Virus record (IMG/VR): IMGVR_UViG_3300037311_000303
Coordinates: 1 to 39,500 of that record
Strand: one strand, 5' to 3'
Length of the DNA stretch: 39,500 nt
From: a virus
Taxonomy: Duplodnaviria > Caudoviricetes
Part shown: piece by piece, positions 1 through 39,500 of the stretch
Layout of the letters: each line of letters begins with the position of its first letter
Position numbering within the stretch: position 1 is the first letter of the stretch
Position numbers and translations under genes: made by a program
The notes under the pieces: model-generated
Told to the model about the DNA's origin: nothing
Database searches by the model: none
Seen by the model: the letters and a program-made list of their open reading frames with translations, nothing else

Positions 1-2456
1 TTGTCCTGCAACTGTGCTTCGAGGTCGCCATCGTAGAAGCGAAGGAAGCTTTCCAAGTTGCCTTCTATGTGGACTCGATCGTCGCCGTCGAAGAACCGCA
101 GGTCGTGGACCAGCAAGCATTTGAGGAACGATACATATAGGTGCTCATTCAGCCGAGGCTCTCTTTTGATATTCAACAGCCCCTGAGCAGCCATAAAGAT
201 CGTCTGCCGGAACACGTCCAACTCGATCTCCCTGGGGATGTCCCTCGCGAGTCGCGCAGCCTTCTGGCGCCCGTCGGAAAAGACGATGGTCTTCCGACCA
301 CCATTTGGCGCTTGCGGCGTTTGAGGTCTGGTGATCGGCTGAGTCTCGACCTGCGCCCTGATGATATGAGCGAATGGGGCCTCCCCCTTCGTTGCTAGAT
401 CCATAGCCAACGGCGCTTCTGGCCTGGTTCGCTGGCCGCACGCGGGGCAGTCCCCCTTGAAGCTCAAGATCGACCGACCTCGCTCCCTAGTCATAACATC
501 GGGACGCAGTAATGCAAGGTAATGCCCCTTTCTGGCGCCAGCGGGGAGTTCCGGCACCAATTGCCCGGTCAATGTGTGTAGCCAGACCAGCGTCCCACCG
601 GCCATGTCGATCTCGGAATCTGGAACGACATAGAACTGCGACTCCACCAACTGAGTCTCCGTCCAGGTACCATTGGATGCTTGGTGCCACAGAAAATTGC
701 CATCGGCGCCTTGGATGTAGGCGCGGAGATAGCTTGCACCACAGGACCGGTGCGTCAGCAACTCGTACACGCGCGATCCGCATTCGCACCGAAGAGTCTC
801 GGAAGGATGCAAGGTTCCGAGCAGGCGTGTTTCGGAAGTGCCGTCACTCCGACACTCAACGTTCGTACACGCAAACAATCCTGGAACACCGCGGAAGAAG
901 AGATGCGATCGGACAGGGCAGAACGGCCGATTCTTCTGGTGATCCTTTGCAAATGCCATAAGGGCCAGCAGTGACTCGGCAGCCGGTAGGCGTTCTTCGG
1001 CAGCGGGAAAGGCTATTTCCGCACACTCCGTTAACGTCATCGGTTTGCTTGTGAGCCTCTCAGATACCAGAGAGGCCACGGGGAGCCGATTGAGAATGTC
1101 ATAGGCATATTGCTGCAAACTCTCACGCTCCGATTCAGGCAGATCAAGCGCAATTTCGAGCGCCTGAGCGAGAGTGGTGAGCCCATCTCGCGCTATCACT
1201 AGGTCTGAGGCTGTCCCTAGGATCGCCGAGAAGTCGAATGCCGCCAACTTTCGCTGCGTGATCAAGTCAGCGGGTTTCCCTCCCAGCCGTCGGTCAAGGT
1301 CCCCTGTAATGAGCTCGAAGCCGGAGGAATTTCCTCCCGTCAACTTCGCAGCGAACTTCTTTATCTCGGTCTGGGCGTCGTCCGACGTGCCGAGGCTTGC
1401 ACTTGTAAGGATGAAACGAATTCTGCTGCGCGGCACGCCCAAGCGCGACTCTAGCCTACGCAGAAGGTACGCCACCTCTGCTCCACCGGAGCCACGGTAC
1501 ATATGGGCTTCGTCAAGGACGATTGTCAATTGGTTCTCTTCATTGTCTGCAAGCCAATCCGCAGTCTGCTGAAAGATTGGGGCCTCCAGCGGGCGGAGCA
1601 TCATGTACTCGAGCATCGAGTAATTGGTAACTAGCAGATCAGGGGCGCGGTCTTGCATTTCATGACGCGTGATCAGCTCAGCATCGGATGTGCCCGTCTT
1701 TAGCTGAGAATCGATAAAGGCCTGCAGGTCTTTTGCGGGCCACTTTCCCTCGGCCTTTAGCAGACCCTCGTAGCTTTCCGTCATGTTGTCAAAGTAGAGC
1801 TTCCTGATCTCTCCTTCGACGCGATCCTTGTCCTTTCGCGAAGAACGTCGCCCCGGATAAGGAGAACGGCTTGTATACATCCCGAACGTCGCACAGCGTG
1901 TACTCTTCCCCCGCAGTTCAGCCTTTACTGCCGGGTTCCCGAATAGACGCCTTAGGCGTCCCAACTGGTCATTCACCAGCGCATTCATTGGGTAGAGTAG
2001 AATGGCGCGAACTCCGGGGAGCACCCAAGACTTCGGCCGTCTGTTCGACTCAATGGCCAAGCCGGACAGAATAGGCATGAGAAAGCTTTCGGTTTTGCCG
2101 GAGCCCGTTCCTGTTGCGACGATCAAATCCATGCCCGAAACAAAGTGTTCAACTGCTCTGTACTGATGGGAATAGGCGACCTTGGGAATCCCTGTGGAGC
2201 CTTGGGCAGCTGCACAGCGTAATATCGCGATCGCTTCTTCCGGGATACTTAGATCCGAGTAGGGCTTCCCCTCCGCATACTGCGGCGTTGCCTCGAGCCG
2301 TGGCTCCTGAAAAGTGTTGCCGATCTCACCGAAAATCCGATCCCGTTCGCTAATCAGCCATTCGTCCCAAATGTGGTACTGAGCACTTAGATATTGATGG
2401 AAGGTTTCCCGGAGTGCTCGGTGAACTGCGTGAACGGAATAGATCGATGCAGTCAT
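1..2456 (-). CDS. Large SF2 DEAD/DEAH-box helicase, N-terminal ~818 codons (runs off the left edge); Druantia DruE-like
   Basis: Absent from the ORF track, consistent with no stop inside the window. Manual translation of the 5' part from ATG 2456: MTASIYSVHAVHRALRETFHQYLSAQYHIWDEWLISERD...QEPRLEATPQY...YSHQ (Q motif)...IVATGTGSGKTESF (Walker A)...LLYPMNALVNDQ (Ia)...PDLLVTNYSMLEYMMLRP (Ib)...VLDEAHMYRG (DEAH)...ILTSASL (III). The ATG overlaps the upstream gene's stop (ATGA). Confidence 0.85.
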   Translation of the reverse strand, partial: MTASIYSVHAVHRALRETFHQYLSAQYHIWDEWLISERDRIFGEIGNTFQEPRLEATPQYAEGKPYSDLSIPEEAIAILRCAAAQGSTGIPKVAYSHQYRAVEHFVSGMDLIVATGTGSGKTESFLMPILSGLAIESNRRPKSWVLPGVRAILLYPMNALVNDQLGRLRRLFGNPAVKAELRGKSTRCATFGMYTSRSPYPGRRSSRKDKDRVEGEIRKLYFDNMTESYEGLLKAEGKWPAKDLQAFIDSQLKTGTSDAELITRHEMQDRAPDLLVTNYSMLEYMMLRPLEAPIFQQTADWLADNEENQLTIVLDEAHMYRGSGGAEVAYLLRRLESRLGVPRSRIRFILTSASLGTSDDAQTEIKKFAAKLTGGNSSGFELITGDLDRRLGGKPADLITQRKLAAFDFSAILGTASDLVIARDGLTTLAQALEIALDLPESERESLQQYAYDILNRLPVASLVSERLTSKPMTLTECAEIAFPAAEERLPAAESLLALMAFAKDHQKNRPFCPVRSHLFFRGVPGLFACTNVECRSDGTSETRLLGTLHPSETLRCECGSRVYELLTHRSCGASYLRAYIQGADGNFLWHQASNGTWTETQLVESQFYVVPDSEIDMAGGTLVWLHTLTGQLVPELPAGARKGHYLALLRPDVMTRERGRSILSFKGDCPACGQRTRPEAPLAMDLATKGEAPFAHIIRAQVETQPITRPQTPQAPNGGRKTIVFSDGRQKAARLARDIPREIELDVFRQTIFMAAQGLLNIKREPRLNEHLYVSFLKCLLVHDLRFFDGDDRVHIEGNLESFLRFYDGDLEAQLQD

Positions 2457-3511
2457 TTCAATATCTCCACGGCGCAACCGAGGGTAGCAAGTCGAGTGCC
2501 AAGTGCCGGTGCGAATTTGGAAGGGATGACGAACGTGGTTGACCGACCTGCGCGGATGACTTCCTTCGATAGGAGGAGGGCAAGGCGGAATTCTTCGATG
2601 GGCAAACGCTCGTACACGGTGATCCTGGTCCAATCAGAGCCAGGTCCAATTTCGACCTTGACTGGTGCTCCGATGTGACGAGCAATGGCAAACAACAGCC
2701 GAGAAATCGCCATGTCAATCGGCGCCTCGGTGGAGACACGCCCCCCGATCAGATCGGCAGAGAAATAGCGCGCGCGGCCGCGTGACAACTGTCTGCAGAC
2801 TGCAATTTGCTCGGCTGGCAAGGTAGGGATCAGCTTGTTCCCCCACTGGAGCTGGGGATCCCTCCCAGCACGACTCGACGCCAAACTTAGACACTCGACA
2901 TCCGGTAGATTTGCGGTTCTTGTTGCAGAACGCACGTGCTTCGCCGTGAAGTCTGCAACTATACTTGCAGAGTGGTGATTGGACGTACCCATCCAGCTTT
3001 CGAGACTCTGACGCGGGAACCGATCGGCAACTTCCTTAGTCAGAAGCCTGGAAATTCCGTGTCCTTGCACTTCACCAAGGAATCCGAACGCGGTGGGAAG
3101 GGCTCCAACGAACGCAAACTCACCTTCAATCTCAACGACCCTGAATGGTGTTGGGAGCCAATAGCCACCAAATAGTGGCTCTGCTTCGCGCAGAAGATCA
3201 AGGAGCCTCAGGCCAACCTTGTATTGGCTCGGAGCGCCAAGCTTCTTGAATGCCCGCTGGATCCGGGAAGCATGAACTGCTTCGAAGCGTCCTTCTTCTC
3301 TGTTTGAGAGGCTGTAAAGGGTTCCGCGGACGAACTCCAAAAGCGAGGCTCGATCCCCTTCTTCAGGGGCCTGCAACCACTCAAGTGGAACTGACTGGAA
3401 ATACCCGAGTCGTTCGTATATGGACATATTGGCTAGTGGCGCGCTGTCCGCAGACACCGTCAGTCTCCTTGGTTCCGGTATCGAGATTGCCCGCCAGCTT
3501 GGTGTATCCAA
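2453..3511 (-). CDS. Hypothetical protein translationally coupled to the helicase; Druantia DruD-like (alternative start ATG 3427)
   Basis: 352-aa ORF with a GGYWLPTPFRVV motif and an ATGA overlap with the helicase. Size and position directly before a DruE-like helicase match DruD of type I Druantia as I recall it; unverified. Confidence 0.6.
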   Translation of the reverse strand: MDTPSWRAISIPEPRRLTVSADSAPLANMSIYERLGYFQSVPLEWLQAPEEGDRASLLEFVRGTLYSLSNREEGRFEAVHASRIQRAFKKLGAPSQYKVGLRLLDLLREAEPLFGGYWLPTPFRVVEIEGEFAFVGALPTAFGFLGEVQGHGISRLLTKEVADRFPRQSLESWMGTSNHHSASIVADFTAKHVRSATRTANLPDVECLSLASSRAGRDPQLQWGNKLIPTLPAEQIAVCRQLSRGRARYFSADLIGGRVSTEAPIDMAISRLLFAIARHIGAPVKVEIGPGSDWTRITVYERLPIEEFRLALLLSKEVIRAGRSTTFVIPSKFAPALGTRLATLGCAVEILK

Positions 3512-3581
3512 AGGCTTCTTGAACTACCACCATGGCGACCTATGCGCAAAGTATGCACGCCATCGGACTGCGTGCAGGAAC

Positions 3582-3620
3582 AAAAAAGCCGGGGCCGAAA
3601 TTGAGCGCTCCACAGCTTTT
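3582..3620 (-). terminator. Imperfect hairpin plus T-tract after the 3621 ORF
   Basis: Minus strand AAAAGCTGTGGAGC...GCCCCGGCTTTTTT immediately after the TAG at 3621. Confidence 0.4.
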
Positions 3621-4035
3621 CTACTTAGCGGCCCCATCGTGCAGTACCCCTCTGGCAAGTTCCCAAGCCTCGATCATCTGGCCGAGGCGGCGGTTCAGGA
3701 GCTTGGGGTTGGGGTACGAATAGCCAGAATTGCCGTGGGCGTTGCTCTCAAAAAGCAACTCGGCAGACGGGAAGCCACCCGACGCCGAAAAGCGGCCGTC
3801 TAGACAAGCCCTCCGCCAATCCTCACTAGCCTTCATCCGTAAGGTTCCTGCCCAGACACTCGCGCTCGCAAAACGGCCAAACTTGCTGGACGTCCATCGA
3901 GGTTTGGCCGAATTGGCCAATCATGGCTGCATCGCGCATTCTCGATCGAGGGTCGAGTCGTAGATCTGGAGCCTGAGCACCTGAAATCCAAATGCTCTCT
4001 CGCGCCAAATCGTAGCGGGGCGCAACCCGCAGCAC
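3621..4035 (-). pseudogene. Possible degraded or frameshifted gene, or a small hypothetical protein
   Basis: Two overlapping minus-strand ORFs in different frames (3826-4035, 3621-3920). The 3' part reads protein-like (FPSAELLFESNAHGNSGYSYPNP) and is followed by a terminator-like hairpin. Confidence 0.3.
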
Positions 4036-4057
4036 AACTGCCGTCGGCGCTGTTGCC

Positions 4058-5137
4058 CTATTTCACGAGGCGCCGGCAGACATCGAGCGCCGCATCAAGG
4101 AAGGCGCCCGCGCTCGGCGCGACCTCGTCCAGCCTCGACTGCTCGGCCTGAAACACCTGTGAGGGTCGCAGCATCATTTCGACCATGTTCGTGACCTTTT
4201 GCGCCGTGTCCGGCTGACCGAATTCGACATGGGTGCCGCGCACAAGTCTGCTACTCAGTCGCAGAACGTTTGACAGCGCTTGGTCGAACGTCTGTCCGAG
4301 CATGACGCGTTGATTGGGGTTTTGATGCTGCAACCGCAGGTCGCATGTCTGCAGCAGATCAAGATCGCCGAGGCCCGTAAGGAAATTCTGGCGACTGCTG
4401 ATCGTGTTCAATTCCGCCATCGTCTTGGAGTACTCGTCTGCCCCCAGCGGCTCCTCACCCAACTGCTCCCGAGACTGCTGAATGATCCTTTGTTCGATCT
4501 GACAACAGAGCGCGCGGCGCACATACCACGGATCGAAATACGACAGGGATAGCGTTTTTGGCGCCGCTTCATCCGCCAGCGCCGAAGGGATAAGACGCAG
4601 GTTGCCGCGGCGAAGTTTCATCGCCCAGGATCGTGTATCCAGATCGCGAACCAACTGCGCCATCACGGCGGCATCGTCATGGATGGCCTGAATCAACTCG
4701 CTGAGTTCCTTCGGCGACTGATAGCCGATACCGTGTATTGGCAGATCGAGTTCACCGAAGTGATGAAACACGCTCTCCATCGCCACACGGGCGCCAACCG
4801 GATTGGTCAACTGGCGTCCGATGTGCTCATAAACGATGACCGGAGAAATGGCCAGCCGGCTCGTCCTCGGACTCCAGTGTTTCGCGAAGCGCGAGAACGC
4901 GAGATAGCCAAGCCGAAGGAGGTTTCGCTTCTCTTTGTCGCGATGTTTGAAGTCTTGAACGATATTGTTGTCAGGCACCAGGAAGATGTCGCCTTCCAGT
5001 TGCGTGGCGTAGACATACCCGTTGACCAGCCATTTCACCCGCGCGTACCAAGGCTGGAGTTCGTCTATGCCGTAGCCATCGAGCCTTCCTGCGAATTCCT
5101 CGACAAAGGCATCATGCCGATCTCCACGGTAGTCCAC
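4058..5137 (-). CDS. Hypothetical protein with a PIN-like nuclease signature
   Basis: 359 aa. Acidic residues fall in PIN order: FLVPDNNIV (D1), ISPVIVYEH (E), GLGDLDLL (D), GQTFDQAL (TxD). Confidence 0.6.
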   Translation of the reverse strand: MDYRGDRHDAFVEEFAGRLDGYGIDELQPWYARVKWLVNGYVYATQLEGDIFLVPDNNIVQDFKHRDKEKRNLLRLGYLAFSRFAKHWSPRTSRLAISPVIVYEHIGRQLTNPVGARVAMESVFHHFGELDLPIHGIGYQSPKELSELIQAIHDDAAVMAQLVRDLDTRSWAMKLRRGNLRLIPSALADEAAPKTLSLSYFDPWYVRRALCCQIEQRIIQQSREQLGEEPLGADEYSKTMAELNTISSRQNFLTGLGDLDLLQTCDLRLQHQNPNQRVMLGQTFDQALSNVLRLSSRLVRGTHVEFGQPDTAQKVTNMVEMMLRPSQVFQAEQSRLDEVAPSAGAFLDAALDVCRRLVK

Positions 5138-5188
5138 CTGACAGTCCTGTTTCGCGTCGCGATTTCCGTCCGCTATTGTATCGGACGC

Positions 5189-5641
5189 TCAGCGCAGCGG
5201 GCGTTCTGGCTGATCTCCTAGCGACTGGCGCTGCTTCTCCCACAGCGCCGGGGGGTTGATCGATAGCGCGTGCAGCCGGACACCATCCGGCAATTCCTCG
5301 ACGAGGATCGCCGCGACGATGTCCGGGGCGAGCAGGGTCAGATTGATGTGCCGGGCGACGTAGCTGTGGTCAGTCCCCTCGCGGCGGGCGATCTCGCTCA
5401 TTGAAGAGATCTCGCCCGCCTCCAGCATCCTGAGCCAGCGGTGCCCGCGGGCCAACGCCAGTTGGAGTGGCGTGGCGCCTGTTCGAGTCCGCTTTTCGGA
5501 CTCGAACCCAGAACCTTCGGGCACGACGACCCGCCGTCCGCTGCGCCGCCGGAGGGCGATCGGGATGTTCAGGGTCACGCCGCCGTCGCTGGCGACCACC
5601 TCGGCCGCCGGCCCGGACACCTTCAGCGTCGGCCCCTTCAT
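5189..5641 (-). CDS. HTH protein that habitually follows DUF2924-associated serine recombinases
   Basis: LALARGHRWLRMLEAGEISSMSEIARREGTDHSYVARHINLTLLAPDIVAAIL (HTH); ATGA overlap with the recombinase stop. Confidence 0.8.
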   Translation of the reverse strand: MKGPTLKVSGPAAEVVASDGGVTLNIPIALRRRSGRRVVVPEGSGFESEKRTRTGATPLQLALARGHRWLRMLEAGEISSMSEIARREGTDHSYVARHINLTLLAPDIVAAILVEELPDGVRLHALSINPPALWEKQRQSLGDQPERPLR

Positions 5642-6981
5642 GCCGCCACTCCAGCGACCGGGCGGGCGTCAGCGGCGAGAGTACCGATCCCGCTGGGTCG
5701 CAGCCGAACTTCCAGGTTCGTCGGCGAGACGATGACCCGGTCGACCAGCAGCCGGACCAGCCGTTGCTGTTCTGCCGGGAACAGCTCATCCCACACCCGC
5801 TCGACCTGCGTCATGGCAACCGTGACCTGTGCTTCGTCCAAGGTCGGGTCGAGGGCGATCGCTTGCGGGACCATCGCCTCGACCATCTCAGGCGCTCGCA
5901 ACACGCGGCGCAGGTGCGCAACGACCGCCCCTTCCAGCTCCCCGGCCGGCAGGCGGGGCAGGCCCGATGCGCCCGGCCCTTCGTGCGTGTCGCGCGTGCT
6001 GAGGTAGTAGCGGTAGGTGCGGCCGTTGGCCTTGGTCGTGTGCCACGGCGACAGAGCGCGGCCGTCCGGGCCGCTCAGTAGGCCCTTCAGCAGGAAGTCC
6101 ACCTTGCCATGCCGCGATGCGCCCGCCCGGACCTGGCCATTGACCTGCAGCAACGCGTGCACCTCATCCCACAGCGCCCGTTCGATGATGGGTGCGTGGG
6201 TGTTCTCGAAGTACTGGTCGCGGTGCTTCATTTCGCCGAGGTAGGTTCGGCAATGCAGAATCTTGTGAACAGAACTCTTGTCGTGGAGTTGGCCGGCCAG
6301 CGTCCGCCCGACCTTGGTCGTCCACGTCTTGTTGCACCAGCCGCGCGCGCGGATCTCCTGCACGACCTTGAGGATCGAACCCAGCTCGACGAAGCGGCGG
6401 AAGATCGTGCGGACCTGTTCAGCCTCGGCGTCGTTGATCGTCAGCCGTCGATCAACGACGTCGTAGCCCAGCGGCGGGATGCCGTGCATCCACAGCCCCT
6501 TCTTCTTGCTGGCCACGAACTTGTCGCGGATGCGCTCGGCCGTCAGTTCGCGCTCGAACTGCGCGAACGTCAGCAGGATGTTCAGCAGCATCCGACCCAT
6601 CGCGTCGGTGGTGTTGATGTTCTGCGTGACGGAAACGAAGGTGACGCCGTGCTTGTCGAAGACCTTGACCAACTCGGCAAAGTCGAACAGTGATCGGCTC
6701 AGGCGATCGATCTTGTAGGCGACCACGATATCGATCAGGCCGGCTTCGATGTCGGTGATCAACCGTTGCATCGCAGGACGTTCCAACGTGGCGCCTGAGA
6801 AGCCGGCGTCGTCGTAGTCGTGGGCGACGGGAATCCAGCCCTCGGCACGACGGCTGGCGATGCAGGCCGCGCCAGCATCGCGTTGCGCATCGATCGAGGT
6901 GTATTCCTGATCCATGCCTTCCTCCGTCGATTTGCGCGTGTAGACCGCGCAGCGGAGGCGCTTGGGAGCAACGGCACTCAT
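5638..6981 (-). CDS. Large serine recombinase (integrase)
   Basis: Likely start ATG 6981 (MSAVAPKRLRCAVYTRKST, catalytic Ser), YDDAGFSGATLERPA, YKIDRLSRS, FAQFERE, PPLGYD and a recombinase domain; ATGA-coupled on both sides. Confidence 0.95.
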   Translation of the reverse strand: MSAVAPKRLRCAVYTRKSTEEGMDQEYTSIDAQRDAGAACIASRRAEGWIPVAHDYDDAGFSGATLERPAMQRLITDIEAGLIDIVVAYKIDRLSRSLFDFAELVKVFDKHGVTFVSVTQNINTTDAMGRMLLNILLTFAQFERELTAERIRDKFVASKKKGLWMHGIPPLGYDVVDRRLTINDAEAEQVRTIFRRFVELGSILKVVQEIRARGWCNKTWTTKVGRTLAGQLHDKSSVHKILHCRTYLGEMKHRDQYFENTHAPIIERALWDEVHALLQVNGQVRAGASRHGKVDFLLKGLLSGPDGRALSPWHTTKANGRTYRYYLSTRDTHEGPGASGLPRLPAGELEGAVVAHLRRVLRAPEMVEAMVPQAIALDPTLDEAQVTVAMTQVERVWDELFPAEQQRLVRLLVDRVIVSPTNLEVRLRPSGIGTLAADARPVAGVAA

Positions 6982-7448
6982 CGACGGCCTCCCTTGCGCA
7001 AGCCGAAGAACAAAGGCCCCGACCATTGGGTACCGGTGATCTTTCGGGCAATCATCGAGAGGCTGCGGTAGCGGGTGCCTGCGTACTCGAACTCGCCATC
7101 GGCGAGCACTTGCACGCGATGTTCGACGCCTGCGTAGAGGCGCACGAGTTCGGTGCCGGCGACCGGTACCGCACCGACGCGATGTCGCGTCAACTTACCG
7201 GTCGCGACCAACTCGTCGATGCATCGGCGGTTGCGATCGAGGAGGGCGCGATTCGTTTTGGCGAACTCGATTTCCTGCCAGCGGTGCGCGATGCGCTTTT
7301 CGACGAAGCGCCGATTGGAGACGGGCGGGTCGACGCTGAACAGTCGATGCCACTCCTTTGCGAGGTCGCTCCACGACCAATCGGCCAGTCGAGCGATGCG
7401 TGTGGCCATCGATGCGGTCGTCGCCGCGGTTGAAGAATCTTGCGTCAT
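6978..7448 (-). CDS. DUF2924 domain protein
   Basis: GTELVRLYAGVEHRVQVLADGEFEYAGTRYRSLSMIARKITGTQWSGPLFFGL is the characteristic DUF2924 C-terminus, in its usual position before the recombinase. Confidence 0.9.
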   Translation of the reverse strand: MTQDSSTAATTASMATRIARLADWSWSDLAKEWHRLFSVDPPVSNRRFVEKRIAHRWQEIEFAKTNRALLDRNRRCIDELVATGKLTRHRVGAVPVAGTELVRLYAGVEHRVQVLADGEFEYAGTRYRSLSMIARKITGTQWSGPLFFGLRKGGRR

Positions 7449-7654
7449 GCCTGTGGACTCCGGTTGGTGGAGTCGGCATGGACGCGCTGTGTCGCGCCGA
7501 AGCCAAGGTCAACCGGAGAAAGCGCGCGCACGGCGCCGTCGTGCGCGCCACTGCCGCGCAGGCGGTGCAGGCCCAAGGCCAGAAGCGCGGCGGCCTCTGT
7601 GCGCCGCTGTGGCGCCGTCATGCGCGCCGGGTCGTGCAAGTTGGAAAGCGTCAA
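7445..7654 (-). CDS. Small hypothetical protein of the DUF2924-recombinase operon
   Basis: 69 aa, DPARMTAPQRRTEAAALLALGLHRLR; ATGA overlap with the DUF2924 gene. Confidence 0.6.
   Translation of the reverse strand: MTLSNLHDPARMTAPQRRTEAAALLALGLHRLRGSGAHDGAVRALSPVDLGFGATQRVHADSTNRSPQA
7477..7507 (-). promoter_or_regulatory. Copy 1 of the 31-bp motif (one mismatch), 29 bp upstream of the DUF2924 start
   Basis: + strand CATGGACGCGCT-GTGTCGCGCC-GAAGCCAAG versus consensus CATGAACGCGCT-N10-GAAGCCAAG. Confidence 0.7.
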
Positions 7655-7743
7655 GGGTGTTCCGCTGGAATATCAAACCTGCGGGAAGTGTCCCAATCCG
7701 ATCCTCTTGCTGTATCGCAACGTGACGTAGTGGCGTCACAAAG

Positions 7744-7772
7744 CAACAACCCCGCGCGAGGCGGGGTTGTTG
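7744..7772. terminator. Perfect 12-bp hairpin, probable intrinsic terminator after the Rhs-immunity operon
   Basis: CAACAACCCCGC-GCGAG-GCGGGGTTGTTG. Confidence 0.75.
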
Positions 7773-7834
7773 ATCGTTCCGCTTAGATCGCAGGAATCGG
7801 CGAGCAAGTAAAATCAGCCACGACTTGGCTCGGT

Positions 7835-8332
7835 TCAGTCCGTTTTGAATCCATCGAATTCGAGCCAATCGGTTTTCGTCGAAATCACGCCTCTGCTCGT
7901 TTCGATCTCGATCTGTATCTGGTACTTAGCGTACCCCCCGCGCCTTTCTGGAAGCACGCAGTCATTAAAAGCGAAAAAAAGGCTTTGCGACTTGAACCAC
8001 GGACTCATGTAAGAGTGATCCTTAGTGACCCGCACGATTCTTCTATCTTTCGGCCACCTACTTCCAGAGATCCGATCCGCCGGATGGCGGGGCAGATTTT
8101 CCTTGTGGCATCCGACGACCTCTCCGCGCGAATTCATCACTAACACGCTTGCGAAAGCGGCGGGGAATCCGGGGCTTGGCGACTCCGTTTGGTATGCATC
8201 GAATTTAATTTTTCGATTTGTTTGCACGACAACCCGAAATTCATCTTTCGACTCATCCACTTCGATCGTCACTGACTCCCGTGGAGCAGCGGTCAGCGAC
8301 GCGAGCAAGATCGGTATCAGTAACATTTTCAT
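7835..8332 (-). CDS. Putative immunity protein of the Rhs toxin, with an N-terminal signal peptide
   Basis: Likely start ATG 8332 (MKMLLIPILLASLTAAP) overlaps the toxin stop (ATGA). Visibly lower GC than the RHS core; 165 aa. Confidence 0.75.
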   Translation of the reverse strand: MKMLLIPILLASLTAAPRESVTIEVDESKDEFRVVVQTNRKIKFDAYQTESPSPGFPAAFASVLVMNSRGEVVGCHKENLPRHPADRISGSRWPKDRRIVRVTKDHSYMSPWFKSQSLFFAFNDCVLPERRGGYAKYQIQIEIETSRGVISTKTDWLEFDGFKTD

Positions 8333-11300
8333 CTCGTTTGCCTCCAGTATTCGGCATCTGCTCCATCCCAACCATTTTCCACGCGCTTCTGGGTCGTTTT
8401 CGATACTCCACCATCAGGCGTGTCGTAGAGGACAGTGCCTGATGCCATCGTAACGACTCCAGGCGCGGTTAGCGTTGCAGCATGCTTGATGTATCCATTC
8501 ACACGGTAGATCACCATGTCACCTACCATCGGCGACTGTACGCGCTGCAAGATATCCGGGTTCTTCTTTGTGAACTCGGCAAACCACGGATTGAAGTCTG
8601 TTTCTTCAATCCAATACTCCACATTTCCGATTGCGACCGAGAAGCAGTCAAAATCCCACTCCAGCTTTCCGGTTTCATTCTTATAGGCGGTCAACCGACT
8701 CCCGTCCACCATGACCAACTGTCCGCGACGCATTCTGGCCGACTCAGAAAGTTTGCCAGACGCCCTAAGCTCGGTGGTGTTTTTCTCGCCGGCAAACACA
8801 GGCCTTCCCTTCTTGTCGCGCTTCACCAAATCCACCCGATTCTCGGGCGTGGCTGCTGCTTCGACCTCACCGGCGCCATTATCGTCGCCGGATAGCATGC
8901 CACCGTTTTCGGTCCAGTTGTCGCCAGCATCGTTCGGCCCACCGCCAGAGCCGCGACCGACCCGATCACTTGAATTCGACGCTACGCCCTTGTCGTTAAG
9001 CGCCGCAGCCTGCTCCTTGCGACCCACACCGGTCACACCCGTCGGCACCGCGCCACCGTTCTCGCCACGCGACTTGTTGTCCGCAGCGATCGCGCTGAAG
9101 GTCGCGCCGGAGGCCTTCACCGACAGCTTGCCGTCCTTGCCGACCTTGTAATCGACGTTGTGCTCTTTGCCGTCGGATGTGGTGAAGGTGCAACTGCCGC
9201 TGCCTTTTTCCTTCGCGCTGACATCGCCGCAGGAGGCGGCGTAACCTGTGGGGTCGGTGCCCGAGAGCGGATTGTTCGCGATGTAGGAATAAGGATTCAG
9301 CGACTGGCTGTTGAGCGGATTCTGGATCAGCGGATCGACGCCGGTGAAGCGGCCGAGGTTGTAGTCGAACACGCGCCCGTTCATGTGGATCAGTTCGAGC
9401 TGGTTCAGATGCTCGTGCTGCGTGAAGCCCTTCGGCGTGACGTTGGTGCTCCCGAGTTTCGGTGGCGTCAGATCGGACCAAGTGCCGCTGCGCGGTTTGC
9501 CGAACGCATCGTAGCCGCGTGTTTCGGTGATGGTGCCGGCACTGCTCGCGACGGCATCGACGCTGCCGAGGCGATCTTTCAACAGGTACTCGACCTTGCG
9601 CGAGTTGCCTCCGCCACTGGTGATCACCGCATAGTCGCCAACGTAGATCTTGATCTCGTTGGTGTCGATGCGATGTTCGTAGCCGGGCAGATACACGCGC
9701 GATCCATCGCTGCCCCAACTCCGCGTGCGCTGACCATCGGCGCCGTAGCGGAAGTCGTCGCGGTTCGCACCGCGCTGCGCCACCGTCGGCAGATTCATGT
9801 GGTCGTACTTGATCGACAATCCGGCGTTGTCGCTGGTCAGATTGCCGTTCGCGTCGTAGCAGTAGGTGCGCGTGGTGCTGTTGGCCAGCGTCACCGACTT
9901 CACGGCATTCGCGCCGCCGCCGCAACTGCCGCCGGTGTACACGTAGGCGTTCGCCGCATTGCTGCTGAAGTCGGTCTTCTTCGTGAAATTGCCGACCGCA
10001 TCGAAGCCGTAGTTCACCGTACCGGATGCCGCACCACTGCGGATCGCGCTGACGATGCGGTGCAGCTGATCGTAGCTGTAGTCCTCCTGACTCTGGCCGG
10101 CATTGAGCGTCTGCCGCGTCAGATTGCCGAACACGTCATAGCCGTAGCCGAGCTTGCGCAGGTCGCTGCCGTTTCGGCTGTAACGCAGTTCGGTGAGCTG
10201 GCCCGTTTGCGTTTGGTACTGCGGGTTCAACACGACCCCATTGCCGAAGGTTTCCTGCAGGGTTTGGCCGCGCGCGTTCACGCTGCCGAGCCGTCGGTAC
10301 TCGGTGCCGAGGACCGGATCCTTCTCGGCCACCGCATTGCCGTAAGCGCTGTACACCAGTTGCAGCGTTTCGCCGTTGGGATACTCCTGCCCGACCGGGC
10401 GCCCGTAATAGCTGTCGTACCGGGTCTTGAAGCGGTAGCTCTGACTGCCGGTGGTCAGGGCTTGGGTGATGTCGGTCTGGATCGGACGCGCGAGGCTGTC
10501 GTAGACCGTGGCCTTCGACCGCTCGACGACGCCATTGATCGTGCGCTGCTCGCTCGCCGGGGCACCCTTGGCATTCGTCGGGTCGTAGGTCCAGGTATCG
10601 ACCACCGGCTTGGTCACGCCATCGCCGGTCGCATCCGCCGTCGCGCTGCGGGTGAGCGTCCGCCCCAGCTTGTCGTAGCTCATCGACGTGACGATGCCTC
10701 TGGCGTCGGTTTGGCTCAACAATTCGCCCAGGGCGTTGTAGGCGAAGCTCCAAGTGCCCTGGTTCGGATCGACGATGCTCGTGCGCTGACCGATGGCGTT
10801 GTAGACGGCCTGGGTGACGACCGCCTTCGCGTCCTCGATCGCCACGACGTTGCCTCTGGCTTCGTACCAGAACCGGGTTCTGCCGTTCAGTGCGTCGCGC
10901 GTCTCGACATAGCGGCCTGCGCTGTCCGTCGTCCGCGAGAGGTTCAGACAGTTGCCGGCACCCCCATCGTTGCTGCCGCAGACCTGGATGGTTGTCGTGC
11001 GCCCGGCGTAGCCGTAGGTCGTGACCATGTCGCCGCGCCCGTCGATGCCCTGCTTGGGCACCGTCTTCTTCGTCATCCGGCCCAGCACATCGTTGTGCTC
11101 GAACGTCGTCCAAGTCCAGTCCGGCTCGCTCCTGCGCGGTTCGGATTGTCGCCAGACCTGGCCGCGCGCCGTGTACTCGGTCAAGGTACGGGTCCACTGC
11201 CCATCCATCTGCGTCTGGGCCTTCGTCCGCAGGCGCCCCAGCGCATCGAACCGCACCTCGTTCACCGGTGCGCCGTCCTGCACCGTGGTCAATCGATACA

Positions 11301-14300
11301 CCTCGCCCGGTGCGCAGGTACTCGGCAGACAGGCACTCACCGCCAGGTGCTGGTCCGGCGTGACCATCACACTGTCGGTCGCGCCGCGCAGGCGCTTCTT
11401 GATCGCGAAGCCGAAGGCGTCGTAGTCGATCAGCGTGCGTAGGCCGTTGGCGTCGATGGTCAGACTCGGCTGACCGTCGCGCGCGCGCACCACGTTGCTC
11501 GCGCCATGCCCCAAGGCGTTCGCCACCGTCTCGGGGAAGTACCCATCCGCGCTGAAGGTGGTGCCGACGCTCCTCGTGCCGTTGGGATCGCCCGCCGCGC
11601 TCACGCCCACACCCGAGGGTAGACCGTAGTTGTTGCTCGCGGGATACGTGTACGCGGTGACGCGCTGCTGATTGGCGATGCCCGGCTGCACCGTCTCGGT
11701 CGACGGCGTGCGGTTCGTGTTCCATCCGTAGTCGGTCGTGACGGTGATGAACGGGGTGCTGGTGCCCGCTGGCAGAGGATGCTGCGCCGTGTCCCACACC
11801 ACCTTGGTCTTGACGACCGTCCTGGTCAGCTTGTCGAGCCACCAGTCCGCCGTGGTTGTTGTGTACGTGTTCGCCTCGCTCACGCACTGGCGATCGAGCC
11901 GGTTCGCGGTGCCGCTGGCGCTGCCGGCGCCAAGATCGCGACGATGGGTCGTGCGCGCCCTGAGATTGCCGTAGGCGTCATAACCGGAGGCCGTGGCAAA
12001 GGTGCCGACACAGGTGGTATCGGCCGCCGCAACTTCCTGCGTGTAACCGAGAATGGCTGGCGTGCCGCCCGTTGCCGCGGTCGTCGCGTCATACGTCCAC
12101 GCTTCCTTCGTGTCGAGGAACGGGAAGATCTTCTTCGGCGTGCCGTAGGTCGGCGTACACGCGGCCGTATCGGCACGGTTCGCGAGGTTGCAGCGCCATG
12201 CATACGTCTCGCGGCTGATCGCGCCGTCCTCGCCCGCGCGTGAGATCGGATTGACGACGATCCGTTCTGGCTGGCTGGTCAGCGGGAACTTCTGGTGAAA
12301 GGTGGTTGTGGTGCGCAGGCCGGCGGTCTCGTCCTCTTCGATCACGGTGCGGAAGCCCTGGAAGCCTCGGCCCTGCGTGTTGTAGATGGCCTCGCCATAG
12401 CCGTAGCGCCAGGTGCGGAACCCGCCGATCCCATCCGACTGACTCATCTGCGCGACGACGCTCATCGACGAGGTGAAATAAATGTGGCGCTCGTCGATGT
12501 AACGCTGCGACGCCACCATCGGCACGCTGTACAGCGGCGTTTGTCCCGCCGAGCGTCCGGCCTTGCCCGCCAGTGGTGCATAGCTCCACACCGTTTGATG
12601 GCCGAGGCCATCGGTGACCATGCCGAGCACGTCCTGCGTTTGCGGCGTGAGACCATCCAGATTCTTCGCCGCGCCGGGGCCGGTGGCTTCGCTGACCAGC
12701 ACGCGGCCGGTGAGAATCGGCAGGCCGCCAGGCAGCGTGCGCGGGGACTGCGTCTCCGAGATCGGCGTGCCGTCGCCTTTTTCGACCGGGATGCCGAACA
12801 CATCGCGCAGCCCGAACTCCGGGGAGGTCAGCATCAGGTGGTCGCCGTGACCGTCGCCATACAGATCGTCGCCCGGCAGATTCGCCGCGCCCGAGAGCAA
12901 GGGCGTCGTGACCGTGGTCACCACCGGTGTGCCGTCCGCCGCCTCGGTGATGCGCAATGCGCTCATTTTGTAGGTGCTGTAGTCCGGCCACCCGCTCTCG
13001 TGCGAGCCCACCGTAACCGCGCCGTGCCAGACATTCACTTCGGGATGCCCATCGTCGTTCAAGTCGCTGGCGACACGCGTGACGACCGGGGGCGCCGCAC
13101 CCGTCACCGGGTCTTCCGGGCACACCCAGCGCTCGGAACCAGCCGTACACAACTGGCCCATGCCCATCTGCGTGCAGGTTTCCATGTTCTCCGGCTTGAG
13201 CACGCACATATTGGCGGCGAAGCCAGTCGGGAACAGCAGTTCCGAACGGCCGTCGCCATCGATATCACTAGGCCGCAAATGCTGCGCCTGCCAGGGCGTC
13301 CACACGTGCGCGCACAGCGATTGCGACGTGCTGTCGCTGCTGCCGCACCCGGCGAGGCCCGCATTGACGCCGAGGTTGTAGATCGTGCTGAACACACCGC
13401 CGCGGTTGTAGCGCAGTTTCCAGGTCTTGTCGTAGCCCACATACAGCCAGTCGTCCAGGCCGTCGCCGTTGACGTCCATCCACAGCGCGAACAGGCCAGA
13501 TTTGTTTTCATGCGCATCGCGAGGCTGCGCCGCCGGGAATACCGAAGCGAACGGCGTACTCGTGAGGCTGTATCCGGCCGCAGTGCGCGTGCCGAACAGA
13601 ATACGATCCAGCTTGCGGCCCTGCGGGACATACGGGGTCCACGCTTCGAGCGCCGACTCGATCAGGATATCGGGCAAACCATCGCCGTCGAAGTCCTTCA
13701 CGCCCTGGACTTCCTCGCCCTCGTACATCGCGTCGCCGACATGCGGGACGGACAGGCAGTGACTCGCCGCTTGCGGAAATGTCGGTGCGCCCGTCGCCGG
13801 GTTGGTGGCGTTGGGCGTGTTGCGATAGACATAGAGCTTGTTGGCGCAGCTGCCCGCATTGGACGATTCGCTGCGGACCAGGACGAGATCGGCACGACCA
13901 TCGCCGTCCATATCGCCGACATGCATGAGGCCATCGACGGCGCTGGTCGTGCCCGGAACCGTGATTCCGGTATCGATCAGATTGCCGAATGCGGTGGTGA
14001 AGTTCGTATCGGTGGGTGACCCGCTCCAGGTGCGGACCACGATCCGGCCGGTCGCGGTTTCGCGGCCGACGAAATCCACGCGACCGTCCTGGTTGAAGTC
14101 TGCCGACTGCCCGAAATGATGGATTGCATAGGTCCCAGGCACCGTCATCGACCAACGCACCGTGCGATCGGGCGTGAGCGAGACGATCGTGCTGTAATCG
14201 ACCAACACCTCCGTCGCACCGTCGCCGTCCATATCGCCGAGCGGTCGAATGTTGCCGTTCTTGGCCCCGATCGACTCGGGGATGAGATTGGGCGCCTTCA

Positions 14301-17300
14301 ACTCGAAGGTCATCGGCCCTTGCTGCCAGACGAACGAGGTGGGTGCTTTACACAACCACTGGCTGCCGTCGTGCGCGCAGTCGCTGACCAACTGCAGAAG
14401 ACTACGGCCCGTGGTGGTGCTTACGGCGCTGCCGTAGTTCAACACCCAACTGCGCACGGCTTCGCTGCCGACGAACGTGACCACCGAGGCCAGGCGCTGT
14501 GTTTGACGGGTCAGACCGCCGGCCAGATACGACGACGCACGATCGTTCGCGTTGCCGCCGCTGGGACGCGCTTCGTAGTTGAATGCGACCCGGCGATTGC
14601 CGACGATCGCGCCGAAGCCGGTGTAGTAAATCGACGACACCAGCGTCTCGCCGTTGCCGTAGCTGCTGTAGACGTAATCGATACTGTTGCCGATACGGTC
14701 TTCGTTGCGGACCTGCATCCAGGTCAACGGCACGGTGACGCCACCGGGAACGACGCGCGCGGCCGAGGCCGCCGTGCTCGTGTTGCCGTACCACGCGATG
14801 TCGCCGGACTTGCGCTCAACCTTGAAATAGCTGTTGGTCGCGGTGAGGTTGCCGCCCAACTGCGTCACCCGCACGAACGACTCCAGTTCGGTGCCGTAGG
14901 TGGCGTTGACCGCGCCGTAGGTGCCCCCGGTGAGGACGAGTCGCTGCCCGTCCAGGCACAGGCGGTCGCTCGCGTCGAGTTTGACCGCGCGGATCTGTCC
15001 GTCCTGCTCCAACGTCTGCGGACAGCGGTGGATCGACGACAGACCCGACAGCGACCAGCCCATGCCGGCGATACCGTTGCCGGCGCGGCTGCTGTAGTCG
15101 AGCGAGAGACTCGGCTGCATCCCGCGCCGGCCCGGTGGCACCAGGATGGGAATGGTATAGGTGGCACCGCCGCCGGAGACGCCGCCTTGGCCAGAGACCT
15201 TGCCGACGCCCGGATCATGGACCGGCAACGCACCCAGCAGACTCATGGGCGATTGGTCGCCCAGCAACTCGAATGCGCTGGCGCGCACGCGCACCACGGC
15301 AACCGTCGACGTGCCGACGGTGCCGGTATTGTCGGTTGCGCGCGCAGTCAGGCTGTAGTCGCCTGCCGCGCTCGGCGTCCAGTTCAGCGTGTACGGCGCG
15401 GCGGTATCGATGCCAAGTGAGGTGCTGCCGGCGAAGAACTCGACCTGGGCGATCGTGCCGTCGGTATCGCTCGCATTCGCCGAGAGCGCGACCGCATTGG
15501 GCAGCACCGCACCGGACTGATCGCTCGGCGAGGTGAGTTGCACCAGCGGGCCGCTGTTGACGATCAGTGTGGACACGGTGGAGATCGTGACGCCGCCACG
15601 GCTGTCGAAGGCTTTCGCGGTCAGCGCGTAGCTGCCCGAGGTGACGCCGCTGAGCGCATGCGCGAACGGCGCCGTGGTGTCGATCGCGAGCAGGGTGCCG
15701 TCGCGATAGAACTCGACCTTCGCGACGCTGTCGTCCGCATCGCTGGCGCTGGCTTCGATCGTCACGTCGGCGGGCGCCTGCTTGAGCGCATTGTTCGCGG
15801 GCGTGGTGATCGCGACGGCCGGCGGCGCATTGACGGTCGCGACGCTCGCCGCCGTCGTGGCGGTGCCACCACGATTATCGGTGGCGACCGCAGTAATCGT
15901 GTACACGCCGGCCGGCGCGTTCGTCCAGACCTGCGTATACGGTGCGGCGCTATCGGTGGCGACCAGGGTGCTTCCTGCGTAGAACTCGACCTTCACGATG
16001 CTGCCGTCCGCGTCGCTCGCGTTCGCCGACAGCGTGAGCACACCCGGTGCCTGCACGAGAGTGCCGGTCGTCGGCGCGGTCAGGCTCGCGCTCGGTAGCG
16101 CGTTGACGATCAGCGTATTCGCTGCCGAGACCGTGACCCCACCGCGGGTATCGAAGGCTTTGGCGGTGAGGCTGTAGGTGCCGGCCGCGAGATTGCTCGC
16201 TTGCCAGGCGTAGGGCGCGGTCGTGTCGGTCGCCTGCAGCACGCCATCACGATAGAACTCGACCTTGGACAGGCCATCGTCGGGATCGCTGGCGGTGGCC
16301 TGCACCAGCGGACTCGCAGGTGCGGCCAGAATCGCGCCCGAGATGGGCGAGGACACCGCCACGCTCGGCGGGTAGTTCACCGTGATCGCGACGGCGGATG
16401 AGGTCACGCTCACGCCATCGTCGTCGGTGGCGCGTGCCGTGAAGCTGTAGTTGCCGGACGGAATGTTCGTCCAGGTGTAGGCGTAAGGGGCCGTGGTGTC
16501 GGTCGCGAGCAAGGTCGTTCCGCTGTAGAACTCGACCTGCGTGATCGCGCTGTTGTCGCTGGCGGTGGCTTGAAGGCCGAGGTTCAACGGTCCCTGATAG
16601 GTCGAGCCGTCGACCGGCGTACCGAGCCCCACCGTCGGCGGCGTGTTGACCTTGAGTGTATGCGTCGCTTCGCTCGCCGCGCCTGCGTTGTCGTAGGCGC
16701 GCGCCTTGATCAGGAACGTGCCCGTGCCGGTGGGTGTCCAGGTCGTCGCGTAGGGAGCCGTCGTGTCGGTTGCGATCAGGAGGTCGGAAACGAAGAACTC
16801 GACACGCGCGATGCTGCCATCCGCGTCGATCGCATTCGCCGCGATCGACACGCCCGGACCGAACAGCACGACCTGTCCATTGGCGGGCGATGTGAGCGCC
16901 ACGCTCGGCACCTGATTCGTGGGCGCGGTCACCGTGGCGTTCACGGTATTCGACTGCAAACTGCTTCCGAGATTGCTGAACACCACGGCGTGAATCGCGT
17001 ACGCACCGGCCGGCACACCGGTCCAGGCGAAGCTGTAGGGGAATGCGGTGTCGGTGCCGATCAAGCCGCCGTTGGCGTAGAACTCGACCTTGGTGATGCG
17101 CTCGCCGTCATCGCCGATGTCGGCAGCGACCTCCATCGCAATCGTCGCGGGTGGGGTGTAGCTGGTGCCGTTCGGCAGCGACAGATCAGCCTGGATCACC
17201 GACATCGGGGCGATGACGGCCTCCTCCGGAGGAGGCGGTGCTGCAATGGTCTGCGCCAGCACGTACGACCCGGCGAGCACCAACGCCCAAGCGACCAGGA

Positions 17301-17352
17301 TCGGCCCGCGTTTGGCCAGCCACTTGCGCACGACACCTTGCCCACGTCCCAT
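8329..17352 (-). CDS. Giant Rhs/YD-repeat polymorphic toxin: signal peptide, 7 Ig-like repeats, SpvB/TcB-like domain, FG-GAP repeats, RHS core and C-terminal toxin domain
   Basis: 3007 aa. Hydrophobic N-terminus ending VLA-Q; seven VEF(Y/F)...TD..AP(Y/F) repeats; GGATYTIPILVPPGRRGMQPSLSLDYSS..GNGIAGMGWSL (SpvB-like); DxDGDG repeats; YD repeats; GFTQHEHL...MNGRVFDYNLGRFTGVDP...NPYSYIANNPLSGTDPTG core end at about 9244-9270. Confidence 0.95.
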   Translation of the reverse strand: MGRGQGVVRKWLAKRGPILVAWALVLAGSYVLAQTIAAPPPPEEAVIAPMSVIQADLSLPNGTSYTPPATIAMEVAADIGDDGERITKVEFYANGGLIGTDTAFPYSFAWTGVPAGAYAIHAVVFSNLGSSLQSNTVNATVTAPTNQVPSVALTSPANGQVVLFGPGVSIAANAIDADGSIARVEFFVSDLLIATDTTAPYATTWTPTGTGTFLIKARAYDNAGAASEATHTLKVNTPPTVGLGTPVDGSTYQGPLNLGLQATASDNSAITQVEFYSGTTLLATDTTAPYAYTWTNIPSGNYSFTARATDDDGVSVTSSAVAITVNYPPSVAVSSPISGAILAAPASPLVQATASDPDDGLSKVEFYRDGVLQATDTTAPYAWQASNLAAGTYSLTAKAFDTRGGVTVSAANTLIVNALPSASLTAPTTGTLVQAPGVLTLSANASDADGSIVKVEFYAGSTLVATDSAAPYTQVWTNAPAGVYTITAVATDNRGGTATTAASVATVNAPPAVAITTPANNALKQAPADVTIEASASDADDSVAKVEFYRDGTLLAIDTTAPFAHALSGVTSGSYALTAKAFDSRGGVTISTVSTLIVNSGPLVQLTSPSDQSGAVLPNAVALSANASDTDGTIAQVEFFAGSTSLGIDTAAPYTLNWTPSAAGDYSLTARATDNTGTVGTSTVAVVRVRASAFELLGDQSPMSLLGALPVHDPGVGKVSGQGGVSGGGATYTIPILVPPGRRGMQPSLSLDYSSRAGNGIAGMGWSLSGLSSIHRCPQTLEQDGQIRAVKLDASDRLCLDGQRLVLTGGTYGAVNATYGTELESFVRVTQLGGNLTATNSYFKVERKSGDIAWYGNTSTAASAARVVPGGVTVPLTWMQVRNEDRIGNSIDYVYSSYGNGETLVSSIYYTGFGAIVGNRRVAFNYEARPSGGNANDRASSYLAGGLTRQTQRLASVVTFVGSEAVRSWVLNYGSAVSTTTGRSLLQLVSDCAHDGSQWLCKAPTSFVWQQGPMTFELKAPNLIPESIGAKNGNIRPLGDMDGDGATEVLVDYSTIVSLTPDRTVRWSMTVPGTYAIHHFGQSADFNQDGRVDFVGRETATGRIVVRTWSGSPTDTNFTTAFGNLIDTGITVPGTTSAVDGLMHVGDMDGDGRADLVLVRSESSNAGSCANKLYVYRNTPNATNPATGAPTFPQAASHCLSVPHVGDAMYEGEEVQGVKDFDGDGLPDILIESALEAWTPYVPQGRKLDRILFGTRTAAGYSLTSTPFASVFPAAQPRDAHENKSGLFALWMDVNGDGLDDWLYVGYDKTWKLRYNRGGVFSTIYNLGVNAGLAGCGSSDSTSQSLCAHVWTPWQAQHLRPSDIDGDGRSELLFPTGFAANMCVLKPENMETCTQMGMGQLCTAGSERWVCPEDPVTGAAPPVVTRVASDLNDDGHPEVNVWHGAVTVGSHESGWPDYSTYKMSALRITEAADGTPVVTTVTTPLLSGAANLPGDDLYGDGHGDHLMLTSPEFGLRDVFGIPVEKGDGTPISETQSPRTLPGGLPILTGRVLVSEATGPGAAKNLDGLTPQTQDVLGMVTDGLGHQTVWSYAPLAGKAGRSAGQTPLYSVPMVASQRYIDERHIYFTSSMSVVAQMSQSDGIGGFRTWRYGYGEAIYNTQGRGFQGFRTVIEEDETAGLRTTTTFHQKFPLTSQPERIVVNPISRAGEDGAISRETYAWRCNLANRADTAACTPTYGTPKKIFPFLDTKEAWTYDATTAATGGTPAILGYTQEVAAADTTCVGTFATASGYDAYGNLRARTTHRRDLGAGSASGTANRLDRQCVSEANTYTTTTADWWLDKLTRTVVKTKVVWDTAQHPLPAGTSTPFITVTTDYGWNTNRTPSTETVQPGIANQQRVTAYTYPASNNYGLPSGVGVSAAGDPNGTRSVGTTFSADGYFPETVANALGHGASNVVRARDGQPSLTIDANGLRTLIDYDAFGFAIKKRLRGATDSVMVTPDQHLAVSACLPSTCAPGEVYRLTTVQDGAPVNEVRFDALGRLRTKAQTQMDGQWTRTLTEYTARGQVWRQSEPRRSEPDWTWTTFEHNDVLGRMTKKTVPKQGIDGRGDMVTTYGYAGRTTTIQVCGSNDGGAGNCLNLSRTTDSAGRYVETRDALNGRTRFWYEARGNVVAIEDAKAVVTQAVYNAIGQRTSIVDPNQGTWSFAYNALGELLSQTDARGIVTSMSYDKLGRTLTRSATADATGDGVTKPVVDTWTYDPTNAKGAPASEQRTINGVVERSKATVYDSLARPIQTDITQALTTGSQSYRFKTRYDSYYGRPVGQEYPNGETLQLVYSAYGNAVAEKDPVLGTEYRRLGSVNARGQTLQETFGNGVVLNPQYQTQTGQLTELRYSRNGSDLRKLGYGYDVFGNLTRQTLNAGQSQEDYSYDQLHRIVSAIRSGAASGTVNYGFDAVGNFTKKTDFSSNAANAYVYTGGSCGGGANAVKSVTLANSTTRTYCYDANGNLTSDNAGLSIKYDHMNLPTVAQRGANRDDFRYGADGQRTRSWGSDGSRVYLPGYEHRIDTNEIKIYVGDYAVITSGGGNSRKVEYLLKDRLGSVDAVASSAGTITETRGYDAFGKPRSGTWSDLTPPKLGSTNVTPKGFTQHEHLNQLELIHMNGRVFDYNLGRFTGVDPLIQNPLNSQSLNPYSYIANNPLSGTDPTGYAASCGDVSAKEKGSGSCTFTTSDGKEHNVDYKVGKDGKLSVKASGATFSAIAADNKSRGENGGAVPTGVTGVGRKEQAAALNDKGVASNSSDRVGRGSGGGPNDAGDNWTENGGMLSGDDNGAGEVEAAATPENRVDLVKRDKKGRPVFAGEKNTTELRASGKLSESARMRRGQLVMVDGSRLTAYKNETGKLEWDFDCFSVAIGNVEYWIEETDFNPWFAEFTKKNPDILQRVQSPMVGDMVIYRVNGYIKHAATLTAPGVVTMASGTVLYDTPDGGVSKTTQKRVENGWDGADAEYWRQTR
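15290..17190 (-). repeat. Seven ~90-aa bacterial Ig-like (Big) repeats inside the Rhs gene
   Basis: Repeated units NxxPxV..P..G.....A.A.D.DG....VEFY....L.ATDT.APY...W....G.Y..TA.A.D; coordinates approximate. Confidence 0.85.
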
Positions 17353-17542
17353 ACCGCCCCCTACTTGGTTGATTGCGATGCGATCCTGTCCCGCGAACGC
17401 CTACGGTGTTCGCTCGACGGACCTGCCTGTTCGTTGATTCACGCGCCCGCCGCGACATCGTGCGCCGCGGGCCTCTCATCGCCTGCGACTGATGCGGTAC
17501 TCATGGCGTGGCGGTCGCGACGCCACCTGTTGTCATTCGAGA

Positions 17543-17902
17543 TCATTTCGCTTGATCAGACGGCAAGACCGCACGTACGGTCTTCACGCGCTTCGACAAC
17601 GCAATGATCTCGTCGGCCGACATCCCCGAGACCTTGTCCCGGATGCGCGCGATCGAGGGGCGCTGCAACGCTGGATCGTCGACGACCTCGTAGGCGCTTG
17701 AGACGCCCTCCATGTTCAAGAGCAGGACGGCGATCTGCAGCGTCTGTTGCTTGCGCGGCGACAGCGACGACGTCATGCGCTCGAAGGTCGCCGTGGCCGT
17801 GGCCTCCGACGTGGCGTCGATGCGAATCGGTTCTTTGGCGTGGACGCTCGCCGCGAACAGCAGCGCGACAACCATCAGTACGTTGAGCGTGTTTCTGAAC
17901 AT
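17543..17902 (-). CDS. Small exported protein (DUF6694-like)
   Basis: Likely start ATG 17902, MFRNTLNVLMVVALLFAASVHA-K (signal peptide); RIDATSE...IRDKVSGMSADEIIALS. Confidence 0.65.
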   Translation of the reverse strand: MFRNTLNVLMVVALLFAASVHAKEPIRIDATSEATATATFERMTSSLSPRKQQTLQIAVLLLNMEGVSSAYEVVDDPALQRPSIARIRDKVSGMSADEIIALSKRVKTVRAVLPSDQAK

Positions 17903-17942
17903 GGAATTCGGTCCTTGGGATTGATCTGAGATGCGGTCGCGT

Positions 17943-20900
17943 TCAACCACCGCCACCGCCACCGCCGCCATCTCCACCCCCACCGCCATCGCCGTTCGGC
18001 CCCGAAGCGGGCGCCATCGTGCGCGCACCAATACGCATCACTGGGCCGGTGGAGGTGACGACATCGACATCCATCGTTTCGGCCTGAGCTTGCGCCTGTG
18101 CCTGTTGCTGCTGCAGAGACTGCATCGCCACGCGCGATACGTCCGAGGATTGTTCGATCGATGCGACGGACAGGGACTGTTGGATGTCGACCGGGGCGAG
18201 CCGATTGGCGGGGCTGTCGAGCGGGCCGTGGACGGCGATGAGTTTCGTGCCGTCGTTGTTCATCACCACCGCGTCGACCTGCGGTGTCGGAAATCGATCC
18301 GATTGCGACAGCGCCTGCGCCACCAGTCCGGCGGCGAGCGTTTCTTCCTGGTGCTGCGTGAACGTTCCGGCGGGGATGTTGAGTGAGGTGCGCAACGCGT
18401 TCAATGCTTGCGCGTACATGGCGTGCGCGGGGTGCGCCGACTGCGTCACCAGCGGCGCGGACGGCGCCAGGGCGGGATCGGCAGCGCCTGCCTGCGCCGG
18501 GACATGACCGGGTTGGCGCTCATCGTCGCGGTCGCCCCGCGAGACCGCGCGATGCGTGAGGGCGGGGTCGGCGACGGACGGCGTCGCAGGCGGCGCGTCG
18601 GCGCGCGCGACGGGCGTGCGTTCGGGCTCGGATGAGGTGTCGGCGTCGCGTCCGGTGGACGACGACAAGCGGACAACGGGCGTTTCGTTCGCAGGCTCAT
18701 GCGCCTCGCGGGCCGACGTTGCTTCTGACGATGGCGAGCGGTCCGGGCTGCCCGGTTCGCTGCGTTCCCGTTCGCGCTGCGCCGCCAGGGCGTGATCCAC
18801 CGCCTGGCGCGTGTCCTGGTCCGCGATGCCGGTCGCGGGCAGGCCATGCAGGGTCTGGAATTGGCGGACGGCGTGTTCGGTTTCGGGGCCGTACTGACCG
18901 GTTTGCGGGATCTGCTCGCCGTCCGGCCCGCGGTAGCCCTGCCGGTCCAACCGGGACTGCAGCAGTTCGACCTGGTCGTTGCGATCACCGGGCCGCAGGG
19001 CATCGGCAACGTCCACTGCCGGTGCGCCGGTGGCCGGGGGCATGGTCTGTGGTGCTTCGCGATCGACAGGGGCCGTTGGAGCGATCTCGCTGGCGCGGTT
19101 CGGCAACGGATCGGCCTGTGCGACCTGAGGCGCGGGTTCCGGTGTCGGTTCCAGGTGCCCGGCGGCGGGCGCCGACTCGGTTTCCGGCGAAGTCTGCGCC
19201 CGCTCGGCGGTGTTTGTCGAAGGTGCGTGATCGGCCTGCGCGCGTTCGCGTGCCTGCTGCGCGGCCTCGTCGTCGCGTGCGACCTGCGCCAGGCTCGCCA
19301 CCGCGGCGGCCTACGCGTGGTTCTGCGCCGCAGGGGTGTCCTGCGCGCGCTCCCGTGGCGTCTGCGGCGCGTCGGTCGCCTCAGTGGCGGCCTCGCGCGG
19401 CGTCGCCGGCCCCAGCGAAATCACGCGCACCGTGGCGTCGAGGGTTGCCGCATAGGCGACCTGCTGTGTTTCGTCGCGGGACAGGCCCTCGCGGTTCGCC
19501 TCGCGCGTAGCCTGCTCACGGGCGTCCCGCGCCTCCGGCGACAGTGGGCCGATGCTCCGCTCAGGCGCCGCCTGCATCGGTGTGTCCACGTCGCCCGAAC
19601 CGGATGTCCGAACGTTGGCGGCGAGCGCGATGTCACCCGGCCGCGTCGTGGCGACGACCTGCACCACGCCATTCGCGTCGAGTTTCGTGTGCTGAATCGG
19701 GCTATCGAAGCTGTAGCTACCGTTGACGTCGCGATCCAAGGCGAACGCCGTGGTCCCCAGGGCGATTCCGTGCTCGGCGCGCGTGCGCTGCACGGCCGCG
19801 TAAGTCGCCTCGAACTGCTCCGGTTTGATATCGGGGTTCCAGCGGTTGTCGAGGTACACGTCGCGCAGCAGTGCGCGGTCGGATTCCTCTGGCGTCGGCG
19901 GCTGCCACGAGGGCATGCTCGCCAAGGTCTGCTGGTGGAGGTCGAGCGCCGGCACTAGGCGCTCGCGGGTCAGCTCCAGTTCCAAGGCGCGATTGGCGGA
20001 CGCCACCTCACCCTCGTGCATCCACACGCCCTGCAGATCGCGCTGGTAGTGCTTCCCATCGGAGGCTTGCAGCAGATCCGGGGACAATGCAGCGGCGACG
20101 GCGTCCGGCACTTGGCCGGGATAACCATAGGCCCTGTGTCCGACCTCATATCGCGCGGCGATCGCCGCAGGGCCGGCCTTGAGGTTGTCGTCGATAACCG
20201 CCATCGCCTGCGCACTGAGCTGCGCGGCACGCTCCGGACTCGCGTACTCAGGCTCGGACTCCCAATCGGTCATGTCGCGTCGATCGACACCATTGGCGAC
20301 TTGCCTCGACCAACGGCCGCTCTCCGCGCTGTACGTCCAATCCGTCACTTCAAGATGCGCCGGATCGCTGCCGTTCTTCGGTTGCACGAACGGACTGCGT
20401 GGCTCCGGCGCCTTGCCGAGCGCCTGCTCCGCCGCTTCCACGCTGGCCAGATGGCTCAGCTCGCGCGCCTTGTCAGGCTGCGCCGAAAACGATTGTCGGT
20501 GCGCGACCGACTGGCCATCGTCCACCAAATCGGCGCGCAGATCGTCGCGAATCCACTTGCGACCGTTGAATTCCCACTCGACGCCGGCTGTGTCGGTCTG
20601 GGTGTAGATCTTGTCGTTCTGCCACATCATCACCGCACGCTCGGCCGCCTTGCCGAACACATAGCCTTCGGCGGCGACCAGCACGAGCGTGCCGCCGGAG
20701 CCTGTGCCCAGCGCGGTCGCGGTGGCGGCGCCCGCAACCGTCCCGGCCATTGCGCCGGTCGTCTGCGCCGCTTGGCGCGCATAGGCATCGTCTGCGGCAG
20801 TCTCATTGCCGAGCGTATGCTTGAACACCTGCGCGCGCTGGTGGGTGTCGCTCCACTCGATTCCGGTCAGGGCGGCGCTGACCGCGAAACCGCCGATCGC

Positions 20901-22199
20901 GGCCTTCGTGCCCGCAGACAGTGATCTCGGTGGTGAATAGGGCTCCAGCTCCACATTGGGATTGCGCGCCAGCCTTGCCATCAGGCCATCTGCACCGGCC
21001 TGCTCAGGCGGCGCTACCTGCAGCGTGCGTTCCACCGGGCGCGCTTGCACGTGGAAACGCCGCGCCATGTCGTTCGCAGGTTCCGGCGCCTGCTCGAACA
21101 CATGCACCACCTGCCCCGGCCGCGTCGCATGCGTCATGTCCGGCGTCAGGCGCGTGATCTCGCCCTCGGGATTGGCGCGATCCACCATGCCTGTATATCT
21201 GAACTTCCAGTTGGTGTGCGATTGGTGGACGACGTTCATTCGCGGATCGTCCGTCTCATGCAACCGCTGAAACAGCGGCTGGCTCGACAGCGCGTTGTGG
21301 TAGTCGGTCATCAAATTCATGCTGCGGTCGGCCAGACCGCTGCGCAGATACCAACCCCCGACATCCGCATGCACGCCGGATACGGTCACGCTCAGGAACC
21401 GCCCGTCCGCCGACAATCCCTGCGGAATGATGCGGTCCACCGGAAATGGCTTGCGAAGTTCGTCTGCGGAGTTGATCTGGAAGCCCGACACCACGGACGG
21501 CGGCAGACGCCGGTCGATCAGCTCTTGAACCCCCGTCGGCACCGGGTCGTAGAGCCCGACGGACATGGGCGTGCGACCTGCCGGCTGGTGAAGCCGGCTA
21601 AATGATCGCGTGACATGGCCGCCATCGTCGATCTGCTGGACTTCGGTTTTCAGATCAGGAATGCCACGCTCGTCAATCAGTCGCGCGACCATCGGCACGG
21701 TGCTGGCACCGCGGCTGAAGCCTTCAAGGTGAATGCTGATTTTCGCGTCGGGGTCTTTTTCGTAGATTGTTTGCGCCTGACGCACCAGCTTCCAGTACAT
21801 CTCCTCTGCGCGGTCTAGAGCGGTAGCGCCAGTTCCGCCATCCAGCGAATTGGTGACGAAGTTGGTCTGGGTGCCGGGGCCGGGGACGTATTCGTAACCG
21901 ACATTCCTGACGCCCGCTTCGTTGAGACTTTCGATCTGACGCTTGAGTCTCGCGACGTTGGTCGGATGAAGCGGGTCTTGCGTGACATCGTTGCCCGTCC
22001 CGTCCAGAAGCGCGAAAATCATGTAGGAATGGCGATCCCTCGGATCCCATAGCGCGGGTGCCTTGAACTGGCGCATCTGCTCTGCGGCGCGCTCGAAACT
22101 GCGGAGTTGCTCTTCCGACGCCCCCACATGCGGCACATCGTCATAGGGCAGACCATCTTCGACCAATCGGAAGGTCGTCTTGCGATCGTTGTTTCCCAT
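17943..22199 (-). pseudogene. X-T4SS effector (DUF2235/Tle1-type phospholipase, PG-binding domain, XVIPCD) interrupted by one in-frame TAG at 19311-19313
   Basis: ORFs 19311-22199 and 17943-19301 share a frame (…AQNHA*AAAVASLAQ…). N-part: LLDGTGND, EGFSRGA, GLYDPV, GVHADVGG. C-part: LRPGDRNDQVELLQSRL...YGPETEHAVRQFQ (PG-binding) and HPAHAMYAQ...VVMNNDGTKLIAVHGPLDSPANRLAPVD...EQSS plus a Q-rich tail (XVIPCD). Confidence 0.85.
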
Positions 22200-22212
22200 C
22201 CCACTGGCTCCG

Positions 22213-22749
22213 TCAGTAGGTCTTCGTCCATGCCAACATCAAATCGCGCAGGCTGTCGCTGTTGCGAACAGCAGGATCGCGCGGCTGCTTTAACAGCACC
22301 CATGCGCGCATATACACGTTGATCTTTCGATCACTGATTTCCAGCAGAATCTGAACATCGCGCGCATGATCTCGAGTGCCCCAGTCCTCAACGACTTCAG
22401 CTTCAATGGCCTTATGCAAAATTAAACGTTGAGGGAAAATGGCTTCCAAGTCGATTTCGGCTGAATGATCGACGCCATCAAGCGATGTCCAGCGAACCAA
22501 AACTGGCGGAGGAAAAACTCTGTCGGATGAGACCGAATGTCCAGCCCTCCAGTCATCTTTCCAATCTGAAGCGTAAGGCTCGCCAGTAGGCGAAAGCTCT
22601 GCGTTTTCCGATAGTTGGTTCGTGTTATCGAAAATGACGACGGCGCGCAGCGTGTTATAGGCCCTCGCCCCAAAGCTGAACGAATCGAAGCGCAGCGGCC
22701 ACAATTCGCTGGATGCGTCGTCCCCGTCTTTTCTTCCGAATATGGACAT
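22213..22749 (-). CDS. Putative cognate immunity protein (X-Tfi) of the DUF2235 effector
   Basis: Directly upstream of the effector (13-bp gap), the usual X-Tfi position; WPLRFDSFSFGARAYNT...FPPPVLVRWTSLDG...EIDLEAIF...INVYMRA; lower GC. Confidence 0.7.
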   Translation of the reverse strand: MSIFGRKDGDDASSELWPLRFDSFSFGARAYNTLRAVVIFDNTNQLSENAELSPTGEPYASDWKDDWRAGHSVSSDRVFPPPVLVRWTSLDGVDHSAEIDLEAIFPQRLILHKAIEAEVVEDWGTRDHARDVQILLEISDRKINVYMRAWVLLKQPRDPAVRNSDSLRDLMLAWTKTY

Positions 22750-22891
22750 GTGAATTCATTCCTGCAGTTTGTTGTGTGATCTTGGCGGTGCGGTCAGATC
22801 GGCTTGGCCTGCACCAACGCATTGTCGAACGAAAATCAGCATCTGATTGGTCGCGCGCAGTGAAATTTCACTCGCTTGATGCATATTTCCG

Positions 22892-23077
22892 CTATTTCCA
22901 GATGTTCCGTCCGCCACGACCAGTCAATAGCAAGGCGAGAAAGATCACGCCAGGGATCACGAAGATTGGCGAGGCCACGCCAATCATGATCCCAAGAGAA
23001 AATCCGAATAGCCACATGGCGATCGGCGTTACGATGGCGATCATCAATATGACCCAATATCTCAGCTTCATTGCCAA
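22892..23077 (-). CDS. Small two-TM membrane protein
   Basis: 61 aa, almost entirely hydrophobic (YWVILMIAIVTPIAMWLFGFSLGIMIGVASPIFVIPGVIFLALLL). Confidence 0.55.
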   Translation of the reverse strand: MAMKLRYWVILMIAIVTPIAMWLFGFSLGIMIGVASPIFVIPGVIFLALLLTGRGGRNIWK

Positions 23078-23423
23078 CCATCATTTCATGTCAGCGCGTT
23101 ACATTTCCGTCAACCAGTGCAATTGCACTTTTCCGACGTCTCCAGCCGTTTTTAGCGTTCAAATTCAGCAGAATCCAGCAGACGAAATCCTGCCATGATA
23201 GTACTTGATGCTTTCGCAAAATTCCGACAGAGAGAGGCCTTCGTTGAAGCTATCCCATCGTCAAGAGCAATCACCATCAATGCTTCCTTCATGTCGCGCG
23301 CCGCCCTTCCGAGCCGCCCATTGATTGGAACCGCGTCTTGCAGTCTCACATGAAGAAATACAGCACGATCCCGAACGCGACGCGCGCCCAGAGCAGCACG
23401 ACATCGGCGACGATCTCGACTCT

Positions 23424-23450
23424 CGTCCTGTCGTCCTGGAAACGTCCTTG
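23424..23450 (-). promoter_or_regulatory. Three tandem CsrB-type GGA motifs just after the third CsrA-like gene
   Basis: Minus strand CAAGGACG-TTTC-CAGGACG-A-CAGGACG; the CsrB repeat consensus is CAGGA(U/C/A)G. Confidence 0.5.
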
Positions 23451-23465
23451 CCGGCGAGTGCGCAA

Positions 23466-23867
23466 TCAATGTCGCTCCATTCGCGGGTCGGGTTCCCCGC
23501 GTTGTATCCGCTGATAGATCTCTTCCCGGTGTACGGGCACCTCACGTGGAGCGTCGATGCCGACCCGAACCTGTCGGCCGCGTGCGAGGTCGAACCAGCC
23601 GCCGAAGGAGCCGCTTCCAAACGACACGACGACCTCCTCGCCGATCCGAAGGGAATCGCCCACCATCACGGCGATGAGATATCGTTTGCCGCGACGGTGC
23701 CGCCGACGCGCGGGACTGACCGGCATGTCGCAGTCATCAGTGATTGCGATGTTCGACGGCACAGCCAGCGCGACCGTAAGGTGCGCACGCAGTTTCGAGA
23801 GGATCGTCAGGCGCATGTTGTCGCCGATGCGAATGCTTTCGCCGACACGGCGGTTCAATATCAACAT
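23466..23867 (-). CDS. csrA: CsrA/RsmA-family protein with an internally duplicated domain (paralogue 3, best conserved)
   Basis: N-terminus [23 protein letters not shown]; second repeat [15 protein letters not shown]...[24 protein letters not shown]; 133 aa, about twice CsrA. Confidence 0.9.
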
Positions 23868-23873
23868 GGGCTG

Positions 23874-24251
23874 TCAACCTGCGCGACGGCGAGCGCGTTG
23901 TCGAGGGCGATATGGCGCCTGCCGCACGACCGTCAACGGTGACGGCGAGTCAATTTGCAGGCGCACTTCGCGCAGTGCGCGCGCGTTCTCCATGCGCAAT
24001 TGCACTGCCTCCACGGTGATGCCAACAGGGCCGATGGAGAAAGTTTCGCCATCGCGTAGCGCCAGGATGTGCGCACGCCGCCGGATACCGGACGGGGCGC
24101 TGGCGTGGAACCCGCCGACGCCGCCCAGCTCGTGTCGTGACGCGGCGTCGATGAAGACGTAGAGCGTTTCGCAATCTCGCCCGGTAAAGTTGAGACGAAT
24201 GTCGGCGCCGAACTGCAGAGATTCGCCCACGGTGCAATCGAAGACAGGCAT
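23874..24251 (-). CDS. Divergent tandem CsrA-like protein (paralogue 2)
   Basis: MPVFDCTVGESLQFGADIRL...; second repeat LALRDGETFSIGPVGITV...EVRLQIDSPSPLTVVR; its ATG abuts the upstream TGA. Confidence 0.7.
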   Translation of the reverse strand: MPVFDCTVGESLQFGADIRLNFTGRDCETLYVFIDAASRHELGGVGGFHASAPSGIRRRAHILALRDGETFSIGPVGITVEAVQLRMENARALREVRLQIDSPSPLTVVRQAPYRPRQRARRRAG

Positions 24252-24680
24252 TCAGGTGGCCCCGAAAAGAAGCCGGCCCCCGTCGTCCTCAACCTGCAAC
24301 AGGGGGACTGCAGGGGTGACGGGGGCCGACCGGGGGCCAAGTTGCGCGTCGCGACCACATCGCGCGCAGGCGGGCGTGACGCCGATATGCAGCCACTCTT
24401 CGCAGTCGGCTGCATGGGGGACCAATTCACCGGGGAGCCAGATGCTCACCTCGAAAGGGCCAATGCGGAAGCGTCGCAGGGCTTGCAGCGAAAAGAAGTA
24501 GGTCCAGACCCCGATCGTGCTCGAAGTCGGGCGGACGGACGCGCCGCCCAGGATCAGGTCCGTGCCTGCCGGCACGGTCACATCCACGCAGACCCGCTCC
24601 CCCTCTCGGCGGCGGATCACGATCCGTGTGTTGTCGCCGAGGCGCAGTTCGCGCCCGATTTGGCATGTCTCGACCAGCAT
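24252..24680 (-). CDS. Divergent tandem CsrA-like protein (paralogue 1)
   Basis: Likely start ATG 24680, MLVETCQIGRELRLGDNTRIVIRRREGERVCVDVTVP; second repeat RRFRIGPFEVSIW...WLHIGVTP. Confidence 0.65.
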   Translation of the reverse strand: MLVETCQIGRELRLGDNTRIVIRRREGERVCVDVTVPAGTDLILGGASVRPTSSTIGVWTYFFSLQALRRFRIGPFEVSIWLPGELVPHAADCEEWLHIGVTPACARCGRDAQLGPRSAPVTPAVPLLQVEDDGGRLLFGAT

Positions 24681-24684
24681 CCTG
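24678..24684 (-). promoter_or_regulatory. CsrA consensus site CAGGATG overlapping the start codon of the first CsrA-like gene
   Basis: Minus strand GGTTGCAGGATGCTG; GCA-GGA-TGC can form the typical short hairpin with GGA in the loop. Confidence 0.45.
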
Positions 24685-24779
24685 CAACCCTCTTTTGCCA
24701 CTTACGGCAGGAGGAAAGGGTCGCTCTTAGCGCCAAAAAAGAAAATTGGGAAAATTACGAGGACTATGGGACTAGACGC

Positions 24780-25469
24780 TCAAGCGTCGCGTGGCTCATC
24801 ATCCAGCTCGTGCAGCAGTCCATTGCTATAGATGTAAGGCAGCAAGTCAGAGCCGTCGCGCAGGCCAAGCTTATTCAATCCGTTGTACTTGTGTGTCGTA
24901 ACGGTGCTATAGCTGCGTCCTGTGGAGTCCACAATTTCGTTGGCCTTCGCGCCGCGGCAGAAAGCAACGAGCACGGCCCGTTCGCTGTCAGTAAGTGAAG
25001 TCCAAGCATGCTTGCTCAAGCCGTCAAGGTTGATGTGGCTATCAATGTAGGCTTGGTCATTCGCAACCGCAGCGAAGGCTTTGACTAACTCGGATGTGGG
25101 ACTGATTTTTGCGACATAGCCCAGTGCGCCAGCATCCATGACGGCGCGGGCTAGGAAGGCGCTTTCGTCGGCGGTATAGACGAGCAAGCGCAGATTCGGA
25201 TCGGTTGCCAACAAGGCGCGCACCAACGCGACACGTTTGAGGCGACCGGGCATCACAAGGTCGAGTATGACAATTCGCGGCGAGTTGGACGGCTGGGCAC
25301 ATACGTCAAGCAATGAGGCACTGGTATGAGCTGTCAAAAATCGTGAAGCCACAACGCCGAGTAGATCGGCAAGCATCTGGCCGACGGCAAGAGTTACAGA
25401 CGGGTGGTCGTCAGCGATGATGTACGTGAATTCAGCAAAAAGACGTTCGGGAGAAGTGTTTTGATTCAT
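24780..25469 (-). CDS. NarL/LuxR (RcsB-like) response regulator
   Basis: REC domain: IIADDHP, VILDLVMPG, VYTA, GYVAK. HTH: LTDSERAVL...GRSYSTVTTHKYNGLNKLGL. Confidence 0.92.
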   Translation of the reverse strand: MNQNTSPERLFAEFTYIIADDHPSVTLAVGQMLADLLGVVASRFLTAHTSASLLDVCAQPSNSPRIVILDLVMPGRLKRVALVRALLATDPNLRLLVYTADESAFLARAVMDAGALGYVAKISPTSELVKAFAAVANDQAYIDSHINLDGLSKHAWTSLTDSERAVLVAFCRGAKANEIVDSTGRSYSTVTTHKYNGLNKLGLRDGSDLLPYIYSNGLLHELDDEPRDA

Positions 25470-25705
25470 GGTTGTAGATTCATTTCGACTATGCTGCGCT
25501 AAGCCAGTGCGATCTGTCGCGATACTGTCGTTGGCTTCTTGAACAACTTGAGCGAGTGGTAGGCATAGTTATACTCTACATTGTAGCGACAATGATAATG
25601 TGGAAGTCATGTGGAAAAGCAAAAGAGCGCAATGATTTTCGCCAACTACTCTGATGAAAATCGAGGCCGTACAAATTTTGTTGTTGCGAATATCCAAATT
25701 AAATT
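25470..25705. promoter_or_regulatory. AT-rich divergent promoter region between the response regulator and the kinase
   Basis: Non-coding, AT-rich gap between head-to-head genes. Confidence 0.55.
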
Positions 25706-27838
25706 ATGTCGAATCGCATAGAAAACGCACCTTTGTCGCTCGTGCAGATCGCCTCTTCGCTACGCGACAACGTTCTTGAGGCAGCACTCTCCGGATATCG
25801 AGAACCAGAGATTGCGCGGTTGCGCGTCTATGGTCTTCTGTTCGCGGCAGCATGGGCACTGCTGTGGTACTTCTTAGGGCCAACAAACATTCCGCGCACG
25901 CCTCAGTGGTGGAATTACCCCCAGGCGGTTGCCATATTGCCCCATGTGCTGGTGATGTTGGCACTCGCCCTCTCATGGTGGTTCGCCATTCAGCGTAGGT
26001 GGATTCGATCATCGCATTGGATTGACGCGCTAGGTGCGATCGCAAACATAGTAGGGGTTGCGATCCTGCTGAACCGCGCGTTCGATCTGATGATCGCGTT
26101 CATCTGCTACTTGCCGATCATCTCAATCACCGTGGGCGCCCGGTTCAATAGACCGCTACTTTATGGAACGATTTTAATTTCTGTCGTCGTTGTCTTGACC
26201 GCGCCTTCTGATCCGAACTATTTTGCGATTAGGCCACACTTTGCTCTTTTTGCGGCGACATTGTTGGTGATGATGCCGTTGTCCGTCGTTCGGCTTTTGA
26301 ATATCGTCCGTGCTGTTTCGGAAGTAGCCGTAAGGTCGCGCGATGCACAGTCACAGTTCATTGCGACGATGAGCCATGAACTACGAACGCCACTGAATAG
26401 CGTCATCAATAGCGCCGTCCTGATTGATGTTGAAAAAATGCCCGAAAGCCAGCGGCAGATTGTTGATGCGCTACTCAGCTCTGCAAATGCGCTTCGTCAT
26501 CGCGTCAATGAAGTGCTTGACGTGCGCATGATCGAAGCGGGCTCGTTGTCAATTCTCTCCGAGCCATTTCGGATATCATCGCTTCTCAAAACTATTCGAG
26601 ACATGGCCGAACCGCTGGCACTGGCTAAGAACATCGAGCTTCACGTTGCCTCAGATGAAGTGGCCGACCTGGTTTTGCAGTCCGATGCGACACGACTTGA
26701 ACAGGTGATTACAAACCTCGTCACAAACGCGGTCAAGTTCACGCCGGAAGGTGGGAAAGTAGAGCTTCGAGCAGAACGGGACGGCTTGGGGACTAATGAG
26801 CGCATCCCTGTCCGGTTTTCCATCGCCGACACAGGACCTGGTATTCCTGAAGAGGACCTTGAGAAGATATGGCTACCATTCCATCAGCTTAGCTCCGGTA
26901 GTGCGCGCCGACACGGAGGCGTAGGGCTCGGTCTGTTCCTTGTGAAGTCCATTCTTTCGTATATCAACGGCTCGGTCGAATACGCGCCACGCGCTGGAGG
27001 CGGCAGCCTCTTCATAGTTCGACTGACGTTCAGCCGCGCCGCTCCAGGAGCGCTAGCAACTCCAAACCTTACTTTTCAGGAAGCGGTCGAAGAACATCGC
27101 AAGCACACACCACCAATGCGATGCCTAGTAATTGACGATGCGACCAGCAACCTTGAAACAATTGATCGGCTGCTATCCATCGCTGGACATACGATATCCA
27201 GGGCGCTTAGTGGGAAAGAGGGGCTCGTGATGGCCCGCGAGGGAAGATTTGACCTTATTCTCCTGGATCTGCATATGCCCGACCTTACAGGTAACGATGT
27301 ACTCGGCATGCTGCGGGCAGAAGGCATCATGTCTACGACACCCGTCTACATGCTTTCCGCAGATGCATCGCCTGAAGCAATCAGAGATGCGGAGGCGCTT
27401 GGCGCTCTCGGCTATCTCACCAAGCCAATCAACTACATGAAATTGTTGGCGTTGCTGGAAACCGTTGCAGTCATTGCTAAGCGAGCGATATCAATGGACT
27501 TCGCCGATGATCGGTTGACCGGAATCGCGCTTATTCAGGAGTCTGCGGGCACAGAGTCGGCTAGGCAGTTCGCAGACAAGCTATTCATGGAGATAGACAA
27601 CGAATGCAGATTGCTTCTTGAAGCTTTTGCATCAGAGGACATTCATGGTGCAGCCGATCGAACGCATCGTATAAAAAACTTGTTGCTCAATGCTGGGGAC
27701 ATCAAGGGTGCGGACCTCTGCGAGGGCTTGCGGAACCATCTCAAGCTCGGTGATCTGAGTATGGCAGCAAGCATGATGGAGCGGCTTGTATCGCTCGTCG
27801 ACTCGACGCGCGCGCGCGCGTTAAGCGCGTTGAACTGA
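25706..27838 (+). CDS. RpfC-like hybrid sensor histidine kinase (multi-TM sensor, HisKA, HATPase, REC, HPt)
   Basis: About 5 TM segments; MSHELRTPLN, NLVTNAVKFT, DTGPGI, PFHQ, GGVGLGL; REC VIDD..LLDLHMP..LSAD..LTKP; C-terminal THRIKN (HPt). Same domain order and similar length to Xanthomonas RpfC. Confidence 0.9.
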   Translation: MSNRIENAPLSLVQIASSLRDNVLEAALSGYREPEIARLRVYGLLFAAAWALLWYFLGPTNIPRTPQWWNYPQAVAILPHVLVMLALALSWWFAIQRRWIRSSHWIDALGAIANIVGVAILLNRAFDLMIAFICYLPIISITVGARFNRPLLYGTILISVVVVLTAPSDPNYFAIRPHFALFAATLLVMMPLSVVRLLNIVRAVSEVAVRSRDAQSQFIATMSHELRTPLNSVINSAVLIDVEKMPESQRQIVDALLSSANALRHRVNEVLDVRMIEAGSLSILSEPFRISSLLKTIRDMAEPLALAKNIELHVASDEVADLVLQSDATRLEQVITNLVTNAVKFTPEGGKVELRAERDGLGTNERIPVRFSIADTGPGIPEEDLEKIWLPFHQLSSGSARRHGGVGLGLFLVKSILSYINGSVEYAPRAGGGSLFIVRLTFSRAAPGALATPNLTFQEAVEEHRKHTPPMRCLVIDDATSNLETIDRLLSIAGHTISRALSGKEGLVMAREGRFDLILLDLHMPDLTGNDVLGMLRAEGIMSTTPVYMLSADASPEAIRDAEALGALGYLTKPINYMKLLALLETVAVIAKRAISMDFADDRLTGIALIQESAGTESARQFADKLFMEIDNECRLLLEAFASEDIHGAADRTHRIKNLLLNAGDIKGADLCEGLRNHLKLGDLSMAASMMERLVSLVDSTRARALSALN

Positions 27839-27842
27839 GGCC

Positions 27843-28406
27843 ATGCCGATAACTCTCGCGAAGATCGTTGCCATTGTTGGCGTACTGCTCGCCGGCATTC
27901 TTATCGTTGCCGCTCACCGTCGACGGCCTGACCTACCGGCGTTTGAGGTTGCTTTGTCGGTCTATTTCACCGCTCCTACGCGATCTATCATGCATTGTGC
28001 GTATGCAGCGATCGCGACAGCGCTCATTTCTGTTGCTTTCCTGCTTGCGTTGAATATGAGCATAGCTTCTTTAGCGGTAGCTGTGGCCTGTTGCATTGGC
28101 TCTGCGCTTCTGGTTCCCGTTGTAGTGACGACACAGCGCGACGCAATGATCGTCCGAAGCGATGAAATTAGACGCGCACATCGCTATGCGGCTGCAGTTG
28201 CCTTTGCGTCGGTTGGAGTGGCGATGGCTGTCTCAGTATTCGCAGCAATAGTGAAATCCAATGTAGTCGTTCCGATTCTTGGTGCAGTTGGCGCTGTGCT
28301 TGTGAGCTTGGTTTTACGAAGTCGCCCGGGCCCCACGCATGGCCTGCGACAGAAACTCTTTCTGTTCGTTCTTGGCTTGTGGATCATAGCCATCGCAACC
28401 AACTAA
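27843..28406 (+). CDS. Multi-TM membrane protein (DUF998-like)
   Basis: 187 aa with 5-6 hydrophobic segments; LSVYF...MHCAY and AHRYAAAVAF; begins 4 bp after the kinase stop. Confidence 0.7.
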   Translation: MPITLAKIVAIVGVLLAGILIVAAHRRRPDLPAFEVALSVYFTAPTRSIMHCAYAAIATALISVAFLLALNMSIASLAVAVACCIGSALLVPVVVTTQRDAMIVRSDEIRRAHRYAAAVAFASVGVAMAVSVFAAIVKSNVVVPILGAVGAVLVSLVLRSRPGPTHGLRQKLFLFVLGLWIIAIATN

Positions 28407-28407
28407 A

Positions 28408-29016
28408 TCAGCTTGGCCCCTTTGCATCTCTGGAAAGGGCATGTCGAAAGTTCCTAACTAGCAGCGTGGCAGCACTAGCAACAGTCATGAAATCCTGTGC
28501 CAAGACCGATCGTGGAACGGAGTGGCTTGCGTCAAGTCGCAACTGTTCGCATCCTTTCAACAGTTCGCGCGATCCAGTTGGGGCAATGGCGTTCTTCAGG
28601 CTATGGATCTGTTCGAGTAGTTGTACGGTAGTAGTTTCCGGGTCCTCGATCGTACAGGTGGCGATGGCTTGCTTAATTTCACTCGCCACGGCGTCGGCAT
28701 AGGTTATCGCAGTCGATGGATTGAGAACTGCAATCGTTTCGAGCGCCGAGCCCGGTTCGATCCGGGGTGATCCGCATGATTTTCCAGATGGACGCTCGAC
28801 TTCAGGTATGCCTTTGTTGGCGCCTATCGTCTCTAGAAACTTGGCGATTATGGAAGCCATTGACCCCAACCCAGAATAGGCCAAAGCAGCCCTGCTCAAT
28901 CTTACCGGGTAGAGGGGCGAGCCTGTAACGATACCGCTCTCAAACATCTGCATGTAGCACTCACGGCAATTGCGACGAAACGCACAAATTTGATCAGTGA
29001 CGAATTCGGCGTCCAA
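28408..29016 (-). CDS. Stand-alone HPt phosphotransfer protein (start uncertain; ATG 28860 plausible)
   Basis: LLEQIHSLKNAIAPTGSRELLKGCEQLR matches the HPt pattern H-x-L-K...G...L...C..L. Confidence 0.7.
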   Translation of the reverse strand: MDAEFVTDQICAFRRNCRECYMQMFESGIVTGSPLYPVRLSRAALAYSGLGSMASIIAKFLETIGANKGIPEVERPSGKSCGSPRIEPGSALETIAVLNPSTAITYADAVASEIKQAIATCTIEDPETTTVQLLEQIHSLKNAIAPTGSRELLKGCEQLRLDASHSVPRSVLAQDFMTVASAATLLVRNFRHALSRDAKGPS

Positions 29017-29026
29017 ATCTGAAATG

Positions 29027-29062
29027 CAAAACGCCCCGACACCGAGTTCCGTGCCGGGGCGT
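29027..29062 (-). terminator. Intrinsic terminator closing the small-gene array
   Basis: Minus strand ACGCCCCG...CGGGGCGT-TTTGC. A second 9-bp hairpin, CGCCGGCAC-GCGCG-GTGCCGGCG, lies at 29081-29103. Confidence 0.7.
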
Positions 29063-29111
29063 ATGCCGCATCCAGGTTGTCGCCGGCACGCGCGGTGCCG
29101 GCGGTGTGTCG

Positions 29112-29315
29112 TCAGAGGCTTAGCGTTTCCCCTGCCTCAGCAAATCCTACCCAGCCGCCATTGCCGTCGAGGCCGCGACTCACGAGTTCCTCACGTGCCA
29201 GCTTCACGATGTCGATTTCCCCATGAATGAGCGCCACAAGAAATCACGTCTAGAAGGTCTGGACGGCATCGGCGAGGTCTTCGTCGGTGCCCTACGCGAT
29301 GCGAGCGCTACTCAT
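29112..29315 (-). pseudogene. Decayed small gene with three in-frame stops
   Basis: From ATG 29315 (ATGA overlap): MSSARIA*GTDEDLADAVQTF*T*FLVALIHGEIDIVKLAREELVSRGLDGNGGWVGFAEAGETLSL*. Confidence 0.75.
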
Positions 29316-29605
29316 GCCTGCATTTTGCGCGCGGCGGCGACCAGCAGGGCGGCCTGCGCATCGGCGGCGCTGTCGAGGCGCAGTCGCGGAAACAAATCGC
29401 TGATGAGATGAAACATTACATGATTGAGCCGCGCGGCCTGATCTTCGAGATCGTTCATCGCATCGAAGCGACGCTCTTGGTCGTCGAGGTGCTGCAGTGC
29501 CTGCGTCAGCGCGAGGCGCATGATGCGGAAGCTGTCCTTGCCGCGTGCGCGGGCGAAGGCGATCTCGTCGACGCGCGGACCGGCGGGTGTGGTGATGTCG
29601 TTCAT
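29312..29605 (-). CDS. Small helical hypothetical protein (paralogue family A, copy 1)
   Basis: Likely start ATG 29605 (MNDITTP), 97 aa; similar to 30029-30316 and 30313-30588. Confidence 0.75.
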   Translation of the reverse strand: MNDITTPAGPRVDEIAFARARGKDSFRIMRLALTQALQHLDDQERRFDAMNDLEDQAARLNHVMFHLISDLFPRLRLDSAADAQAALLVAAARKMQA

Positions 29606-29653
29606 GTCGGGGTTCCTGTGTGTGGGCACGCTGCGATTTGCATCGCGTGACCG

Positions 29654-29684
29654 CATGAACGCGCTGTTCCCCGGCGAAGCCAAG
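29654..29684 (-). promoter_or_regulatory. 31-bp motif, copy 2
   Basis: CATGAACGCGCT-GTTCCCCGGC-GAAGCCAAG. Confidence 0.8.
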
Positions 29685-29849
29685 CGGACGATGCTAGGAT
29701 TGAACGACAGACAGGTTCGGTACGGATTCGGCGTTCGGCGTGTGCGCGCCCGTGGCGCGCAAGGACGCCGCGACGGACGTCAGGACGTGTGGGGCGACAG
29801 GCGCTGCACACGTCGCGACGGTGCGCCGTGTGCGGCCTTCGCGGCGGCG

Positions 29850-30032
29850 TCAGGCGCGGTCTTCGGTGCCATCCGCTTCGTCGTCGCGCCAACGCCGCGC
29901 GATGTCGCTGCGGACGGCATCCAAGAGCGCCAGATCCGCGTTCTGCATTGCCATCGGCAAGCGTGGGTCCAGCGCGCGGATCGCTTCGAGTGAATCGCGC
30001 GCGGGGTTCGTCGCCGTGCGGACCGCGCTCAT
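29850..30032 (-). CDS. Small hypothetical protein
   Basis: 60 aa; ATG overlaps the upstream stop. Confidence 0.6.
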   Translation of the reverse strand: MSAVRTATNPARDSLEAIRALDPRLPMAMQNADLALLDAVRSDIARRWRDDEADGTEDRA

Positions 30033-30316
30033 AGGATAGTGGCCCGAGTAGCGAGGGCATGCAATTGGGCTTGTGCATCGGCGGCAAGGTCGATGCGCGC
30101 GTTACCCATGATGCTGGTGCAGAGGTGCTGGATCGCCCAATTCAAGACCTTGGCCTTGTCTGCCAGCCGGTCGGTCTCGTGGTATTGCCCTTCGTATCGC
30201 ACCAGTTCTTGCGCCGCGCGCTCGATCGCTTCGCGCATGTGCGTCAGGGCGTCAGCGCCGTGGCGCAGGGCGATGCGGGTTTCGAGGTCGGGCGACGCGC
30301 TGTCGGTAGCGATCAT
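30029..30316 (-). CDS. Small helical hypothetical protein (family A, copy 2)
   Basis: GADALTHMREAIERAAQELVRYEGQY...LADKAKVLNWAIQHL...RIDLAADAQAQL. Confidence 0.8.
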   Translation of the reverse strand: MIATDSASPDLETRIALRHGADALTHMREAIERAAQELVRYEGQYHETDRLADKAKVLNWAIQHLCTSIMGNARIDLAADAQAQLHALATRATIL

Positions 30317-30588
30317 GGCGCGTTCTCGCGTTCGAGGATGGCTTGCAACTCGGCCAGCGCGCGATTGGCTTCATCGATGTTCGGCCCTGATCCGGCGGCA
30401 TGCGCCACCGCCCAAAGCACCACGTTCGCTTTGCCCTCCAGACGCGATTCGTCCGCAAAGCGGGCTTCGTACCGGGTCATCGTCAACGCGGCTTGTTCGA
30501 GCGTTTCGCGCATTCGTTTCAGGGCGGCGCCGCATTGTGTTAGGACGCGTTCGGTGTCCGGGTCGGTTTGGTCGGTACTCGCTTTCAT
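30313..30588 (-). CDS. Small helical hypothetical protein (family A, copy 3)
   Basis: GAALKRMRETLEQAALTMTRYEARF...LEGKANVVLWAVAH...NIDEANRALAEL. Confidence 0.8.
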   Translation of the reverse strand: MKASTDQTDPDTERVLTQCGAALKRMRETLEQAALTMTRYEARFADESRLEGKANVVLWAVAHAAGSGPNIDEANRALAELQAILERENAP

Positions 30589-30618
30589 TCAGGGCTCCAT
30601 GAGCGTGTGGTGTCGGTC

Positions 30619-30649
30619 CATGAACGCGCTATTCTGGAGTGAAGCCAAG
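30619..30649 (-). promoter_or_regulatory. 31-bp motif, copy 3
   Basis: CATGAACGCGCT-ATTCTGGAGT-GAAGCCAAG. Confidence 0.8.
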
Positions 30650-30714
30650 CGCGAATTCACCGATGTTGTGACGGAGACAGACGACGGACAGCTTCCGCGT
30701 CGCGGCTGTCGCAA

Positions 30715-31083
30715 TCAGTCGGCCTGCTCGGCCAGAGGCGGCGCGAATGCAACCAGCGGATCGTGTTCTGTGCCCGCTCGGCGCGCGATTTCGGCAATGA
30801 TGAGTTCACGCAGGTCCGCGTCGCCGCGATGCAGGGCGAGCAGGAAGTCGGTTCGCAGTTCGGCGACGAGATCGCCAACCGGAAAATCGGTGATGGTGGC
30901 GTGACGCTCGCCGTCCTCGAATCCCATCGTGTAGACCTCGGCCAATCCGTCGAGGAGGGATTGGATGTCGGCGATCCCGTTGGCGTTGCCGACGATCGCG
31001 ACGGCGTCGATGTCGATGCCGAAGCGTTCGCGAACGATGAAGCGGTAAGGGTCTTCGTTGTTGCGAAAATCATGCATGCCCAT
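30715..31083 (-). CDS. Hypothetical protein
   Basis: Likely start ATG 31083 (MGMHDFRNN) after a GGGGAG Shine-Dalgarno; C-terminal FLLALHRGDADLRELIIAEIARR resembles the 29112-29315 pseudogene. Confidence 0.7.
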   Translation of the reverse strand: MGMHDFRNNEDPYRFIVRERFGIDIDAVAIVGNANGIADIQSLLDGLAEVYTMGFEDGERHATITDFPVGDLVAELRTDFLLALHRGDADLRELIIAEIARRAGTEHDPLVAFAPPLAEQAD

Positions 31084-31097
31084 GTCGTGCTCCCCGT

Positions 31098-31418
31098 TCA
31101 CCACACGATGCTGGTGGGGTTGGCGACGATGCGCGCCAACAAATCGGCGAGCGGCTCGACCTGCGCGCCCTCCGCGATGGGTGCGAGCAACGTGCTGCCG
31201 GTGTCGATCAGTTCGATGCGGATGACGTCGACGCCGTTGCTGGCGTAGGCGATGTGCTTGCGGCCGTCGATCCGGCGCATGAGCGCGTGCGGCGTGCGTG
31301 CGCGCAGGACTTCGCGTTGCCATGCGTGTCGGCCGCGCTTGCCGGGGACGCGCACCAGCAGGGAGGCGAGGAAGAATTCCTTGACGCGCTTGGGCTTGCG
31401 GGAGGGGATGGTTTTCAT
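31098..31418 (-). CDS. Hypothetical basic protein
   Basis: Likely start ATG 31418 (MKTIPSRKPKR) after AGGAG; 106 aa. Confidence 0.7.
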   Translation of the reverse strand: MKTIPSRKPKRVKEFFLASLLVRVPGKRGRHAWQREVLRARTPHALMRRIDGRKHIAYASNGVDVIRIELIDTGSTLLAPIAEGAQVEPLADLLARIVANPTSIVW

Positions 31419-31444
31419 GCGGGTCGATCTCCTTGTCGGGTGGG

Positions 31445-31475
31445 CATGAACGCGCTGTGCCCGAGGGAAGCCAAG
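31445..31475 (-). promoter_or_regulatory. 31-bp motif, copy 4
   Basis: CATGAACGCGCT-GTGCCCGAGG-GAAGCCAAG. Confidence 0.8.
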
Positions 31476-31505
31476 CCCATCGGGGTCGGCGTCCAATGTC
31501 CCTGT

Positions 31506-31703
31506 TCAGCCGTCAGAGGCCTTGGCCTTCGCGCCCTTGCGGCCCTGTTCGATGCCGGCGCGGTAGGCCGCTTCCAGCGCATCCCGCAGTTCCAACACCG
31601 AGACTTCGTGGAAGTCCAAGCTGTCGTGATGGCGGGATTCCAGCGTTTCGATCCGGAGGTGCTGCTGTGCGATGCGAGTCAGGCGTGTGTCGAGGCGTTT
31701 CAT
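31506..31703 (-). CDS. DUF6900-like small protein
   Basis: MKRLDTRLTRIAQQHLRIETLESRHHDSLDFHEVSVLELRDALEAAYRAG. Confidence 0.75.
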   Translation of the reverse strand: MKRLDTRLTRIAQQHLRIETLESRHHDSLDFHEVSVLELRDALEAAYRAGIEQGRKGAKAKASDG

Positions 31704-31733
31704 GTCTTGCGCGCCGATGGTGTGGAGGTGCTG

Positions 31734-31764
31734 CATGAACGCGCTGTTCGAGACAGAAGCCAAG
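31734..31764 (-). promoter_or_regulatory. 31-bp motif, copy 5
   Basis: CATGAACGCGCT-GTTCGAGACA-GAAGCCAAG. Confidence 0.8.
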
Positions 31765-31796
31765 CCGAACATGGCTTCTATTTCGGTGGATTTCGG

Positions 31797-32180
31797 TTAT
31801 CCGAGGCGAGCGACGTAACGGGCGTAGTCGTAACCCGAGGGATCGACATAGAGATATGGGCGACCGGGCGCGTGGACTTCGACGCACAGGCAGCCATCGG
31901 CGACATTGCCGCCCTTGCCGGCGAGCCATGGCTGCGCCCGGGTCAAGTCCGTCGTGAAGGCGTCGAACTGCGCGATGGTCATCTCGACCGTCTCAGTGAT
32001 GTAGATGCGATGCTCGCCGGTCGCGCACATCTCGCTCAGAGAATCGGGTTTGCATGCGAAGGGCAGGCGCACGCCGAGTTCTTCGACCTGAAGGGGTCTG
32101 CCGCGAAAATTCAAGGTGCGTGGTGTGCGCGGGATGTGGAGGGTCATGGTGTATGGGGTGGCGAGCGTCATCGTGGGCAT
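31797..32180 (-). CDS. Phage/ICE-associated hypothetical protein (DUF6329-like)
   Basis: Likely start ATG 32180; QFDAFTTDL...PWLAGKGG...CVEVHAPGRPYLYVDPSGYDYARYVA. Confidence 0.7.
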   Translation of the reverse strand: MPTMTLATPYTMTLHIPRTPRTLNFRGRPLQVEELGVRLPFACKPDSLSEMCATGEHRIYITETVEMTIAQFDAFTTDLTRAQPWLAGKGGNVADGCLCVEVHAPGRPYLYVDPSGYDYARYVARLG

Positions 32181-32218
32181 GTGCGTTTTCCGCGTGGGCG
32201 TCGGCGATTCGACGAGGA

Positions 32219-32249
32219 CATGAACGCGCTGTGTGCGAGAGAAGCCAAG
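32219..32249 (-). promoter_or_regulatory. 31-bp motif, copy 6
   Basis: CATGAACGCGCT-GTGTGCGAGA-GAAGCCAAG. Confidence 0.8.
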
Positions 32250-32325
32250 CGCAAAGTCTTGTAGCACTGCGACATATGGACACCTGTCGTACAGGCTTCG
32301 TGAACGTGCTGACGACGTGCCTGGA

Positions 32326-34812
32326 TTACGCCAATCGGCGCAGACTCACGCGCTCGACGCGTCCCGCGAACGCAGCGTCGGCGGCGATTCGCAGCGCGGT
32401 GTGCGCATTCGCGGTGAGCGTGTCGATGAAGGTGCCGCTCGCGGCGCGCGCCTCGCCGTCGACGGGGACGTGTCCGACCAATCCGACGCGCACCGTGCCG
32501 GCCGTGACCTGGGACAACACCAGCTCGATGCGATACACGCCACCGTCAACGAAGGCAAACGGTTGTTCGAGGGAGGAGGCGACGCCTGCGGCCTTGACCG
32601 CGGCGCTACCGGCGATCGACCAGCCCGCGCCGAGTGTCCACGCGGCTTGCGTATCTAAGTCGGCATTGGTTAGCTTTTCCCCGCACTCGCATTGCAGCGT
32701 GCGGATGTGCTTTTGTCGACTGACCAGCGTGCCCCGCTGGCTATCGATCTCGATGCGCAGCATCGCGTCGTTGGCGAGCAGCACCTCGACGCTGTGCTGC
32801 GTGCCGGCGATGCCGGTGGTTTCATGCAGCACGGCGCCACTGAGCGCGTGGACGATGCGCACGCGCGTCGTCGTGCCGGGTTCGGGGCCGATGCTCCCGG
32901 CCTCGTGCTCGATCAGGCGGTCGCCCTGCAGCACGCGATCACGATGTGCCCACGCGAACGACAGGCGCGCGAAGCTCGCGGCGGGCCAGGCGTTGCCGTT
33001 TATCCGCAATCGGCCGGGGGGATAGGGCCGCGCATGGCGCGCGGCGAGCACGGTTTGCACGACCGGCGCGAGCGACGGGTCCAGCACCCCCAGCGGCGCG
33101 CGGGTCAGCAGCTTCGCCTCGACGGTTTCGCCGGCCAGGTATTCGGTCGGGTCGGCGCCGACGTAGGTGTCGGACCACCAGACCCGTGCGCCCACGACGT
33201 GCGGTACGGGCACGGTGTCCACGCAGCCGCGCGCGAGCGTGAGCGTGCCGGCGACCACATCGATCGCATCGATCCGCACCAGTTCGTCGTCGATCAACGC
33301 TTCGGTGCCGACGACGACCAGATCAAGATCGCGCATGTCCGCCAGCAGGGCCTGCGTATCGGTCGGCCCGAGCGCGCCCGCGAGCGTGGCGGTGGCCGAG
33401 AAGTCGCCACTGGCGACCTCCTCGAAGGTGCCGCCCGCCGTGCGTGTGGTGAGCACGTAGCCGTAGGCGGGGCCGTTCGGGCGCGCGCCGAGCGCGACCA
33501 CGAAGCCGGCATCGTCTTCGACCACGGCCAGATCCGCAGGCCGCAGGCGACCGGCGAGATCGCGATACGTGGCTTCGATCAGCCGCTGCGCCGGCAGTGG
33601 TTGCGGCCGGGGATCGGGCGGCGTCCACGGCCCGATCACCGGACGCAGGTAGGTCGTCGCCGCCATGCCGTCGATGTCCTGCAACAGCACCAGTGCCAGC
33701 GCGCCATCGGTGCGGGTGCCCTCGTCGACCTCCAGCACCCGCACGGGCATGCGCTGCACGCCCTTGCGTCGCCAGGACAGCGCGAGCACGTCGCCGCGCT
33801 TGATGCCCCACCAGCGACGATCGACGGTGAGTTTGATCCGCTGCAGCAGGCTGCTCGCGGCCTGGGTTTCGCGCGCGGCCACGCGCTCGCACAGGGTGCG
33901 ATGCCACAGTCCCGGCAGCGCACGACGATCGGCGATGACGCGGCCCTGCGCCTGGACGTTCGCCATGTTCTGGAACGTGGCCGCGATCTCAAGATTGGTC
34001 ACGCAATCGCGACCGAGCACCGTGACCTCGTTGACGCTGCCATCGAGCAGCGGCGTCTGCCAGCTCTCCACGGCCAGCACGCTGGTCTCATCGAGCAACG
34101 GCAGGGTCGCGACGTCGTAGTCCGGGCGGAACAGCCGGTAGACGAACTGGCCGAGCATCGGATCGAACGCCCACAATCCGCCGACGTGGTTGTTCACCGT
34201 CTGCAGGAAATTCCCCACCGAGTCCCCGCGCCGCCACCCCAGGCACAGCCCGAACGCCTCGTCGTGCAACTGCTCGGCCGCGCGCAGAAAGCTCTCCGCA
34301 TGCAGCAGCGCCGGATCGAGCCCCACGCCCCACACCGTGTCGGTGAGGCACTGGTAGTGAATGTGCGCTGCGTTCATGCCGCGGCCGATGCGCGCGAGCG
34401 ACGGTTCCCACACGGGTGTGGACCAGCCCTGCACGAAGCGCCCCCAACGCTTGGCCCACAGCTTCAGGTAGGGGTTCATCGCCCCGACCATTCCGCGATA
34501 GAGCGTGGTGCAGAGCCCGCGTCCCGCCGGCCACGGTCCCGGCACTTGCTGCTGCAGATACGGATCGGGCATCTGCGTCGCTTCGCCCATCCGAATCTGT
34601 AGCGTGCCGACGAGGCCGCCTTCCTTTTTGTCGCCTCCGAAGAGCATTGGCCGATCGATCGCCAGCGTGCGACTGCCCGTCAGTTCGCCCTCGAACACAG
34701 GCTGGCCGCCTACTTTCACGCCCGCGAGATAGTCGTTCGGACCGATCGACTCACCCATGTACAGGTACATGAAATGGCGATAGCCGATCGTTGGCTTGCT
34801 CGACTTACCCAT
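32326..34812 (-). CDS. Phage tail-tip/central tail protein
   Basis: 828 aa; MGKSSKPTIGYRHFM...LFGGDKKEGG...MNPYLKLW...MNAAHIHYQCLTD...LARGCVDTVP...RPYPPGRLRING, as in D3112-like/GTA-like siphovirus tail proteins. Confidence 0.85.
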   Translation of the reverse strand: MGKSSKPTIGYRHFMYLYMGESIGPNDYLAGVKVGGQPVFEGELTGSRTLAIDRPMLFGGDKKEGGLVGTLQIRMGEATQMPDPYLQQQVPGPWPAGRGLCTTLYRGMVGAMNPYLKLWAKRWGRFVQGWSTPVWEPSLARIGRGMNAAHIHYQCLTDTVWGVGLDPALLHAESFLRAAEQLHDEAFGLCLGWRRGDSVGNFLQTVNNHVGGLWAFDPMLGQFVYRLFRPDYDVATLPLLDETSVLAVESWQTPLLDGSVNEVTVLGRDCVTNLEIAATFQNMANVQAQGRVIADRRALPGLWHRTLCERVAARETQAASSLLQRIKLTVDRRWWGIKRGDVLALSWRRKGVQRMPVRVLEVDEGTRTDGALALVLLQDIDGMAATTYLRPVIGPWTPPDPRPQPLPAQRLIEATYRDLAGRLRPADLAVVEDDAGFVVALGARPNGPAYGYVLTTRTAGGTFEEVASGDFSATATLAGALGPTDTQALLADMRDLDLVVVGTEALIDDELVRIDAIDVVAGTLTLARGCVDTVPVPHVVGARVWWSDTYVGADPTEYLAGETVEAKLLTRAPLGVLDPSLAPVVQTVLAARHARPYPPGRLRINGNAWPAASFARLSFAWAHRDRVLQGDRLIEHEAGSIGPEPGTTTRVRIVHALSGAVLHETTGIAGTQHSVEVLLANDAMLRIEIDSQRGTLVSRQKHIRTLQCECGEKLTNADLDTQAAWTLGAGWSIAGSAAVKAAGVASSLEQPFAFVDGGVYRIELVLSQVTAGTVRVGLVGHVPVDGEARAASGTFIDTLTANAHTALRIAADAAFAGRVERVSLRRLA

Positions 34813-35101
34813 GTTTCACCGCATCACGACGCGAACGCCACGCGCGCAGGCGCTGCATGAGGTTTCGATGCGGCGGCGAAACGATGATCGGACGCAGTTG
34901 CATGATCACGATCGGGCGTCGGCGCACACGGCCGCGCACGAGTGCCGGCACGTCGACGCCCCACAGCGCGTGGACGACGCCCGCAGCGATGCCGAACGCA
35001 CCGAACGGACGTTCGCCCGAGGCCCACAGCCATGCGCCAGAGAGCATCGAGCCCACGCAGGCGAGCGCGATCCAGCCGCGATAGACCTGCTCACGGCGCA
35101 T
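34805..35101 (-). CDS. Small membrane protein within the tail operon
   Basis: Likely start ATG 35101 (MRREQVYRGWIALACVGSMLSGAWLWA...); two hydrophobic segments; overlaps both neighbours. Confidence 0.5.
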   Translation of the reverse strand: MRREQVYRGWIALACVGSMLSGAWLWASGERPFGAFGIAAGVVHALWGVDVPALVRGRVRRRPIVIMQLRPIIVSPPHRNLMQRLRAWRSRRDAVKHG

Positions 35102-35402
35102 CGGAGTGTTCCTGCGTGTCCGTAGCCGCACCCTGCGTCGCTTCGGCGCACGCCGCTTCACGTTCGGCGATCGCCATCGCGCGGGCGACGAAGGGATCGT
35201 CGTGCAACTGTGGGTGCGCGGCGATCTCGATGCCCTCCTCGCACAACGCACGCAGATTGATCGCGTGCTGGCGACACCAGGCGCGAATGCTGGGCGTACA
35301 CAGTGGTCCGGCGGCCGGATCGACCGCGCGCACATGGCGCAGATGGATACGCAGGCCGTCGACAGCGTTTCGCTGCATGCTCATTTGCAGCGGCGTGTTC
35401 AT
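35091..35402 (-). CDS. Phage tail assembly protein
   Basis: IHLRHVRA...LCTPSIRAWCRQHAINLRALCEEGI; ATG overlaps the upstream stop. Confidence 0.7.
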   Translation of the reverse strand: MNTPLQMSMQRNAVDGLRIHLRHVRAVDPAAGPLCTPSIRAWCRQHAINLRALCEEGIEIAAHPQLHDDPFVARAMAIAEREAACAEATQGAATDTQEHSDAP

Positions 35403-35626
35403 TTACCGCTTTTGGCCTTGATCGGCGTGGTGCGCAGATCGCCGTAGGCCAGGACGTTGGGATCGTCGACCCACACTTCGCCGAAGATCACCAGCACCTC
35501 GCGCCCTTCTTCGGCGGTCGGCACCGAAAAATCGGCCAGGGCCGGCGGCTTCTGCGATTGCGGTTTGGGACGCATCGCGACGCTGATCGCGAGGGCGAGA
35601 ATGAGGACGACGACGTAAATCCACAT
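35399..35626 (-). CDS. Phage tail assembly protein
   Basis: MWIYVVVLILALAISVAMRPKP...DFSVPTAEEGREVLVIFGEVWVDDPNVLAYGDL. Confidence 0.8.
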   Translation of the reverse strand: MWIYVVVLILALAISVAMRPKPQSQKPPALADFSVPTAEEGREVLVIFGEVWVDDPNVLAYGDLRTTPIKAKSGK

Positions 35627-35687
35627 GGCGAGGGCGTGAGGACGCCGGCACGCGAAGCGCGCCGGACGTAATGGGAGCGGAGGCGTG

Positions 35688-36485
35688 TCAGAAGACGGGT
35701 TCATTGCCGAAGGGATTGCGCATGCCCTTCAAGGTCGGTTGGCCGCCGTAGTTCAATTCGTTGCGGAATTTCGGGCAGCCGTTCGGCCCCATCGTGCGAT
35801 CGCAGCCGGGCAGCGCGACGACGCGCGCATCCGGCGCTAGCGCGGCCGGGGTGAGCAGGCGCAAGGTGGTGCCTGCGTGCGTGACGATGAAGCGACGTTC
35901 GATGCCGAGCGTCGATGTCCACTGCAGCACGCCGCCATCGAAGTGGCCGTCGTCGAAGGCATCGAATGCCGCGGACATGACCGTGTAGCCGGTGGCATCG
36001 CTGAGCACGGCCGGGACGGCGTGCGCGTCCGGATCGGCATTGCACAGCCCCAGCCCCTGGCTGTAAAGCACCAGCGGACAGTTCGATTGCCAGTTTCGGC
36101 GCAACCCGAGGGTCTCGACTGCCGCGGCGAGCGACTGGCAACGCAACTTCGCCACGCGGTGCGTTTCGTCGAGATCCGCGACGTGCCCGGTCCAGCCCAA
36201 ACGCACCTGACCGTCCCGCACGCGCACGCGCTTGAGGTCCAATCGCAGCCGCAGGCCCGGCGGCACGGGGCGGAACAGGTTCAACAGCGGCAGCTCGAGT
36301 GGCGCGGTGATCTCCAGCGTGTTCCGTGCCTCTTCCGCCGACTGCGCGATCCGCCCACGTGTGAGCGCGACCGGCACATAGCGCTGGCCTTCGACGATCG
36401 CGACACGGCCGGCATCGGTGTAGCGCCAGTGGTGCAGTCCGATGGAGAAGTCGTACAGCTCGATCTCGCGCGAGAGCAGGGCCAT
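35688..36485 (-). CDS. DUF2163/BR0599-family phage tail protein
   Basis: ELYDF...WRYTD...QSNCPLVLY...C...PGCDRTMGPNGCPKFRNELNYGGQP (conserved Cys cluster). Confidence 0.85.
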   Translation of the reverse strand: MALLSREIELYDFSIGLHHWRYTDAGRVAIVEGQRYVPVALTRGRIAQSAEEARNTLEITAPLELPLLNLFRPVPPGLRLRLDLKRVRVRDGQVRLGWTGHVADLDETHRVAKLRCQSLAAAVETLGLRRNWQSNCPLVLYSQGLGLCNADPDAHAVPAVLSDATGYTVMSAAFDAFDDGHFDGGVLQWTSTLGIERRFIVTHAGTTLRLLTPAALAPDARVVALPGCDRTMGPNGCPKFRNELNYGGQPTLKGMRNPFGNEPVF

Positions 36486-36495
36486 GCGTGCGGAC

Positions 36496-38220
36496 TCAGG
36501 GCTCTTCCGCCGGAATCCCGGCGAAGGACACGGCGCAGTCGAGCAGACCGTCGCTGTCGGCGTGGTGGCGCAGTTCGACCGTGTCGCCCGCCAGCGTGAC
36601 CAGCGCCAGCCAGCTCACCAGGCGGACCTGTTCGGGGCGGACCACACGCCCCAGCGCGACGTCGATCCGCACACGTTCCTCACGTTCGTGTGTTTCAGGG
36701 TGGGGCGATTCGAGTTCGGTGGATGCTTCGACGGCGCGGTAGAAGACCGTGCCGTCGACGAGTTCGATGCGGAGGTGACGACGACCGGCCTGCTGGCGCA
36801 GGCTGCGACTCACCCCGCAGGCCGCGACGGTGAGCGTGAGTGCGGTCTCGCCGATCGTTTCGATCACCTCGAGATCGTCGGTCCAGGTCGGCAGCCACAG
36901 CGCCTCCGCCCGGCCTTGCAAGCCATAGAGCAGGCCGCGGTGTACGGCGCGCTCGGCGCGGCCGAACAACCGCCAGGCGTGCGACTGCGTGGTCCACGCC
37001 AGGCCCGACGCATCGTCAACCTGCGTGCGGCCGACGTCGCCATCGAGCAGATCGAAGCGACGGGCCAGGATCGCGCTCGGATCCCGGGTTTCGTCCGGGC
37101 GGTGTTCAAGGACGGGGAACCCGCGATAGCGCGTCGCCGGCAGTACCGCCGGCCAGTCGCAGGGTTCGGTCGCCTCGAAGCGCAGCTGCGCGGACATCAG
37201 CCGGTCGCTCAGCCGGCGCAACTCCGGCGCATCGGTCAGGCGCGCGGTGCGGCAGGGGATCAGGCGCGTGCCGACCGGCCACGCGCGGCGCGTCGGCGCA
37301 CGCAAGGACACACGACCGTTCGCGATCTGCGCGACTTCCACCAGTTCGTAGGTCACCACGTCGCGCCAGAGCATGGCGAGGCTGCCGACCGCAAAATCCA
37401 GACCGGTGGCGTCGACCGGGATCTCGACCGCGCCCGCTACCAGCGGCGCACCGAGCCGCCGCGTATCCACGAACACCGGCAGCGCCCACACCCGTGCCGT
37501 CCAGTCGAACAGCGCGTGCTCGACCCAGCGCCGCTCGCGCCGGTCGGCGAGGATGGCGAACTCCCACGACCGCCGCGGCGCCTCGCGCAGCGGCGTGCGG
37601 GTGACGGTGCCGGCGACGGCGATCTGGACATCGGTGAGCCAGGCGAGCGTTTCGGTCAGCGGCTCGGACCAGTCCGGCGGCAGCGACCAGGCGTTGAGGC
37701 GCAGGCCGTCGATCCGGATCGACCAGTTCGCGCCGTCCGCGAAGGACAGCACCGCCACCGCGTCGATCACCGGCGGGCCGTCGAGGCCGACGGTGAGGGT
37801 CAGCACCCGCTCCTGCAGCGGACGCAGCGCCAGCGGCAGCGCCCCCGGCACGGTGAGCGTGCTGCCGGCATCGCCCTCCAGGCGCAACGCAGTCAGCGTC
37901 TGCGGGACCGTGCGCCAGGCATTCCACACCGCGATCTCGCGGGTCAGTTCGGAGACGACGTTGCCGAGCGACAGCGCGGTCGGCAGGACGTGGACGCGGT
38001 CGAACAGGTCCTCCGCGAACCGGTGCGCGAGGCGCCCGGTCGCGGGCCAGCGCAGCGCCTCCGGCGCCCGAAACGCCCCTGCCCCTGCGGTCAGCCGCTC
38101 ACGCGCGTAGGTGCCAGGGGCGAACGCCCCCTCGCCGAGCGCGTTCAGTTCAATCGAGAGCATCGGGTTGGTCGCACCGAACGCCCGCGGCGTCGGCGCG
38201 AGGCCGATCAGTCCGGCCAT
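36496..38220 (-). CDS. Phage virion structural/tail protein
   Basis: Likely start ATG 38220 (overlaps the upstream stop); PDWSEPLTETLAWLTDV...LREAPRRSWEF...LQGRAEALWLPTW. Confidence 0.8.
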   Translation of the reverse strand: MAGLIGLAPTPRAFGATNPMLSIELNALGEGAFAPGTYARERLTAGAGAFRAPEALRWPATGRLAHRFAEDLFDRVHVLPTALSLGNVVSELTREIAVWNAWRTVPQTLTALRLEGDAGSTLTVPGALPLALRPLQERVLTLTVGLDGPPVIDAVAVLSFADGANWSIRIDGLRLNAWSLPPDWSEPLTETLAWLTDVQIAVAGTVTRTPLREAPRRSWEFAILADRRERRWVEHALFDWTARVWALPVFVDTRRLGAPLVAGAVEIPVDATGLDFAVGSLAMLWRDVVTYELVEVAQIANGRVSLRAPTRRAWPVGTRLIPCRTARLTDAPELRRLSDRLMSAQLRFEATEPCDWPAVLPATRYRGFPVLEHRPDETRDPSAILARRFDLLDGDVGRTQVDDASGLAWTTQSHAWRLFGRAERAVHRGLLYGLQGRAEALWLPTWTDDLEVIETIGETALTLTVAACGVSRSLRQQAGRRHLRIELVDGTVFYRAVEASTELESPHPETHEREERVRIDVALGRVVRPEQVRLVSWLALVTLAGDTVELRHHADSDGLLDCAVSFAGIPAEEP

Positions 38221-39140
38221 CAGGGCGCATCCCGCAGCGCGACGCCGAAGGTGCCGCTGTGCTGCGCACCGATCGGCCAACCGGCGCCATTGCGCTGCAC
38301 CGGGTGGACCGCGTGCAGCGGGTACGCCATCCAGCGCTCGGGGCCGTAGATCAGGGATTGACTCAGATCGAGGTGATCGAGTCGGCAATAGCGCGCGTGC
38401 GCGAACGTGGCGACGATCGTCTGGCCCTGCGCCTGTCGCGCGAGCAGCACGTCGATCGGCAACAGCACAGTGGCCTGATTGAACTGCGAAGGCAGCGCGT
38501 GGAGCAGGCCCGCCTTGTGCGAGACGCCGAGCAGATCGCCGGTCGCACCGCCATAGGACGTGCGCCAGGCCGGTACGCCCTCAAGCCCGCAGTGAATGAA
38601 CGACGAGTGATACGTGCCGGCGATGCTCGCGAAGAAGAATCCGAGCCCGTGGCCGTCATAGGGCGCCGCGCCGAGCTGGGTGCCGGCATTGGTGTCGATG
38701 TACACCTTCACGCCCGCGCGCGTGCCGTCGACATCGCCGCGGAAGGTGCCCGAGCACCACAGGCCGGTGCCGCCGATCTGCGGCATCGCCGACACGCCCC
38801 AGTTCAGGTGCTGGTGACGATCGACGTTGTAGCGCAGCACGCAGTAGATCTCGTCGGGCGCATCGAACGCATGCAGCACGTACACCGCCGGCCACTGAAT
38901 CGGCGCATTGACGAAGGACAACAGCTTCACCGATTGCGGACAGGCGCCGGTCAGCGCCCCACCCGCCTGCCCTGTCCCGGCCTGCAGGCGCAGTTCCGTC
39001 GCCGTCGCGGTCAGTTGCACGAAGGCGACGCCCTTGCTGAGGATGCCGTTCGCCAGCGTCCAGCCGCGTGCCGTGAGGGTCGTCTCGATGGCGATTTTCA
39101 GCGCCGCGAAGCTGGCGATCGGTCCGGTGAACGTCGCCAT
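38220..39140 (-). CDS. Phage virion structural protein
   Basis: 306 aa, coupled to both neighbours inside the tail operon. Confidence 0.75.
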   Translation of the reverse strand: MATFTGPIASFAALKIAIETTLTARGWTLANGILSKGVAFVQLTATATELRLQAGTGQAGGALTGACPQSVKLLSFVNAPIQWPAVYVLHAFDAPDEIYCVLRYNVDRHQHLNWGVSAMPQIGGTGLWCSGTFRGDVDGTRAGVKVYIDTNAGTQLGAAPYDGHGLGFFFASIAGTYHSSFIHCGLEGVPAWRTSYGGATGDLLGVSHKAGLLHALPSQFNQATVLLPIDVLLARQAQGQTIVATFAHARYCRLDHLDLSQSLIYGPERWMAYPLHAVHPVQRNGAGWPIGAQHSGTFGVALRDAP

Positions 39141-39500
39141 CAGGTCATCTCCACCGCGACGTAGTCGCGCCAGGTCGTGCGCGCGCCGTCCTGCAGCACC
39201 ACGAACGCGCGACCATTCACCGCGCGGATCGCATCGACCGCCTGACGCACGCTCATCCCGGCTTGATCGACGACCGTGCTGCCGTCGAGCTGCAGCACGT
39301 TCTCCGAAGCATTGTTGTAACCGGAGACCATGCTCACGCCGTCGAGGACGCCATAGAGGTTGCCGCTGCTGCTGTAGCCGCGCGCATCAAAGTCGTAGTC
39401 GCCGAAGCTCATCTCGTACAGTTCCAGCGGCTGCGGCTGGTGCAAGGTGCCGGCCGGCACCAGACAGCGGTAGCCGCTGCCGTTGCGACCCGCGTACTCG
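39140..39500 (-). CDS. Phage virion structural protein, C-terminal part (5' end outside the window)
   Basis: ...GNLYGVLDGVSMVSGYNNASEN...FVVLQDGARTTWRDYVAVEMT*. Confidence 0.7.
   Translation of the reverse strand, partial: EYAGRNGSGYRCLVPAGTLHQPQPLELYEMSFGDYDFDARGYSSSGNLYGVLDGVSMVSGYNNASENVLQLDGSTVVDQAGMSVRQAVDAIRAVNGRAFVVLQDGARTTWRDYVAVEMT

What the first reader, a model, noticed from the sequence alone, without database searches (positions are those of the whole stretch)
7835..29016. Candidate system: prophage-borne signal sensing, CsrA triad and antibacterial toxins as one regulated module
Seen: RpfC-like kinase, HPt and LuxR regulator sit next to the CsrA triad. The regulator, triad, X-Tfi/X-Tfe pair, exported protein and Rhs toxin/immunity are all co-oriented and run down to the terminator at 7744, between the integrase and the phage genes. 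Known: hybrid kinase to NarL-type regulator to Csr/Rsm is the logic of GacS/GacA-Rsm and BarA/UvrY-Csr, which control secreted weapons. Inference: the element carries its own compact Gac/Rsm-like circuit with an RpfC-type input that gates toxin expression and possibly the lysis-lysogeny decision. Adjacency alone does not prove co-regulation.
Basis: inference. Interest (0 to 1): 0.8.

Follow-up and report, generated by a model that had tools for sequence, protein, structure and literature searches.

The report
Swappable-input CsrA cassette heading prophage toxins
A prophage of an uncultured Lysobacter-like bacterium carries three fused, CsrA-shaped genes and a tiny predicted membrane peptide directly in front of antibacterial toxin genes, a cassette that recurs across the genus behind a phage-type repressor but here sits behind a swapped-in sensor kinase and regulator, so it likely works as a plug-in switch that times toxin production.

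Summary
All named genes are present. The reading as one fixed Gac/Rsm-like module does not hold. The conserved unit is smaller: 1-4 tandem, single-chain CsrA-fold genes plus an unannotated 39-codon hydrophobic peptide (23346-23465), found in 34 of 43 genomes of one genus. Upstream, 68 of 77 loci carry a divergent CI-like repressor, nearly always with a MASE1 pseudokinase and a secreted protein; only 3 of 77, the window included, carry the kinase/regulator, joined at a sharp breakpoint in the first Csr gene. Downstream, toxin-type cargo follows 36 of 40 peptide-bearing loci and 0 of 19 peptide-less ones (related loci, not independent). Only the last Csr gene keeps one complete RNA-binding site (66 of 67). 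No Rsm-type sRNA was found, the kinase is RpfC-derived but lacks the DSF motif, terminators insulate the cargo from phage genes, and the window's X-Tfe is split by a stop. Best reading: a prophage moron whose swapped two-component input drives a Csr-plus-toxin operon; Csr3 likely tunes translation. New variant of the Legionella lvrRABC/CsrT design.

The parts
29654..29684 (-). Last upstream copy of a repeated phage motif CTTGGCTTC-N8-ACAGCGCGTTCATG (promoter-like, inferred); other copies 30619, 31445, 31734, 32219 and 7477
   Evidence: 6 matches, 0 expected in 100 shuffles; repeat family D4
29031..29062 (-). Intrinsic terminator closing the phage early-gene transcript before the cargo
   Evidence: 12-pair stem + T run; z -5.1
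28408..29016 (-). Stand-alone HPt-like protein (HSLKN motif; start codon uncertain)
   Evidence: No Pfam hit; weak match to kinase-family HPt; 83% identical copy in L280
27843..28406 (+). DUF998 membrane protein; also present in repressor-type relatives L162, L241, L265
   Evidence: PF06197 E 3e-7
25706..27838 (+). RpfC-derived unorthodox hybrid kinase (TM-HisKA-HATPase-REC-HPt), phosphorelay residues intact, DSF motif not kept
25470..25705 (.). AT-rich divergent promoter region between kinase and regulator (TATAAC kept in 3 of 3 copies)
24780..25469 (-). REC + LuxR-HTH response regulator occupying the input slot of the cassette
   Evidence: 96% and 93% copies in G001 and G432 only among 43 genus genomes
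24681..24779 (-). 99-nt regulator-to-Csr1 spacer; predicted hairpin covers the Csr1 ribosome site (not significant, z -1.0 to -1.8); no TTGACA
24252..24680 (-). Csr1: tandem CsrA-fold protein, Arg6 replaced by Cys, no VHREE helix; swap breakpoint lies in its first ~40 nt
23874..24251 (-). Csr2: tandem CsrA-fold protein, Arg6 replaced by Cys, helix lost
23466..23867 (-). Csr3: single-chain two-repeat CsrA with one complete predicted RNA-binding surface (beta1 of repeat 1 + VHREE of repeat 2)
23346..23465 (-). Unannotated 39-codon ORF (TTG start right after the Csr3 stop): basic N-terminus, hydrophobic C-terminal helix; marks toxin-linked cassettes; cargo changes right after its stop
22892..23077 (-). 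61-aa hydrophobic ORF, variable slot (53% copy in L166)
22213..22749 (-). Putative immunity protein (X-Tfi by position only)
   Evidence: precedes the lipase effector in relatives; no family hit
19311..22199 (-). 5' part of X-Tfe: Tle1-like phospholipase domain (GFSRG); ends at an in-frame stop
   Evidence: PF09994 E 7e-16; split shown
17943..19301 (-). 3' part of the same X-Tfe: PG_binding_1 + XVIPCD secretion signal, same frame as the lipase part
   Evidence: PF01471, PF20410
17543..17902 (-). Small exported protein (signal peptide by eye)
   Evidence: 89% copy in L162
8329..17352 (-). 3007-aa Rhs/YD polymorphic toxin with N-terminal hydrophobic signal, 7 Ig repeats, TcB-like shell domains and a Cys/His C-terminal domain (amidase-like, weak)
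   Evidence: Amidase_6 E 0.11 only
7835..8332 (-). Putative Rhs immunity protein with signal peptide, ATGA overlap with the Rhs stop
   Evidence: no family hit
7744..7772 (-). Intrinsic terminator ending the cargo transcript
   Evidence: z -6.4, 0 of 200 shuffles
5638..7507 (-). Phage motif copy (7477-7507), DUF2924 and large serine recombinase, outside the cargo

Best explanation
The block is a terminator-bounded prophage cargo in which a recently swapped-in kinase/regulator pair likely drives transcription of an operon that starts with three single-chain CsrA-fold genes and a predicted membrane peptide and continues into antibacterial toxin/immunity genes, with Csr3 predicted to tune translation through its one intact RNA-binding site. 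Shown: gene order, terminators, the swap, the tandem fold, residue pattern, and the peptide-toxin association. Inferred: an unknown membrane-borne signal activates the RpfC-derived kinase, phosphate passes His-Asp-His to the regulator, and the regulator turns on its own promoter, which reads into csr1-csr2-csr3-peptide and the toxins. In most relatives the same job is done by a CI-like repressor sitting over a strong sigma70-type promoter, with a MASE1 pseudokinase as likely sensor; that module is the immunity region of other temperate phages, with the Csr genes in the place of cro. Csr3 would bind single GGA sites in cargo or host mRNAs; Csr1, Csr2 and the peptide would modulate it or feed back on the membrane sensor. 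In this copy the lipase effector is cut off from its secretion signal, so the Rhs toxin is the likely working weapon.
For: Cassette order is near-invariant: CI-like gene divergent from the first Csr gene in 68 of 77 loci, regulator in 3, none in 6 (5 lack upstream sequence). Window vs L001: 94-97% nt through most of kinase and regulator, about 70% from 24633 on. Window vs L162: colinear phage genes, triad and toxins, no DNA match in the input slot. Toxin-type cargo after 36 of 40 peptide-bearing and 0 of 19 peptide-less loci with enough sequence or a hit, across several clades, including two 70%-identity clusters that contain both states; XVIPCD background is 873 matches in 43 genomes, roughly 1 per 200 kb. 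Last Csr gene keeps Arg6 and the Arg44-equivalent of repeat 2 in 66 of 67 cassettes and lacks Arg44 in repeat 1 in 66 of 67; 0 of 85 upstream genes keep Arg6. Both halves of Csr3 match CsrA (HHalign 98.6% and 99.7%; model pLDDT 85). TTGACA on the Csr strand in 50 of 63 CI-Csr spacers. In 13 of 15 examined Csr-less phage loci the MASE1 module is followed divergently by Cro/Cox/Arc- or CII-like genes. Precedent: CsrA represses the bactericidal T4SS operon and an X-Tfe in X. citri (PMC7286519, abstract and passages).
Against: No expression, binding or knockout data. No conserved CsrA site was found in Tfi leaders (the window has CAGGAATG over the ribosome site; L162 and L164 do not). Full repression by CsrA needs two pockets in E. 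coli glgC (PMC7652899, passages), and Csr3 has one. 19 peptide-less cassettes precede housekeeping genes (trpGDC, glutamate synthase, Usp), so Csr genes persist without toxins. 4 peptide-bearing loci have no recognised toxin (L003, L244, L241, L246), and dropped locus L248 has an Rhs with neither peptide nor input module. Most XVIPCD genes of these genomes (8-35 each) lie outside cassettes (1-8 Csr matches each). A 17-kb single transcript is unproven; internal promoters may exist. Loci are related and partly redundant, so the Fisher p of 6e-12 overstates support.
Confidence: 0.5

Rival explanations
1. The Csr cassette regulates host genes on its own account; toxin genes simply land at a recombination hotspot behind the peptide gene and borrow the promoter or use their own.
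For: DNA similarity stops right after the peptide stop and cargo differs locus to locus. Peptide-less cassettes are kept before housekeeping genes in many genomes. No conserved GGA target in cargo leaders.
Against: Cargo behind the peptide is toxin-type in 36 of 40 loci and of several unrelated kinds (X-Tfe lipases, ankyrin-linked X-Tfes, two Rhs classes, VirD4), against a background of a few percent; a neutral hotspot would collect other cargo more often.
Confidence: 0.25
2. Csr3 (or the trio) is an anti-CsrA: a one-site mimic that occupies GGA sites or pairs with host CsrA subunits, lifting host CsrA repression of the chromosomal killing T4SS and toxin mRNAs so that the cargo's effectors get delivered.
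For: One-site architecture is invariant; single-pocket CsrA dimers repress poorly (PMC7652899 passages); host CsrA represses the X-T4SS in X. citri and relief raises killing (PMC7286519); all 43 genus genomes have XVIPCD effectors and 39 have VirD4; some cassettes are followed directly by a virD4 copy (L001, L002, L243).
Against: The virB leader of this genus was not examined: the sequence after chromosomal virD4 in 8 genomes led to another gene, with at most one ANGGA. A single chain that satisfies its own strands need not exchange with host CsrA. About half the cargos are Rhs toxins that may not use the T4SS.
Confidence: 0.15
3. One reading: a dedicated Gac/Rsm-like circuit with a DSF-type input controls toxins and lysis-lysogeny.
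For: Kinase and regulator have intact phosphorelay motifs and domain orders like BarA/GacS and UvrY/GacA; sensor domain is homologous to RpfC (HHalign 95.6%); all 3 known copies of the pair abut a Csr1 gene.
Against: Pair present in 3 of 77 loci; no Rfam hit and at most one ANGGA per 130 nt in six intergenic regions; BarA 227 vs cut-off 890, UvrY/GacA 63 vs 280 bits; DSF motif not kept; one copy (L280) lies beside a DbpA helicase with no phage gene within 20 kb; terminators on both sides.
Confidence: 0.07

Closest known systems
Legionella lvrRABC / CsrT module of ICEs and genomic-island T4SSs (PMC3864950, PMC7366521, PMC4471563; passages read)
   Same: An S24/LexA-type regulator gene next to a short gene run ending in a CsrA paralogue, placed at the head of secretion-related genes on mobile elements.
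   Different: Here the Csr proteins are 125-150-aa two-repeat single chains, 1-4 per cassette; a MASE1 pseudokinase, secreted protein and membrane peptide are added; output is toxin cargo, not a conjugation machine; the input can be replaced by a two-component system. Homology to LvrA/LvrB was not tested.
GacS/GacA-Rsm and BarA/UvrY-Csr (PMC7652899, PMC7366521; passages read)
   Same: Unorthodox hybrid kinase, NarL-type regulator and CsrA-family proteins linked to secreted weapons.
   Different: No sRNA sponge found; the regulator is placed to transcribe the Csr genes themselves; not orthologues by NCBIfam cut-offs; the pair is an occasional plug-in.
CsrA repression of the Xanthomonas citri X-T4SS virB operon (PMC7286519; abstract and passages)
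   Same: CsrA-family control of XVIPCD-type antibacterial weapons in the same order of bacteria.
   Different: That is the host homodimer acting on a chromosomal operon; here paralogues travel with the effectors, and no target is shown.
RpfC DSF sensor kinase (PMC5391125; passages read)
   Same: Best full-length genomic matches are rpfC-like genes; TM region and TM-HisKA-HATPase-REC-HPt order are shared.
   Different: R15/D17/S18/Q22 equivalents not kept (only the Glu); partner is a LuxR-HTH regulator rather than HD-GYP RpfG; no rpfF nearby.
Canonical CsrA/RsmA/RsmE homodimer (PF02599; PDB 1VPZ, 2MFC) and phage CsrA-like regulators (PHROG 9500)
   Same: Each half of Csr3 matches CsrA; L4, R6 and R44 are present in crossed arrangement.
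   Different: One chain, one complete site; Csr1 and Csr2 are degenerate. Other tandem CsrA proteins exist in unrelated lineages, so the fusion alone is not unique.

Membership tests
Gac/Rsm (BarA/UvrY-Csr) cascade | Kinase and regulator orthologous to BarA/GacS and UvrY/GacA | tested here: not met
   NF008318 227 vs 890 bits; NF007018 63 vs 280 bits
Gac/Rsm (BarA/UvrY-Csr) cascade | Multi-GGA sponge sRNA under the regulator | tested here: not met
   No Rfam match in the window; at most 1 ANGGA per 130 nt in 6 intergenic regions, both strands. A host-encoded sRNA elsewhere is not excluded.
Gac/Rsm (BarA/UvrY-Csr) cascade | Homodimeric CsrA with two RNA-binding surfaces | tested here: not met
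   Two-repeat chains; one complete surface in Csr3 only
RpfC/RpfG DSF system | Homologous TM sensor domain and hybrid architecture | tested here: met
   HHalign 95.6%, E 1.3e-8 over 134 columns that include the pre-H-box helix
RpfC/RpfG DSF system | DSF-binding residues R15, D17, S18, E19, Q22 | tested here: not met
   RpfC-like genes read R-x-D-[ST]-E-H-x-Q; window reads S-G-Y-R-E-P-E-I at the place matched by eye, outside the HHalign block
RpfC/RpfG DSF system | Adjacent rpfF synthase and HD-GYP rpfG | tested here: not met
   Neighbours are a LuxR-HTH regulator and DUF998
CsrA/RsmA family (PF02599) | CsrA fold with beta1 Leu4 and beta5 Arg44 | tested here: met
   Csr3: PF02599 72.9 bits, two stretches; model halves match 1VPZ (49 residues, rmsd 1.6, Z 4.5)
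CsrA/RsmA family (PF02599) | Binding to GGA RNA | not testable with these tools
   Needs EMSA or CLIP
Legionella lvrRABC/CsrT | S24/LexA-type regulator beside a gene run ending in a CsrA paralogue | tested here: met
   Met in 68 of 77 relatives; in the window itself the slot holds a response regulator
Legionella lvrRABC/CsrT | LvrA and LvrB homologues; conjugative T4SS genes downstream | tested here: inconclusive
   No virB/tra genes in the window; a lone virD4 in 3 relatives; LvrA/LvrB not compared
X-T4SS effector/immunity pair (X-Tfe/X-Tfi) | Toxin domain and C-terminal XVIPCD in one chain | tested here: not met
   Split by a stop in the window; one ORF in 6 of 6 relatives
Prophage moron (independent transcription unit) | Own promoter region and terminator, variable slot among related phages | tested here: met
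   Terminators at both ends; same slot holds different cassettes in L005, L162, L233; promoter activity itself untested

The most novel reading that the evidence does not exclude
A prophage immunity switch (CI + MASE1 pseudokinase + secreted protein) has been rewired into a plug-and-play weapons switch: interchangeable sensor cassettes on the left, a processor of one-site CsrA mimics plus a membrane peptide in the cro position, interchangeable toxins on the right. The one-site Csr3 out-competes the host's two-site CsrA and so switches on both the cargo toxins and the host's killing T4SS.
Probability: 0.2. Interest if true: 0.82.

Novelty: new variant of a known kind. Interest (0 to 1): 0.6.

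Why it matters
How mobile antibacterial toxins are timed with a host secretion machine is largely open, and CsrA paralogues on mobile elements have few known targets. This cassette gives natural swap experiments: two unrelated inputs on one processor, many cargos behind it, and a peptide whose presence tracks the toxins. It also points to an undescribed CI-MASE1-secreted-protein module in temperate phages of this order. The single-chain, single-site Csr3 is a natural test of what monovalent CsrA does.

Tried and rejected
Rsm-type sRNA: none. AGGA cluster after Csr3 first looked like a sponge; it is the coding sequence of the peptide. Hairpin over the Csr1 ribosome site: z -1.0 to -1.8, not counted. 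Csr1-Csr3 complex prediction: no answer, score 0.00. Fold searches gave no match above Z 8 and cannot compare a single chain with a dimer. No RNA holder listed among public runs. Regulator and kinase relatives in viral contigs: none close (0 confirmed of 30 stretches; 44 loci at 25-42% identity). Regulator at order level: 3 of 401 genomes, the 76% copy (G352) stop-interrupted beside a transposase with no Csr gene. Tandem Csr at order level: not found in 400 further genomes searched, only 10 candidates scored each. Nearness of some chromosomal cassettes to virD4 is not an operon link; housekeeping genes intervene in the one locus checked (L249). C-terminus of the 715-aa cargo in L003 did not align to XVIPCD, so it stayed 'no toxin'. 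Rhs C-terminal domain and HPt: no solved relative. One of eight Rhs seed fragments was translated out of frame; labels rest on the other seven. The tree is the quick, unfinished version. In 16 MASE1 loci from other genera no CI or Csr gene was adjacent by my profiles. Literature: nine searches listed no paper on this cassette; the library lacks most subscription journals and no supplements were read.
Full report
Setting. The window is a 39.5-kb virus record with no larger assembly. Right of 29.3 kb are small early-type genes and tail genes; left of 7.7 kb are DUF2924, a large serine recombinase and then non-phage genes. The contig ends inside structural genes, so the prophage's own repressor is not in view. 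Relatives with the same tail and recombinase genes lie in genomes titled Lysobacter sp. or Lysobacteraceae MAGs; the host is inferred to belong to that uncultured genus.

Observation. The cargo is bounded by two strong minus-strand terminators, 29031-29062 and 7744-7772 (z -5.1 and -6.4). A 31-nt phage motif occurs six times, five upstream of the cargo and one in front of the recombinase genes, none inside (0 expected). The block therefore has the anatomy of a moron. The lipase effector is interrupted by an in-frame stop at 19311-19313; the contig of the possible source run shows no difference there, while L162 and one low-depth contig from another study have a sense codon, and lipase plus XVIPCD are one ORF in 6 of 6 relatives.

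The triad. Csr3 (133 aa) is two CsrA repeats in one chain: HHalign to ordinary CsrA gives 98.6% for the N-half and 99.7% for the C-half; Csr1 and Csr2 align to Csr3 over most of their length (94% and 95%), though their second repeats alone match CsrA weakly or not at all. AlphaFold2 models are compact beta-sandwiches (pLDDT 85 and 79) and CsrA chains match one half of Csr3. In CsrA each RNA surface is beta1 of one subunit plus beta5 of the other, with L4 and R44 critical (PMC7652899, passages; PMC3791407, passages). Across 67 cassettes the last gene keeps R6 and the R44-equivalent of repeat 2 in 66, and has R44 in repeat 1 in 1; among 85 upstream genes none keeps R6 and 81 have Cys there, though 34 (mostly Csr2-type) keep an Arg at the R44-equivalent. 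So one complete site per cassette is predicted. Tandem CsrA proteins also occur in other lineages, and three earlier scan notes describe one-sided fusions elsewhere (unchecked leads).

A fourth gene. A 39-codon ORF starts with TTG directly after the Csr3 stop. It has a basic N-terminus and a hydrophobic C-terminal helix, keeps its exact length in 16 loci and differs mostly at third codon positions (139/90/234). A profile of it hit only Csr-adjacent places among 76,983 short ORFs of the fetched loci. It has no Pfam or PHROG match.

Co-occurrence test. I collected 77 loci (window; 26; 50 fetched by handle; not all matches were fetched, and some loci are duplicates or near-duplicates). Input slot: 68 have a divergent HTH-S24 CI-like gene, nearly always followed by a MASE1 protein and a convergent small secreted protein; 3 have the kinase/regulator (window, L001, L280); 6 have neither, 5 for lack of sequence. 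By eye, the S24 domain has Arg where the catalytic Lys should be and often lacks the Ser (motif recalled), and the MASE1 C-terminus looks like a kinase without N-box (recalled), so neither SOS cleavage nor phosphorylation is expected. In the genus, tandem Csr genes are in 34 of 43 genomes, the regulator and the kinase sensor in 2 of 43. The window and L162 are colinear through phage genes, triad and toxins but share nothing in the input slot. The window and L001 are 94-97% identical through most of kinase and regulator (81-91% in the promoter) and about 70% from 24633 on. L280 carries the whole HPt-DUF998-kinase-regulator block at 87% beside chromosomal genes. The kinase/regulator is thus a mobile input cassette that joins at the start of Csr1.

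Output slot. Of 70 rows kept (dropped: L006, L007, L269, L280 at contig ends; L242 duplicate; L257 broken, peptide-less, no toxin; L248 degenerate, Rhs without peptide), 36 have toxin-type cargo (Rhs, XVIPCD, lipase, its immunity gene, or VirD4; L002 has VirD4 only) and all 36 have the peptide; 19 have neither; 4 have the peptide without recognised toxin; 11 are too short. Peptide-less cassettes precede trpGDC, glutamate synthase, Usp or unrelated genes. An independent scan anchored on MASE1 in viral contigs gave 30 loci: 10 with Csr genes (5 new), 8 of them with toxin markers and 2 cut short; the two without a peptide hit proved to have a diverged one. Against this, these genomes hold 8-35 XVIPCD genes each, so most effectors are not under a cassette.

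Origin of the usual input. In 15 Csr-less phage loci examined, 13 have Cro/Cox/Arc-like or CII-like genes divergent from the MASE1 module (L412 and L418 not scanned). The CI-MASE1-secreted trio is therefore an immunity-region module of temperate phages, and the Csr genes stand where cro normally stands. CI-Csr spacers carry TTGACA in 50 of 63 cases, with lineage-specific palindromes near the promoter seen by eye. This is the only link to lysis-lysogeny logic, it is evolutionary, and it is the part the window has lost.

The kinase. Its sensor region defines a small family (20 clusters, some named RpfC by a source). The DSF-binding residues R15, D17, S18, E19, Q22 (PMC5391125, passages) are kept only at the Glu, by eye. 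The signal is unknown.

Mechanism and odds. Most likely (0.5) the regulator, 99 bp upstream and co-oriented with no promoter consensus between, is co-transcribed with csr1-3, the peptide and at least the first cargo genes, so the two-component system sets the level of the Csr proteins directly rather than through sRNAs; Csr3 then adjusts translation of cargo or host mRNAs. All regulatory steps are inferred.

Comparison. The closest design is Legionella lvrRABC/CsrT: an S24-type regulator plus a CsrA paralogue at the head of mobile T4SS genes (PMC3864950, PMC7366521, PMC4471563; passages). CsrA control of a plasmid colicin operon (PMC2896534) and coupling through a short upstream ORF (PMC5574718) were seen as search listings only. 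A term search of a 2026 survey of CsrA variants found no 'tandem' or 'duplicat' (PMC13443453). Nine searches listed no description of this cassette; supplements were not read and could hold such proteins. Verdict: real, not the circuit proposed, a new variant of a known kind; interest 0.6.

Noticed in passing
window 3-3511 (-): Type I Druantia genes at the left end: DruE1 (E 9e-273) and DruD1 (E 3e-8).
   Followed up: partly
window 4058-5137 (-): 359-aa ORF with no family hit, 95% identical in L005 right after the same recombinase genes; element end or shared attachment site unresolved.
   Followed up: no
window 7477-7507, 29654-32249: Six copies of CTTGGCTTC-N8-ACAGCGCGTTCATG upstream of small phage genes and the recombinase unit; also in 8 related phage loci. 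Likely a phage-specific promoter or operator.
   Followed up: partly
L404, L407, L409, L414-L417, L419, L421-L423, L426, L429: MASE1 pseudokinase + small secreted protein (QCC...GLG motif) co-oriented behind the repressor in the immunity region of lambdoid and P2-like phages; possible undescribed sensor or lysogenic-conversion module.
   Followed up: partly
L317-L333: The same MASE1 + secreted pair occurs chromosomally, sometimes duplicated, in other genera of the order without CI or Csr; 64 of 401 genomes match the profile, many weakly.
   Followed up: partly
window 24252-24680 (Csr1): Cys6 and His98 are nearly invariant and adjacent by CsrA topology, with Glu85 and Cys93 invariant in the close family: possible metal or redox site where RNA would bind.
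   Followed up: no
L081, L084, L169, L170, L173, L174 upstream: Cassettes also ride on a second element type with a large polyvalent protein (LPD39 + helicase).
   Followed up: no
L001:3429-5117, L243, L002; remnants in L081, L161, L240: A second virD4 copy directly behind the peptide gene, ahead of effectors, suggesting cargo-specific coupling proteins.
   Followed up: partly
L167 and L174 (one 63-kb contig): Two complete cassette + Rhs units about 15 kb apart in tandem.
   Followed up: no
window 29312-30588: Three small paralogous helical ORFs (o29312, o30029, o30313) with no family hit, shared by related phages.
   Followed up: no
window 39140-39460 and 38220-39140: Two overlapping ORFs match the same structural PHROG 687; not examined.
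   Followed up: no

Follow-up and report, generated by a model that had tools for sequence, protein, structure and literature searches.

In the textbook view, CsrA is an obligate symmetric homodimer. Each of its RNA-binding faces combines strand β1 of one subunit with β5 of the other, L4 and R44 being critical residues, and dimers left with a single face are reported, in the accessible text of PMC7652899, to be incapable of bridging two sites and to repress glgC more weakly. In the artificial single-chain protein Re-CsrA (Ye et al. 2018; PDB 5Z38), which has been crystallised, residues 1–44 of CsrA without the helix are joined through a linker to a full CsrA; the available portion of the report (PMC5864733) describes one intact site (β1′, β4, β5, α1) that binds RNA, and states that the RNA face of CsrA also binds a protein, CesT.

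Proteins of this type are also carried by mobile elements. RsmQ and RsmM (bioRxiv 10.1101/2022.06.27.497698, PMC7366521) are mobile-element-borne Csr proteins like those described below, but they are single-repeat proteins, and RsmQ, according to the accessible text of the preprint, forms homodimers and also heterodimers with Rsm proteins of the host, behaviour not expected of a closed single chain. The words tandem and fusion are absent from the accessible text of a survey of plasmid and phage CsrA proteins (PMC7366521). In Legionella, lvrRABC, with a repressor and a CsrA paralogue, regulates island excision; like the cassettes analysed here, it combines an SOS-type repressor with a short operon containing a CsrA paralogue, near type IV secretion genes and on mobile islands, whereas its cargo is conjugation machinery, not toxins, and in the accessible text of PMC3864950 LvrC has a CsrA domain, a tandem form is unreported and MASE1 is not mentioned. 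Our search of openly accessible articles found no publication on tandem, duplicated or single-chain CsrA or on such a cassette, and the diversified operon and its cassette appear undescribed.

We analysed a 39,500-nucleotide stretch of DNA from a virus record (the window, here always the whole stretch) that contains three adjacent genes for tandem CsrA-like proteins, G1, G2 and G3, followed by a small fourth gene, G4. The reading that we favour, with a probability of roughly 45%, is that this operon provides the output of a mobile sensor–repressor cassette, in which G3 likely sets the translation of the cassette and of its toxin cargo locally, while G1, G2 and G4 likely modulate.

Architecture of the operon and its proteins

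The three minus-strand open reading frames lie exactly where the earlier, sequence-only reading had placed them (Table 1); the stop codon of G1 adjoins the start of G2, and a gap of 6 nt separates G2 from G3. Judged by its gene content, the region holding the cassette is prophage cargo, with tail genes on the right and a serine recombinase on the left.

Table 1. Features of the window discussed in the text.
Feature	Position	Strand	Remarks
DUF2924 and large serine recombinase module	5189..7448	-	likely prophage end
Rhs/YD-repeat protein, 3007 aa, Ig domains	8329..17352	-	polymorphic-toxin type cargo
Xanthomonadales T4SS antibacterial effector: Tle1-like lipase, PG-binding, XVIPCD	17943..22199	-	two ORFs, split by in-frame stop
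Cargo gene before effector	22213..22749	-	conserved in 11/20 loci; no Pfam match
G4, unannotated 39-aa ORF	23346..23465	-	TTG start directly after G3 stop
G3	23466..23867	-	133 aa; CsrA pseudo-dimer in a single chain, predicted to have one full GGA-binding face
G2	23874..24251	-	125 aa; tandem CsrA-fold protein
G1	24252..24680	-	142 aa from ATG; putative tandem CsrA-fold protein
CAGGAUG, CsrB-type motif	24678..24684	-	overlaps G1 start codon; candidate autoregulation site
LuxR-family response regulator	24780..25469	-	in place of S24 repressor; common to L001
Membrane hybrid histidine kinase, HisKA-HATPase-REC-Hpt	25706..27838	+	at MASE1 sensor position of relatives; low-GC block (52-54%)
Prophage right part: phage tail and structural genes	32326..39460	-	cassette is prophage cargo

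The earlier claim of two CsrA repeats in every gene, assessed with Pfam and by hhalign comparison of the separate halves, is firm for G3, good for G2 and indirect for G1. G3 matches Pfam CsrA (PF02599) over two stretches at 72.9 bits (cut-off 27) and NCBIfam PRK01712 at 73.6 (cut-off 73); its halves align with canonical CsrA at E-values of 2e-21 and 5e-31 and with each other at 9e-11, and its profile aligns with those of G2 (E = 1.9e-8) and G1 (E = 1.8e-8) across both repeats. On the strength of these profiles, G1, G2 and G3 are true paralogous tandem-CsrA proteins. AlphaFold2 folds the single G3 chain (pLDDT 85, pTM 0.80) with ten strands like those of CsrA, a short strand in the linker and, at the C-terminus, the only helix, repeat A being without one. 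Residues 1–48 of the model superpose on CsrA chain 5z38_H at 1.0 Å and residues 60–125 on 2bti_B at 1.9 Å, and the strands of the two halves probably interdigitate. Searched as a whole, the model has an FHA-type domain as its top VIA match (Z 7.0, 10% identity), the CsrA halves scoring Z 4.8–4.9; in PDB Foldseek nothing reached E ≤ 0.001, though CsrA chains were listed at probabilities of 0.97–1.00. The notion that G3 is a CsrA with a large insertion was ruled out, because either half can be superposed on CsrA and the two also match one another.

One face hardly varies among 122 G3-type sequences (L4 in 121, R6 in 118, Q99 in 117, R101 in 115, R114 in 121 and E116 in 118), and R114, the equivalent of CsrA R44, persists in 25/26 sequences after dereplication at 70%. 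On the other face, Arg or Lys occurs at positions 43–45 in 3/122 sequences and is absent from 119/122, and β1B has hydrophobic residues at the R6/R7 equivalents. The motif pattern first noted, with β1 kept in repeat A and β5 in repeat B, is as claimed, and the single-chain pseudo-dimer with one intact RNA face that had been proposed from it agrees with the residue tallies, the AlphaFold2 model, the superposition of the halves and, in the available portion of PMC5864733, the precedent of Re-CsrA. G3 is thus predicted to keep one RNA face, formed by β1 of repeat A and β5 of repeat B. Of the companion statement that the other face is freed, the loss of the RNA-binding Arg stands, but this face has conserved residues of its own that are not those of CsrA, namely H29 (114/122), T31 (107/122) and Y63 (121/122); D44 is present in 87/122 sequences, but in 14/26 after dereplication.

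By these features G3 is CsrA-like, yet both repeats occupy one open reading frame, in place of a homodimer of two 60-aa chains with two equivalent faces. Compared with CsrA/RsmA/RsmE (PF02599; PDB 1Y00, 2BTI, 2JPP), it has the same fold and the full β1/β4/β5/helix set of RNA contacts, and differs in its one chain and one face, in a 9-residue insert in the β3–β4 hairpin of repeat B, and in having paralogues with re-purposed faces. Re-CsrA resembles G3 in carrying two repeats and one intact site in one chain, but it is artificial and leaves β5 of the first repeat unchanged, whereas G3 is natural, its linker is structured and its second face has been remodelled. One-faced CsrA is an engineered form in the cited literature; here a natural family would be one in which fusion freed faces to diverge and which then came to occupy several cassettes per genome. 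Such a family offers a direct test of CsrA valency and of how an RNA-binding fold gains new ligands, and G3 could serve as a compact monomeric GGA-binding tool.

G2 scores 23.9 bits against Pfam CsrA, below the cut-off of 27, while its halves match CsrA in hhalign at E-values of 8e-7 and 3e-4 and its profile matches solved CsrA at 0.0025. Its homology to CsrA rests on profile comparison, by which G2 is CsrA-derived and not a member of the CsrA family. It had been described as a divergent paralogue, and β1 is indeed altered (D5-C6), with a basic tail in place of the helix motif; R110, the R44 equivalent, is nevertheless present in 49/49 sequences and R97, the R31 equivalent, in 46/49, so that G2 is not simply a binder that has lost its site.

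G1 has no match to Pfam CsrA. Its half A matches CsrA in hhalign at 7e-9 and half B alone does not (E = 0.28); a deeper G1 profile matches solved CsrA (PDB 1y00) at 5e-6, and the comparison with the G2 profile is weak (E = 0.0015). On this evidence G1, too, is CsrA-derived and not a CsrA family member. Consistent L4 or R44 equivalents are missing, and C6, C93 and H98 (in 73/77, 72/77 and 73/77) stand where CsrA has RNA-contacting residues; from CsrA geometry, they would cluster at the former RNA face. Other conserved non-CsrA residues are R25, R29, Y61, F63, R69 and W81. The AlphaFold2 model is confident to about residue 103 (core about 90 pLDDT), with a G3-like strand order up to β4B and no confident β5B or helix. 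It aligns with a 105-aa CsrA cluster at TM 0.70 and with a 114-aa phage carbon storage regulator (BFVD) at a probability of 0.99 but an E-value of 0.15; in PDB Foldseek nothing scored E ≤ 0.001, and CsrA chains were absent from the matches listed. At the G1 position of another locus there is a 59-aa open reading frame with a single degenerate CsrA-like repeat (L004:940-1119).

G4 has a ribosome-binding site, GGAG, within the 3′ end of G3, and its predicted product has a basic N-terminus and one hydrophobic helix. A frame of 37–40 codons, opening with TTG behind a GGAG and ending in a hydrophobic helix, is present at 16/17 readable loci, with 2 more at a contig end, and G4 accompanies 17/17 triads. 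Differences by codon position (298/226/389) fall mostly in the third, with 207 synonymous against 105 non-synonymous. Readthrough of the G3 stop into G4 was ruled out by a TAA stop in L083, by the ATG or GTG start of G4 in other cassettes and by the GGAG before the start. This fourth gene, the invariant Arg of G2, the Cys/Cys/His set of G1 and the repressor, sensor and toxin genes of the cassette all go beyond the sequence-only reading.

Sensor, repressor and toxin genes

It is at the level of the family that the layout is lvrRABC-like: a divergent S24/HTH repressor accompanies 47 of 52 G3 loci, and the window has a kinase and a LuxR regulator instead. Among the five loci without this repressor, the sequence is too short at two and one has no such gene; the window and L001 instead carry the LuxR regulator and hybrid kinase, in a low-GC block (24780-28406) that is 96–98% identical between them. 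The layout of the kinase is reminiscent of that of the DSF sensor RpfC, and only its receiver part matched 3m6m.

Behind the S24 repressor of the relatives follow a MASE1 membrane protein and a small protein with a signal-peptide-like start; MASE1 stands beside the repressor in 9/12 paralogue regions, and the other 3 stop at or near a contig end. An assignment of these upstream neighbours as a kinase and a response regulator was rejected, as they are MASE1 and S24 repressor genes. The C-terminus of the MASE1 protein looks like a kinase devoid of its motifs. In the repressor, Arg occupies the position of the catalytic Lys in 41/50 sequences, the other 9 being unmatched by the pattern, in which the Ser-Lys dyad is placed as in LexA. 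By this pattern the repressor appears to lack the catalytic dyad of self-cleaving LexA/CI repressors and, because of the Arg, is probably not RecA-cleaved. Genes for a small protein that looks secreted, a MASE1 pseudo-kinase and an S24 repressor with Arg for Lys form a conserved trio in L082:6281-9070, L252:6310-9170 and many other loci, and appear to make up a separate signalling module, as yet undescribed. At one locus a small lipoprotein gene without a Pfam match (L005:9003-9383, minus strand) lies between repressor and operon; its product resembles entry-exclusion lipoproteins.

The operon faces away from the CI/LexA-like repressor, as a Cro-like early operon would. G1 and G2 might then use a CsrA scaffold to bind proteins, as anti-repressors or as regulators of excision, along the lines suggested for lvrRABC, which governs island excision in Legionella according to the accessible text of PMC3864950, and the link to toxins would reflect shared insertion hot spots. 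We consider this quite improbable: the cassette is found in phages of more than one type and also in the chromosome, these sites share no integrase, and selection on the G3 RNA face is strong. No gene annotated as lvrA or lvrB was present in three Legionella plasmid regions.

The cargo of the window includes the 3007-aa protein, with seven Big_7 stretches, an FG-GAP and an SpvB-family domain and Rhs repeats, and the split effector, whose counterpart at L161 is a single 1442-aa open reading frame with 83% identity; from its position, the gene before the effector may confer immunity. A downstream XVIPCD or Rhs gene was found at 17/23 G4-positive loci against 1/7 G4-negative ones, in a tally confined to loci for which at least about 4 kb of sequence was available (shorter loci being omitted from both counts); these loci are related and not randomly drawn. 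The six G4-positive loci without such a gene are L001 (VirD4 only), L003, L085, L162, L165 and L330. XVIPCD matches number 19–36 per 3.8–4.7 Mb genome in G001, G002, G003, G005 and G437, a density that would put one downstream at roughly 5% of loci by chance, a figure computed without Rhs and for loci that are kin. These genomes are predicted to hold a large repertoire of T4SS effectors, and VirB4 is encoded in 4/5 host genomes. An extra gene for a VirD4-type coupling protein directly follows G4 in two loci (L001:3429-5117, L328:6842-8530).

Many of the G4-negative G1+G3 pairs occupy fixed chromosomal sites, where a trpG-like gene or tRNA-Leu follows and the adjacent downstream sequence encodes no toxin. 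L299 and L300 have tRNA-Leu(TAA) downstream of G3; at that place in L244, L301, L304 and L307 a 5′ half resembling tRNA-Leu gives way to other sequence, possibly an intron, for which ARAGORN gave no result and Rfam, in 4 sources, no match.

Candidate RNA targets and proposed mode of action

A(N)GGA occurs in 41/43 G1 leaders and in 42/93 control leaders, a comparison confounded with the Shine-Dalgarno sequence and with unreliable control starts; its excess over shuffled G1 leaders is confounded by Shine-Dalgarno content and kinship. GGA hairpins are not enriched in dereplicated G1 leaders (6/20 against 4.3 expected; 107/500 shuffles), the cargo leaders have no common CsrA motif, and a promoter and terminator scan gave results at chance level. 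The RNA targets are therefore candidates, given the null result for hairpin enrichment and the lack of a common motif in cargo leaders.

Regulation of Xanthomonadales T4SS toxins is described as little known, and in X. citri CsrA represses the X-T4SS (virB) operon, according to the accessible text of PMC7286519. G3 could accordingly act on the host Csr network in the manner of RsmQ, occupying GGA sites or antagonist RNAs and thereby changing the extent to which host CsrA represses the killing T4SS and its other global targets, with G1 and G2 as decoys for CsrA-binding proteins. Canonical csrA is kept in the hosts, face 1 of G3 closely resembles the surface of host CsrA, RsmQ has been found to bind sRNAs and targets of its host (bioRxiv 10.1101/2022.06.27.497698, accessible text), and CesT is a protein bound by the RNA face of CsrA (PMC5864733, available portion). 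We regard this as possible, if somewhat unlikely: a one-faced binder would be less avid than bivalent host CsrA; the presence of as many as five cassettes in a genome, each equipped with a separate repressor and sensor, is more in keeping with local control; and an Rfam scan of 8 sources gave no match to a Csr/Rsm antagonist sRNA.

In the locally acting cassette that we favour, a surface signal is proposed as the transcription switch because the S24 repressor is probably not RecA-cleaved. Perceived by the MASE1 protein or by the kinase of the window, the signal would turn transcription on, by lifting repression or, in the window, through LuxR activation. G3 would then fold alone into a mimic of the CsrA dimer and sit on single GGA motifs at ribosome-binding sites of the operon and cargo mRNAs. 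Since it is one chain, which should neither swap subunits with host CsrA nor bridge two sites, it would act locally and weakly, not as a global regulator. G2 may be a retargeted RNA binder and G1 a modulator that binds a ligand or metal; G4, a small membrane protein, likely modulates G3 as well. The cassette would thus be a candidate control layer over Xanthomonadales T4SS and Rhs toxins. A more far-reaching proposal, which we think rather doubtful, is that a T4SS-armed genus has made CsrA into a private modular signalling kit of single chains that exchange no subunits, with G3 as reader, G2 as retargeted reader and G1 as a Cys/His, metal- or ligand-gated part, in which a membrane sensor and a non-cleavable repressor license the translation of individual toxin cassettes, insulated from host CsrA and from each other.

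Gene sets, distribution and relatives

Searches found 77 full-length homologues of G3, 32 matches of G2 and 41 of G1; these numbers, and a gene order kept in 17 triad loci, show that the trio is not due to chance. The triad is not, however, the basic unit: the 52 G3 loci comprise 25 with G1+G3, 17 triads, 4 with G3 alone, 2 with G2+G3, 1 with a half-length G1 plus G2 and G3, and 3 that are unassignable, and L253 has G1 without G3. Such variable sets, with G3 alone at 4 loci and G1 without G3 at L253, argue against an obligate complex. They also weigh on the idea that G3 pairs with G1 and/or G2, perhaps tethered by G4, into a hetero-oligomer that rebuilds a bivalent RNA clamp with a new, signal-gated specificity. 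Translational coupling, with a start directly after a stop, would suit such an assembly, as would the R97 and R110 kept in G2 and the conserved non-CsrA residues of the second face (H29 and Y63 of G3, and those listed above for G1 from R25 to W81), but with G3 alone, G1 alone, pairs and triads all represented we find it distinctly unlikely.

The G3 profile matches 34/43 genomes of one GTDB genus of Lysobacteraceae at E ≤ 1e-14, and the G1 profile adds 5, which brings the tandem-CsrA family to 39/43; there are often several copies per genome, and two genomes have five cassettes each. In a sample of the family, all 15 matching genomes (of 400) belong to this same genus, and in a sample of the order (401 genomes) the only full-length match was in the seed genome; with 9–10 candidates scored per genome in both samples, these results mean not found, as distinct from absent. 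Among annotated plasmids 0/45 matching records cover 80%, and among phages 0/37; two Legionella-labelled genomes gave no tandem match. The G1 profile retrieved 120 proteins among 1.84 billion representatives.

In a midpoint-rooted tree of 50 rows, G1 (81/94) and G2 (96/94) form clades and G3 does not, and other tandem CsrAs stand apart (90/92), a topology consistent with the duplication of a G3-like ancestor into G1 and G2. The branches of G1 and G2 are long, and one copy of G3 is interrupted by a stop codon and a G1 match contains stops, as might be expected if G1 and G2 were decaying duplicates without function; this is disfavoured and hardly credible, because each forms its own clade and each has its own near-invariant residues across 18–26 dereplicated lineages.

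Fusion is not unique to the trio, since one-faced single-chain CsrAs occur in other lineages. About 18 proteins outside the G1/G2/G3 family have at least two CsrA repeats, several with intact β1A and β5B, and tandem CsrA clusters in the ESM Atlas, of 96–445 members, come from Planctomycetota, Peregrinibacteria and phages. Natural tandem CsrAs such as P0250, P0259, P0288, P0294, P0296 and P0299 often resemble G3 in an intact β1A and β5B, and are those separated from the G1/G2/G3 family in the tree with the support given above. Fusion of CsrA with loss of one face is thus recurrent; the new features of the present family are its cassette and its split into divergent paralogues. A further protein, P0283, has four CsrA repeats in 303 aa. 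A plasmid of Legionella geestiana has a pair of neighbouring single csrA genes ahead of traT (L241:3744-4171), possibly an unfused counterpart of the tandem genes.
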